Shown: positions 1 through 64,000 of the stretch, one piece after another
Layout of the letters: each line of letters starts with the position of its first letter
Numbering within the stretch: the stretch's first letter is position 1
DNA from: Chiloscyllium plagiosum
Taxonomy: Eukaryota
DNA: 64,000 nucleotides
Direction of reading: 5' to 3'
Assembly (NCBI RefSeq): GCF_004010195.1
Contig: NC_057719.1
Span: 11,848,002-11,912,001 of the forward strand
Program-made: the position numbers and the translations under genes
Notes under the pieces: model-generated
Told to the model about the DNA's origin: nothing
Seen by the model: only the letters and a program-made list of their open reading frames with translations
Database searches by the model: none

Positions 1-293
1 GTGGACACAGCCTTAGAATTAGAGGGGGTAAATTCAGAACAAAAATGCGGAGACATTTCTTCAGCCAGAAAGTGGTGGGCCTGTGCAATTCATTGCCGCA
101 GAGTGCAGTGGAGGCTGGGACGCTAAATGTCTTCAAGGCAGAAATTGATAAATTCTTGATGTCACAAGGAATTAAGGGCTACGGGGAGAATGCGGGTAAG
201 TGGAGTTGAAATGCCCATCAGCCATGATTGAATGGCGGAGTGGACTCGAATGCCGAATGGCCTTACTTCCGCTCCTATGTCTTATGGTCTTAT
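1..293 (+). mobile_element. CR1-like LINE 3' end
   Basis: GHSLRIRG..F..EMRRHFFSQKVVGLxNSLP C-terminal ORF2 signature, 3'UTR, and a tatgtcttatggtcttatg microsatellite tail. Confidence 0.85.
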
Positions 294-297
294 GACT

Positions 298-738
298 AAT
301 CTCTCGAAGCACTTCATAATTGTGGAGGTCAGAGCCACCAAACAGTAGTCATTGAGGCATGCTGCATAATTTTTCTTTGGCATCAGGATGATGGTGCTCT
401 TCCTGAAGCAGATGGGGACTTCAGATCATTGTAAGGAGAGTTAAAGATATCAGCAAGTCCTCCTGCAAGCTGCTCTGCAGAGGTTTTAATATTCAGCGTG
501 GGACTCCACCCAAGCTGGTCATTTTGCACTCTCAAAAAGGCTAATCTAACATCTGTGGTGGTGACCATGGATACAGGTGCATCTGAGGCTGTTGAAACAG
601 GTGACATCATTTCACTTACCTCCTGTTCAAATCTAGCATAGAATACATTGAGCTCATCCGGTAAGGATATATTGTTCTCACAATTCTGATTAATTTCTTG
701 TTTAATTTGCTTCTTCCAGCAAATTGCACTTTCAGGCA
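298..738 (-). mobile_element. Rex1/Babar-like LINE RT fragment
   Basis: The minus-strand ORF has SLPDELNVFYARFE and AEQLAG-LADIFN-S, typical of Rex1-type ORFs. Confidence 0.65.
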
Positions 739-984
739 TTTAAGTCCTAAACTCTGGAACCGTCTCTCTAGACCCCTACCTCTCTCCCTTTAAAACCAAA
801 TCTGCTCCCCCAATAACAAAGATGTTGGGCTTCCCATCCATTAGCCCACAGTTCTGTCTGTGGCGTGCCTTGGGATCTTTTCTACATTAAAGGCATGACA
901 GTGACTGTCCATTTGAATGTGGTCCAAAACACCACAAATTCACAGGGTGTTCTAGCTTGGTGAATAAAGAACTGATTGAACAAC

Positions 985-2056
985 AGGAGATAGAGACAGG
1001 GAGTAGTAGTTGAAGGGAGTTTCTCGAAATGGAGAAAGGTGACCAGTGGTGTTCCACAGGGGTCAGTATTAGGGCCACTGTTGTTTGTGATATACATAAA
1101 TGATCTGGAAGAGGGCACTGTTGGTATGACCAGCAAGTTTGCAGATGACGCAACGATTGGAGTGGCAGAAAGCATAAGGGACTGTCAGAGGATACAGGAG
1201 GATATAGATAGACTGGAGAGTTGGGCGGAAAAGTTGCAGATGGTTTTCAATCCAGACAAATGTGAGGTAATGCATTTAGGCAAGTCTAATTCTAGAGCGA
1301 ATTATATAATGAACGGAAGAGCCTTGGGAAAAGTTGATGGGCAGAGAGATCTGGGAGTGCAGGTCCATTGTACCCTGAAGGTTGCTGCACAGGTGGATAG
1401 AGTGGTCAAGAAGGCATATAGTATGCTAGCGTTCATTGGACAGGGTATTGAGTATAAGAGCTGGCAAGTCATGTTAAAATTGTACTAGACATTGGTTCGG
1501 CTGCATTTAGAATACTGTGTACGGTTCTGGTTGCCACATTACCAACAGGATGTGGACGCTTTGGAGAGGGTGCAGAGAAGGTGTACGAGGATGTTGCCTG
1601 GTATGGAAGGTGCTAGCTATGAAGAGAGGTTGAGAAGGTTAGGTTTAATTTCACTGGAAAAAAGGAGATTGAGGAGGGACCTGATTGAGGTTTACCAAAT
1701 CATGAAGGGTATAGACAGAATTGATAGAGACAAGCTTTTTCCCAGGGTGAAGGATTCAATAACGAGAGGTCATGCTTTCAAGGTGAGAGGTGGAAAGTTT
1801 AAGGGGGATACACGCGGTAAGTACTTTACACAGAGGGTGGTGGGCATTTGGAACGCGTTGCCAGCAGAGATGGTAGAGGCAGGCACGATAGATTCATTCA
1901 AGATGCATCTGGACAGATGCATGAGTAGGTGGGGAGCAGAGGGATACAAATGCTTAGGAATTGATCGACAGGTTTAGACAGTACATTTGTATCGGCTCAG
2001 GCTTGGAGGGCCGAAGGCCTGTCCCTGGGCTGTAAGTTTTCTTTGTTCTTCTTTGT
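985..2056 (+). mobile_element. CR1 LINE, 5'-truncated (RT C-terminal half + 3'UTR)
   Basis: [29 protein letters not shown] and a tttgttct tail. In-frame stop at 1486-1488. Confidence 0.92.
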
Positions 2057-2927
2057 AATACAAGGTCTTATGATGCTCCAAAGAAACAAATTTTTAATCA
2101 AATCTTTGCTTTGCTAGCTGAATGCAGGAGAAAATGTGGTCTCACTCTTTTGTCGTATAAGCAAATTGCTTTTGCTTGAAAGGGACATTCCTTACCAGAA
2201 CCAATGGAGCAAAGTGTCCTGTTATATGATAATGAAGATTAAAAGCAAACTGGATATTGTAGGACTATTTAAACCGATTCTTATATACATCACTTGCTTA
2301 ATTCATTCATCAAATATGTCCTTGGTTTGTTCTAGCCTGGAAGCTGAGCCATCTGCTGGAGAATAGGTTATTTTTGCAGATTCTTTTGAAATCTCCACAA
2401 ATTTCTAGGAGGGAGGAATGTAAGTACTGGATTTTAACCATTAAACTGCCATCTGTCAAGGAAATTTAAATCTGCTGCTTGCGGACAGTTTTGACAAATA
2501 CTGTCAGCTCCCACTGTGGCTGCAGTACACACTGAGATTATTATTATAAATGCTGTGTTGTGGGGATCAGTATGGTTGTTGAAATATTAACCATATAACA
2601 CAGAACTACAGAGAATAATTCCTCATGTGGGGATGAGCAAAACTAGAGGCAATCTGTATAAGATAGCAAGAAATCCAATAGGTTCAGAACGAGTTAAACT
2701 GGAGGAGAACGAGGACTTGTTTTGCCTCCACCACCACCAACTGTGTCTGTGGTACTGCAACCATATAAAGGGCTGAATGCATCACAAGGCAGACATGTTG
2801 ATTAGGGGCTTCACAACTCTAACATTTGGACAGACTAGTCTAACATAACTGCTGGAAAGCAAGACCAAAACATACTTCCAAAACCAGTAGTTGCTTCATT
2901 CACGAATTATGATTTAAATCATAATAA

Positions 2928-3620
2928 TGTTACAAAGTTGTGTAGCATAATCATGAATTGAAAAGCAGTGTGTGGTCTCTTTAAGAGATAAAGTGCTTTT
3001 TAAAGTTAGAGTTGAACGAAGAAGGGCAGATGTGGAATAGTACAGACAGTTCTAAGCTGAAAACATGTAACAATTGACTTTGTTAATGGATACCTTAGGC
3101 TGGTTTTGACGACGAGTTTGAATTTGGCCAGTTGATTTAAGCCAAACACTCAGAATTTCAAAGCCAATTAAATTTAAAAATGGAGAGTGTTGACAGCCTA
3201 AAACCAATCATATTGTGAGAACTTATTGTATCATCGGTGATATTTAAAATGTTTTTTGAAAACTGGTAGAAAGCCAGCTGCCATTTGAACAGAGAGCAAA
3301 CCCGCCATCTCAAAGAAATACCGGGCTCTCTCAAGAAATCTCCATGTTCTCTTAGAAAGTACTCTCTATCGATAAAGGCATGTTGACATCAGGAAACGAC
3401 TGAGAAGGCATTTTGGAAAGAGGAAGATGATGGAAGAAGATACAGGAAGTTCAGGAGAATACATTCTGTATGAAATTTGAGAGACTAAGTTGTAATTTAT
3501 TGTTCTTGTTAATTGGATTCATATAATTGGGACCTATGTTATTGAAACAGCATACCTGTTAGAATTTAATTCAAAAGCAGGATACATTGGCCAGCTCCTA
3601 GTAATTTTCTATTTTTCATA
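2928..3620. mobile_element. Possible LTR fragment
   Basis: Starts TGTTACA and has several CCAAT boxes. Composition resembles the LTRs at 15772 and 23481. End and TSD not resolved. Confidence 0.3.
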
Positions 3621-4117
3621 AAGGGGCTATATGAGTCTGTTTGATTGTGCCCCAATGTAGTACTGAGCTGATTCTCTGCAGCCCCCTCACTGAGTTGCAT
3701 CATCTGACACACAGGTGCCTGTGTCAGCGAGTTACTGGTTGCTAAGAAACAGTATCAATGCAGCTTCTGGGAGAGTGACCCAGGCAGATCTCATGAACAC
3801 TCCCAGGAGGCTGAGCCTGTCACTTTGGGTTCAGTTGTCAACCTTCTCAGGGTGATACACACCCTGCTGCATTGTACTGTCTCCATTTATATTTCCAGTA
3901 CATGAGGATTGTGCTGCCCTATTGTTTCCAATGATATAGTTTGAGGGTTGTCGAAAAAGGAAAAAGTTGTAAGCTGGGACATATGAACAATTTTGAGGAA
4001 AGAGTACACAAGAACGCTTAATGAAAAATCCAGTACTTATGGTTATCCTACTATTGCCTGATTAATGGCATAAGACTTCCTGGTATTTGGCCATGGAATG
4101 TGTATGTTGTTGGATAG

Positions 4118-4220
4118 AGTCAATATTAGAGTGGTGCTGGAAAAGCACAGCAGGTCAGGCAGCATCCGAGGAGCAGGAGAATTGATGTTTCAGCCAAAAG
4201 CCCTTCGTCAGGAAAGGGCT
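4118..4220 (-). mobile_element. Penelope-like terminal-repeat mini-insertion (family A)
   Basis: gaaaagcacagcaggtcaggcagcatcc core. Flanked by TGTTGTTGGATAG (4105-4117) and TGTTGTTGAATAG (4221-4233). Confidence 0.75.
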
Positions 4221-4260
4221 TGTTGTTGAATAGGCCAGTATGTCTTGAACATCCTTCTTC

Positions 4261-4470
4261 AATCACAGAAATTATTAGAAAAGCTCAGCAGGTCTGGCAG
4301 CATCTGAGAAGAGAAATCAGAGTTAATGGGTCCAGTAACTCTTCCTCAGAACTGATGGTAGCTTGGGAAATGTCAGTTTTTATGGAGAAGATAGGGTTGG
4401 GTGGAGGGAATAAGGAGTAAATGATCGGTGCTTGGGGATAGAGCCCAAAAAGAGAGAACAGTTGAACAGT
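4261..4470 (-). mobile_element. Penelope-like terminal repeat (family B), decayed
   Basis: aaagctcagcaggtctggcagcatctg...cagagttaa...ctcttcctcagaactg, shared with copies at 34180, 43670, 50896, 51680, 54951 and 61147. Confidence 0.65.
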
Positions 4471-4669
4471 GTGATGTGGCTGTGGAAACAAGTTTTAGCA
4501 AATACCTGGTCAAACACCAGCAGCAACAATGAAATTAATGTCAGTGGACAACAGAAAAGATTGGAATGGACATCCTGTCGGAGAGGGGAGCAGAACTTCT
4601 TTAAGATGGCTATGTCTAGAAGAGAAGTGGCAAGAAGTTAAATATTAAATAAAAACCAAAAGAACTGCG

Positions 4670-5800
4670 GATATACCTTTTTAAACTGCTGCAGTCCTTG
4701 AGGTGACAGGTGCTCTTTTGAAGGGAGTTCCAGAGTTTTGATCCAGTGATAGTGAAAGAATAACGATATAGTTCCAGATTACAGTGGTGAGTGGCTTGGT
4801 AGGGAACTTGCAGGTGCTGGTGTTCCCATGTTATTGCTATTCTTGTCCTTCTGGATGGCAAAGGTCGTGAGTTTGGAAGGTGGCCTGAGATGATCCTTGG
4901 TGAGTTATTACAGTACATCTTGTAGATGGTTCACAATGCTGCCACTCCAAGTGGTGGGATATTGAAAGTAGTAGGTGTGATGCCAATTATGCAGGCTGCT
5001 GTGTTCTGCATGATGCAAGCATCTTGAGTGTGATTGCAGTTGCACTCATCTGGGCAAGTGGAAAGTGTTCCATCACACCCCTGACTTGTACCTGTAGACA
5101 GGAATCAAAAGATGAGTTCCTCACTGCAGAATTTCCTGGCCTCCTGATTTGTTCTTGTAGCCACAGTATTTATAGGGCTAGGCCAGTTCAATTTCTGGTC
5201 AATGATAACCCCAGGATGTTGATAGTGGGAGTGGTACTTCTGCCAATGCTTGTCATGGGGCAATGATTAGATTTTCTCTTATTGGGAATGGTCATTGCTT
5301 AGCACTTGTGCGGCACAAATGTCATTTATCACTTCTCAGCCCTAGCCTGGATATTAACCAGATCTTACAGCATATGGACACAGGTTGTTTCAGTATGTGA
5401 GGAGTTGCAAGTGGTGCTTAACATTATGCAGTCATCTACAAACATCTCCATTTCTGACCTTATGATGGAGGGAAGGTCAATGATCAAGCAGTTGAAGATG
5501 GTTGGCCTGGGACACTGCCCTGATGAACTCCTGCAGAGACTCTGTGAACCTGAGGTAACTGACTTCTACCAAACCATCTTCCTCGGTGCAAAGGTGTGAT
5601 TCCAATGAGAGCTTCCCCCTCTTTCCCATTGACTCCAGGTTTGCTAGGACTCCTTGGTTTCAAGCACAGTCATTCTCACATCTCTGAAGTTCAGCTCTTT
5701 CATACATGTTTGAACCAAGGTTGTATGAAGTCAGGAGCTGAATATCCCCAGCAGAACACAAATGAACATCAGTGAGCAGGTTATTGCTGAGTAAGTACCA
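4670..5800 (-). mobile_element. Decayed LINE of a second CR1/L2-group family
   Basis: Homologous to 29540-30760 (gggaacttgcaggtg-tggtgttcccatg and other blocks). That copy encodes NYCPISL...AQFGF-QNHSAPDLITA RT motifs. Confidence 0.7.
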
Positions 5801-7903
5801 ACATAATTGGGCATTAATTGATTAGACAATTCTATATCTAGAAGGAATAAAGAGTTCAAAATTGCCAAACCCCCGTAAAAAGGAGTCCAAGTGGCACCAA
5901 TACTAATGGAACTCTATTTTCAGCTCTACATGACCAGTTAACATATTTTGCTGGTACTCATAGTTTCCAAGCTTTAAGTATGTGCAGCCAGGAGTTGAAA
6001 ACTCGACCAGTACTAACTTCAAACCTAACTCCAACAATTTCTGGTTAAAATGCATTTTAGGCTTCTAACTGTGGAACGGGAATAGTGTTGATAAATTAGT
6101 ACTCGAAAGTTCAGAACTACTTGAGTCATGATGGGCAGTAAACTGTCCAAAAGGATTAGGGGCTGATCAAAAACGCTCAAATGGTAAGGCACATTTAAAA
6201 TTTACTAGATTCATACATTGCACATCTTTCATTTACACTCCCGGGTGACTGGGACAAATATGTGCAAACGAGAGGAAATTTGTGTATAAATAAAATTTAA
6301 TGAGATTTGATAAAACATGCAAACTGAAATTGCTGAAGGCCATTATAACTTTACCAAATGGATGGGTCATGTACAGGTGAAACTGGAGGTGCAACAATTA
6401 AGGCCAATATCTTTAGTGTATGTAGGTGTTGCTGTCCTTGGGAGGATAGCCTTAATCTAGATTGTTCTTGTTGCCTTTCAAATGAATTTGCCTGTACCCC
6501 GGAGAGTCAGTGAATTAACAATGGGCATTATTTTCTGTCACCTTGAATAGAAATAGCAAACAGCGTGGCAAAAGGTGATAGTAACCTCAGCTTACCATCC
6601 CCACATCACTTAAGTGAACTCTCACTGCTTGAGAGAACAGGCACTGTCACCTGTCTTCCCAAATCCCTAAAAATGTACATGAAAGACTATATCAGGCTGT
6701 TGATTGTTTCTCATCCAATAAGCCTGGAAACAGACACTGAGAGGGTATGCCCATGGAACATAAGCAATGATGGTTTCATTATTCCAGGGCACTTGTGGGT
6801 GGTGATGACTCTCAAGGTCAGCAATCAGAGTTGAAAAATGAAAAAAAAAATAGATAATGTTATTTTAACCAGAGTTTTGATTCTTTCATGGAATCAAGGA
6901 GGTGTTTGTTTTGTGTTTCCTTAGACACTCAATGGGGATTGGCTTAATGATGGGACACTTGTCCAGCTCCTGGTTCTCATGGCAACATAGAGGATGTGGA
7001 TAATTGATTTCCATCTTCACTATCTTTTCCTTTCTTCTTTAGGACATTAGTAGCATTGTGAAGTTCAGCTTAATTTGACTCTTAGTCAAAGCAACTAAAA
7101 CAAAGCTTTTCATATTCTCTTCATAGCAGCTCATCTCCAGATATCAGACTCTAAACACCTGGAGTAGTCTGTACTATTTATCTGTTATATGTGGATGTGA
7201 AAGGGTTAATACTGGGGAGGGCCATAAGAATCACTTCCCCCAATCCATTATGATTTATGTAGACGACTTAGGATCTTGAATGAGTGAGACCTTCATGGGT
7301 CCTCTTCATAGTCTTTCTAACAATGTGTATCATATCAATGTGACCAGGAGCTAGTTGCTAACAGGCAGGAAACTATATCTTGTCAATTTCAAGAGACGCT
7401 TTTAGGTAGATCAGTGCTGGTTTTTCTCTACCGCACTAGACCGAGCAGGTCTACACTTAATCAGGGTGATGGCAGCAACCTTCCTCCTGAGCAGCAGCTT
7501 GTACAGAATAATGAGATTACATCACCATCCAATAGCACCCACTCCATGACTGGCCCTCCAAAATTTTAATAGATGCTGTTTTCAATGTAAATGTCCATCT
7601 GTAATGCATAATTATAGACACAAACATTTAAGTTGATTCTGACATTGGTTTCAAATTCAGTAAAAATCTACTGGTGTGCCCTCTCTGCTAAAGTAGAACA
7701 TGTAATATTTTAAAGTGAAATTCCTTCATTATAGAAGACCAAAGGATAATGCAATTGATGTGTTTAAGAGGATTAAAGAAGTTGAAACCATTTTCTTTGG
7801 GGGTGGAGTCATAATAATGGAGTGGACCTGCACATAGGTAGAAGTTAAGACTTAATTTGATAAATAAACTAAGCAACTGAGGCTTGATTTTTCATTTTGT
7901 CAG

Positions 7904-8219
7904 GTCACCATTGAGGTGGTGGATGATCCTCAGGCAGAAATTGAGATGGATCTCCTGAAGGGGAACCGCAATGACTGGTCCATATCCTCAGCGGAATGGC
8001 TGTCCTACAAAGACATCTTCTGGCCCTTGTTTTGGGAGTATCCAGACTCAGCCGAAGTTGGCAGTTTGGATTCCTCAAACGGGATGGACAGCGATGAAGA
8101 CGATGACTATGCTGTTGAATATGAAGGAGAAGACACAGTCCTAAGCACTTTGGATGGTGTCTGGGATAGAAGCTGGCCTTTGCAAAATAGCTGGTCTTCC
8201 AAGGAGAAGTTTAACTATG
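7904..8219 (+). CDS. ism2: Isthmin (ism2-like) internal coding exon, acidic N-terminal region (VTIEVVDDPQAEIEMDLL...KEKFNY)
   Basis: Acceptor ttttcattttgtcag ends at 7903 and donor gtgagt starts at 8220. VTIEVVDDPQAE resembles the isthmin VTI(E/K)VV-DPQAE motif as I recall it from ISM2. The phase-1 end joins in frame to 48440. Confidence 0.88.
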
Positions 8220-8790
8220 GTGAGTCCATTAAAAACATGAGGTTCCTCTGTGTGTTACTAGGCAGATATTTCCAAATCCCATTTCTCTCCCTGTTCTAAG
8301 CAAGACTAACAAATTAATGCTGTATTTGGCACTGGCTGATCTATAGAAGGTAATTTTAACCTAATCCACTTGTCAGCAAACTAGCTAAGTGAGATTGGGT
8401 GCCTGTTTTACAAACTGCGAGGTATTTTCCTGATCTGATACAAACTAGTCCAGTCACTTTTAGACAGATTGGATTTAAATTGAGCCCATGACAATCTTAA
8501 AATCCATTGCGGTCAAGTGGCTGCATTATTGACATCATTATTCTGGGCATACTGCACAGAGGATCAACAGCTGACATACCTGACATTCTATAGACACCCA
8601 CTCTGAAGGCAGTTTATGTCTTTAATTCTTCATTTCCTGCCATCCTTTCACTTCCCAAATCAAGGGGATGATTTTTCCTCTGCATGGCATCATTGTAAAT
8701 TTTAAAAATTACAATACAGCCGAGTTTTTAAGAGTGTAGCAGTAGTTGTAAGTTCTCTTGAAAAAAAATCACATTCTCCTTTCTTTCATT

Positions 8791-8849
8791 CCCTCTCCCT
8801 CTCCCTCTCCCTCTCCCTCTCCCTCTCCCTCTCCCTCTCCCTCTCCCTC
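8791..8849 (+). repeat. (CCCTCT)n microsatellite, about 10 units
   Basis: Perfect hexamer repeat seen directly. Confidence 0.95.
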
Positions 8850-9714
8850 AATCAATCATGTGGGTCTCCTAATCCCAGATTAATACCATCTCCTTGCACA
8901 AGGTAATGGAAAGTGGGATTGCTAACCCTCAGAATCAATAGGTTTTGAGAATGAATGGAACATATGGGGGTTGGTTAGCTCAGTTACCTGGATGGCTAGT
9001 TTGTGATGTAGATTGAGGTCAACTAATGAGAGAGCAGCCCTACGGTCCTCTGGTACTAAGGCAACTTGACAGGGTTTCAATGCATACTGCTGTTTTCTGC
9101 ACCAAACTTTAGTCATCTAGTCAATTGAGATAACATATCCTGGAATCTTTGTTTCTACCTAATTGTATTCCTGGCAGTCCTGTGTCTCCGCCTGTTTGAT
9201 GTATCTCAAGGTCTTGCTGAGTAGCAGTACCTAGTTATTGGTTTCCTGATGATTGGGGGCCTCAATGGTTTAACAGATATTTAGAACTTGTCGACGGCTA
9301 CATCAGCTCACATTTTACTTGGACAGATAACTGGTAACAGATTCTTTTCTGTTGTGACCATTCTGAAGTATTTACAAAAGCTTATTTTCAGTTCTGTGTG
9401 CTCTTACAATGTCACTTTTTTCAATATTTTAATCATTGCAGGTTCAACATTCAATTGTCAGGAGTTCTTACAGGTGATACCAACTGATCAGTAATGTTGG
9501 TTTAAACTTGTTGATAGTTCCTTATAGGTCAAACAATAAATGCATTGTTTTAACCTCATCATTTTAAAGTCCGCTTACAGAGAATATTGCTAGAGAACTC
9601 TGGTTCATATCAGTCGCTTCATGGCAACACTCTCAGGCACTGATTATAAAATCTTTTCATTAATAATGTTCATAAATACCCAACATAACCAATACACTCA
9701 AAAAATGACACTGG

Positions 9715-10050
9715 ATTCATACAGTGCCTTTAACCTACAATTGACAAAATGCACTGCAGCAACGCATCAAATCTCCTTTGACAGCAACTTCCAAACCAAT
9801 AACCTCTACCACCTAGAAGGACAAAGGCAGCAGGTACACAGCAACACCACTATCTGCAAGTTCCCTTTAAGCCACTCACTGTCCTCACTTGGAAATGTAC
9901 TGCATTGTCGCTGTGTCAAAACCCTGGAGCTCCTTCCCGAACAATACTGTGGGATAACCTTTGCCATGTGGACTGCAGTGGTTCAAGAAAGTAGCTCATA
10001 GGGCAGTTAGGGTAGGCAATAAATGCCCACAATCCATAAATGGTTTAAAA
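9715..10050 (+). mobile_element. 3' end of the second LINE family
   Basis: Reverse complement of the 4670-4900 segment, with a gg-aggcaataaatgccc tail. Confidence 0.6.
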
Positions 10051-10059
10051 AATGCTAGC

Positions 10060-10650
10060 TAAATATCCCAAGCTTCTTCAGAGGATCACTGTCAAACACA
10101 ATTTAACCTTGAGCCATACTAGGAGATATGTGATCAGCTGACCAAAGCATGGTCAAAAAGTAGATTTTAAGGAGCATCTTAAAGGAGAAAAGAGAAAGTG
10201 AAGAGAAGGAGAGGCTGAGGGAGGATTCCAGAGTTTTAACGTTTAAATAAAGAAATATACACTGATGGTGGAGCAGTTGATATCTGGGATGTACAAGGTC
10301 AAGATTAGGAAGAGTGCAGGTGTCTCAGAGAGTTGCAATGGTGGAGGAAGTCACAGAGTGTGAGTGTGGGGTGGGGGTGGGGATAACAATGTGGAGAGCT
10401 GAAAATATGTTGCTGGAAAAGCACAGCAGGTCAGGCAGCATCCAAGGAACAGGAGAATCGATGTTTCGGGCATAAGCCCTTCTTCAGTACATTTCCTTTG
10501 ATGCTGCCTGACCTGCTGCGCTTTTCCAGCAACACATTTTCAGCTCTGATCTCCAGCATCTGCAGTCCTCACTTTCTCCCTTAACAATGTGGAGAGACTT
10601 CAAAACAGACTGTGAATAGAATTGGACCCATTTTAATTAGTTGACAAAAA
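10060..10650 (-). mobile_element. L2-like LINE 3' end, interrupted by a Penelope-like mini-element
   Basis: gagcca-ataggagata...gaccaaagc-tggtcaaa-agtag-ttttaaggagcatcttaaagg, shared with 13300-13392 and 14440-14700. Confidence 0.6.
10399..10581. mobile_element. Fold-back Penelope-like mini-element (family A)
   Basis: Inverted arms agctgaaaat-tgttgctggaaaagc...gcttttccagcaacacattttcagct. Perfect 15-bp TSD TAACAATGTGGAGAG at 10384-10398 and 10582-10596. Confidence 0.85.
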
Positions 10651-11689
10651 GCAGCCACTGTTACAGTCTGGATGTGAATTCCTTTTCTGGTTATTCTAAC
10701 TTGAGCTTTCTTTCTGAAATAACTCAACGGAGCCCAGTGTCCCTTCACCAAATCATCCTTCATTTACACATGTGCAGTATATGGACTCTGGCTCACAGCC
10801 AGTCCCTAGAGTACTGAGAATCTCTGAGACTCCTGTTTATAACTATTAGCCAAGACTCCCTGATTGGCCCAGGTTAACAAACCCAATTAGAGATCTCATA
10901 CTCAGAGATCCGACTGGCCCTCATTCCAATCATTACACTTTCATACAATTTAAGATATTGATATGAAAAGGACACCTGTTTGTGGTGCTAATTTCCTTCT
11001 TGGGAGCCATTGTGAACCACTGTGACCCAATGTCACTAGTTAACGGTAATCCTAAAACTATTCGTATTATATTATTGGAGAAAGTAGAGAATCATTTTCT
11101 ATTGTGAAGGATTTTACCTGTTTGATAATATTAACTTTCTGAAATGTCCACAATTAAAGGTTTCATTAGAAAGACAACCATTCATTCTGAGTGAAAGGGA
11201 GCCGGAGAGAACTCAATGGCTCTGTTAGTAAATGCTTTGAGGAATTCAAACACACAGATCAAGGAGGTTTTGGGGCAAGGCTGAGTTAGGTAACCTCAAT
11301 CAAAGCAGTTGTGGTGTGATATGGGCAAGAGAGAGAGAAAACACCCAGGAATCCTAGTTCTCTTAGTAGTTGTGTTAAAAGGTGGACGTTAAAAGAGAGA
11401 AGATTCATATGTTCAAACCTGAAGTGCTATACATCTATCCACCTCCCATCACCACCCACACCCAATCTTAATCCATACCTGTCACTCAGTGTCCAAATTT
11501 TCAGAAGAAGAGTATTTGGCAGGTGAGGTACCAGGAGAAGTATGGTCAGCTGGGTGAAGCATCAGGAGGGAGATAGTCAATAGGGCATCAGTATTTATCC
11601 TGCAGTATGGTGCTTCCATTTTGTAAGAATACTGGTAGAACTCACTCAAGAGGACACACCAACTAGCATTTAGCATGCACATTCAACAT

Positions 11690-13290
11690 AGGTAAGAAAA
11701 TGAGGGTGCAAAAATTTTGAAAATGGAGCATAATGTAGGAAAATGGGAAGTCATTAACTTTGGCAGGAAGAATAGAAAAGCAGATACTGTACTGTAAACG
11801 AAAGAGCCTTGGGAAAAGTTGATGAGCGGAGAGATTTGGGAGGTCAGGTCCATTGTACCCTGAAAGTGGCTGCACAGGTGGATAGAGTAGTCAAGAAGGC
11901 ATATGGTATGCTTGCCTTCATCAGACGGGGTATTGAGTATAAGAGCTGGCAGGTCATGTTAAAATTGTGCAAGACTTTGGTTCGGCTGCATTTAGAATAC
12001 TGTGTACATTTCTGGTCACCACATTACCAAAAGAATGTGGACGCTTTGGAGAGGGTGCAGAGAAGGTTTACAAGGATGTTGCCTGGTATGGAAGGTGCTA
12101 GCTATGAAAAGAGGTTGAGTAGGCTAGGATTGTTTTCATTAGAAAAAAGGAGATTGAGGGAGGACTTGATTGAGGTTTACAAAATCATGAAGGGTATAGA
12201 TAGGGTGAATAGAGATAAGCTTTTTCCCAGGGTGAGGGATTCAATAACGAGAGGTCACGCTTTCAAGGTGAGAGGTGAAAAGTTTAAGGGGGATACACGC
12301 GGAAAGTTCTTTACACAGAGGGTGGTAAGTGCTTCAGGACACATTGCCAGCAGAGGTGGTAGAGGCAGGCACGGTAGATTCATAGAAAATGCGACTGGAC
12401 AGATGCATGAGTAGGTGGGGAGCAGAGGGATACAGATGCTTAGGAACTGGGCGACAGGTTTAGACAGTAGATCTAGATCGGCTCAGGCTTAAAGGGCCCC
12501 CGGAACAGCCCTGTTCCTGGGCTGTAAATTTTCTTTGTTCTTTGTTCAGATTATTATTTAAATGGGTGAAGATTGCAGGATTCTGTGGCGCAGAGATCTG
12601 GATGTCTCCATACATCCATTACAAAAAGTTAGAATGCAGATGTCTCAAGTGATTAGAAAGGCAAATGCATTGTCAGCTTTTATTACAAGGGGAACAGAAT
12701 ATAAAAATAAAGAAGTCTTTGCTACAACTGTACAGAACATCGGTATGACCACATTTAGAATATTGTGTAGTTTTGGTCTCCTTATTTAGGGAGGGATGTA
12801 CTTGAATTGGAAGTAGTTCAGAGAAGGTTCACTCAGCTGAGTCTAGGTATGACAGGATTGTGCAATGAGGAAAGGCTAAGTTGATCGAGCCTATGCACAT
12901 TGGAATTTAGATGAATAAAAGGTCTTCTTATTGAAACATTTAAAATTCTTAAGGGCACGTGACAGCACAGGTACCCAGACCATGTTTCCTTTTTGGGCAT
13001 AGGTGAGAGGTGGAATCTAGAACTGAGGCATAGTTTCAAAGTAAGAACATGAGGAGCAATTTCTTCTCTCTGAAGGTCATTAGTCCTTGAAATTCATTAC
13101 CTCAGGAGTACTGGAGGTAGGTCATTGAATATCTTCACCTCTATGTTATACAGACTTTTAATCCACAAATGAATTGAGGATTACGGGGGGCCACAGGAAA
13201 GTGGATTCAAGGCCATAATCAGATCAGGCATGATCTTATTAAATGGTGGAGCAGGCCCATGGAGCCAAATGGCCAATTCCTCTCTTTAAA
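11690..13290 (+). mobile_element. Old CR1 (11690-11795 and 12548-13290) interrupted by a younger CR1 (about 11797-12547)
   Basis: The inner copy is nearly identical to 1315-2050 (ORF 11809-12414). The outer copy continues HFGRKNRKA..Y-LNG across the insertion. Confidence 0.85.
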
Positions 13291-13392
13291 AACTCCTAAG
13301 GCATTTCCCAGGAAATTTGATACCTAGCTACATAAGGAGCTATTAGGTCATATGGCTAAAGGTTAGAGCAAAGAGAGAGGTTTTAAGGAGTT

Positions 13393-14438
13393 TTGCATGA
13401 CCACACCAGCTTATGTCCAGTGTTGTCCATGAACTGTGAACTTGTATAGCTCATGTAGCCTTCTTTTTTGTTCGTTGAAGGTACCACTTTAAAAGTAGCT
13501 AGCAGCAAGATTTGCCCTTAAACAAGATAAAGGTTAGTTTATTACCTAACCATTGCTGAAATTTGCTAAGCTTAAAAAAAGTGATAGTTATTAGTTAAAC
13601 CAGAGATTAACAAAGATTAAAAGTATGTACTGTACTGATAAAAGATAGCTATAAAGATGCAAGTAAGATTCTGGCAGGCCTGTTACTTTGGAATTTTGTC
13701 TTTGGGCTGAGGGGGGATTGAAAACTTGAAGTTGGAATTCAGCAACTGTGAAGGCTTCTGTGGTTGAAAAGTTATAGGTTTCTCCCACAAATGCACTAAG
13801 CAGAACAATTTCTCGAGATAGCATAGGCCCAACAAATTCAACCTTTCCTCATGACACAAGACCAGCTTCTTGGAGGCAGTGAGGTGACCTTTTTGTTTAA
13901 AATTTACAGCACTGCAACATCTGGCCCTTAGTCGCTTGATTCAATATAACAGTCATTTAGCTGGGTTGCTTTTTCCCCTGTGCTCCCTTGGGCTGAGAAC
14001 TGTCTTTCTCTGATAATGTCTGAGTTCTTGGAGATCTGACAAAATAGTGCCTCATCATCTGTTTTACATAGATCAGTACTTGATATGGCTGCTATGTTAA
14101 TTTTCATGAATCCTTATTTGACAAAGAGAAGTCAATTATGTTCGAATTTCCTGTGTTGTCCTTCCAGTTTCCTGTTTTCTCAGAAGCGTTGAAATTTCAT
14201 GTACTTTAGCAGGACCCATTGTGTTGTCCCAGGATCAACCAAATTCTAAATGTCTCCCTTTGTGACTGATGCTAACATAATACAACAGTCTTTTTTGGTT
14301 GTCAACGAACCAATGAGATAATCATGTGACTTCTGGGAACCACCATGTAAGGTAGTTCATCCATGCTAAAACTTAAAGGGTCACACAGCAGGTTAACCAT
14401 CTTTACTAAATTAACATTGTAATTAGATAGTCATGACA
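13393..14438 (-). mobile_element. Probable solo LTR (about 1.05 kb)
   Basis: Interrupts the L2 phrase ttttaaggagt|gt-ttaaag. Ends are near-inverted (ttgcatgac...gtcatgaca), flanks AGTT/AGTG are TSD-like, and there is a TTTATT near 13538. Confidence 0.55.
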
Positions 14439-14847
14439 AGTGTTTTAAAGAAGATAGATGGGTGGTGAGGTTTAGGAAGGAAATTATACATCTTAGGGCC
14501 TCATCTTCAAAAGGGCAATAATAGAACATTTTAAACTGAGGGATGCACAAGAGTTCAGGATAGTGGAGCGCAGATATCTTTGTGGGTTGTGGAGTTGGAG
14601 GAGATTGCAAAGATAGGGAGAGTTGAAGACATGGAGGGATTGTAAATCAAGGATGAATATTTTTAAATCAAGATGTTGCTTGACCAAGTACTAGTACAGG
14701 TCAGTAAGCACAAGGGTCATAGAAGAATGGGATATGGTATGAGGCAGGACAAAGGCAGCAATGCTTCAGATGACCACAGATTTACAGAGGGTAGAATGTG
14801 GAGACCATCCATGCATTGGAAAAGACAAGTCTGGAGGTGACAAACAG

Positions 14848-15436
14848 TCATAGACTCATAGAGATGTTCAGTATGGAAACAGACCCTTCGGTCCAACTTG
14901 TCCATGCCGACCAGATATCCCAACCCAATCCAGTCCCACCTGCCAGCAACCAGCCCATATCCCTCCAAACCCTTCATATACCCATCCAGATGCCTTTTAA
15001 ATGTTGCAATTGTACCAGCCTCCACCACTTCCTCTGGCAGCTCATTCCATGCACATACCACCCTCTGCGTGAGAAAGTTGCCCCTTAGGTCACTTTTTAT
15101 ATCTTTCCCCTCTCACCCTAAACCTATGCCCTCTAGTTCTGGACTGCCCCACACCAGGGAAAAAACTTTGTCTACTTATCCTTTCCATGCCCCTCATGAT
15201 TTTATAAACCTCTATAAGGTCACCCCTCAGCCTCCGACGCTCCAGAGAAAACAGCCCCAGCCTATTAATCCTCTCCCTATAGCTCAAATCCTCCAACCCT
15301 GGCAACATCCTTGTAAGTCTTTTCTGAACCCTTTCAAGTTTCACAACATCCTTCCGATAGGAGGAGACCAGAATTGCACGCAATATTCCGAAAGTGGCCT
15401 AACCAATGTCCTGTACAGCCGTAACATGACTTCCCA
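14848..15436 (-). mobile_element. CR1 LINE 3' end
   Basis: Minus-strand KDVVKLERVQKR...RTRGHRFRVRG, with a catagactcatagag tail. Confidence 0.9.
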
Positions 15437-15771
15437 ATAAAGGCATGGATAAGGGGTTTCAGCAGCAGATGAGATGAGGAAGACGTGAAATTAGTTGAGC
15501 GACGTTATACAGGTGGAAATAAGAATCTAGCAGTCATAGCTCAATACTTATTTCGGGGATGAATATGACACCAAGACTACATATGTGCTGGTTTAGCCTC
15601 AGGCAGTTGCCAAGGTCTGTGGTAGTAAATAGAGACCTGAATGATAGTAATGGCTTTGATCTTCCCAAATTTAATGGGAGTTAACTTTTGGCCGTTCAAT
15701 ACTGACGTTGGACAAGCAAAGTAATGCTTTAGAGGGAATGGTGGTAAGGTAGAGCTGGACCTCATCAGTAC

Positions 15772-16367
15772 TGTGACAGAACTATGGCTTTAAGAAGCGT
15801 ATGTTGTCCTTTTTTTAATAAAGAAAGATTGAGACAAAGGTTAGAGCAGTCTGCTCAAAGCCAATTCAGTAAACACCCTGTGAGGCATTGGATTCTTTTT
15901 TAAAATTGGAACAATACAAGCAGCCTGAATGGGTGGGATCAAGCTCCCACAGAACCCGGATTTTTAGTTTTAGTTTTCAGCAGTTGCTGGTGTCCTGAAG
16001 CTAGATGTGGAAGCTCTTATTCCTCACTCTATTGCAGTTAAAACTGGGGTTCTGTTCCTGCTGCTAGAATTGTATGTGAAACTATCTATTTTACTGAATT
16101 TGCCTTTGCCAAGAGTGTTTATGGGATGTTACTATATTGGAACAGTTAGTTAGAAGTTAATACAGAGTAGTTAAAAGATATTTTTGTCTGTATTTTAACT
16201 GTAGTGTAAAACCAAAAGTAGTGTGTTTTGCTTAAAGTCGAGTAGCTTGACCAATCGAATTACATCTGGAATGCAATGCCTAATACTTCCCTTTAAAATA
16301 AGAAAAAGTTAGGGTCTAGGCTATCTCCTTTAACATACTTTGAGGGGGTTTTGTCTGATCCATAAAA
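15772..16367 (+). repeat. 5' LTR of the Gypsy element, followed by a decayed tRNA-Pro-like PBS (TGGGGACACTTGTTGGAAT, 16371-16389)
   Basis: Collinear with 23481-24123 (gcagcctgaatg, tgtggaagctcttattcctc, ctatttttactgaatttgcctttgcc, agggtctaggctatct). The PBS resembles TGGGGGCTCGTCCGGGAT. Confidence 0.85.
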
Positions 16368-17028
16368 GACTGGGGACACTTGTTGGAATCAAAATCTCTA
16401 ATTTCAGGTTGGGTTTAGGATTATTGGATTCAAGGACAATGAGTATTGAGTGTTGGTGTTCTCTTTTTGGATGTTGAATTTAGTGGGTTTAAATAAAGTG
16501 TGCATTGTGCAGGAATGGCTCTTTCAATGACTAAGAATTTTCTGGAGGTGAAAGAAGTGACTTCAGGGGTTTTATAGAAAGTGAACAAGTCAAAGAAGTT
16601 GGAATCGGCAGATAAGCTGGAGTTGGGGTTGCCTTTGTGCAAAAAGGGGAAGTAATTGCAGGAATAGCTCAATATTTACAATGCCAAAAATATCATTGGA
16701 ATCTTTGGAAATAGCTGAAATTCAATTGCAACTGAAGCAGCTTGAATATGAAAAGGAAATGAAACAGTTTGAATTACGATTGAAAGCAGAAAGACAGAAT
16801 AGCTCTAGCAGAGGGGTGAAAAAAAGTAAGGCCCCTAGCAGAAGAAAGGGAGTTTTTGAATTTCAGATGTTGGAACTGAAGATGACTTAAAATGGTGGAG
16901 ATAGAAAGGAAAGGTCGGAGTAGTGATGAAGATAGTGATGGAGAGCAATCCCATCGTAGCCAGATGGGATCCCTGGTGGGATCTTTTTCAACATGTCAAA
17001 GCATTGACAAAGTTTGATAAGAAGGATG

Positions 17029-17078
17029 AAGGGCTTATGCCCGAAACGTCGATTCTCCTGCTCCTTGGATGCTGCCTG
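17029..17078 (+). mobile_element. 50-bp Penelope-like micro-insertion in the Gypsy gag
   Basis: aagggcttatgcccgaaacgtcg...gctgcctg flanked by AGAAGGATG (17020-17028 and 17079-17087). Removing it restores LTKFDKKDVEAFF. Confidence 0.85.
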
Positions 17079-18672
17079 AGAAGGATGTAGAAGCCTTTTT
17101 CATTTCATTTGAGGAAATGGCTAAACAAATAAGCATGTGGATGTCGTTGATTCAAACAAAGTTGGTAGATAGAGCTAGTGAGGTTGTAGCATCATTATCA
17201 GAGGAAGTATCTGGGGAGTATGATGGGGTGAAAAAAATCCATCTTAAGTGAATTCAACCTGGTACCAGAAGTCCACAGACAACATTTTAGGAATCTAAGG
17301 AGGGAACATGGTCAAACATTCATTGAGTTCATTCCATTCATTGAAAGGATCAAAGTAATTTTGATCGGTGGATAAGGGCATTGAAGATAGATCAAACATG
17401 AGAAATGATTATTTTGGATGATTCACTTCCTGAAGTAGTGAGAACTCATGTAGAAGAGCAGAGAGTTAAAACTGCAAGATCAACAGCTGAAATGGCAGAT
17501 GATTATGATTTGGTTCATAAATTTGGCTCCAACATCAATTTCAATCTGTGACGGATAGAAACTGGGGAAAAGAGAAACCCTCAGATGGTAAGGAAAAAGG
17601 AGATCTCACTGAAGACAGTAAAGATATTTTGCCGTAGGGTAAAAAGGAAATCTTCAAGGGGGAAAGAGAAATAAAAAAGCTCTGGTGTTTTCACTGTAAT
17701 AAAGTAAGCCACATGAAGTCGCAGCATTGATGGTTTAGAAAAAGCACTGGGAAGACATATGGGAAAACAGGATAAGCCAGTGATTTTTGTTGAAGTGGTA
17801 AAGAACAGCACGGTGGAAGCTAAAAAACTGCAAAAGAATGCACAACCTGATTAGGGGTTGGTTGAGAAGAAAGCGCAAGATCTCTCTAAAAATTTACTTG
17901 CATGGGTAAGCTTTATTCATGTATGTCAGAAGGAGCATTAAAAATTAAGATTTTAAGAGATGTCGTAGCAAGGCAATCTTTGGTGAGAAATGAGGAGGTA
18001 TGTAATTCAGAAGGAATATTGCCAGAGAAAGTGGTAATATGTGGAATTCATAGTGAGAAGACGAGTGTTCCATTATATAAAGTGAAGTGGTGGTAGGAGT
18101 AATAGAGAAATTCTCGGTTCCAGAAATTCAGTTTATCCTTGGTAATGATACAGTTGGATCACAGGTGGGAGTGATTTTTACTGTGGTTGAAAAGCCAGTG
18201 GAAAATCAGGCAACTGAAGTGTGACAGGAAGTATATCCACAAAAATGAAGTTTCGATGAGGAAATGGAGACCATCACATAATCAGGCGGATGGGAAATGG
18301 GCAGAAGTTTATCAAAGTGTATTACCGATGGGTTGCAGAAGTGAGGTGTTGCAGGTAGCACATGAGTTACCATTAGGAGTTCATTTGGGAATAAGGAAAA
18401 CTCAAGCTAAACTACAAAAAGATTTTTATTGGCCTGGACTGCATAAGGATGTGATTGACTTTTGCCAAACATGTCATACCTCTAAGGTAATTGGAAACCT
18501 CAGGTAGTCTTAATACCTATTCCCACATTTGAGGAACCTTTTCTAAGAGTCTTAATTGATTTCAAAGGACCCCTATCTAAAACAAAAAGTGGGATCAGTA
18601 TTGTTGACCAATACTAGGTGTGTCTACTAGATTTCCAGAGGCCATTCCATTAAGCAGTATTATGGCTCAAAG

Positions 18673-18974
18673 GATTAGATTAGATTAGATTTCCTACAGT
18701 GTGGAAACAGGCCCTTCAGCCCAACCAGTCCACACCGACTCTCCGAAGAGAGATCCACCCCCCTTTGACTAATGCACCTAGCATCATGGGCAATTTAGCA
18801 TGGCCAATTCACCTGACCTGCACATCTTTGGACTGTGGGAGTAAACCGGAGCACCCGGAGGAAACCCATGCAGACACTGGGAGAATGTGCAAACTCCTTA
18901 CAGACAGTTGCGTGAAGCTGGAATTGAACCTGGGACCCTGGTGCTGTGAGGCAGCAGTGCGAGCCACTGTGCCG
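18673..18974 (-). mobile_element. HE1-like tRNA-derived V-SINE
   Basis: tRNA-like head, V-domain (gagtttgcacattctcc...ggtttcctccgggtgctccggttt), CR1-like tail and (atcta)n. Confidence 0.88.
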
Positions 18975-19958
18975 AAGAAGAGTTACTCAAATTTTTTACT
19001 AGATATGGACTACCCACAGAAATACAATCGGATAAGTGTGAGATTTTACATCAAAATTATTCAAGAAAGTTATTGATAGTTTAGGAATAAAACAATGCAA
19101 ATCAATTGTATATCATTCAGAATCACAAACAGCATTATAACAGTGGCATAAAACTTTAAAGATCATGTTGAGGGCTTGTCGTCAAGACTACTCAAAGGAT
19201 TGGGATAACGGAATTCCATTTGTACTTTTTACAATTAGGAATGCACCTAATTAATCAATTAAATTCAGTCTATTTGAATTAGGTTTTGGGCCTGTGGTGA
19301 GGAGACCACTGAAATTAATTAAGGAGAAATTAGTGAGTCAGAGTTCAGAAACTACATAGTTGGACTATGTGTCAAATTTTAGGGAAAGATGAAATAGAGC
19401 TGTTAAGTTGGATAGATAGCATATAATGAAATGGGAAGCAGACTAAAAATCAAAAATTTGTAATTTTGCTAGCGATAAAGATTTAGTGTTATTAGCAATG
19501 GTAGGTGAACTTTTAAAGGCAAAGATTAGTGGGTCTTATCAAATGGAAAGAAAATTGAGTGAGGTGAATTATAGAGAATGTCATGTGAGTATGTTCAAAG
19601 GGTATTTTGGTAGGGAAGGAAAGCAAAATGAGAATGTGTTACTGGTTACAACACAGTGAAGAACCAAGTTCAAATTGACTGATAAGATTGATAAGTCTCC
19701 AGGGCCAGACCAGATTTATCCTAGGCTGCTCCGGGAAGCAAGAAAGGAGGTTGCTAAACTGCTGTCAAGGATATTTGTCTCCTCACTCTCCACGGGAGTC
19801 ATACTAGAGGATTGGAAAGAGGCGAATGTTGTTTCTCTTTTCAAGAAGGGTAAAAGGGAAATCACTGGCAATTATAGACCAGTTAGTCTTAGGTCTGTGG
19901 TCAGCAAAGTTTTGGAAAGAATTCTGAGGGATAGGATTTATGACTATTTGGCAAAGCA

Positions 19959-20197
19959 GTGATAGTTTCGGTGATAGAAAGAAGTGAAACTATCATTCTA
20001 ACAGATGAAAGGCTTAACAGACAATCAATTTTTCAATGTATAATTTCAGTTACATCACACTGCAAATTTTTGCTATAAATTCTGTGTTACAATCGAGCCC
20101 TCCACAATCACCTGATGAAGGAGCATCGCTCCGAAAGCTAGTGTGCTTCCAATTAAACGTGTTGGACTATAACCCGGTGTTGTGATTTTTTTTTTAA
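19959..20197 (+). mobile_element. Penelope-like terminal repeat (family C) with a short inverted head
   Basis: gtgatagtttc / gaaactatcat inverted start and a hammerhead-like core. A reverse-complement homologue lies at 47363-47650. Confidence 0.7.
20109..20143 (+). ncRNA. Minimal hammerhead-ribozyme motif (family C)
   Basis: CAC-CTGATGA-A-GGAGC-ATC-GCTCC-GAAA-GC-TA-GTG: intact core, 5-bp stem II, palindromic AGCT stem III, CAC/GTG stem I. Confidence 0.7.
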
Positions 20198-20223
20198 ATA
20201 ATGAGAGGAATAGATAGAGTCAA

Positions 20224-20524
20224 TTAGATTACTTACAGTGTGGAAACAGGCCCTTCAGCCCAAAAGTCAACACTGACCCTCCGAAGAGCAACCCACCCAG
20301 ACCCATTCCCCTACACCTAACACTATGGTGTAATTTAGCATGGTCAATTCACCTGACCTGCACATTTTTGGACTGTGGAAGGAAACCGGAGCACCCGGAG
20401 GAAACCTACACAGACACAGGAAGAATGTGCAAACTCCACACAGACGGTTGCCCGAGGCAGGAATTGAACCTAGGTCTCTGGCACTGTGAGGCAGCAGTGC
20501 TAACCACTGTGCCACCATGCCGCC
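20224..20524 (-). mobile_element. HE1-like V-SINE
   Basis: Minus-strand GGCGGCATGGTGGCACAGTGGTTAGCACTGCTGCCTCAC A-box head, GGTTCAATTCC B-box and V-domain. Confidence 0.9.
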
Positions 20525-21275
20525 CAGAGACTTTTCCCCAGGGCAAGTACGAGAAGTCATAGTTTGAAGATATTAGGAGGAAGGTACAAAGGAGACGTCA
20601 AAGGTAGATTTTTTACACAGAGTTGTGAATGCATGGAATGCGTTACCAGCGGTGGTGGTAGAAGCAGAATCATTGGGGACATTTAAGCGACTGCTGGACA
20701 TGCACATGGATAGCAGTGAGTTGAGGGGTACATAGGTTGTTACTATATTTTACATTAGGATTAAATCTCGCACAACATCGTGGGCCAAAGGGCCTATTCT
20801 GTGCTGTACTTTTCTATGTTCTAAATTATTCTGAACTGGACATTGCTCAAATTAAATCAAACAATGAGAAAGTTCTCAAAACATTTGATAAATTATTGAG
20901 TAACCTTAGAGAAAAATCAAATGACCTGAAGGAGTTATTACAATCACATCGGGAAATATGTGGGAATAAGTTGGGAAGTACTAATCTGATTATGATGTAG
21001 ATATAGGAAATGCTGTTCCAATTAAATTATAAACTTAACCCTCTAAAGTTGGCACAAGTTCAAAAAGAGATTGAAGGCATACTCAAAGACAATATAATCG
21101 AAGTGAGTTGCAGTAAATGGATCTCACCTATAGTAATGGTGCCAAAACCAGATGATACCCAAAGATTATGTGTGGATTATCGCAAAGTCAATGCAGTTAT
21201 AAAATCTGATTCATATCCTATTTGGAAAACTGTATTGAGAATGTGGGACAAGTAACCTATTTTAGAGTTGGAGTT

Positions 21276-21610
21276 AGAACATAGAACATAGAAGAATACA
21301 GCGCAGTACAGGCCCTTTGGCCCTCGATGTTGAGCCGATCCAAGCCCACCTAACCTACACTAGCCCACTATCCTCCATATGCCTATCCAATGCCCGCTTA
21401 AATGCCAATAAAGAGGGAGAGTCCACCACTGCTACTGGCAGGGCATTCCATGAACTCACGACTCGCTGAGTAAAGAACCTACCCCTAACATCTGTCCTAT
21501 ACCTACCACCCCTTAATTTAAAGCTAAGCCCCCTCGTAATAGCTGACTCAATACGTGGAAAAAGGTTCTCACGGTCAACCATATCTAAACCCCTAATCAT
21601 CTTGTACACC
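21276..21610 (-). mobile_element. CR1 3' end inserted in the Gypsy RT
   Basis: YKMIRGLD...TRG-SFKLRGGR and an (agaacat)n tail. Confidence 0.88.
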
Positions 21611-21729
21611 TTGCTAGTATCCTCTGTTACTCAGAGGATACTAGCAGGCACATTTATCTGAAAGAGCAAAGGAAATGTCAGCTTTCATGATGCTGAATGA
21701 ACTGTACCAGTTTTAAGTCATGCCCTTTG

Positions 21730-22420
21730 AATTGATTTGAATTTAGTGTCACGTGTACTGAGGCACAGTGAAAAGCTTTGTGTTGCGAGTAATACAGGCA
21801 GATCACATAGTGAAATAGCATAGATAGTAAATAATAGGTAAACAGCGGCAAAAACAAAAACACAAGTACAGACAAATGCTAAGAGTTTGTGAGTCCATTC
21901 AGTATTCTATCAACAGTAGGGTGAAAATGATTTCAAAACAAGCTAGTGTGGGTGTTCAGGCTTCTGTACTTTCTCCCCAGTGATGGAGGTTATAGAAAAG
22001 CATTGCTAGGGTGGGATGGATCTTTGAGAATGCTGGCAACCTTTCCTTGACAGCGGGCCTGGTAAATGGATTCTATAGATGGGAGGTTGGCCTTTGTGAT
22101 TGTCCGGGCCAAGTTCACCACTCTCTGTAACTGCCTCCGATCTTGAATGCTACAGTTGCCATACCAGGTAGTGATACATCCAGACAGAATGCTCTCGATG
22201 GCGCACCTATAAATGTTGGCAAGGATATTCATCGTCATGCCAAATTTTCTCAGCTGCCTGAGGAAGAGGAGACATTGTTGGGCCTTTGTAACCAGTGCAT
22301 CCACAAGGAGAGTCCAAGAAAACTTGTTGTGGATGACCACTCCCAGGAGTATGACACTCTCCACTCGTACCACCTCTGTACTGTTAATGTGTGTGTTTGT
22401 CTGTGTGTGTGTGTGTGGGG
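21730..22420 (-). mobile_element. Rex1-like LINE 3' fragment, with a (TG)n tract at its 5' junction
   Basis: KAQQCL-FLRQLRKFG...YRCAIESILSGCITTWYGNCS...KDPSHP. Confidence 0.8.
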
Positions 22421-23480
22421 GGGAGGGGAGGGTGTGGATGAGATATATCCCACCTAAAGTCAGCCACATTTCACAGACTAACCAATCAAGTCATTTCAGG
22501 GTTACCCAGTTATGTGGCGTACATCGACAATCTGGTGATTTTTAGTCACACATGAAAGAAACACTTGGAGCACCTATTGGATTTGTTTCATCAACTTTGG
22601 CAGGCATGCTTGTTGATAAACTTGGCCATGAGTTAGTTCGCAAAAACCCAAGTCACGTTCATGGGCCATGTCATTGGACATGGACAAATGGCCCCAAGGA
22701 TGTGAAAAGAGAAGCTACTGGGGCGTTTTCCTCATTGATGAGAGGGAAGCACTATAATTGCTGGGACTGTATGGTTGTTATCAGAAGTTTGTATTGGATT
22801 TTAGCAGTGTATTGCTCCACTGACTGACTTATTGAAGAAGTGCAGAAAATTTCAGTGGACAAAAGAATGTCAGAAGTCATTTAACAGTCTGAAAGTTGTG
22901 TTAACCACTGCCCCAGTGTTAGCCATACCTCATTAGGCAAAGCCATTCAAAGTGACTATTGAGTCAAGTGATGTAGGTCTCAGTGCTGTACTCTTGCAAG
23001 AAGATAGAAAAACTTATTGGGTATCTTTCCAGAAAACTGAATAATAATCAACAGAAGTATTCTATAATTGAGAAGGAGACTGAATTTGGTGTTGGCTTTA
23101 CAACATTTATATTGCCAGTAATGAGTCTGAGACTGTTGTGTATACTGATCATGATGCCTTAAAATGTTTGGAAAAATTTAAGGATAAAATTTCCAGACTG
23201 TTTAGATGAAACTTATTATTGAAGCCATTCAATTTGAAAATTATACATGTGGCAGGATGAGAGAACATAATTGCTGACATGCTGTTGTGACTTTGATGAA
23301 GGAACTCGGAAGCATTTAGTAGCAGAAAAAAAAGGACTGAAATTAACTATAGGAGTGAATTTTTGAATGCTTAGAGTCAATGTAATGTATTTGTATTGTA
23401 GCATACTAATATCAAAAGACTAAAGGTTTTTAAAAATGAAGCCATCTTTCTATATTGATAGTTCACTTTAAGAGTGGAGG

Positions 23481-24123
23481 TGTGACAACACTGTGGCTTT
23501 AAGAGATCTATTTTGACCTGGTTCTTTTCTGAAGAAAGGTTGAGACGGACATGTTAAATGATCTGTTACAAGCCAATAAAGTAAACAGCTCGTGAGGCCT
23601 TGCTTTTTTGAAAGTTGAAACAATAGAAGCAGCCTGAATGAGTGGGGCCAAGATCCACAGAACCAGGTTTTTTGGTTTAGCTTTCAGCAGTTGTTGGGGC
23701 CTTGAAGATGGATGTGGAAGCTCTTATTCCTCTCTCTGTTACAGCTAAAAGGTGGGGTTCTCTTTTTGCTGCTAGAATTGCATGTGAGACAATCTATTTT
23801 ACTGAATTTGCCTTTGCCCAGGGTATATTTATGGGATGTTACAATATTGGAACAGTTAATTAGTAGTAGTTAATACATATGTATAATTTTGTTAAGCATT
23901 TTGATAAACAGTTAAGCCAATTCTTTAATTTTACTTTTTATTTTGTCTGTATTTTAACTGTAGTGTAAAAATGAAAGTAGTGTGTTTTGCATAGTGTCAA
24001 GTAGTTTGGCCAATCGGATTACATCTGGAACGCAACACCTTAAGCTTATCTTTAGTATATAAAAAAAAAATCAGGGTCTAGGCTATCTTCTTAATATATT
24101 TTAAGGGAGTTTGGTCCATGACA
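23481..24123 (+). repeat. 3' LTR of the Gypsy element, preceded by a polypurine tract (aagagtggagg, 23470-23480)
   Basis: TGTGACA...TGACA termini, homologous to the 5' LTR. Confidence 0.88.
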
Positions 24124-24828
24124 GTATACATGTGCACACTCTTGTCATAGGAAGCACTCTCCTGTTTTACCCTGTAACACTTTGCTAGGCCTTATGTAGG
24201 TCTAATGTAGATGGAGGCCCAGACCTTACACTGCCTTTGATATGCAGAACACATTTACGATTTGGGTCTTCAGGGATCACTGGCAAAGCAAACTTTCTCT
24301 CTGTTAATAATATCAGATCTGCTCACTGCCATCACCCTCTCTTCACCTGTTACTAAGCCCTTTATGTGTGATCTATCCTGCTTACTGGATTCCCTGGGAT
24401 TTCTCTGCTCTCCCACTCTCCTGTAGAAAGCTTCCATTTGTGGATCAATGCTTGAAGAGGGGAAAGAGCAGGGGAGCATGATTAAATGAGATAACTCTGT
24501 CGAAGGGCCAGCACTGTCACAATGGGCCAAAGGCTGTCCTTCCAAGCTGAGGTTCTGTTTTAAATCTTGAGGTTTGGAACAACCTTGAGGCCATGGAGAA
24601 GGAAAATGACATTTCCGGATTGTTTGTCGACTGATTAACTGATGGACTTTGTTCCAGTTCCAAGTCACTCTGTTGCAAGATTGATTGTATTACTTTCTTC
24701 TCCTTGCTGGAGTTATTCCAGAATTAAAATATTGAAAGGATGGCATGAGCAAGACTCCAGTCGATGCCTCGAACCCTTGCTGTAGAATGTGTTTTTCCAG
24801 GGCTGAGGTAGTTAGGGCAATCCTGGTG

Positions 24829-24896
24829 TGGAAGGGAGTTCCAGGTGAAGACAAAAGGATCCTGGAAGGGAGTTCCAGGTGAAGACAAAGGGATTC
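24829..24896 (+). repeat. 34-bp tandem duplication
   Basis: tggaagggagttccaggtgaagacaaaaggatcc followed by tggaagggagttccaggtgaagacaaagggattc. Confidence 0.9.
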
Positions 24897-25102
24897 TAGA
24901 ATATGTGTTTACAGATATATAAATGAGAATATTGTGTTCCTAGTAAAATAGTTTGTCACATGAAATCCATATGCAGTATCACTTGCTGCTCACAAACATG
25001 TGTGTTCACCAGATGTTGAAAATACTCAATGTGCTGTTCCAGATGGTGAACCTGATATTCTGCACAGGGCTGTGTATCAAATAAACTACGACCAGTGTCA
25101 AC

Positions 25103-26044
25103 TGTGGATCAGTTGGTAATGTATTTGTATAGGAATCACCAGATCAGGTATCCCATGTAATTCCTACTCCAAATACTTGTGTTCCCAAATCTGGGCTGAT
25201 ACTCTAGTGCAGTACTGAGGGGGTACCACACTGTCAGAGGTGCCAGCTTTTGGATCAAATGCGAAACCAAGCCCTTAGTGCTCTGCCAGATGTGCATAAA
25301 AGATCCCATGACATCATTTCCAGGAAGAATTGCCTACAGTTCTGGTCACAACACTACCAGAAGGATATGGAGGCTTTGGACAGAGTACAGAAAAGGTATG
25401 TTGCCTTGCTTGGAGGATACTAGCTATGAGGGGAGATTGAACAAACCTAATTTGTTTTAATTTGAATGTTGGAGGCTGAGGGGTGACCTGACAGAAGTTT
25501 ACAAAATTATAAGTGGCATGGATAGAAATGTCAATTACTAGGGACATAGGTTTAAGGTAAAAGGAGGAAAGTTTAAAGGAGATGTGGGAGGTTGTTTTTC
25601 TTTTACACAGACAGTGGTAAGTTCCTGGAATGTACTACCAGATGAGGTGGTAGAAGCAGATACAATTGCACCATTTCAGAGGAATTTTACAGATATATGA
25701 ATAGACAGGGAATAGAGAGATATGGACCAAAAGGTTTTCAGTTTAGAAAGGTGTGTCAGCACAGGTTTGGTGGGTGAAAGGCCTGTCCCTTTACCGGACT
25801 GTTCTTTGTTAAGAATCGATGAGTCATCCCTACTTTCCTGGTCATTATTTATCCCCCAATCAATTTTACAAAAGTATTGTCTATCAAGTCACTATCATCT
25901 TCCTGTTTGTGGGAACATGGTCTGCACAAATTGACCGTGCATTTCCTACATTTACATGTGTGACCACGCTTCAGAATGACTTCACTGGTTGCAAAGTGCT
26001 TCAAGGCATCCTGGGAAAGGCACTGTATAAATGCAAATTTCTTT
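25103..26044 (+). mobile_element. Deu-domain (SacSINE1/AmnSINE1-like) SINE split by a CR1 3' fragment (25331-25810)
   Basis: tgtggatcagttggta head, gtgcagtactgaggg...aaaagatcccatg and an L2-like tail ctgtataaatgcaa-tttcttt. The CR1 insert is flanked by AAGAAT (25325-25330 and 25811-25816). Confidence 0.7.
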
Positions 26045-26138
26045 GAACTGGTTCATCCTAGCTGTCAGGGCAAATCTTTCTTAGCCTCTCAAAGAAGCCA
26101 TTCTTCCTTTTGAAAAACTCTGAAAAGAACAGTCTCAT

Positions 26139-26401
26139 GGGTGGTACAATTGCTCAGTGGTTAGCACTGCTGCCTCACAGTGCCAGGGACCCATGTACAA
26201 TTCTAACCTCAGGCTGTGTGAAGTTTGCACGTGTCCCTCGTGTCTGCGTGGTTGTCTGCTCCAGTTTTCTCCCACAGTCTAAGGATGTGCAGGTGGTTTA
26301 GCCATGATAGATGCGGAGTTTATAGGGTTGGGATGCTCCTTGGACAGTTGGTGCAGACCTGATGGGCCAAATAGCCTTTACCTGCACCGTAGAGATTCTA
26401 T
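26139..26401 (+). mobile_element. HE1-like V-SINE (decayed)
   Basis: gctcagtggttagcactgctgcctcacagtgccagggacc head and V-domain. Confidence 0.8.
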
Positions 26402-27240
26402 CTTACCACCTATGTGGTTCTCTGTCTTCCCTGTATATTTAAGCATACAATCGTAATTCAGCTCTACTCCAGCAGAGTAGATACTTATCCCATATTAAAC
26501 ATTCCTGAAGGTGATGCAATTTGGATTATGTAAAAGTTTCTACTTTGCAGTGAAAATGAAAAGAGAGCAGATGAACAGATCATTATCTACCATTGTAACA
26601 CCATAATAACCAAAGCAATGTGAATAAATGCTTCCTACTTTCTACTAATATTCTCTCCAGATGCACAATAACCTATATTAATCCACCTACCTTTGATACA
26701 AAGTGTTGTGTGTGGGTATGTTTGATTTCGAAGTGGTTTAGCATTGATGTAGTAGACACCTTTCTGATCTAACTAGAAGAATCTTGCTGAGTAAACAATA
26801 GGAAGTTTATTGCAACTATTTACAGATTAATGAAATAACCTATATTACTACAGAGGCTGTTACAGCACACTAGCCTTCAGATCTGACTCCTTTACTTTGA
26901 CCCAGTCTCTTTGACATCAGATTATGACTACACTCCAAGAGGTATTAACCCCTTCAATCTCATGTGCAACATAGTGATTTCTGTCCCCATCAGGAAAGGA
27001 TTCCCTTGAGGTTGTAGACAGTCAGCATCCAGCACATCAGCTAGTGGTACATTCCATAAGCTGTCCATCCCCTGGAGCAAAAACCTAGATTTTAGGTAGC
27101 TCTCACTCAGAAGCCATATTTCAAGCATCCCAGAGTGTGTCACTGGTTTGTCAGGAGGTCCTAGCCTCACCTAGGTCAGTGCTAATTCCTGCCTCAGTTA
27201 CTGACAGTAATTGTGATGTTCCATTGGGAACATCTTCTGA

Positions 27241-27468
27241 CTAGGTGAGAAGTGAGGACTGCAGATGCTGGAGATCAGAGTCAAGATTAGAGTGGTGCTG
27301 GAAAAGCACAGCAGGTCAGGCAGCATCCGAGGAGCGGGAAATTAGACGTTTTGGGCAGGAGCCCTTCATCAGGAATTCCTGATGAAGGGCTTTTGCCCGA
27401 AACGTCGATTTTCCTGTTCCTCGGATGCTGCCTGACCTGCAGTGCTTTTCCAGTACCACTCTAATCTT
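27241..27468. mobile_element. Fold-back Penelope-like mini-element (family A) with hammerhead cores on both strands
   Basis: About 95-bp inverted arms centred on catcaggaattcctgatg. TSD AACATCTTCTGA (27229-27240) and AACATCGTCTGA (27469-27480). Confidence 0.88.
27371..27415 (+). ncRNA. Minimal hammerhead-ribozyme motif (family A)
   Basis: CTGATGA(27379-85)-A-GGGC-TTTT-GCCC-GAAA-CG-TC, with palindromic ACGT stem III. Stem I (aggaattc/gattttcct) is imperfect. Confidence 0.68.
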
Positions 27469-27585
27469 AACATCGTCTGAATGTCCGACGATCTAAATTA
27501 CTTCAACGTGTGGGGGATTACAGGACAATTCCACTACAGTCTAATCCAACAGCGATAAAATGGTAGCAGAATGGGAGAGTCAAAA

Positions 27586-28505
27586 GTGTGGAAATGGAGA
27601 TGGAGAGGTTCAGGAATGGGAGGTAAGTGTCCGAGGTGGTCCAGGTGAATTTGAGGTCAGGGTGAAAGGTGTTGGTGAAGTTGATGAACTGTTCAACCTC
27701 CTTGTGGGAGCATGAAGTAGCTCTGATACAGTCATCGATGTAGCAGAGGAACAGGTGGAGGGTGGTGCCAGTGTAACTGTGGAAGATGGACTGTTCCACG
27801 TACCCGACAAAGAGGCAGGCATAGCTGGGACCCATGAGGGTACTCATGGCTACATTTTTGATTTGGAGGATGTGGGAGAATTGGAAGAAGTAGTTACGGG
27901 TGAGGACCAATTCAACCAGGCAGAAGAGGGTGTTGGTGGAAGGATACTGGTTGGAATGGCATGGGAGGAAGAAACTGAGGGCTTGAAGGCCTTCATCGTG
28001 GTGGACAGATGTGTACAGGGATTGGATGTCCATGGTGAAGATGAGGCATTGCGGAGCCAGGGAAACGAAAATCTTGGAGGAGGTGAACGGCGTGGGTGGT
28101 GTCCCAACAGTAGAAGAGGAGTTCCTGGACTAAGGGGGACAGGATGGTGTCAAGGTAGGCAGGGATGAATTCAGTGGGACAGGCGCAGGCTGAGACAATG
28201 GGTCAATCGGGGAAGTCAGGTTTGTGAATCTTTGGTTGGAGATAGAATCGGGTGGGGCGGGGTTCACTGACAATGAGGTTGGAGGTTGTGGATGGGAGAT
28301 GCCCAGAGGTGATGAGGTTGTGGATGGGCTAGGAGATGATGGTTGGTGATGGGAGGTGAGGTTGTGGTCAAAGGAACAGTAGGGGGAGGTGTCTGCGAGT
28401 TGGCGCCTGGCTTCTGCAGTGTAGAGGCCAGTGCGCCAAACTACTACTGCACCCCCCTTGGCTGCAGGTTTGATGGTGAGGTTGGGCTTGGAGCGGAGGG
28501 CACTC
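27586..28505 (-). mobile_element. Penelope-like element RT fragment
   Basis: IKPA-KGGAVVVW, TMDIQSLYTS, MGPSYACLFVGYVE, YIDDC and FHPDLKFTW are PLE RT motifs. Confidence 0.88.
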
Positions 28506-28800
28506 CCTCAATGTCATCTACTGTATCCATTGCACCCGATGTGGTCTCCTCTACATTGGGAAGACAGGATGCCTACTTGCAGATCATTTCAGAGAACATC
28601 TCTGGGACACCCACACCAACAAATACCACTGCCCTGTGGCTGAACACTTCAACTCCCCCTTCCACTCTGTCAAGGACATGCAGGTCCTGGGCCTCCTCCA
28701 CCGCCAAACCATTACCACCTGAAACCTGTAGGAAGAATGCCTCATATTCCGCCTTGGGATCCTGCAATCACACAGGATCAATGTGGATATCAACAGTTTT
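28506..28800 (+). mobile_element. Penelope-like GIY-YIG endonuclease fragment, inverted relative to the adjacent RT
   Basis: NVIYCIHCTRCGLLYIGKT...FREHL...VAEHFNSPFH...LIFRLG-LQ-HRINVD. Confidence 0.82.
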
Positions 28801-29539
28801 GGCATTTCCCCTCATTGAAGAGGGGAGCGGGACTAGGAGTTGAAGACAGAGAGAGACTTATTTAGGAGGCCACACAGAGGGATGGCATCTCTAAGAGACA
28901 GAGACAGGAGAAGTCATTCTAAAGTAACACATACTTCCAGATGAGTGTTATGGCTCCCCGGTGTTCAGTCTTTTAGCAGGCCCCAAATACACACATGCCT
29001 TTCTCACAGCTGCCATGGGCCTGCGGGTTAATTGCTGCTCACTTCAAAAGACTTGCAGTGGACATTTCAACAAATTCTTCAAACTGGTGATTGAGAAGCT
29101 GTCAGTAAAACCCAGCTGTGAGTGTTTACAGAGCATTCAGCAATTACTGAAATCAGTAGCTGGTCCTGCTTCATGGAGCTTATTTATTAAAGATTGTTAA
29201 TCATTCACTTCCTGGCCTTATGACTAACCCAGATGTGGAGAAATGCCAGAAGCATTACACACACACAACCTTGGTGACACACTTTTACATCACAAATCTA
29301 ATTGACAAAGTATCGACTACACAGGAAGTTTATCGAATGTACTTCTTCCAGGCAAAATCTGCAATGGCAATTCTTAGAGTAAGCCATGTTTTATAAAGAT
29401 TGATTTATGACACCACGGAAATCACCACTGAAGTTTTCTGATGCCAAGGTGGTGCTGTGGTTGTTTGTGGTGTAATCTCAGTGGATGCCTCTAAATCAGA
29501 GGGTTGTGTCATCCAGTCTCACTCAAGAGCTATCTTTTA

Positions 29540-30760
29540 TTCATTCATGGCTGGCTAGCATTTATTGCCTGTCCCTGAAAAAAGCTGCTTTTTTGAACTG
29601 TTGGAGTCTATTTGTATAGGTACACACGAAATGCCTTTAGAGAAGCAGTTCCAGGAATTTGATCCATTGACACCAAAGGAACAGTGATATATTTCCATAT
29701 CAGAAGGTAAGTGGCTTGGAGGGGAACTTGCAGGTGGTGGTGTTCCCATGTATCTGCTGGCCTTGGCCTTCTAGATGCAAGTTATCATGAGTTTGGAAGA
29801 TGCTATCTAACAAGCCTTGGAGAATTTCTGCACTGCATCTTATAGAAGATACACAATGCTGCTACTAAACATTGGTGGTGGAGTAAATGTTTGTAAGTGT
29901 GGTGTCAATCTAGTAGGCTACATTGTCCCTGATGGTGTCAAGCTTCTTGAGAGTTGTTGGTGCTGCACTCGTCCAGGCAAGTGTGGAATATTCTATCGTA
30001 CTTCTGACTTTGTTTTGTAGATGGTTGATGAGCTTTGGGAGTCATAAGGTGAGTTATTCTCTGCAGAATTTCTAGCTTCTGACCTACTCTTCTAGCTGCA
30101 TAATCTATACAGCCAGTCCAGTTCGGTTTCTGGTTACCTTTAGGATGTTGATAGTGGGGAATGCAGTGATGGTAATGCCCTTAAATGTCAAGGTGCAATG
30201 GTTACGTTCTCTTGTTGAGGATGGTCATTGCCTGACACCTGTAGTGCGAGTGTTACTTGCTATTTGTCTTGGGTAGGTGATGTCCTAGTGGTACTATCGC
30301 TAGACTATTAATCCAAACAGCCAGGTAATGATGTGGGGACCTGGTTTGAATTCCACCATGGCAGTGATGCAATGGAGCTCAGACGACAACCCACAAGAAG
30401 CACAATCATTTTTCTTTATGCTAGGCTGACTCCAACCAGCAGAGGTTATTTCTTCTGATTTGCTTGTATTCCTTGATGCTACACTAAGTTAAATTCTGCA
30501 CTTATTTCGAGGACTCTTAGTCTCACCTCACCTCTGAAATTCAGCAGTCTTGTCTATGTTTGAAGTAAGCTGTAATGAGATCAGGAGCTGAGTGGTTCTG
30601 GCAGAACCCAAACTGAGCATCAATGAATAGGTTATTCCTATATCTGATAGCACTGTTGGTGATACCTTCTGTCACTTTACTGATCAAGAATAGACTGATG
30701 GGGCAATAATTGGCTAGGTTGGAGTTTTCCTGCATTTCGTGCACATTAATGTCTTCACAC
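29540..30760 (-). mobile_element. Second-family LINE remnant containing a SINE head (about 30272-30365)
   Basis: RT motifs in ORF 30541-30915, a gcatttattgcc tail at 29558, and homology to 4670-5800. Confidence 0.72.
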
Positions 30761-32074
30761 CATTTGCAAAAATTCAAATTATTGTTCTTCAGAAAACTAG
30801 TCACTATTTGTAATTGGCTAAGATTGTCACAGGAAGTGTCAATACTACTCCTGAATTCTAAAACACATGTACCCATTAAGCTATGATTACATTTATGAAT
30901 GTAAACTTTCAGCACAATAGTTCAGAATTCCATGTGCATGGTCAATAGTTCTGGAATTTAAGCGTAATCTCAAGTGGAGCTCTACATCATAGACACTACC
31001 CAACCAGCAATTATATATCAACATGTCATGACTTAGCATTAGTCACAATCTGCCTAAAGGAGGTACATTTAGGATTAATATTAGGATTAGGGTGATGATC
31101 TTCTCCATTGGTAATTCTGATATCTCGTGGACAGATTTCTTTTGTTTCATAACAGATGTACTGGCCAGGAATTTCCATAGTAGAAGTCATCTCAATATAA
31201 GTGTGTAAATGTTTTGTCCCATCAAAAGAATAAAATTGTTAAATGGTTGTTTTTGACTGGCGTAGACTCGTTAGGCCAAAAGGCCTTTTTCTGTGCTGTA
31301 GACTTCTATGGTTCAATGACTCTATGACAAAACACAGCAGAAATTGTTCAAGGAACACCATTAACTTGTTGAAGGCAACTGCAAATGGGCAATAAATGCT
31401 GGCCCAACTGGCAAAGCCCACATCCCATGAATAAACATTTAAATATGAATGTTTGCATTACTGAATATGAAAGAAGATCAGAATCCTTCACTTCTGAATT
31501 AGTGGAACTAAAGTCTCATAATCTCAGCTGTCTGTTGGGGAAAGAAAAAATAAAGAACTTCACTATTAGCTCAGCAAAAATTCAAATTTGAGAATGCCAT
31601 CTCCGAGATGATGAAGTCTTTAGTGGATATCCCTGCTTAGCTTACAAAGATGAGTGATGACCTGAAACAGAAGAAAAGGAAGCAGGATAAACTACCAGCC
31701 CTGTATCATCAATCCAGTGAAAAGTTTATTAGTTTATAGAAAGATCTGTAGCAACTCACAAATCAGATCAGGCTCAGCAGGTGCAATTACAGAAACATTG
31801 CCTTAAATTCAAAAAATGCTGAGGAAAATGTCAGACTTCTAAAAGTAGATGGAGATGCACAGCACATTCAACAGGCTAAAAAAACTTCTAAGATAGTCCA
31901 TTCATAAATAAATGCCAACAATTATGTTCTAGTGAAATAACTCAAGCAGGACTTCCAGCAAACTAAACAACTATTGAAGCAGCAAATGGAAGAGGCCAGG
32001 GCTTCAAAGAACAAAGACAAAATGAGGAGAGACTGGGCAGTTATTCATGAAGGTTGTGAAGGGTAAAATATCAC

Positions 32075-32530
32075 AGAAGCACAGAATTATTACAGCGCAC
32101 AATGAGGCCATCTGGTCCATGATAAGCACAGCTCCCTGAGCATTTTGACTTAGTGCAAATCTCCTGCCTTTCGCCCATAATCCTACACAATGTTTCTATT
32201 TAAATAATTATCCCAGTGAATGCTTCAATTGAACCTGCTTCCATTGCACATCAAAGCAGTGCTTTCTAGATCTCCAATATGCTGTGGAAAGTTTGTTTCT
32301 TTCCCATTTCATTTGCTTCTATTACAAAACAATTTAATTATATTATTTCAGGTTCTTGACTCTCTCATGAGCAGGAACAATTTCTCCCTATGTACTTTGG
32401 CCAGACCCCACATAATTTGAAACTTCTATCAGATCTCCTCTTAGCTTTTTCTCCAAGAAAAACAGCCTGACCTCTTTAATCTATCTTCATAAATGAAGTA
32501 TCTCATCCCTGGAACCACTCTCATAAATAT
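32075..32530 (-). mobile_element. Old CR1 3' end
   Basis: cagaagcacagaa tail, ctcctgcctttcgcccata, cccacataattttgaa-cttctatcagatctcctcttagc. Confidence 0.65.
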
Positions 32531-32640
32531 AACGGACCAGCAGGAGGCTATAACTGTGATAGAATTAGGAAATTCAAGGGTGTAAAACCAAAAGCTTCAA
32601 AATGAGATGGAAGCTCTTAAGAAATTAAACAATCTGTGGA

Positions 32641-34103
32641 TTACTGTGGAAAAGTATACAGACTGTAGGGAAATAGATGGTGACATCTTGCAAAATGTCC
32701 AGATTACAGAGGAGGAAGTGCTGGATGTCTTGAAAAGGTTAAAAGTGGATAAATCCCCAGGACCTGATCAGGTGTACCCAAGAACTCTGTGGGAAGCTAG
32801 AGAAGTGATTGGTAGGCTTCTTGCTGAGATATTTGAATCATCGATAGTCACAAGTGAGGTGCCGGAAGACTGGAGGTTGGCAAACATGGTGCCACTGTTT
32901 AGGAAGGGCAGTAAAGACAAGCCAACAATCTATAGACTAGTGAGCCTGACCTCGATGGTGGGCAAGTTGTTGGAGGGAATCCTGAGGGACAGGATGTACA
33001 TGTATTTGGAAAGGCAAGGACTGATGAGGGATAGTCAACATGGCTTTGTGCATGGGAAATCATGTCTCACAAACTTGTTTTTTGAAGAAGTAACAAAGAA
33101 GATTGATGAGGGCAGAGCAGTAGATGTGATCTATATGGACTTCAGGAAGGCATTCGACAAGGTTCCCCATGGGAGACTGATTAGCAAGGTTAGATCTCAT
33201 GGAATATAGGGAGAACTAGCCTTTTGGATCCAGAACTGGCTCAAAGGTAGAAGACAGAGGGTGGTGGTGGAGGGTTGTTTTTCAGACTGGAGGCCTGTGA
33301 CCAGTGGTGTGCCACAAGGATCGGTGCTGGGCTCTCTACTTTTTGTCATTTACATAAATGATTTGGATGCNNNNNNNNNNNNNNNNNNNNNNNNNNNNNN
33401 NNNNNNNNNNNNNNNNNNNNNNNNNNNNNNNNNNNNNNNNNNNNNCGCAGGTAGATAGGATAGTGAAGAAGGGGTTTGATATGCTTTCCTTTATTGGTCA
33501 GAGTATTGAGTACAGGAGTTGGGGGGTCATGTTGCGGCTGTACAGGACATTGCTTAGGCCACTGTTGGTATCCTTCCTATTGGAAAGATGTTGTGAAACT
33601 TGAAAGGGTTCAGAAAAGATTTACAAGGATGTTGCCAGGGTTGGAGGATCTGAGCTACAGGGAGATGCTGAACAGGCTGGGGCTCTTTTCCCTGGAGCTT
33701 CGGGGGCTGAAGGGTGACCTTATAGAGGTTTACAAAATTATGAGGGGCATGGATAGGATAAATAGACAAAGTCTTTTCCCTGGGGTCGGGGAGTCCAGAA
33801 CTAGAAATCCCTACATGTTGTAGCATAGGTTTAGGGTGAGAGGGGAAAGATATAAAAGAGACCTAAGGGGCAACCTTTTCATGCAGAGGATGGTACGTAA
33901 ATGGAATGAGCTGCAGAGGATGTGGTGGAGACTGGTACAATAGCAACATTTAAGAGGCATTTGGATGGATATGAATAGGAAGGGTTTGGAGGGATATGGG
34001 CCGGCTGCTGGCAGGTGGGACTATATTGAGTTGGGATATCTGGTCGGCATGGACGGGTTGGACCGAAGGGTCTGTTTCCATGCTGTCCATCTCTATGACT
34101 CTA
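32641..34103 (+). mobile_element. CR1 LINE ORF2 (RT) + 3'UTR, spanning an assembly gap
   Basis: [50 protein letters not shown] and a ctctatgactcta tail. Confidence 0.92.
33371..33445. other. Assembly gap (75 N)
   Basis: Run of N. Confidence 0.99.
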
Positions 34104-34699
34104 ATCAGTGTGAGGATGATTTGAACAGTTTAAGTTATAAAGTTCCCAGACTTAAGTAAGGCTTTAATAAGGTATAAAAACAGAAGTTGCTGGGAAAGCT
34201 CAGCAAGTGTGGTAGTGTCTCTGAAGAGAAATCAGAGTTAACATTTCTGGTCCGGTGACCCTTCTTCTGAACAGCCACTGGAAGAACAGTTAGGGTTAAT
34301 TCATTAAAGAAGCAGCTGAAATTTATCCTTTTGTAATTGGGTCAGCCCCATAACTGTTTCCTATTGTAATTGATGTTAGGATCACATAACTTAGTGTGAC
34401 TTATAAGAATGCTCGAGTTGAGTGATTTAAGGGAGTTTGGGAAGGAAGGAAAAGAGGTGCCCATTGCTTTTGCTTTTGTTACTTTTCTCAGTTTCCAGGA
34501 ATTGGATCTTGGTTTCCTACTGGAGCAGAAGCTAGTTATTTGCAAAGTGACTGTGGTTTATTCTGTTCCTAAGGTTCAAAATAGTACAGGGGGAACCTGA
34601 TTTGTGTCCTATTTAGTACTTATGATGCAATCTATTCAAGGGTGTAATTTTAATGTTTGACATACAAACATTCCATGTACTTCCAAATAGCTGCTTTAT

Positions 34700-34788
34700 A
34701 TTGTTCTGTACGGTTCTAACTTACCTACAACTGACTTGTGAATGGACTCAAGAATGGAACTCATTTGCAACCCGTGGACTGTCTGCAT
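34700..34788 (+). mobile_element. Possible Tigger/pogo-like DNA transposon terminus
   Basis: ggaactcatttgcaacccgtggactgtctgca resembles a ...aacccggggactgcctgta TIR end. No partner TIR found. Confidence 0.35.
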
Positions 34789-35232
34789 AGCAACTGGTGG
34801 TGATGTTGATAAAATATATATAAAAAAGGAAGTATACAATTGAATAAGATAATTAATTAGTTAGTTAGATAGTTACAACTTTTGAAGAATAACAGAATGG
34901 TCAAATGTTAATGCTACAACATGTAGGGATTTCTGGATGCCGGATTGATCTAGGGTAACCACGACTCTCTGTTTAAAGTTCAAGCAGCTTTGACTCCGGG
35001 TTCATGAGCTGGAAGATGAAATGCAGACACTGAGATATGTTAGGAAAGGGGAAGACTGCCTGGATTCTTTGTATTAGAAGGCAGTTACAACGGGGCTGCA
35101 GGATTGATAGTTAGCTGACTATGGTACACGAAACCATTCAGATGACAGGGAAGCATAAAAATGTGAATTTGTAGTGTATAAATGTGAAATGGTGCTGTAT
35201 AGTCAGAAGAATTGATATTGCTCTCTGCAGTG

Positions 35233-35457
35233 GGTGGAGGTGGGTACTGTAGATGCTGGAGATTAGACTCAAGATTAGAATGGTGCTGGCAAAGCACAGC
35301 AGGTCAGATAGTATCTAAGGAGCAGGAAAATCGACGTTTTGGGCAAAAGCCCTTTAGTCGGGTTTCTTGATGAAGGGCTTTTGCCCGAAATGTCGATATA
35401 CCTGCTCCTCGGATGCTGCCTGACTTGCTGTGCTTTGCAAGTGCCACTCTAATCTTG
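35233..35457. mobile_element. Fold-back Penelope-like mini-element (family A)
   Basis: Inverted arms tcaagattagaatggtg...ccactctaatcttga. TSD-like ATTGCTCTCTGCAGTG (35217-35232) and ATTGTTTTCTGCAGTG (35458-35473). Confidence 0.82.
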
Positions 35458-35489
35458 ATTGTTTTCTGCAGTGATGAGTAAGTCAAGGT

Positions 35490-37408
35490 AGCTATGTTGT
35501 CTTTAATCTGCAGTTTGAAAGGGAGAGGGTAGAATCGGAAGTGACAATATTTCAGTTGAATAAGGGGAACTATGGAGCTATGAGGGAGGAGCTAGCCAAA
35601 GTTCAATAGTGCAATACCCTAGCAGGGATGGCAGTGGAACAACAATGGCAGGTATTTCTGGGTGTAATGCAGAAGATGCAGGATCAGTTCATTCCAAAAA
35701 GGAAGAAAGATCCTAAGGGGAAGCAGAGGTGGCCGTGGCTGACGAGGGAAGTTAAGGACCATATAAAGACAAAAGGGAAAAACTATAACATAGCAAAGAT
35801 GAGGAAATCGGAGGACTGGGAAGCTTTTAAAGAACAACAGAGGATAACTAAAAAGGAAATATGCAAAGACAAAATAAGGTACAAAGGTAAACTGGCCAAA
35901 AATATAAAGGAGGATAGTAAAGGCTTTTTTAGGTATGTGAAAAGAAACAAAAAGGTTAAGACTAAAATTGGGCCCTTGAAGACAGAAACGGGTGAATTTC
36001 TTATGGGGAACAAAGAAATGGCAGAAGGGTTGAATTGGTACTTTAGATCTGTCTTCACTGGGGAAGACATGAGCAATCTTTCAGATGTAATAGTGGCTGA
36101 AGGACCTGAACTGAAGGGAATTTATATTAGGCAGGAAGTGGTGTTGGAGAGACTGTTAGGTCTGAAGGCTGATAAGTCCCTGGGACCTGATGGTTTGCAT
36201 CCCAGGGTACTGAAGGAGGTGGCTCTAGAAATCGTGGATGCATTGGTGATCATTTTCCAATGTTCTATAGATTCAGGATCAGTTCCTGCGCATTGGTGGG
36301 TGGCTAATGTTGTCCCACTTTTTAAGAAAGGAGGGAGAGAGAAAACAGAGAATTATAGACCAGTTAGTCTGACCTCAGTGGTGGGAAGAATGCTGGAGTT
36401 AATTACAAAGGACGAAATTACAACACATCTGGATAGCAGTAACAGGATAGGTCAGAGTCAGCATGGATTTATGAAGGGGAAATCATGCTTGACTAATCTT
36501 CTGGAATTTTTTGAGGACGTAAGTCTGAAGTTGGACAAGGGAGGTCCAGTGGATGTAGTATACCTGGACTTTCAGAAAGCCTTTGATAAAGTCCCACATA
36601 GGAGGTTAATAAGCAAAGTTAGGGCACATGGTATTAGAGGTAAAATACTGACATGGATTGAAAATTGATTGGCTGACAGGAAACAAAGAGTAATTATAAC
36701 CGGCTCCCTTTCGGAATGGCAGGCAGTGACCAGTGGTGTGCTGCAGGGATCAGTGCTGGGACTGCAGCTTTTTACAATGTACATTAATGATATGGATGAA
36801 GATATTAAAAGTAATATTAGCAAATTTGCTGATGACACAAAGCTGGGTGGCAGGGTGAAATGTGAGGAGGATGTTAGGAGCATACAGGGTGACCTGGACA
36901 GGCTAGGTGAGTGGACGAATGCATGGCAGATGCAGTTTAATGTGGATAAATGTGTGGTTATCCACTTTAGTGGCAAGAACAGGAAGGCAGATTACTACCT
37001 AAATGGAGTCAAGTTAGGTAAAGGGGCAGTACAACGAGATCTAGGTGTTCTTGTACATCAGTCAATGAAAGCAACCATGCAGGTACAGTAGGCAGTGAAG
37101 AAAGCTAATAGCACGCTGGCCTTCATAACAAGAGGAATTGAGTATAGAAGCAAAGAGATCCTTTTGCAGCTGCACAGGGTCCTGGTGAGACCGCACCTGG
37201 AATATTGTGCGCAGTTTTGGTCTCCAAATTTGAGGAAAGACATTCTGGCTATTGAGGGAGTGCAGCGTAGGTTCACAAGGTCAATTCCCAGAATGGCGGG
37301 ACTATCTTACGCTGAACGATTGGCGCGACTGGGCTTGTATACGCTTGAGTTTAGAAGGCTGAGAGGGATCTGATTGAGACGTATAAGATTATTAAAGGAT
37401 TGGACACT
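35490..37408 (+). mobile_element. CR1 LINE ORF2 (linker + RT), relatively young, 3' end lost
   Basis: ORFs 35628-36668, 36669-37091 and 37095-37373 are in one frame separated by single stops. All CR1 RT motifs are present, including SKFADDTKLGG. Confidence 0.93.
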
Positions 37409-37409
37409 C

Positions 37410-40400
37410 AACAATAAATATACTGTTTTGGATACTGTTGCAGGGGGAGCAATTTACTGGGGTAAGCAATGTGGCACAGGTCTCTGGCGCAGTCTGTCCC
37501 TGTTGCTCAGAGGGGGAGGGGGAAGGGGAGCAGAGCTTAAGTCATTGGGGATTCCATAGTTAGGGGGACAGATAGGAGGCTTTGTGGGAACGAGAGAGAC
37601 TCCCGATTGGTGAGTTGCCTCCCAAGTGCCAGGGTTTGTTATGTCTCGGATTGTGTTTTCGGGATCCTTGAGGAGGAGGGGGAGGGGGAGCAGCCCCAAG
37701 TCATGGTCCACATAGGCACCAACAACATGGGTAGGAAGAAAGGTGGGGATCTCAGGCAGACATTCAGGAAGCTAGGATGGAAACTTAGAGCTAGAATAAA
37801 CAGAGTTGTTATCTCTAATTTGTTGCCCATGCCATGTGCGAGTGAAGTGAAGAGCAGGGAGAGAACGGAGCTGAACACATGGCTGCAGGAATTGTGCAGG
37901 AGGGAGGGTTTTGGATTCTTGGATCATTGAAGCTCTTTCTGGGGAAGATGGGACCTCTACAAACAGGATGGTCTTCACCTGAACCAGAGGGGTACCAATA
38001 CCATGGCCAGGGAGGGACTTGCTAATGCCGCAGGGGGATAGGAACCTGAATTGTAGTTCCAGTGTATAGGAGATTGAGGGTCGTGAGGTCAGGGATAGGA
38101 TTACAAGATCGCAAGAGGGCACTGGCAAGCAGGAAGGTGTTTGAAATGTGTGTACTTCAATGCCAGGACCATCCAGAATAAGGTGGGTGAACTTGCAGCA
38201 TGGGTTGGTACCTGGGATTTCGATGTTGTGGCCACTTCAGAGACATGACTAGAGGAGGGAAAGAAATGGTTGTTGCAGATTCCAGGATTTAGATGTTTCA
38301 TTAAGAACAGAGAAGATGGTAAAAGGTGGGGTGGAGGGTAGCATTGTTAATCAAGGGTAATATTACAGCAGCTGAGATGTTTGAGGACTCATCCACTGAG
38401 GTAGTTTGGGCTGAGGTTAGAACCAGGAGAGGTCACCCTGTTGGAAGTTTTCTATAGGCTCCGAATTGTTCCAGCGATGTAGAGGAAAGGATAGCAAAGA
38501 TGATTCTCGATAGCAGGGAGAGCAACAGGGTAGTTGTTATGAGGGACTTTAACTTCCCCAATATTGACTGGGAATAGTATGGTTAAGTGGTTTGGATGGG
38601 TCAGTTTTTATTTAATGTGAGCAGGAGGGTTTTCTAACACAGTATGTAGACAGGCGAACAAGGGGCGATGCCATATTGGATTTGGTACTGGGGAATAAAC
38701 CCAGCCAGGTCTTAGATTTGGAGGTAGGTGAGCACTTTGGCAATAGTGACCATAATTTGGTTACCTTTAATAGCAATGGGCAGGGATAGGTATATTCTAC
38801 AGGGAAAGAGGTATAACTGGGGAAAAGGCAATTACAATGCAATTAGGCAAGATTTAGAATGCATAGGATGGGGAAGGAAACTGCAGGGGATGGACATACT
38901 TGAAATATGAAGCTTATTCAAAGAACAGCTACTGTGGGTCCTTGATAAGTATATACCTATCAGGCAGGGATGTACTTGTTGAGAGAAGGAGCCATGGTTT
39001 ACTAAAGTAGTTGAAGCTCTTGTCAAGAGAAAGGAGAAGGCTTATGTGAGGATGAGGCATGAAAGCTCAGTTAGGGGGCTTGAGAGTTATAAGTTAGCCA
39101 GAAAACATCTAAAGAGACAGCTGAGAAGAGCCAGAAGGGAACATGAGAAGTTGTTGGCGGATAGGATCAAAGAAAACACTAAGGCCTTCTATAGGTATAT
39201 CAGGAATAAAAGAATGACTAGAGTAAGTTTAGGGCCAATCACGGACAGTAGTGGGAAGTTGTGTGTGGAACCTGGGGACATAGGAGAAGTGCTTAATGAA
39301 TACTTTTGTCAGTATTCACACTGGAAAAGGGCAATGTTAGTGAGATTACGGAGATAGATGGGATTGCAGTTGACAAAGAGTTGGTTTTAGCATATTTGGA
39401 AGATCGGAAAATAGATAAGACTCCTGGGCCAGATGGGATATATCCTCAGATTCTCTGGGAGGCCAGAGAGGAGATTGTAGAGCCTTTGGCTTTGATCTTT
39501 ATGTCGTCATTGTTGACAGATGTGCCAGAAGACTGGAGGGTAGCAAATGTTGTTCCCTTGTTTAAGAAGGGGAGTCAGGACAACCCTGGTAATTATTGGC
39601 CAGTGAGCCTTACTTTGGTTGTGGGTAAGGCTATAAGAGAGAGGATTTCTAATCATCTAAAAAGGAATAATTTGAGTAGGGATAGTCAACACAGTTTTGT
39701 GAAGGGTAGGTTGTGGCTAACCAATCTTATTGAGTTCTTTGAAAAGCTGATTAGACAGGTGAATGAAGGTAATGCGGTTGATGTGGTGTATATGGACTTC
39801 AGTAAGGCAGGTGGTGAGGTTCCATGCGGTAGGCCGTTGCAAAAAATATGGAGTTTCGAGATTGAAGGTGATTTAGTGGTTTGGATCAGAAATTGGCTAG
39901 CTGAAAGAAGACAGAAGGTGGTGGTTGATGGGAAATATTCAACCTGGGGCTCAGCTACCAGGATCGGTTTTGGGGCCACTGCTGTTTGTCATGTTCATAA
40001 ATGATCTGGATGGGGTAATAGAAGGATGGGTTAGTAAATTTGTGGATGACACTAAGGTAGGCATAGTTGTGGATAGTGCCGAAGGATGTTGGTGGTTACA
40101 GAGGGACATAGATAAGATGCAGGGCTGGACCGAGATGTGGCAAATGGAGTTTAATGCGGAAAAATGTGAAGTAGTTCACTTCAGAAGAAATAACAGGAAT
40201 GCAGAGGACTGGGCTACTGGTAAAATTCTTGGCAGTGTAGATGAACAGAGAGATCTCGGTGTCCAGGTGCATAAATCCCTGAATGTTGCCACCCAGGTTG
40301 ATAGGATCGCTAAGAAGACATATGGTGTGTTGGTGTTTATTGGTAGGGGATTGAATTTGAGCCACGAGGTCATGCTTCAGCTGTACAAGACACTGGTAAG

Positions 40401-40984
40401 GCCGCACTTGGAGTACTGTGTACAGTTCTGGTCATTGCATTATAGGAGGAATTGGAAGCTTTGGAAATGGTTCAGAGGAGATTTACTAGGATGTTTCCTA
40501 GTATGGAAGGAAGGTCTTATGAGGAAAGGCTAAGGGAACTGAGGCTGTTTTCGTTGGAGAGAAGAACGTTGAGAGGTGAGGTTTTCGTGGTAGAGCAGAA
40601 CATTGAGAGGTGACTTAATTGAGATGTATAAGATAATCAGAGGGTTAGATAGGGTGTTTAGTGAAAGCCTTTTTCCTCGGATGGTGAAGCTAACACAAGG
40701 GGACATAGCTTTAAATTGAGAGGTGATAGATTTTAGACAGATATCAGGGGTAGTTTCTTTACTCAGAGTAGTAGGGTGTGGAACAGCCTGCCTGCAACAG
40801 TAGTAGACACGTCAACATCAAGGACATTTTAAATGTTGGATTTAAATGTCCTTAATGGATAATAATGGAACGGTGTAGGTTAGATGGGCATCAGATTAAT
40901 TTCACAGGTCGGCGCAGCATCAGGGGCCGGCGCAGCATCACCGTCCGAAGGGCCTGTACTGCGCTATAATTTTCTTTGTTCTAT
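37410..40984 (+). mobile_element. Near full-length decayed CR1 LINE: ORF1 SGNH-esterase region, ORF2 APE endonuclease + RT, 3'UTR
   Basis: ORF1: GDSIV, CLPSARV, VHIGTNN, DGLHLN. ORF2: YFNARTIQNK...VATSETW, DFNFP, LDLVL, SDHN. RT motifs at 39400-40400 and a ttctttgttcta tail. Confidence 0.9.
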
Positions 40985-41768
40985 ACGTCAGCGGAGCAGA
41001 GGTTGAGAGAGTTGACAGCGTCAAACTCCTAGGAATGGCAATAAGTGACAACCTGTCCTGGACATCCCATATAGATGTGATGGTCAAGAAGGCAAAATGA
41101 TGCCTCTTCTTCCTCATGCAGCTTAGGAAATTCAACATGTCCATAAGGACCCTCACCAACTTCTTCTACAGATGCACCATAGAAGGTATACTATCCAGGT
41201 GTGTAGTGGCCTGGTACGGCAACTGCTCTGCCCAGTAAGAAACTACAAAAGGTTGAATACACAGCCCAGACCATCATGGAAGCCAACCTACCATTCATGG
41301 ACTCCATTTGGAAAGAAGTGAGGACTGCAGATGCTGGGGATCAGAGCTTAAAAATGTGTTGCTGGAAAAGCGCAGCAGGTCAGGCAGCATCAAAGGAGAA
41401 GCAACACATTTTTAAGCATGGACTCCATTTGCACTTGTTGTGGCCATGGAAAGGTTGCCAAATTCATGAAAGACCTCTCCCACCCCAGTGATGCTCTCCT
41501 ACAACCTCTTCTGTCAGGCAGAAGATACAAAGGCTTGAATACATGCATACTTCCTTGCCATTGTTAGACTGATGAATGGTGTCTCTAACTTACAATAACG
41601 TTGATCTTGTTAATTCTGATCTTGCTTCGTGCGCCTCGTCTGTAGTGTAATTTGAATGCCTCACCCTATGATCTGTTATGTCCTTGCTTACTTTGATCTA
41701 CCTGTACTGCTTGCAAACAAAGCTTTTCACTGTCTTTGGGTATACGTGACCATAACAAATCAAATCAA
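40985..41768 (+). mobile_element. Rex1-like LINE 3' end, containing a Penelope-like mini-insertion (41311-41416)
   Basis: VERVDSVKLLG...LSWTSHID..VKKA...LRKF and a (caaat)n tail. The insert is flanked by a perfect CATGGACTCCATTTG (41296-41310 and 41417-41431). Confidence 0.8.
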
Positions 41769-41769
41769 G

Positions 41770-44700
41770 CTAGGGAAAGGTGGAAGTGTGGTTCTGTTTG
41801 TTAATCATGGCGTTAATACTACAGAGAGGATTGACCAAAGTTCAGGAAACCAGGATGTGAAAACAGTTTGAGTAAAGATAAATGATAAAGGTAAGAAGTC
41901 ATTTGTGGGAGAGTTGTACAGGTCTCCTAACAGTAATCACTTGGTAAGGTAGACACAATGGAAGAAATAATGGGAGCTTGTCAGAAAGGAATAGGAATAA
42001 TCATGGGATATTTTAATCTACATATAGCCTGGAAAAGTCATATGTATGAAATAGCCTAAAAGAAGAATTCATAGAATGTTTTCAGGATAGATTTTGACAA
42101 CAAAATGTTCAAACATCCAAGTCTGAAGCTGACCAAAGAGCAGGCCTGCTATTAGCAATGGTGTAAAGAATTATGGGGATAATGAGTAAAAGACATTGAA
42201 GTCTTTAAACAGCCACAGACCTGGTACTGTGTGACAAGAATGAATTATCTCAGAGCAAAGGGTAGATGCAACTGTTATATGACTGAATCTTACATTCTAT
42301 TTGAGGGAGAGAAGAAATAGATCTGAGTCTACTTTTGTTAAACTTTTATATGGACAATTATGAGGGCATGAAAACCAAAGTGGATTGGCAAACTAGGTTG
42401 AAGGATAAGTTAATGAAGATGCAGTGACAGACATTTAAGAGGATATTTTAGAATACACAGAATAAATATGTTCCAATGAGTAAGACATTTGTCATAGGGA
42501 AAATGTCTGAAGCTATTGTGAAAGATGTCATAGCAGGGTACTGAGATATGTTCAAGATAAACAGGCAGAGTCAACAAAGGGGAATCATGCTTAACCAATC
42601 TGTCGGAGGTTTATTTAGGGGAATCAAAGGATTCTGAGTAATACAAGATGGAGAATGGGAAAAAATGTGGATATAAGAGCTGCTCCTTTTTTTGAGGTAT
42701 TTTAGGTGTTGGAGCTTTTTTCCTTGAATTCCATGAGCAGTAATTACTGTTTTATAAGCTTTGGGGAAGAAAAAAGATCAAAGCAATGGCACTTTAAAAA
42801 GGAGGAAGAGAGACAAAGCAGAGACCACATGCTGAGTGAATCAAATGAGAAAGAAACCTACACTGCTATCTGACACAGCAGTGAATCTGCATAGCTACTG
42901 CCTTTGCTGTTTGAGTTCAAGTATTTCTAGACATCATAATGCATCAAAAAAAATTAACAAACAGTGACATTCACAGCTGATGTTGGAGGAACCTGTGTGG
43001 AACAGCTCACAACATGGGAGCAGCTAAGTGCATAGTTTTTAAGTGTAACTTAAGTGTACTCTAGAGTAGAGTGGGTTCTTTTTTGATTATATGTTTTATT
43101 GTGATCTCTTGATTCAGCCAGATGAAGTGGTGGAGGCTGGTATAATTACAACATTTAAAAGGCAGCTAGATGTGTATATGATCAGGAGGGGTTTAGAGGG
43201 ATATGGGCCAAGTTTTGGCAAATGGGAGTAGATTAATTTAGGATATCTGGTCGCCATAAACGAGTTTGACCTGAGGGCCGGTTTCTGTGCTGTACATCTC
43301 TATGACTCTAAGTAACATGCTGTAGATAACTTAAAACCACTGGATATATTGTACTTAGATTTCCAGAAGGTATCAAAGGTTATTGTGAAAATTAGAAATT
43401 TATGGTGGGGATGGTAGCAAATCGGCAGAAAGAGAAGATTGGGTGCCCAACAGGAAACTGTGGATTTTTCAGGTTGGCAAGATGTAATCAGTGGTGTATC
43501 ACAGGGTTCAGTGCTGTTTACAATACAAACATAGGAACAGGAGTAAGCCATTCAGTCAGCTCAATAGTTTGCTGCACCTGTATGCTAGCCTTAGTAACTC
43601 AATTTTTACAATTACTTTGAAGGTATGGACGGCCAAATTTGGCAATATCACAAAGGAAAGTAGGAAAGTAAAAACAAAATCAGAAATTGCTGGAAAAACT
43701 CAGCATGTCAAACAGCATCCGTGGGGAGAAAACAGAGTTAGCATTATGAGTCTGGCAACTCTTCATCAGAACAATTAACTTTGCTTTCTCCCCACAGAGG
43801 CAGCCAGAACTACTGCATTTCGCCAGCAATTTCTGTTCTTTGTTTCAGATCTCCTGCATCTGAAGTTCTCTATTTTATTCTACAGAAAGATAGGCTAAGT
43901 GAGTGGGATAAGATGTGGCAAATGGATCATAATATGGAAAAATGTGAAATTGTCCGTTTTGGCAGGAAAATCACATTATTTAAATAGTGAAATTATTTAA
44001 ACAAGGCTCTGAGGTAGAGAGATCTGGGTGTCCTTGTGCATGAATCACAAAAGGTTCATTCGTAGTTACTGCAAGTAATTAGGAGAACTAATCAAACGTT
44101 ATCATTTATTGTGAGGAGAATTGAATACAAAAGTTGGGAGGATGTGATTCAATTATATAGGACAATAGTCCAAGGTGAGGCGATAGGCTAGTGGTATTAT
44201 TGTTGAGACTAATAATCCAGAGACCTAGGTAATGTCCCAGTGACCCTGGTTCAAATCCTGACATAGCAAGTGGCAAAATTTGAATTCAGTAAAGGTCTAA
44301 TGATGACCATGAATCATTACTTATTGTTGGAAAATCACATCTGGTTCACTACTGTCTTTTAGGGAAGGAAATTGCCATCCTTACCTGGTCTGGCCTACCT
44401 GTGACCCCTCAGGAATGTGGTTAGCTCTTAACAATTAGGATGGGCAATAAATGGTGGCTCAGCCAGCAATGCCATCATCTGTGAATGAATAAAAAAGTGA
44501 GACTGCATCTGGAGCACTAGGAACAGTATTGGTCACTTTATTTAGGATAGAAAGTAAATGTGTTGAAAGCAGTTCAGATGGGTTTTACTAGACTAACATA
44601 ACATGGAGGCTGGGGGAGATGTCTTATGAGAAAAGGTTGATCAGGCTAGGCTCATTTCCTCTGAAGTTTAGAGTAAGAGGTAACTTGATTGAAACTTACA

Positions 44701-45050
44701 AGATCCTGACGGTGTATCTTGATAGTGTAAATGTGGAAAGAATGTTTCCTGTTCTAGGAGAATCTAGAAATAAGGGGTTACGGTTTTAACACTTGGATCA
44801 CCCATTTAAAATAAAGATGAGGTGATTTTATTTTCTCTGAGCGTCTTTGGAACTCTTCTCCTGAAAAGGTGGAAGCAGAGTCTCTGAATATTCCTAAGGC
44901 AAAGGTAGATAGATTCTTGTTAAGAGGCTCTTAGGGATAAGCAGAAGTATGGAATTGACGTTACAATTAGATCAGCCATGGTCTTAGTGAATGACAAGAG
45001 GGTCCTCAAGGGGCTGAATGTACCATTTCTGATCCTATGTCATATGTTTG
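41770..45050 (+). mobile_element. Old fragmented CR1 carrying an LTR-like piece (about 42666-43115), a CR1 tail (43116-43310), a fold-back PLE family B repeat (about 43665-43880) and a tRNA-headed SINE (44173-44495)
   Basis: Decayed APE motifs (YRSPNS, MGYFN), YLDFQK, a W-KMWQM..N-EKC motif and a CR1 3'UTR occur in order around the inserts. Confidence 0.65.
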
Positions 45051-45232
45051 TAACATTTGAAGAATTTGAGGAGCAAGATCAGTCAGTGGCTAATCTGGAA
45101 CAAAACTTGGCAGCATTGCAACAGGACAAGCAAGTTCTGGAACAGCAACTTGCAGCCCATGAAAGAAAAATTTAAATGTAAGCCAGAAGTATTATGAGAC
45201 CTGTTTTCAATCTGTAACAAAGCAACAGTAGA

Positions 45233-46673
45233 AGTCTGTGGAAAACTAGGGAAGTGATTGCTGGGCCCCTTGCTGAGATATTTGGAACATCAATAGTCAC
45301 AGGTGAGGTGCCAGAAGATTGGAGGTTGACTAACATGGTGCACTATTTAAGAAAGGTGGCAAGGAAAACCAGGGAACTATAGACCGGAGAGCCTGACATC
45401 GGTGGTGGGCAAGTTTTTGGAGGGACTCTTGAGGGACAGGACTTGCATGTATTCGGAAAGACTAGGACTGATTAGGGATAGCCAGCATGGTTTCGTGTGT
45501 GGGAAATCATGTCTCATTAACTTGATTGAGATTTTTGAAGAAGAGGATTGATGAGGGAAGACCAGTGGATATGATCTATATGGACTTCAGTAAGGCATTT
45601 GACAAGGTCCCTCATGGTAAACTGGTTAGGAAGGTTGGATTATATGGAATACAGGGAGAACTAGCCATTTCGATACAGAACTGGCTTGAAGGTAGAAGAC
45701 AGAGGGTGGTGGAGAAAGGTTGCTCTTTAAACTGGAGGTCTGTGACCAGTGGTGTGCCACAAGGATCGGTGCTGGGTCCACTGCTTTTCGTCACTTGTAT
45801 AAATGATTTAGTAAGTTTGCAGATGACGCCAAAATTGGAGGTGCAGTGGACAGCGAAGTAGGTTAACTCAGAGTACAATAGGGTCTTGATCAGATGGGCC
45901 AATGGATCAAGCAGCGGCATACAAAGTTTAATTTAGATAGTTATGTGTTCCATTTCAGAGCAGGACTTATACGCTTAATGGTAAGGTCCTGGGGAGTGTT
46001 CCTGAACAAAGAGATCTTGGAGTGCAGGTTCATAGTTCCTTGAAAGTGGAATTGTGGGTAGATAGGATAGTGAAGGTATGCTTTTCCTTATTGGTCAGTG
46101 CATTGAATATAGGAGATGGGAGGTTATGTTGCGGTGTACAGGACATTGGTTAGGTCAGTTTTGAAATATTGTGTGCAATTTTGGACTCCCTTCTCTAGGA
46201 AGGATGTTGTGAAATTTGAAAGAGTTCAGAAAATATTTACAAGGATGTTGCCTGGGTTGGAGGGTTTCAGCTATAGGGAGAGGGTGGGGCTGCTTTCTCT
46301 GGAGCTTCAGAGGCTTATAAAATCATGAGGGGCATAGGTAGGGTAAATAGACAAGGTCTTTTCCTTGGGGTACGGGAGTCCGGAACTAGAAGGCATAGGT
46401 TTAGGGTAACAGGGGAAAAATTTAAAAAGAGACCTAAGGGCAACTTTTTCACAAGCAGATCTGTATATGGGATGAGCTGCCAAAGGAAGGGGTGAGGCTA
46501 GTACAATAACAACATTTAAAAGGCATCTGGATGGGTATATGAATAGCGAGGGTTTGGAGGAACATGGGCCAAGTGCTGGCAATTGAGACAAGATTAATTT
46601 AGGATATCTGGTAAGCATGGACGAGTTGGACCGAAGAGTCTGTTTTCATGCTGTATGTCTCTATGACTTTCTA
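45233..46673 (+). mobile_element. CR1 LINE ORF2 RT + 3'UTR
   Basis: Same subfamily as 32641-34103: [28 protein letters not shown]. Confidence 0.9.
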
Positions 46674-47362
46674 AGATATCTGTATGTGTTGTGCCAGGAT
46701 TTCGATAAGCATTAACCTGTCATGGACCCTATAGCTATCAGAGAGAAACATGGGTAAGCAGTCAGGTCTCATTTATCTTAACAGTTTACATCCCCAGGAA
46801 ATAGCTAAGATCCCAATAGAGTGTCTCCTATCTGAAGTTAATCTACAGAGGAGTGGGAAATAGTCAATACCACCATTTAAATAGATTAACTGGAAGGTGT
46901 TCAAACATTGAGTTTTGACAACCTTGAAATGATTTATGTGAGATATAAAAATACAATACATGCACAAGTATGTATACATGTATGTCTACAAATGTGTGCG
47001 CTTAGGTGCCTGTGTTCCCTGAGTTTGCTGATCTAGCAGAACTGAAGTTTCATTCTGGATCAGCTTGTTGAGTAACTTTAGAGTTTTGCAATTCGTGACC
47101 TACAATGAAGTCTTGCTTGTCCCTCCATACTGGTTCAATACTAGTACCATTGCATCCTATGTCCTGTGTTTCTGCATTGACATCTGGCATGATTTGGCTG
47201 CCCCCAGCCTCTGGCTTCTGTTGAAAATGTGCACAATTATTGGTGGGACAAATGAGCATTTTTGACTACTTAACTTGGGGACACTTCTTTAACTTGCTGT
47301 TCAAGTGATTTGTTTTTACAGGACAGCCACGCACACACTGAGGCTGCCAGGGCAAAGTAAGT

Positions 47363-47650
47363 TAAAAATCACACAACACCAGGTTATAGTCAAACAGGTT
47401 TATGTGGAAGCACTAGGTTTCGAGGCGCTGCCTGTTCATCAGGAGCAGGACCAGAAGACACAATTTATAGCAAAAGGGTTACAGTGTCACGGAGTTGTAA
47501 TGGTATGTTAAACAAACAGATTAAGTCTTGCATCTTTTAGGATGGGATATGCTGGTTTGGGCTCTTTAATATGTAAATTTGAAAACTCCTTTCAAGTTAC
47601 ATTCTTAAGGTGGCTTCAGTTTATCTAACAATAGGTGTTATATCTAAGTA
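47363..47650 (-). mobile_element. Penelope-like terminal repeat (family C), decayed hammerhead
   Basis: aaaaatcacacaacaccaggttatagtc...ggaagcactag-tttcg...ttcatcagg is the reverse complement of 20100-20190. Confidence 0.7.
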
Positions 47651-48348
47651 TGAAATATCTATCCATAGACTAACCATAAACATTTAAAGTAAAATTTTAC
47701 CTTAAAACTGCGAGCAACTTAAGATGTCATCTCCCAGTGGAAGAAAATATATTTGAAAAGCATTATTTGTGGAGTTGTTATACTACTGAAATTTCAATGA
47801 GAGGGTTTTACTCTTAGTTTACTCAGGTCCCTCCTGCTTTGGTTGTTGATCTTAAGTATATGTTCTTCCCATTAACATTTAATGCTATATCATATATCAT
47901 TGATCTTTATTCAAGAAAGATTCCTTTGAGCTTTTGTGCAGTTAAGTCTTTGTGTTGTTCTATACTCATACGGAAATTACTTGTTTCTCATTCTTCAGTT
48001 TTAAAGAAACCTTTTGTTAAAGGTTTACCAGTAAAGATTTTTCATGGCAGATGATAGAATTTGAATTCAATAAAGAATCTGGAATTAAGAGTCTAATGAT
48101 AATTATGAATCCATTATTGATTGTTGGAAAAACCCATCTGGTTCACTTTGTTTATATACATCATAGATCTCTTTATATACAATAAAGTTTGTTTTGGTTT
48201 TAAAAACATGAAATTTTGTGGCATGGTTCAATTGGTTAATTGTTGAGTTTTAATACTTCTTTAACATTAATGGTCCCAACAGGAATTTAACAAATGTTGA
48301 CCCAATATGTAATCTTTTAGTCCTCTGTTTCAAGCTATATTATTCTAA

Positions 48349-48588
<240 letters not shown>

Positions 48589-49087
48589 TAAGAGGTGAAG
48601 ACTTGCACCAAATCAGCACTTAAAAAAGAGGAAGTGCCATCTGATGAAGCCGGAGCTGCCAGTCAATTTGAGACCACCATCTCTCCAGTAATCCCACTGA
48701 TGATGGCACCACATAAGTGACATGAGGAATTATTCAGCAGTGAATTGTGTTGGTATTGTTTGGGGGTCCCACTGGATGCCAAACTCATCAGTAAAGGTGC
48801 AGCCAAAAATTGAGAAACTGTGGTGAGGGAGACCCCTGGAAGTTGTGGTCCCTGTTTTCATTCAAGGGACTCCTGCCTTGTCCCTCATCGTGTGCAGTAT
48901 AACCTATCGGGCTGGTAGTTGTGTGGGGGCATCTCCTATAGGCTAGTTGAGGCTTTAAAGTGAGCATTAATGGCCCAATTAAGAACCACAATTGATGGCA
49001 TCACCACCCTAATGTCTTATCTATTGTTGGTAAAATTCCCATGGGAACAAGGATGATGGGTAGATACGTTGCCTGATGGATTTTGAG

Positions 49088-49297
49088 GGAGAAAGTGAGG
49101 ACCGCAGATGCTGGAGATCAGAGTCAAGAGTGTGGCGATAGAAAAGCACAGCAGATCAGGCAGCATCAAAGGAGCAGGAGAATCGACATTTCAACAGTGT
49201 ATTCCTAATTAAGGGCTTATGCCCGAAACATCAATTCTCCTGCTCTTTTGATGATGCCTGACTGACTGTGCTTTTCCAGCACCACACACTCAACTAC
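49088..49297. mobile_element. Fold-back Penelope-like mini-element (family A)
   Basis: gagaaagtgaggaccgcagatgctgg...gaaaagcacagc and the inverted gcttttccagcaccacacactc. aagggcttatgcccgaaacatc lies in the right arm. Confidence 0.78.
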
Positions 49298-50039
49298 TGA
49301 ATTTTACATACTGCTTCTACCTCTGAACCCAAAAAGGAAACAAAATCCATCCCCTGAGGATTGACAGTATTTGTAATGTTGACCAGACCTGGTTAGATTC
49401 TCTTTGAAGGACAATGTGAATCAGTTGGGATCTTGCAACAACACTGCTTTCTCTGTACTCCTCGTATCTCATGTCAGCCCACTATTTAGAGCAGATTTAT
49501 TCAGATTCCCATTTTGCCATTGGCGAATTTTCAACTCAACTTTTAAGCTGTATTCCTTTGCACCTGATCGTCCCTCGTTCATTGCAGATAATCACAAGTA
49601 TAAGATTACAGTTCTCTGTTGAGCACCTGGTGCAGAGTCCTCGAGTGCAAATAGCCACACAGCAATCACAAATTCAGTGATTCCAAACTAAATTGTTGAC
49701 ATAAACTACTAACAGTCTAAGTCTGGACATTTAACTCCAGAACACACTGAAAGATTAGGAATATGCATGACATTCAGAGTGCAGGATGCTGGATTAAAAC
49801 TGCTTGGAATTTGTATGGGGCTTATTTTATTCTCTCACGCGCATCAAGGTTGACCAGCTTTTGTTGCCTGTCCATAGTTGTTCGTCCACGGAACAAAATA
49901 AAATCCAGTAAAAATAATTTTAAGAATTTTATTTTGTATTCAAATCTGGATTCACTCCACTTGTTTTGAGTACAAAGTACTAACGTGTTCATTTGGTGGG
50001 CCACACCATTCTGACCCTGGCTGTATTTTTTTCCTGAAG

Positions 50040-50102
50040 GGATGGAAGATGATCTGAATGCAGCAACTGAAAAAGCAAATGGAACAGAGTTGTTTGACTC
50101 AG
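50040..50102 (+). CDS. ism2: Isthmin linker exon (GMEDDLNAATEKANGTELFDS)
   Basis: Acceptor ttttttcctgaag, donor gtaagt at 50103. 63 bp, phase 1-1, keeps frame between the TSR and AMOP exons. Resembles the isthmin G(I/T)ED...N-T-LF linker. Confidence 0.85.
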
Positions 50103-50895
50103 GTAAGTATACTACACCAAGAACCATTAATGTGAGAACATGTCAGCTGACTTACCTGGATATGAAAAGAATCAATAGAGAAAACAGCCCATTAAGCCCC
50201 TCAAGTTTGTTCCACTATTCAATGACATTTCAGCTGCTCTGTCTGACATGCTAAGTTTAATCAACAGCCATGAGTTCAAAATTGACAAAAGGATTCAGGA
50301 AATCAGATTTGATCGTTTATTTCACATATACACATGGACGGCTAGTATTATCACCGTGAAATGTAAATCTCTCATTTCCAGATTTATCTAATATTTATAG
50401 AAAACATTACAACATTCAAATTACAATCTCCACACTTCTCTGTTCAGGTGTCTGCTATTACCTGTTGTTTTCCACACTTTTTACAGACATTGTCTGTATT
50501 TTTCCCAAGACCGGTTCTATCTGCTAATAGTACAGCTAATAGTACAAAAGACTGCCTTTGTACATCTGTCGTTCTCATTTACATTTACAATATGACTTAA
50601 AATTTAACCCTTAACTAACTGAAACTGATTCAACTTTTTCACCCTTCAATGCAATTCATCTGACTCATCTAGAATTGTGCAGAGTCAGGATAGGAGACAG
50701 GACCTTCAGTCCCTCAAATTTTGTTTCACCATTCAATGAGATCTTGGCTGATCTGTCTAACATACTGAAGTTGATAACAGCCACAAGTTCATTGGTGACA
50801 TGGGAAGTCAATCTCTTGACACCCCTGGCAGGATAGCTATTAGACTTTGCATTATCTCCATTCCTGGTTTAATTAACAAATGGTGTGATACTGGA

Positions 50896-50996
50896 AACAA
50901 AAACAGAAATTGCTGGAAAAACTCAGCAGGTCTAACAGCATCTATGCAGAGAAATCAGAGTTAACATTTCAGGTCCAGTGACCCTTCTTAAGAACA
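50896..50996 (-). mobile_element. Penelope-like mini-insertion (family B)
   Basis: Perfect 14-bp TSD GGTGTGATACTGGA (50882-50895 and 50997-51010). Confidence 0.82.
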
Positions 50997-51203
50997 GGTG
51001 TGATACTGGATTCTTTGTAGAGAAGTACAACTCTGGAAAACTGGGAGTTTTTGGATTATATGACCTATATGATGATCCTTTTAGTCTATGAAAATGAAAT
51101 TTGAAAGAGCTGAACACTGTGTCTCAGCAAATTTTGGTTATGGACCTGCACCTCAGTGAAGCAGATCATTTTGCTCAACTTTTCAGTGTCAGTATGCATC
51201 CTT

Positions 51204-51675
51204 TGATTTGATTTATTATTGTCCCATGTACTGAGATACAGTGAAAAGCATTGTTTTGCATTCTATCCAGACAAAACATACCTTACATAAGGACATGAGG
51301 GCAATAGAACAGAATAGTGTTACAGCTGCAGAGAATGATCAACTCCAATATGAGAGGTCTGTTCATAAGTCTGAAAACAGCAGGGAAGAAGTTATTCTTT
51401 AACCTGTTGGTATGTGTTTTCAAACTTTTATATCTTTTGCCTGATGGAAGAAGGTGAAAGAAAGTAAATGGGTGGGAGGGATCTTTGATTATTTTGGCTG
51501 CTTTCCCAAAGCAGATAAGTAGAGACAGAGTCAATGGATGGAAGACTGGTTTTCATGATGGACTAGACTCCATTCACAACTCTGTGTAATGTTTTGTAGT
51601 CTTGCCATACCAAGCTGGAATGCATCCAGATAGGATGCTTTCTATGGTGCATCTATAGAAATTGGTATGTCATTG
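51204..51675 (-). mobile_element. Rex1-like LINE 3' end
   Basis: KAAKIIKDPSHP...LLPSGKRYKSL..HTNRLKNNFFPAV-RLMN and a (gattt)n tail. Confidence 0.8.
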
Positions 51676-51985
51676 AGGAAAAGCTGAAGAAACTCAGCAC
51701 GTCTGGCAGTATCTGTGGAGAGAGAAAACCAAGGTTAACATTTCAAGTCTGTGGTATGACTTCTTCAGAACTGAAAAATGTTGGAACTTAGGTTTTTTTA
51801 AAAATATTTTCCACAGAATCCAAGGAGGAGCAACAGGGCAGATGGTATGGAGACTCAATGCAAAAAGTTGAAGTCATTATCAGTGAAGAAAAGAAAGAGT
51901 AAAAAGAGTGTAAATTAAGGTGTGTAAAGGAGAGACTTAGTATTTGCTAATAAGTGCAAAGTAAACAAAACATACACTACAAATT

Positions 51986-52848
51986 GCATTGAGGAGGCAG
52001 TGAGATTGCAGAAGGATTTGGACAGGTTAGGAGAGTGGACTGAGAAGTGGCAGATGGAGTACAAAGTGGGAAAGTGTGAGATCATGCACTTTGAAAGGAA
52101 GAATAGAGGCATGGACTATTTTCTAAATGTGGAGAAAATTCAGAAGTCTGAAGTGCAAAGAGACTTGGGAGTTCTAGTCCAGGATTCTGTCAAGGTAAAC
52201 TTGCAGGTTAAGTCAGCAGTGAGGAAGGCAAATGCAATTATTTTGACAAGACTTGAATATAAAAGCCGGAATGTACTTCTGAGGGTCTATAAGGCTCTGG
52301 TCAGACCACATTTGAAGTATTGTGTGCAGTTTTGGGCACCATATTCTCAGGAAGGATGTACTAGCCCTGGAGCGTGTTCAGAGGAGGTTCAAGAGAATGG
52401 TCCCTGGAATTAAAAGCTTAACGTATAAGGAATGATCAAGGACTCTGGGTTTACACTTGATGGAGATTAAAAGGATGGGGGGGAAGGGGAAATCTAACTG
52501 AAACATACAGAAAGTGAATGGCTGGACAGAGTAGATGTTGGGAAGATGTTTCCATTGGGAGCAGAGACTAGGTCCCAACAGCATAGCCTTAAAGGGAAGA
52601 CCTTTTAGAACAGAGATAAGGAGAAACTTCTGCCAGAGAGTGGTTAATCTAGAGAATTCACTGCCACAGAAGGCTGTGGAGGCCAGGTCATTAAGTATAT
52701 TTAAGAGATAGGTTCTTGAGTATCATGGGAATCAAGGATTACAGGGTGAAAGCAGGACAATGGGGATGAGAACTTTATCAGCCATGGTTGAATGGCGGAG
52801 CTATTTCAATGGGCTGAATGGAGTAATTTGTGCTCCTGTGTCTTATAC
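51986..52848 (+). mobile_element. CR1 LINE 3' part
   Basis: LQKDLDRLGEW..KWQMEY-VGKC, LVRPHL-YCVQFWAP and a 3'UTR. Confidence 0.88.
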
Positions 52849-53009
52849 ATAGCTGCAGGGGAAAGGGGGAGAAAATGCAGAAGTCATTACGTTTCTGAAG
52901 TTATTGAATTTAATGTTGAGACCTTGAGTGCCAGCCTCAAAATATTTAATTCTGTTTCTTGCTCTCTGACATGTGCTGCTAGATCTGTTGAGTTTGTTTT
53001 TAAATCATT

Positions 53010-54018
<1,009 letters not shown>

Positions 54019-54950
54019 AAAGGAGGGGGGCAAGCAGCGGGTCTCCGGAGAGTTGAGGATGGAGAGAGAAAGGACGTTTACTTTTAAAATATGGCGATCT
54101 CCGCCGCGAGCCCAACCTCCGACTCCCATTCGCCAACGGTTGCTTGGCAACGCCAAGTGAGATGGTTAGAAACTTCACCGGGATGGCTCTAACTTACACA
54201 CACACACACACATATATACTTGTTCACCTGAAGAGGATAGTTTCAACCCATCAAATGATTGTGCACAAGAGGAAGAAGAGATGCATTTTAAATCCTGCCA
54301 CTGCTGTCTTCTGTGGCCCTGAGTGTTGATGAGAAACGCATTGCTTCAGGCACACGTTCCCACCCCTATTCTCTGGCTTATTCAGTACGCCCCTCAAAAA
54401 TTCAGACTTCTCCCTCTGTCTCATTTACTCCTTCTTGCCCCCTCTCTCCCTCGCCTGCTTTTGTTCTTTTTTTTGCCCCATCTCTCTTGCCCTCTCTTTC
54501 TCTTTTCCTCCTCTCTAACCCTCTGGCTTCCTCTCTTACTCTCCTCGCTCTCTACCTTTTCTCTCACGCAAAGAATTCCTGGTTCCGGCTTTTCCCAGTT
54601 CCACTTCTCACTCTGGCTAAGGAGAGTCTTGGCATTCCGGATCACCTTCCAAACACACATCCAGCGAATCATCAGTGACCTTCATCTCGCTGATTTGTGC
54701 GTGGGGTGAAGAATGCCAATTGATCAGTCCAGGATTCTCTCAAAAGTCTGAATATGAAGTGGATGGTGTCGGTGGGAGGTTGTAGGGAATTCAAAGAATT
54801 GCCATCTGTGGTTGATGATCCATGGGAGATGCCCGAGTGCAAATTGACAGTTGCATCTCTTGCATTCCAGCAATGGCTACAGTCCAAAAGTATTTCATTA
54901 GTTGTAAAACACATTTATCGAGTCATACAGCATGGATGTTCTGAGATTGT

Positions 54951-55108
54951 AACAAAAATAGAAGTTGCTGGAAAAATTCAACAGATCTGGCAACATCCGT
55001 GAAGAAAAATCAGAGTTAACGTTTTGGGTCCTGTGCCAGACCTACTGAGCTTTTCCAGCAACTTCTGTTTTTATTTCTGATTTATAGCATCAACAAATCT
55101 TTCGGTTT
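54951..55108. mobile_element. Fold-back Penelope-like mini-element (family B) inside a decayed Deu-SINE tail
   Basis: agaagttgctggaaaa / ttttccagcaacttct inverted arms. TSD TGTTCTGAGATTGT (54937-54950) and TGTTCTGAAATTGT (55109-55122). Confidence 0.8.
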
Positions 55109-56747
55109 TGTTCTGAAATTGTGGTCGGCAGTACAGAAATGTGATTCTTCTGATGTTGCTATTGCATAGGTTGACTCATTCTGTATCTGTGACAATTCAG
55201 TCAAGTTTAGTTTAAAATCAGAACTCACTCTTTACACTTTATAAATTTTCGCATGAGTGGCTGAATCTACAGAGCTAATGGAGGCATTTGGAGATTACTT
55301 TAACATACGCTGCATACCGTTGTCTTCAGTCTTGCTTCACCGTGTAATCCAATACTGCCGCAAAAGAGCCAAAAGTAAACAGTGAATTTGTTTGAACTCC
55401 CCTTCTGTTAATGTCTGCTTTAAGAAAAACAAACCTCTCTAAACAAGGGTTCACAGCTTCAGTGTGAGAAAACTGGTAGCTGAACGAGAATTCACAGTCT
55501 CCTGCTGGAATCCTGTTTTTACCTGGGACTGATAGCTATGGAATCCCCACCACTATTGGCTTCCTTTTCCTTCCTGTATACATAAGCTTCTACATTCCAG
55601 GCTTTAGGAAGACAGCAGTTCATATTTTTTCTGCTTTGACGGTGTCCTGCTCTGTGGGTGTCATCATGTCTCCTGCACTTTTCAATCAATTGAAAGAGAC
55701 ACAGGCTGCCTTGTAAAGAGAAAAGATCAAAACATTTTATTTTAAATGAAGCGAGGATACAAAAGGGAATCGAATGACATACGAGTCCAGAATATCTCTC
55801 TCAAAACTCTGGCGATGCATTAATGCGAATGGCTCAACGAATTAGAAGTTTGAGGTGTGACACTGAAATGCAGGGGGCTTTCAGGATCTCTGTTTCTCTC
55901 TACTGTCTTCAGAGTTGCGAAATGAATAAGACCAAATGTCACCCTATCCAACTTCCTACCAGCTAGGTAATTGGAGTATACACTAACAATGGATGCTTTG
56001 TTTGCCATTGACTGTAAACCATATGGGACATCATGAGATTGTGATAGGTGCAATATAAATGGAATTTCTTTTTATTCCTTTATCTTTAACAGTGGCCGTC
56101 TGTATAAATTAGCCCATAACAGACCTTAAACAAAATGGGGCAAACTCCAATGATGGAGCGCTAAGGGAATCCTTGATCCAAATTAATCTGTTCTTCGTTG
56201 GAACCACCATGTCATATTGCAAATTTCTCACCATTCCATAAATTATTTTCTGAAATTTATCTAAACTTCTTTCACCGTGGCTCAAGGGTGTCTGTTCCAT
56301 GTATTGAAGCACTCACCCTCTCTACAAAATTCAATCACGGTATATCAATAGGATTTGTGGAGAAAACCATCTCTTTGAAATGTTAGAGAATTTTTTTTAC
56401 CCCGCCAGTTTAATTTAAAAAAAAATACAGTATCAAGCACTGAGTTTCCTAAAATCCTCCAAAACATAAAAGGTCTTTCCAATCAAACATAGTAAAATGA
56501 CACATGACAAATGGACACCATTTAGCCCCCATGGTGCTTGTGTTGTGTTGCAGACAGAACTATCCACTTCGTCACAATTGCACTCTTGCTCTGTAACTCG
56601 GCAAATGTTTTTGATTTCATTTGGAAATCACTATTATAAATCCCAATTGGATGGCTACAGTTCAGAGAAGCAAATGGCTAGCTTCATTGATTAGAATCAA
56701 TTCATTTTTACAGCACACCCAAGGTCACCTGACCATTCACAGCTTTG

Positions 56748-57097
56748 AAAATCTGTTGCTGGAACAACGCAGCAGGTCAGGCAGCATCCAGGGAACAGGA
56801 GAATCGACATTTCGGGCATAAGCCCTTCTTCAGGAATGAGGAGAGTGTGTCCAGCAGGCTAAGATAAAAGGTAGGGAGGAGGGACTTGGGGGAGGGGCGT
56901 TGGAAATGCGATAGGTGGAGGGAGGTCAAGGTGAGGGTGATAGGTCAGAGTAGGGTGGGGGCGGAGAAGTCAGGAAGAAGATTGCAGGTTAGGAAGGCGG
57001 TGCTGAGTTCAAGGGATTTGACGGAGACAAGGTGGCGGGAGGGGAAATGAGGAAACTGGTGAAATCCGAGTTCATCCCTTGTGGTTGCAGGGTTCCT
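56748..57097 (-). mobile_element. Penelope-like terminal repeat (family A, longer copy)
   Basis: Near-identical to 63636-64000, with AGCTTTG on both flanks. Confidence 0.8.
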
Positions 57098-57641
57098 AGC
57101 TTTGTCAACCTCCCCATAATCTGCAGATTAGACCTCTGCAAGGATGTATGACTAATCGGATGGAATGGTTACGTCCAGAAAATTAATTCTTTCCTGATGT
57201 GCATAGCAATGAAGTTAGTCATTTCTTACAAAGAGACAATTATAAATACACCATTTTGAAGTCAATGCATGATGATCAGCATGTGTTCTTTTTATACCTG
57301 AATATGGAGGAAGACTGAATCAGACTGTGATTCCAGAATAGATGCAAACCTGACCTCTGAAGGCAAGAGGTTGTACAGTCCAACTCAAGTTGAGAACCGC
57401 AGTCAGTGTATAATTACAGCTGATACTTCAGTGCAGGGTGTATTGTCAGAAGTGCACCTTTCATGTGTTGCAGCAACCAAAGTTCCACCTGGCTTTTCAT
57501 CTGCACAAAAAACATTCCACAGGAGAACTCTGCTGATGTCATAGTCATTATGTCATTATTCCATTTCTCTTGGTAAATGAGCTGGTTTTATATTTTGCTT
57601 TAATGAAACTGGGCCTAACTGTAGAAAATTTCCATCCTGTT

Positions 57642-58741
57642 GTGGTTCTGTTCGCCGAGCTGGGAATTTGTGTTGCAGACGTTTCATCCCCTGTCTAGGT
57701 GACATCCTCAGTGCTTTGGAGCCTCCTGTGAAGCACTTCTGTGATCTTTCCTCCAGCATTTGTAGTGGTTTTAATGTGCCGCTTCTGGTTGTCAGTTCCA
57801 GCTGTCCGTTGCAGTGGCCAGTATATTGGGTCCAGGTCGATGTGCTTATTGATTGAATCTGTGGATGAGTGCCATGCCTCTAGGAATGCCCTGGCTGTTC
57901 TCTGTTTGGCTTGTCCTATAATAGTAGTGAATTGAATCCTTCCACCATGTGTCAGATGCAAACCACCAGTCAACAACCCACAAGCTAGGGACAGAGCCAG
58001 AGAGAACGGATTCAGGATGATCCAGGTAATGATTACAGACGCTCACAACAGACTTCACAAATACAGACAAGAAATTACGTGCCAAAATAGTTAATTTCAA
58101 AAACCACCAATCATGAATGGACCCAGACCATAGAACAGGCTGTCACCATAGGGCAGAATAGGACCACACACCACAAAAAAAGGCACTAAAAGAAAAAATG
58201 GCCAAACTAACACACAATAGAGAGGACACCACAACACACACCTGGGTTAGAAACCTCTCCCACATACACGGAAAGAACAATACTGGCCAAGAGATTCAAC
58301 TACAATCACAGGGACAACAAGACAGCAGACTTCCTAGCAGCACTAGAATGCACACTTAGGAACAATGGGCTGACAGAAGAGACACAGCAAACAGTGAGAC
58401 AAAGTATCGTACCTCTGATAACAAGGAAACACTATTATTATAACAAGCCAAACAGAGAACAGCCAGGGAATTCCTAGAGGCATAGCACTCGTTCACAGAT
58501 TCAATCAATAAGCACATTGACCTGGACCCAATATACCGACCACTGCAACGGACAACTGGAACTGACAACCGGAAGCGGCAGATTCAAACCACTACAAATG
58601 CCGGAGGAAAGATCACAGGAAGCTCCCAAGCACTGAGGATGTCACCTAGACGGGACGAAATGTCTGCAACACAAATTCCCAGCTCGGCGAACAGAACCAC
58701 AACATCGAGCACCCGAGCTACAAATCTTCTCTCAAACTTTG
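57642..58741 (+). mobile_element. Internally deleted Penelope-like element (family D) with an inverted 5' pseudo-LTR
   Basis: 57642-57930 is the reverse complement of 58430-58703, encoding the GIY-YIG C-terminus AREFLEA-HS--DSINKHIDLDPIY. TSD AATTTCCATCCTGTT at 57627-57641 and 58742-58756. Confidence 0.88.
57675..57714 (-). ncRNA. Minimal hammerhead-ribozyme motif (family D); a mutated mirror copy lies at 58630-58667 (+)
   Basis: Minus strand GCA-CTGAGGA-T-GTC-ACCTAGACAGGG-GAT-GAAA-CG-TC-TGC: intact core, GCA/TGC stem I, ACGT palindrome. Confidence 0.66.
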
Positions 58742-59069
58742 AATTTCCATCCTGTTTAGTATTTTTATTCAAGCGGCAGAGGATAAAGGATATTAGGGAG
58801 CTTTTGACTAATAAAAAAAAAATATCTTATTGGCATAGTGGGCTGAGCATTCTGTGTTTAACTCAGGAGATTTGTGATCCGATAGCCTCTGTGATTCTTG
58901 ATATATGCTGACTTAGTCAAATCTTTGATACTTCTGTCAACATGGTCAATAGAGCTGCAACTTATACCTATGATTGTCAATATGTATCATCTGAACTCCT
59001 CAATTAGATGTCTGCCCATAACTCAATCTCAGGTATCAATTATTCAATAAATTATCTATTTGAACCTTA

Positions 59070-59311
59070 ATTAGATTCCAGCCTTGGGCAATTCGGTGTC
59101 TGCGGGGTTTCCTCCTACAATCCAAAGATGAGCAGGTTTGGTGAATTGGCCATACTAAATTGCCCATTGTCTTCAGGGATGTGTAGGCTAGGTGCATTAG
59201 TCTGGGGTAAATGTAGACTAACGGGGAATGGGTTTGGGTGGGATACTTTTCAGAGGGTCAGTATGGACTTATTGGGCCGAAGGGCCTGTTTTCACACTGT
59301 AGGGATTCTAT
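59070..59311 (+). mobile_element. HE1-like V-SINE (5'-degenerate)
   Basis: gtgtctgcggggtttcctcc-acaatccaaagatg and a ggccgaagggcctgttttcacactgtagggattcta tail. Confidence 0.75.
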
Positions 59312-61146
59312 ACATTGTCTGAATTTCTCAATTTCTCCAGTCTGTAACCCACTACAAGATATCCAGATCATCTAAACCTCTTAATAGGTATTTGAATTGC
59401 TCAATTAGATTCCAGTCTGCATTTCAGTCCCAAGTATCAATTTTTCCATATATAAACCATTTGAACTACTCAATTCCAAACTGTAACTCCCTCTCAGATA
59501 TCCACTATTCAATATATAAATTATCAGACATTCCTCACTTAGATTCTCACTCTTTGGTACTTGTCATCTTATCCCCTTGTGCTGCTTCTTAGTTATTTCT
59601 AATATATTGAAGTATCAATGAGTTATATAAATTGAACTTGGGAACCAGAGAACAGTTGTTGTGATAGTTTTGACTCTGTGATCTTTCTGTGAATGAATGA
59701 TCATTTTTGTCCTTGTGCAAATTACATTGCCAAAGTCACTGTTTCAATTGGCTACATCCAATATTGCATTCAAAACTCATCACACCAGTCTCAGAACCAC
59801 CTCAAGGTCCAACCACCTGAGAACAATACTTTAATTACTATTAACATTGCCATAATGATATGGATGTATCGGACATTGGGCCTTTCCTCCATCAAATTCT
59901 GATTTATAGGCTTTGTGGGTTTAGTTTGGTAGTGGGAACAGAATCCTCATAATTTTTAAACCAACAACAAAATCAGGCAACATTTCCAATTATGTAGTGG
60001 ACTACAATCTGATCTGTCCCAATAAAGTCTGAAGTCACATTAAAGGAATACAATCAGAATACATTGAGAGCAGTTTTGAATTTGCTATCATCCTCCATTT
60101 TCAATTTTTGTGTATAGCCCCAAGACTGAAATTCATAGACCAAGGGAGAGAATTAGGCTTTTAGTTAAAGGTGTATTAAGTAGAATTTTAATTATTTTAA
60201 GTAGACATGAGCCAAAGAAATTAAAGGGATTCAATTTATAAAAAGTTCAGCTCCATTTCATACAGAATGTAACTTTCATTCTTCCATGCAATACTGAATT
60301 GTGGTCTTGCATGCCACCACGGTTTTATTTTGAAGGTTGTTCTCTGACCTCTAATAGTTTTGCACTTTTGCAACTCACTGTTGTAATCTACATGTCTGGG
60401 AGGAGGGAAAGGGAGTGTGCAGAATCTTTGTAAACACTGTTGGTCTTTCTTTATAGGAATATTTCCCACACAGAGTCTCAAGCAATATGTAGTATGAAAT
60501 TGGCAAACACTTCTATTCTTTGATGCAAATGCTAGTACTTTAGTGCTCTTTGATCCATTCCCACATTCAGTTAACATAATATCTGAAGGGAAATGGTTGG
60601 TTTCCCTCCATTTACAACTGTCGAAAGCAACAAGAGGCTGGCTCATGTACGGATTTCTCTCAAGGTTACCCTTTGTCTCCAAGACTATGGAACCTGATCA
60701 CAGGGCCTACAAGTGAATATAATTGGTATAGATTTATCTCTGAGCTTTCTCTGCTCAATGGAGACCCCCTGATGAACAGGTGAGCAAGCCTACAAATACA
60801 GTGATGTTCCTAGTGTGTGCAGCACTGGGACATGAAGCCAAGATGACATCAGCTGTGATCCCAAGTCAGCACCTGTCCCTGGTCCTGGGCAGGGTGACAG
60901 TAAAAGACAGAAGAGCTCAAGAGAGAGCAAATCAGGCAGTCACTTGGCCACAAGCCATGATCCCCCACTAGCTAATGAGCAGGTAAAGTTCGGATCAGGT
61001 TCTGCTGGGATACTCCCCATCCTCCCTCAATGGTCAGACTTCGGATCTCACATGGGGAATATACCACAGCAAAGTAAAGGAGGGTACAAATGAAGAGGGT
61101 AGAATCAAAGTCTTCAGTATAAATACCAGTATTTTCAAATTGCCAT

Positions 61147-61272
61147 CAGTTCTGATGAAGAGTCACCAGACTCAAAATGTTAATTCTGCTTTCTTAACAG
61201 ATGTAGCCAGACATACTAAGATTTGCCAGAAGTTTGTGTTTTAGATTTCTAGTATCTACAGTTCTTTATTTT
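61147..61272 (+). mobile_element. Penelope-like terminal repeat (family B) with a CpG-decayed hammerhead (61148-61185)
   Basis: AGTT-CTGATGA-A-GAGTC-ACCA-GACTC-AAAATGTT-AATT. CGAAACG has become CAAAATG, consistent with two CpG transitions. Confidence 0.7.
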
Positions 61273-62277
61273 GTTAATTAAATAATTTTGGCTCTGTGTG
61301 ACATCTTGGAGCATCGCTTGAGAATTTTATTGCTCCAGAACTGAGGCACTTTACTTTGGATTTTTCATTTTTATTCTGTTATTTGTAAATTGTGTCCCAC
61401 TGTTCTCAAGAGAATTAGTTGCAAATAAAATGTTGCAGGTAGTTTCAATGTTTAAAGAATTCTTGTGCATAATGTAAGGACTTAATAACTTGAGTTTCTT
61501 GTACTGTACAGTATTTATTGTGTGTTTAATACTTAACAAATGAGAGTGAAATATTTTACACAATTTAAGATGCACTACTGTGAAAAACCTTGTTTCTAAG
61601 GGACTTCTGTTCTACATGAAAGGGAAATGTAATGTATCATCAATTTTGTCTTTCAATAAAAAGATCAAAAGCAAATAGGTTGCCACTTCTTTTCAACTTT
61701 TTCCCTTAGCTTATGTTTGGTTTCATTACAATTTGCACTGGATGAAGCATTAACTACTTGAGAATCACAAAACAAACCTGCCATTTTCCACCTCTGTTTA
61801 GATTCAATGCTTGGACAAGGAAGTTTTGGACAAGAGAAGGAAACAAGGACTTCTAGTCCACTGTGGGCAAAGGCAAGAGTAATGCATTGGCATCGAGGTG
61901 GAGCAGGGTTTACCCACTCCAAAAAAACTGGGAAGTGCAAAAAGCATCAACACTGTCTCGCATCGATATAAGCTTATACAAAAACACATAAGAGCACATG
62001 TCCACCAAGTGTGGATGTTAAAATAAAAGCAGTGTTGTCACATCAAGGTTTCTGAATCCATACTATGCTGGGGAGAAAAAAAAACTACTTGTTTTATTGG
62101 ATGCCAGAAAGTAATCCATTTAGGAAAAATATAAATTCTATGGTGCTAAAGACATTGATGAACTGATATACACTACCCCTACAATTGATACAGCTCAAAT
62201 GCAATAAGGCACCTCAAGGAAGAAAATAGTTTTGCATTTGTATAGCATTTTCACATCCACAGGAACTCCCAAAACAT

Positions 62278-62625
62278 GGAGGTAGTGGTGTGCTGCTGAT
62301 GACACTGGCCTTGTAACCCAGAGCCCCAGCCTAATGGTCAGGGTTGAAATGACGGATTCAAATCTCATCATGACAAATTGTTAAAATCTGAATTCAATAA
62401 AAATCTGAAATAAAAAAAGCCACCCTAATGGTGACCATGTGACCACTGTCAATTGTTGTAAAAATTAATCAACTTTTTCCTAATTTCAATACTTTTTTTT
62501 AAGCATCAAGGAGTATGGGGAGAAAGTAAAAATATGGCATTGAGATAGAGGAACAATTTTAAATGTCAAATGGCAGAGCAAGCTTGAAGGACCAAATGGC
62601 CTAATCCTGCTTCTAGCTTCTATAA
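62278..62625 (+). mobile_element. tRNA-headed SINE fragment followed by a CR1 tail
   Basis: tgaattcaataaaaatctg...gtgaccatg as in 44173-44495, and ccaaatggcctaatcctgcttcta. Confidence 0.55.
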
Positions 62626-62639
62626 CCAATAAAAGAATT

Positions 62640-63595
62640 TAGAGGAGTTACTTGCTTAAGGTGGAAAAATGCTACATCTGCTTTTTCACAGTCGCAAACT
62701 TGAACAAGTCAAATGACTGGATAAATAAGTTTTTCCTCAACGATATTGTTAGAGATAAATTTTAGTCTGGATCCTGGGGTGGAAAAAGGAGGGCTCCCCT
62801 TCAATAGATCCATCTGCAAAGGCAGACCGGGCCCTAGCAGTTCATTATATTTCATCATAACTGAGAAGGCAAGGTTCCTCTGACAGTGCAGCACTCCTGT
62901 GGTAATACACTGGGAACATGAACTAAAATCAGTTGTTCCACATGCAAAAGATCCCACAGACCACCAATCCATTCACTTTCACTTCTCACCATAATAACAA
63001 TGTCAGGATTAATGGAAAAAAATTGATGAGGCATCAATAAGGTGATGGCTGGTTCCAAGCTGATGGAGTCTCATGTCAGGCAACTTTGGATTTTCAACAC
63101 TGGGCCACAAATTATCTGTACACTGGAGCAAATAACATGAATCTTGCCAAGAACCAACTATTGCAATGCCACTCGCATTAAGGACAACTCGCACTGCAGA
63201 CACAGGAGCCAAAAACTGGATCTGCAACATCCACTGCAACTGGAGGACCACCAGCTCGGTAAAATATGCTCTTTGATCGACCTGAAGCTTGGTGATCTTC
63301 TAGGGTAAACCATGAGTGAGTGTTGGAAATTTGCACATTCCAAGGTCCAGGACCATGTTTTGAGGGATGCACAAAAGCTTGGAGTAACCACTGCCAAGGC
63401 TGCATGGGGAAAGACCACTATCAGAGGCCTTTCTGCTATAATGTACCAAAGGAGTATAGTAGCCTTTGTTGCATGCATTGAAATGGACATAGCTTCTGGA
63501 CATAAACGGTTTCACTTTGCAATTGGATGGAGGCACTGAAGATGCACTGTTCAAATTAGAAATGTGACACAAGTACTTTTAAAATAAAATAATTT
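62640..63595 (+). mobile_element. L1/Tx1-clade LINE ORF2 remnant with 3' end
   Basis: C-terminal ECWKFAHSKVQDHVLRDAQKLG..AKAAWGKTT followed by AATAAA near 63583. Internal parts are heavily deleted. Confidence 0.6.
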
Positions 63596-63635
63596 ACTCT
63601 CACATATACTTTTATATGACAAATACAGTGGGCAG

Positions 63636-64000
63636 CGCTGAAAATGTGTTACTGGAAAAGCACAGCAGGTCAGGCAGCATCCAAGGAACAGGAGAATCGA
63701 CGTTTCGGGCATAAGCCCTTCTTCAGGAATGAGGAAAGTGTGTCCAGCAGGCTAAGATAAAAGGTAGGGAGGAGGGACTTGGGGAAGGTGGAGGGAGGTC
63801 AAGGTGAGGGCGATAGGCCGGAGTGGGGTGGGGGCGGAGAGGTCAGGAAGAAGATTGCAGGTTAGGAAGGCGGTGCTGTGTTCGAGGGATTTGACTGAGA
63901 GAAGGTGGGGGGAGGGGAAATGAGGAAACTGGAGAAATGAGGAAATTGGAGAAATTGGAGTTCATCCCTTGTGGTTAGAGGGTTCCCAGGCGGAAGATGA
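63636..64000 (-). mobile_element. Penelope-like element end (family A), running out of the window, with an intact hammerhead core at about 63695-63730
   Basis: Minus strand CTGAAGA-A-GGGC-TTAT-GCCC-GAAA-CG-TC. Confidence 0.82.

Follow-up and report, generated by a model that had tools for sequence, protein, structure and literature searches.

Hammerhead motifs in the window

The 64,000-nt stretch of Chiloscyllium plagiosum DNA analyzed here, referred to as the window, raises the question of whether repeat families with different stem sequences carry a common hammerhead-ribozyme core and, if they do, from which elements they derive and whether their dispersed copies still act. The six stretches cited in an earlier note on this DNA have the sequences given there, and C27406 and A20140 occupy the H17 position, as expected of the predicted cut bases. 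A minimal type-I descriptor gave 7 matches in the window, whereas 200 Markov simulations averaged 1.06 and none of them (0/200) reached 7. A stricter descriptor, with a palindromic stem III and a stem II of at least 3 bp, gave 4 matches against 0.025 in the simulations. By the window descriptor and in a 575-kb sample, the sequence motifs stand well above chance.

The alignment of the window against subfamily majority sequences yielded 27 element pieces, of which 18 span the core (Table 1), so the earlier figure of roughly 15 copies is slightly low. All 11 core bases are kept in 10 of the 18, and the stem III palindrome is also intact in four of them (20112+, 27379+, 57711−, and 63726−). Among the cited copies, 58633+ retains the core but not the palindrome (now ATGT), and the change G12A is present in 61152+. 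Copies in the window are single or inverted, with no tandem arrays of hammerhead-bearing units, and no tRNA genes were found there. Rfam, whose covariance models expect full stems, returned no hammerhead match in the window at E ≤ 10; the matches obtained were miRNA-like chance hits on palindromes and were dismissed. Collectively, the motifs are minimal type-I hammerhead-ribozyme sequences in the terminal repeats (pLTRs) of Penelope-like elements (PLEs), for which cleavage is predicted.

Table 1. Element pieces, ribozyme motifs, and host exons by position in the window
Feature	Position	Strand	Details
Family C pLTR stub	20014..20190	+	C3 20112; core and AGCT intact; predicted cut after A20140; sense strand within large isthmin-2 intron
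Family A1 head-to-head pair	27257..27471		96-bp-arm palindrome; + copy intact, C3 27379, predicted cut after C27406; − copy C3 27372, G12A
Family A PLE RT fragment, broken	27587..28501	−	58% aa, 80% nt to gapless L148
GIY-YIG endonuclease fragment, inverted	28504..28813	+	Same A element as 27587..28501; 66% aa to P0001
Family D (Poseidon-type) insertion	57627..58756		15-bp target-site duplication; inverted pLTR 57638-57929 (−); ORF 5′ part 57929-58429 (+); pLTR 58428-58743 (+)
Family D hammerhead	57675..57714	−	C3 57711; core and ACGT intact; H17 57678
Family D hammerhead	58630..58667	+	C3 58633; core intact; palindrome ATGT; 2-nt loop deletion
Old family B stub	61144..61261	+	Start −8; C3 61152; G12A; palindrome mutated
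Family A2 pLTR end	63633..63788	−	C3 63726; core and palindrome intact; H17 63699
Family A2 pLTR end	56737..56932	−	C3 56833; core intact; palindrome ATGT; 56837 = −4 start position of other copies
Inverted A2 pair	10384..10596		15-bp target-site duplication; − copy starts at C3 10487, palindrome mutated; + copy starts beyond core
Adjoining A1 and B stubs	4130..4357	−	A1 C3 4211, start −3; B C3 4349, GAAA deleted
A2 stub	17025..17079	+	Without C3-U4
B stub	34176..34272	−	U4A
Inverted A1 pair	35246..35471		Both decayed or truncated
A2 stub	41316..41397	−	Without hammerhead
Inverted B pair	43665..43869		Decayed
Old C copy	47359..47487	−	C3 47442; core bases present; stems decayed
Inverted A pair	49088..49285		Decayed
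B stub	50894..50995	−	14-bp target-site duplication; G5U
B stub	51683..51774	−	Core bases present; stem II decayed
Short A1 piece	53292..53338	−	Without C3-U4
Inverted B pair	54951..55109		No full core
Host isthmin-2 coding exons	about 7901-8218, 48439-48618, 50039-50173, 53491-54015	+

Ribozyme architecture

The catalytic core CUGANGA...GAAA...UH is present in the majority sequences of all 8 subfamilies (8/8), with U at position 17 in family B. The extra base after A9, which the note gives for all four families, occurs in 51 of 55 matches from the unbiased 575-kb sample. Helix II is paired with G10.1-C11.1, replaced by G.U in subfamily E, and is 4–5 bp long in families A–C. The 8 majorities bear out that the stem sequences differ yet pair, and that the stem III palindrome switches between ACGT (A, B, D, E, and F) and AGCT (C). 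The covariation proposed for helix I is borne by 3–4 predicted pairs in A3, B, C, D, E, and F and is weaker in A1/A2, where two pairs, U.U, and then A-U (C-G, U-A, U.U, A-U) agree with the weak stem I attributed to family A; subfamily A3 has a perfect 4 bp. The stem II given for family B, GAGTC/GACTC, exists, although GGGTC/GACCC is the commonest form, and that of family D is longer than GTC/GAC, consisting of 3 bp, an A.G mismatch, and 3 bp. The families cannot all be called unrelated: A and B have 32–34 nt in common at 88–94% identity 3′ of the ribozyme, with a common 3′ hairpin downstream of the hammerhead. In single-copy folding, the 3′ hairpins of three of four copies were no better than shuffles; only 20100-20190 was better. 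Separately, an open frame runs through the hammerhead of family A (P0001), and family B has a splice-acceptor-like stretch.

The absence of an Rfam hammerhead match, the short stems, and the weak monomer folds could be expected if ordinary repeats merely resembled hammerheads by chance. However, the 8 subfamilies, whose proteins are only 27–45% identical, all retain the complete 11-base core together with the extra base and the stem III palindrome, and have stems that differ but pair, which leaves chance likeness with a negligible probability.

Penelope-like element origin and genome-wide load

The proposed link to PLEs was confirmed by ORFs of reverse transcriptase (RT) and GIY-YIG type upstream of the hammerhead in each family. 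An ORF with a PLE-type RT followed by GIY-YIG lies upstream of the pLTR in L148 (A) and in L169 and L172 (D), and as fragments in C and B; Pfam gives RVT_1 matches for P0001–P0003 and names RVT_1 only, the GIY-YIG motif having been read by eye. A same-strand hammerhead is found downstream of the RT in 11/20 A-type loci, among which L148, with an open ORF of 736 aa, is alone in having no assembly gap, and 3′ of the RT in 15/20 D-type loci, with direct tandems spaced 2,502–2,503 nt in L169 and L172. In family C, the hammerhead lies 385–785 nt past the endonuclease (EN) end in 11/30 loci, and family B has its own RT/EN upstream in 13/30. A CX2-5CxxC linker between RT and EN marks Neptune and its absence Poseidon; the linker is present in C (L197), has one Cys changed in A (P0001), and is absent in D (P0002). 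A, B, and C are tentatively placed as Neptune type and D as Poseidon type.

Exact pattern matches throughout the genome number 93,870 for A, 18,482 for C, 5,674 for D, and 574 for B, whereas reversed-pattern controls gave 0. The total of 118,600 substantiates the dense, multi-family load that had been suggested. Collectively, it is probable that the terminal repeats of four PLE families carry hammerhead sequences and that most copies are short 5′-truncated stubs, likely made from uncut RNA, which then decay.

Where copies start and end

The ends of copies were read from 103 3′-anchored A2 copies in the first 3 Mb of one contig. All of them (103/103) have 3′ ends at +82 to +96 or +119 to +126, ~35 nt apart. 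Insertions show inverted partners, target-site duplications, partial tandems, and an optional 30–40-nt tail. At their 5′ ends, 30 of these young copies start at −3, −4, or −5 before the core and only 1/103 at +28, the cut site, and a cleavage footprint in the copy 5′ ends was therefore rejected. Among unbiased A copies, 58/100 start between −9 and +14 and 0/100 between +15 and +32, and genome counts drop with upstream extension of the pattern, from 83,810 (core) to 50,404 (−4) and 23,127 (−9).

The base preceding −4 in family A is G in 5,264 cases, 3–4 times as often as A (1,744) or T (1,351); a control one base further in, the patterns of which differ from these in the first filter letter, shows no G excess (G 841, T 1,541). 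In family C, the 5′ pile-up of which is broader, the base preceding −8 is G in 838 cases versus T in 151. Of the 40 contexts with a G at the start, 21 are junctions to an inverted partner, which may itself supply the G; a single clean untemplated G between duplication and element occurs in only 2, 2–4 extra bases ending in G in 3, and a G inside the duplication in 5. The start base in A and B lies in an initiator-like context, YYANWYY being the initiator consensus. The G excess before the start points to an RT that runs off the capped 5′ end of an uncut RNA template, and the base at which A copies start is likely the capped first nucleotide of the RNA rather than the one at the predicted cut.

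With the PLE origin unchanged, the 5′ pile-up could instead stem from an RT that stalls, or switches templates, at the folded hammerhead. Such events would be in keeping with the inverted partner of 47/103 A2 copies, many of them joined within the motif, with the palindrome-like hairpin of stem II, which gives microhomology, and with family D, which shows no 5′ pile-up and in which 14/15 copies reach at least 13 nt upstream. Stalling would be expected on the 3′ side of the structure, however, where no unbiased copy starts (+15 to +32), and both the G excess specific to −4 in A and recurring at −8 in C and the initiator-like start base in A and B argue against it, making this explanation unlikely.

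The stubs might also be a separate non-autonomous family, retrozyme- or SINE-like, self-copied from short master RNAs, since most copies amount to a hammerhead plus its 3′ hairpin, end at defined positions, and show target-site duplications. However, they match the pLTR of the long element and grade into it (11/103 A2 copies reach at least 98 nt upstream), the window lacks tandem arrays of the unit, and in a stub that begins at −4 the initiator is missing its upstream half; we consider such a family quite improbable.

Returning to a capped start, loose ends and inverted joints in RNA reads coincide at the −4 base 56837. A single-cell run, X18 (~2% read; 1,830 and 765 mapped reads), showed no pile-up of read beginnings or ends, which has no bearing on cleavage because the library is fragmented; X19 gave 0 mapped reads. 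Reads of family D in a single-cell RNA run are ~10:1 sense near the ribozyme, a bias that does not count here as evidence that the element is transcribed, since oligo-dT can prime on the A-rich sense strand and produce the same skew.

Decay and selection

In the one family for which both decay and copy starts were followed, the lethal change G12A (2,813) is as common as the tolerated C11.1U (2,635), indicating that dispersed copies are not kept active. The dense load is thus real but consists mostly of dead-on-arrival 90–130-nt stubs in which the catalytic G12 mutates freely. Non-CpG core positions vary less than their neighbours (1/360 vs 26/1,116, p=0.01), a difference confounded by base composition and subfamily variants; an earlier core-versus-flank comparison (17/680 vs 165/2,108) suffers from a bias, as alignments are trimmed close to the 5′ ends. 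Either selection acting on the source elements or base composition would account for the lower core variation, with which weak later constraint is also compatible.

Dispersed copies still working in the host as a ribozyme load, with introns or other transcripts as their targets, would agree with this lower variation, with the ~50 copies/Mb that keep the core, palindrome, and at least 2 stem I pairs (28 in 575 kb), with the two intact copies that are sense-intronic in isthmin-2, and with the presence of the sequences in RNA reads. Against this stand the equal frequency of G12A, the unlike palindromes (AGCT and ACGT) of the two isthmin-2 copies, and the position of the 27379 copy within a perfect hairpin with 96-bp arms (−178 kcal/mol), which by the folding model would bury the ribozyme. 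Moreover, a minimal PLE monomer showed no activity and cleavage of dimers was weak (PMC4209133), and 8/9 Xenopus retrozyme dimers showed no cleavage (bioRxiv 2026.07.22.740005). A working load is very improbable, and the dispersed copies appear functionless.

Comparison with known systems

The class is already known, and the shark is a further host. The PLE minimal hammerhead, its extra base, palindrome, and multi-family covariation were described by Cervera and De la Pena (2014, PMC4209133). The shark motifs share with it the CUGANGA/GAAA/UH core, the base between 9 and 10.1, G10.1-C11.1, a palindromic stem III, a short helix I, several covarying families per genome, and mostly single dispersed copies with opposite-strand pairs. 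They differ in the 4–5-bp helix II of families A–C, in the host, as no shark was found in the text or searchable supplement, and in the 5′ pile-up at helix I, of which the available parts gave no description. The 118,600 matches here compare to ~4,000 in coelacanth and ~9,000 in Xenopus in that report, with descriptors that differ and are not like for like.

Shark family D resembles the Anolis Poseidon element PAc (Frangieh et al. 2024, PMC11167929): the ORF begins at the stem II start, the cut position lies 28 nt past the AUG (26 in PAc), two 3′ ends fall in and after an AC-rich stem-loop, and tandem pLTR-ORF-pLTR units occur. In PAc, the hammerhead requires protein and the main template is uncut RNA. 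Unlike PAc, families A, B, and C place a 3′ UTR ahead of the hammerhead, and their hairpin differs in sequence; the cap-type G and 5′ pile-up belong to A and C, not to the PAc-like D.

Other EN+ PLEs (Penelope/Poseidon and Neptune; PMC8557442, PMC3846280, PMC2377424) are alike in 5′ truncation, partial tandems, an inverted 5′ copy, the optional 30–40-nt tail, target-site duplication, and an initiator promoter internal to the pLTR. In D. virilis, it is the end of an intron that meets helix I, and the start lies 46 nt upstream of that intron; in the shark, the RNA start itself appears to meet the helix. Non-LTR retrozymes (bioRxiv 2026.07.22.740005; PMC7229834), in the available parts of these sources, are likewise non-coding, pLTR-derived, and of hammerhead type I; they form tandem arrays depleted from introns, whereas the shark stubs are dispersed, single or inverted, and many are intronic.

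Proposed mechanism

An initiator-like promoter would direct a capped RNA whose first base is also that of helix I, the A at −4 in family A and at −8 in family C. The element's RT may prime at the 3′ hairpin, 90–130 nt downstream, as in the anole Poseidon element (PMC11167929). It would then pass through the ribozyme while this is still uncut, copy the cap as one additional base, and run off the template, often jumping and so making the inverted partner. The fold would be under selection in source elements only, where cleavage is predicted to be slow and to need a dimer, through the ACGT or AGCT palindrome, or the element's protein. In family D, both the start codon, in frame with the RT in L172, and the stop codon lie within the hammerhead, so that a cut would remove the AUG.

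A tentative reading, to which we give less than even weight, is that Neptune-type RNA is capped at helix I and that the ribozyme would be a 5′-terminal switch, its cut removing a ~30-nt capped leader (in D, the AUG). Priming on uncut RNA at a hairpin ~100 nt from the cap would then have left a few hundred thousand stubs. The role of the PLE hammerhead has been described as unclear (PMC8557442). If the 5′-switch reading is true, the ribozyme cut ends translation instead of freeing unit-length RNA, and the stubs preserve the start site, to the single base, like fossils. The class being known and the dispersed copies looking functionless, the value of this genome is that of a test system, not of a new ribozyme: it supplies young source-type sequences, four families with different stems, and very large copy statistics, and the model gives a precise prediction, a capped start at helix I on an uncut template.

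Hammerhead Motifs in the Window and in the Genome

The hammerhead motifs are real and well supported. The six stretches cited in the earlier note read as described there, and the cuts predicted after C27406 and A20140 are correct in geometry. The minimal type-I descriptor matches the window seven times, compared to 1.06 in 200 Markov simulations, none of which reaches seven; with the stem III palindrome required, there are four matches against 0.025. Alignment of subfamily majority sequences locates 27 pieces of Penelope-like elements (PLEs; families A to D) in the window. The core is spanned by 18 of these, all core bases are present in 10, and the palindrome is additionally present in four. 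Rfam has no model matching these window motifs.

Across the 3.56-Gb genome, exact patterns, not all of which require stem I and the predicted cut base H17, are matched 93,870 times for A, 18,482 for C, 5,674 for D, and 574 for B, with zero matches for the reversed-pattern controls. In an unbiased sample of sixty 10-kb stretches from contigs C1-C37, picked blind to content (575,198 non-N bases), 55 descriptor matches were found versus 2.65 in 20 simulations; 32 carry the palindrome, and 28 carry both the palindrome and at least two stem I pairs. Extrapolation gives roughly 170,000-320,000 motifs; the counts in the consulted part of PMC4209133, obtained with another descriptor, are ~4,000 for coelacanth and ~9,000 for Xenopus. 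Two stubs (short 5′-truncated copies) of subfamily A2 lie 3.7 kb apart with near-identical flanks (L398 and L399), reflecting local duplication or an assembly repeat.

The motifs are a further example of an already known element-borne hammerhead class. The two supplement files of PMC4209133 that were searched contain no shark name, and a literature search found no report of shark hammerheads; Lunse et al. 2016 and the supplements of bioRxiv 2026.07.22.740005 may contain some, the consulted part of the latter having one chondrichthyan in its sample.

The only host gene found in the window is isthmin-2. Its last exon matches a Chiloscyllium punctatum protein at 99% identity, and the next best matches are other cartilaginous fishes, which points to a bamboo shark or a close relative; tblastn found no exons 5′ of residue 128 in the window. 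The exon positions place the hammerheads at 20112 and 27379 (both plus strand) in the sense orientation within a 40-kb intron. The rest of the window consists largely of many CR1-like LINE reverse transcriptase (RT) fragments and SINE-like repeats.

Coordinates of features in the window and at genomic loci outside it (L numbers); EN, GIY-YIG endonuclease
Feature	Location	Remarks
isthmin-2 coding exons	window: ~7901, 48439, 50039, 53491	gene span 7901-54015
LTR-retroelement remnant, broken	window: 16585-18507	integrase zinc-binding domain PF17921 at 18175-18507
CR1-like LINE RT fragments, SINE-like repeats	window: 994-1977, 11776-12414, 32586-34100, 35610-37230, 38983-40650, 45361-46670	
Family A RT and EN fragments	window: 27587-28813	
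Family D insertion, complete	window: 57627-58756	
Direct-tandem D element	L172: 3805-6330	unit 2,503 nt; ORF span 2,514 nt, ATG to TAG in next hammerhead
E/F hammerheads	L155:8686-8772, L249, L299, L273, L156:7652	
Further A-like variants	L141:1091 (-), L301:3259, L265:815	compensated stem II (AGGT/ACCT, GAGC/GCTC)

Carrier Elements and Conserved Fold

The hammerheads originate from PLEs. The A hammerhead lies downstream of a same-strand RT and GIY-YIG ORF in 11 of 20 loci chosen by RT match, with no assembly gap in between at one of them (L148), and the D hammerhead does so in 15/20 loci, with direct tandems 2.5 kb apart at L169 and L172. The C hammerhead is found 385-785 nt 3′ of its own endonuclease end (11/30 loci), and RT/EN remains precede the B hammerhead in 13/30. 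The PLE hallmarks seen in the copies are inverted partners, duplications of 14-15 bp, and a pair of alternative 3′ ends separated by ~35 nt. The A protein is 27% identical to that of D, ~26-38% to C, and ~30-52% to B. A cysteine linker, used as a Neptune/Poseidon criterion in the consulted part of PMC8557442, is present in the A and C proteins and absent in D, which suggests from sequence that A and C are Neptune and D is Poseidon.

At L172, the hammerhead contains an ATG that shares its reading frame with the RT, and the D ORF runs to a TAG within the following hammerhead, like the anole element in the consulted part of PMC11167929; this ORF exceeds the unit by 11 nt, and this copy has an internal stop. 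A hammerhead cut in D would strip off the AUG. The A reading frame can also stay open across the hammerhead and the 3′ hairpin (L148:3549-3900 (-) and L056), and in A1 it apparently continues into the ORF start of the next unit.

Covarying stems had been claimed earlier, and across eight subfamily majorities the core is invariant and pairing is indeed kept despite changed stems: the first stem I pairs are C-G, U-A, or A-U, stem II is GGGC, GGGUC, GGAGC, GUC.CCU, or GUUACC, and stem III is ACGU or AGCU. The description of the families as unrelated-looking fails for A and B, which have 32-34 nt in common (88-94%) downstream of the hammerhead. In the majority sequences, this stretch is part of a predicted hairpin enclosing the first 3′ end; that of C differs, and in D, E, and F an AC-rich loop is closed by a common predicted stem in which a G-C pair changes to A-U, matching the RT-initiation stem-loop in the consulted part of PMC11167929. 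Most 3′ hairpins of single copies do not beat shuffles. E and F are two more Poseidon-type hammerhead families, absent from the window; their stem I is CCA/TGG or TCA/TGA, and their stem II has 7 bp.

Copy Starts and Decay

Most stubs consist of a hammerhead and a 3′ hairpin, and in A their starts pile up at helix I, where the start base sits in an initiator-like context (consensus YYANWYY). Positions follow the usual hammerhead numbering; cleavage after a U at position 17 is generally weak. A 3′ anchor selected 103 young A2 copies from the initial 3 Mb of C1; the 5′ end lies at -3, -4, or -5 from the first core base, C3, in 30 of them and at the start of the cut product (+28) in one. Of 100 A copies from the unbiased sample, 58 start at -9 to +14 and none at +15 to +32. 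Genome counts fall from 83,810 for the core to 50,404 on extension to -4 and 23,127 to -9, which exceeds the effect of a few-percent divergence per base.

G is in excess before these starts: the base preceding -4 in A is G 5,264, A 1,744, and T 1,351 times, compared to G 841 and T 1,541 in a control one base further in, and the base preceding -8 in family C is G 838 and T 151 times. Cap copying gives an extra G in L1, according to the consulted part of PMC4038843. A capped-start reading is weakened because inverted junctions account for 21 of the 40 G-start contexts and only two contexts have one clean extra G (five have the G inside the duplication, nine have no duplication found, and three have 2-4 extra bases), and because no start pile-up was found in D. 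A capped RNA start is still a likely cause of the start pile-up. A literature search found no report linking a PLE cap or start site to helix I. RNA capped at helix I would then be primed at the 3′ hairpin and copied by run-off while uncut; cleavage may be slow, dimer- or protein-dependent, and confined to the source elements, the long elements giving rise to stubs.

C11.1 and G12 together form a CpG; its lethal change, G12A, is seen 2,813 times and its tolerated change, C11.1U, 2,635 times, as predicted for neutral decay; at CpG positions, 19% of aligned bases differ. Non-CpG core positions vary less than their neighbours (1/360 vs 26/1,116, p=0.01), which may reflect selection on source elements and base composition.

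RNA reads cover hammerhead motifs and have no ends at the cut, in a fragmented library unable to reveal such ends. The 27379 copy and its inverted partner are predicted to fold into a -178 kcal/mol hairpin. Directly 3′ of the hammerhead, B copies have a splice-acceptor-like stretch (CTGAT, pyrimidines, CAG; window 61175-61205), and the A1/A2 tails end in pyrimidine runs near AG.
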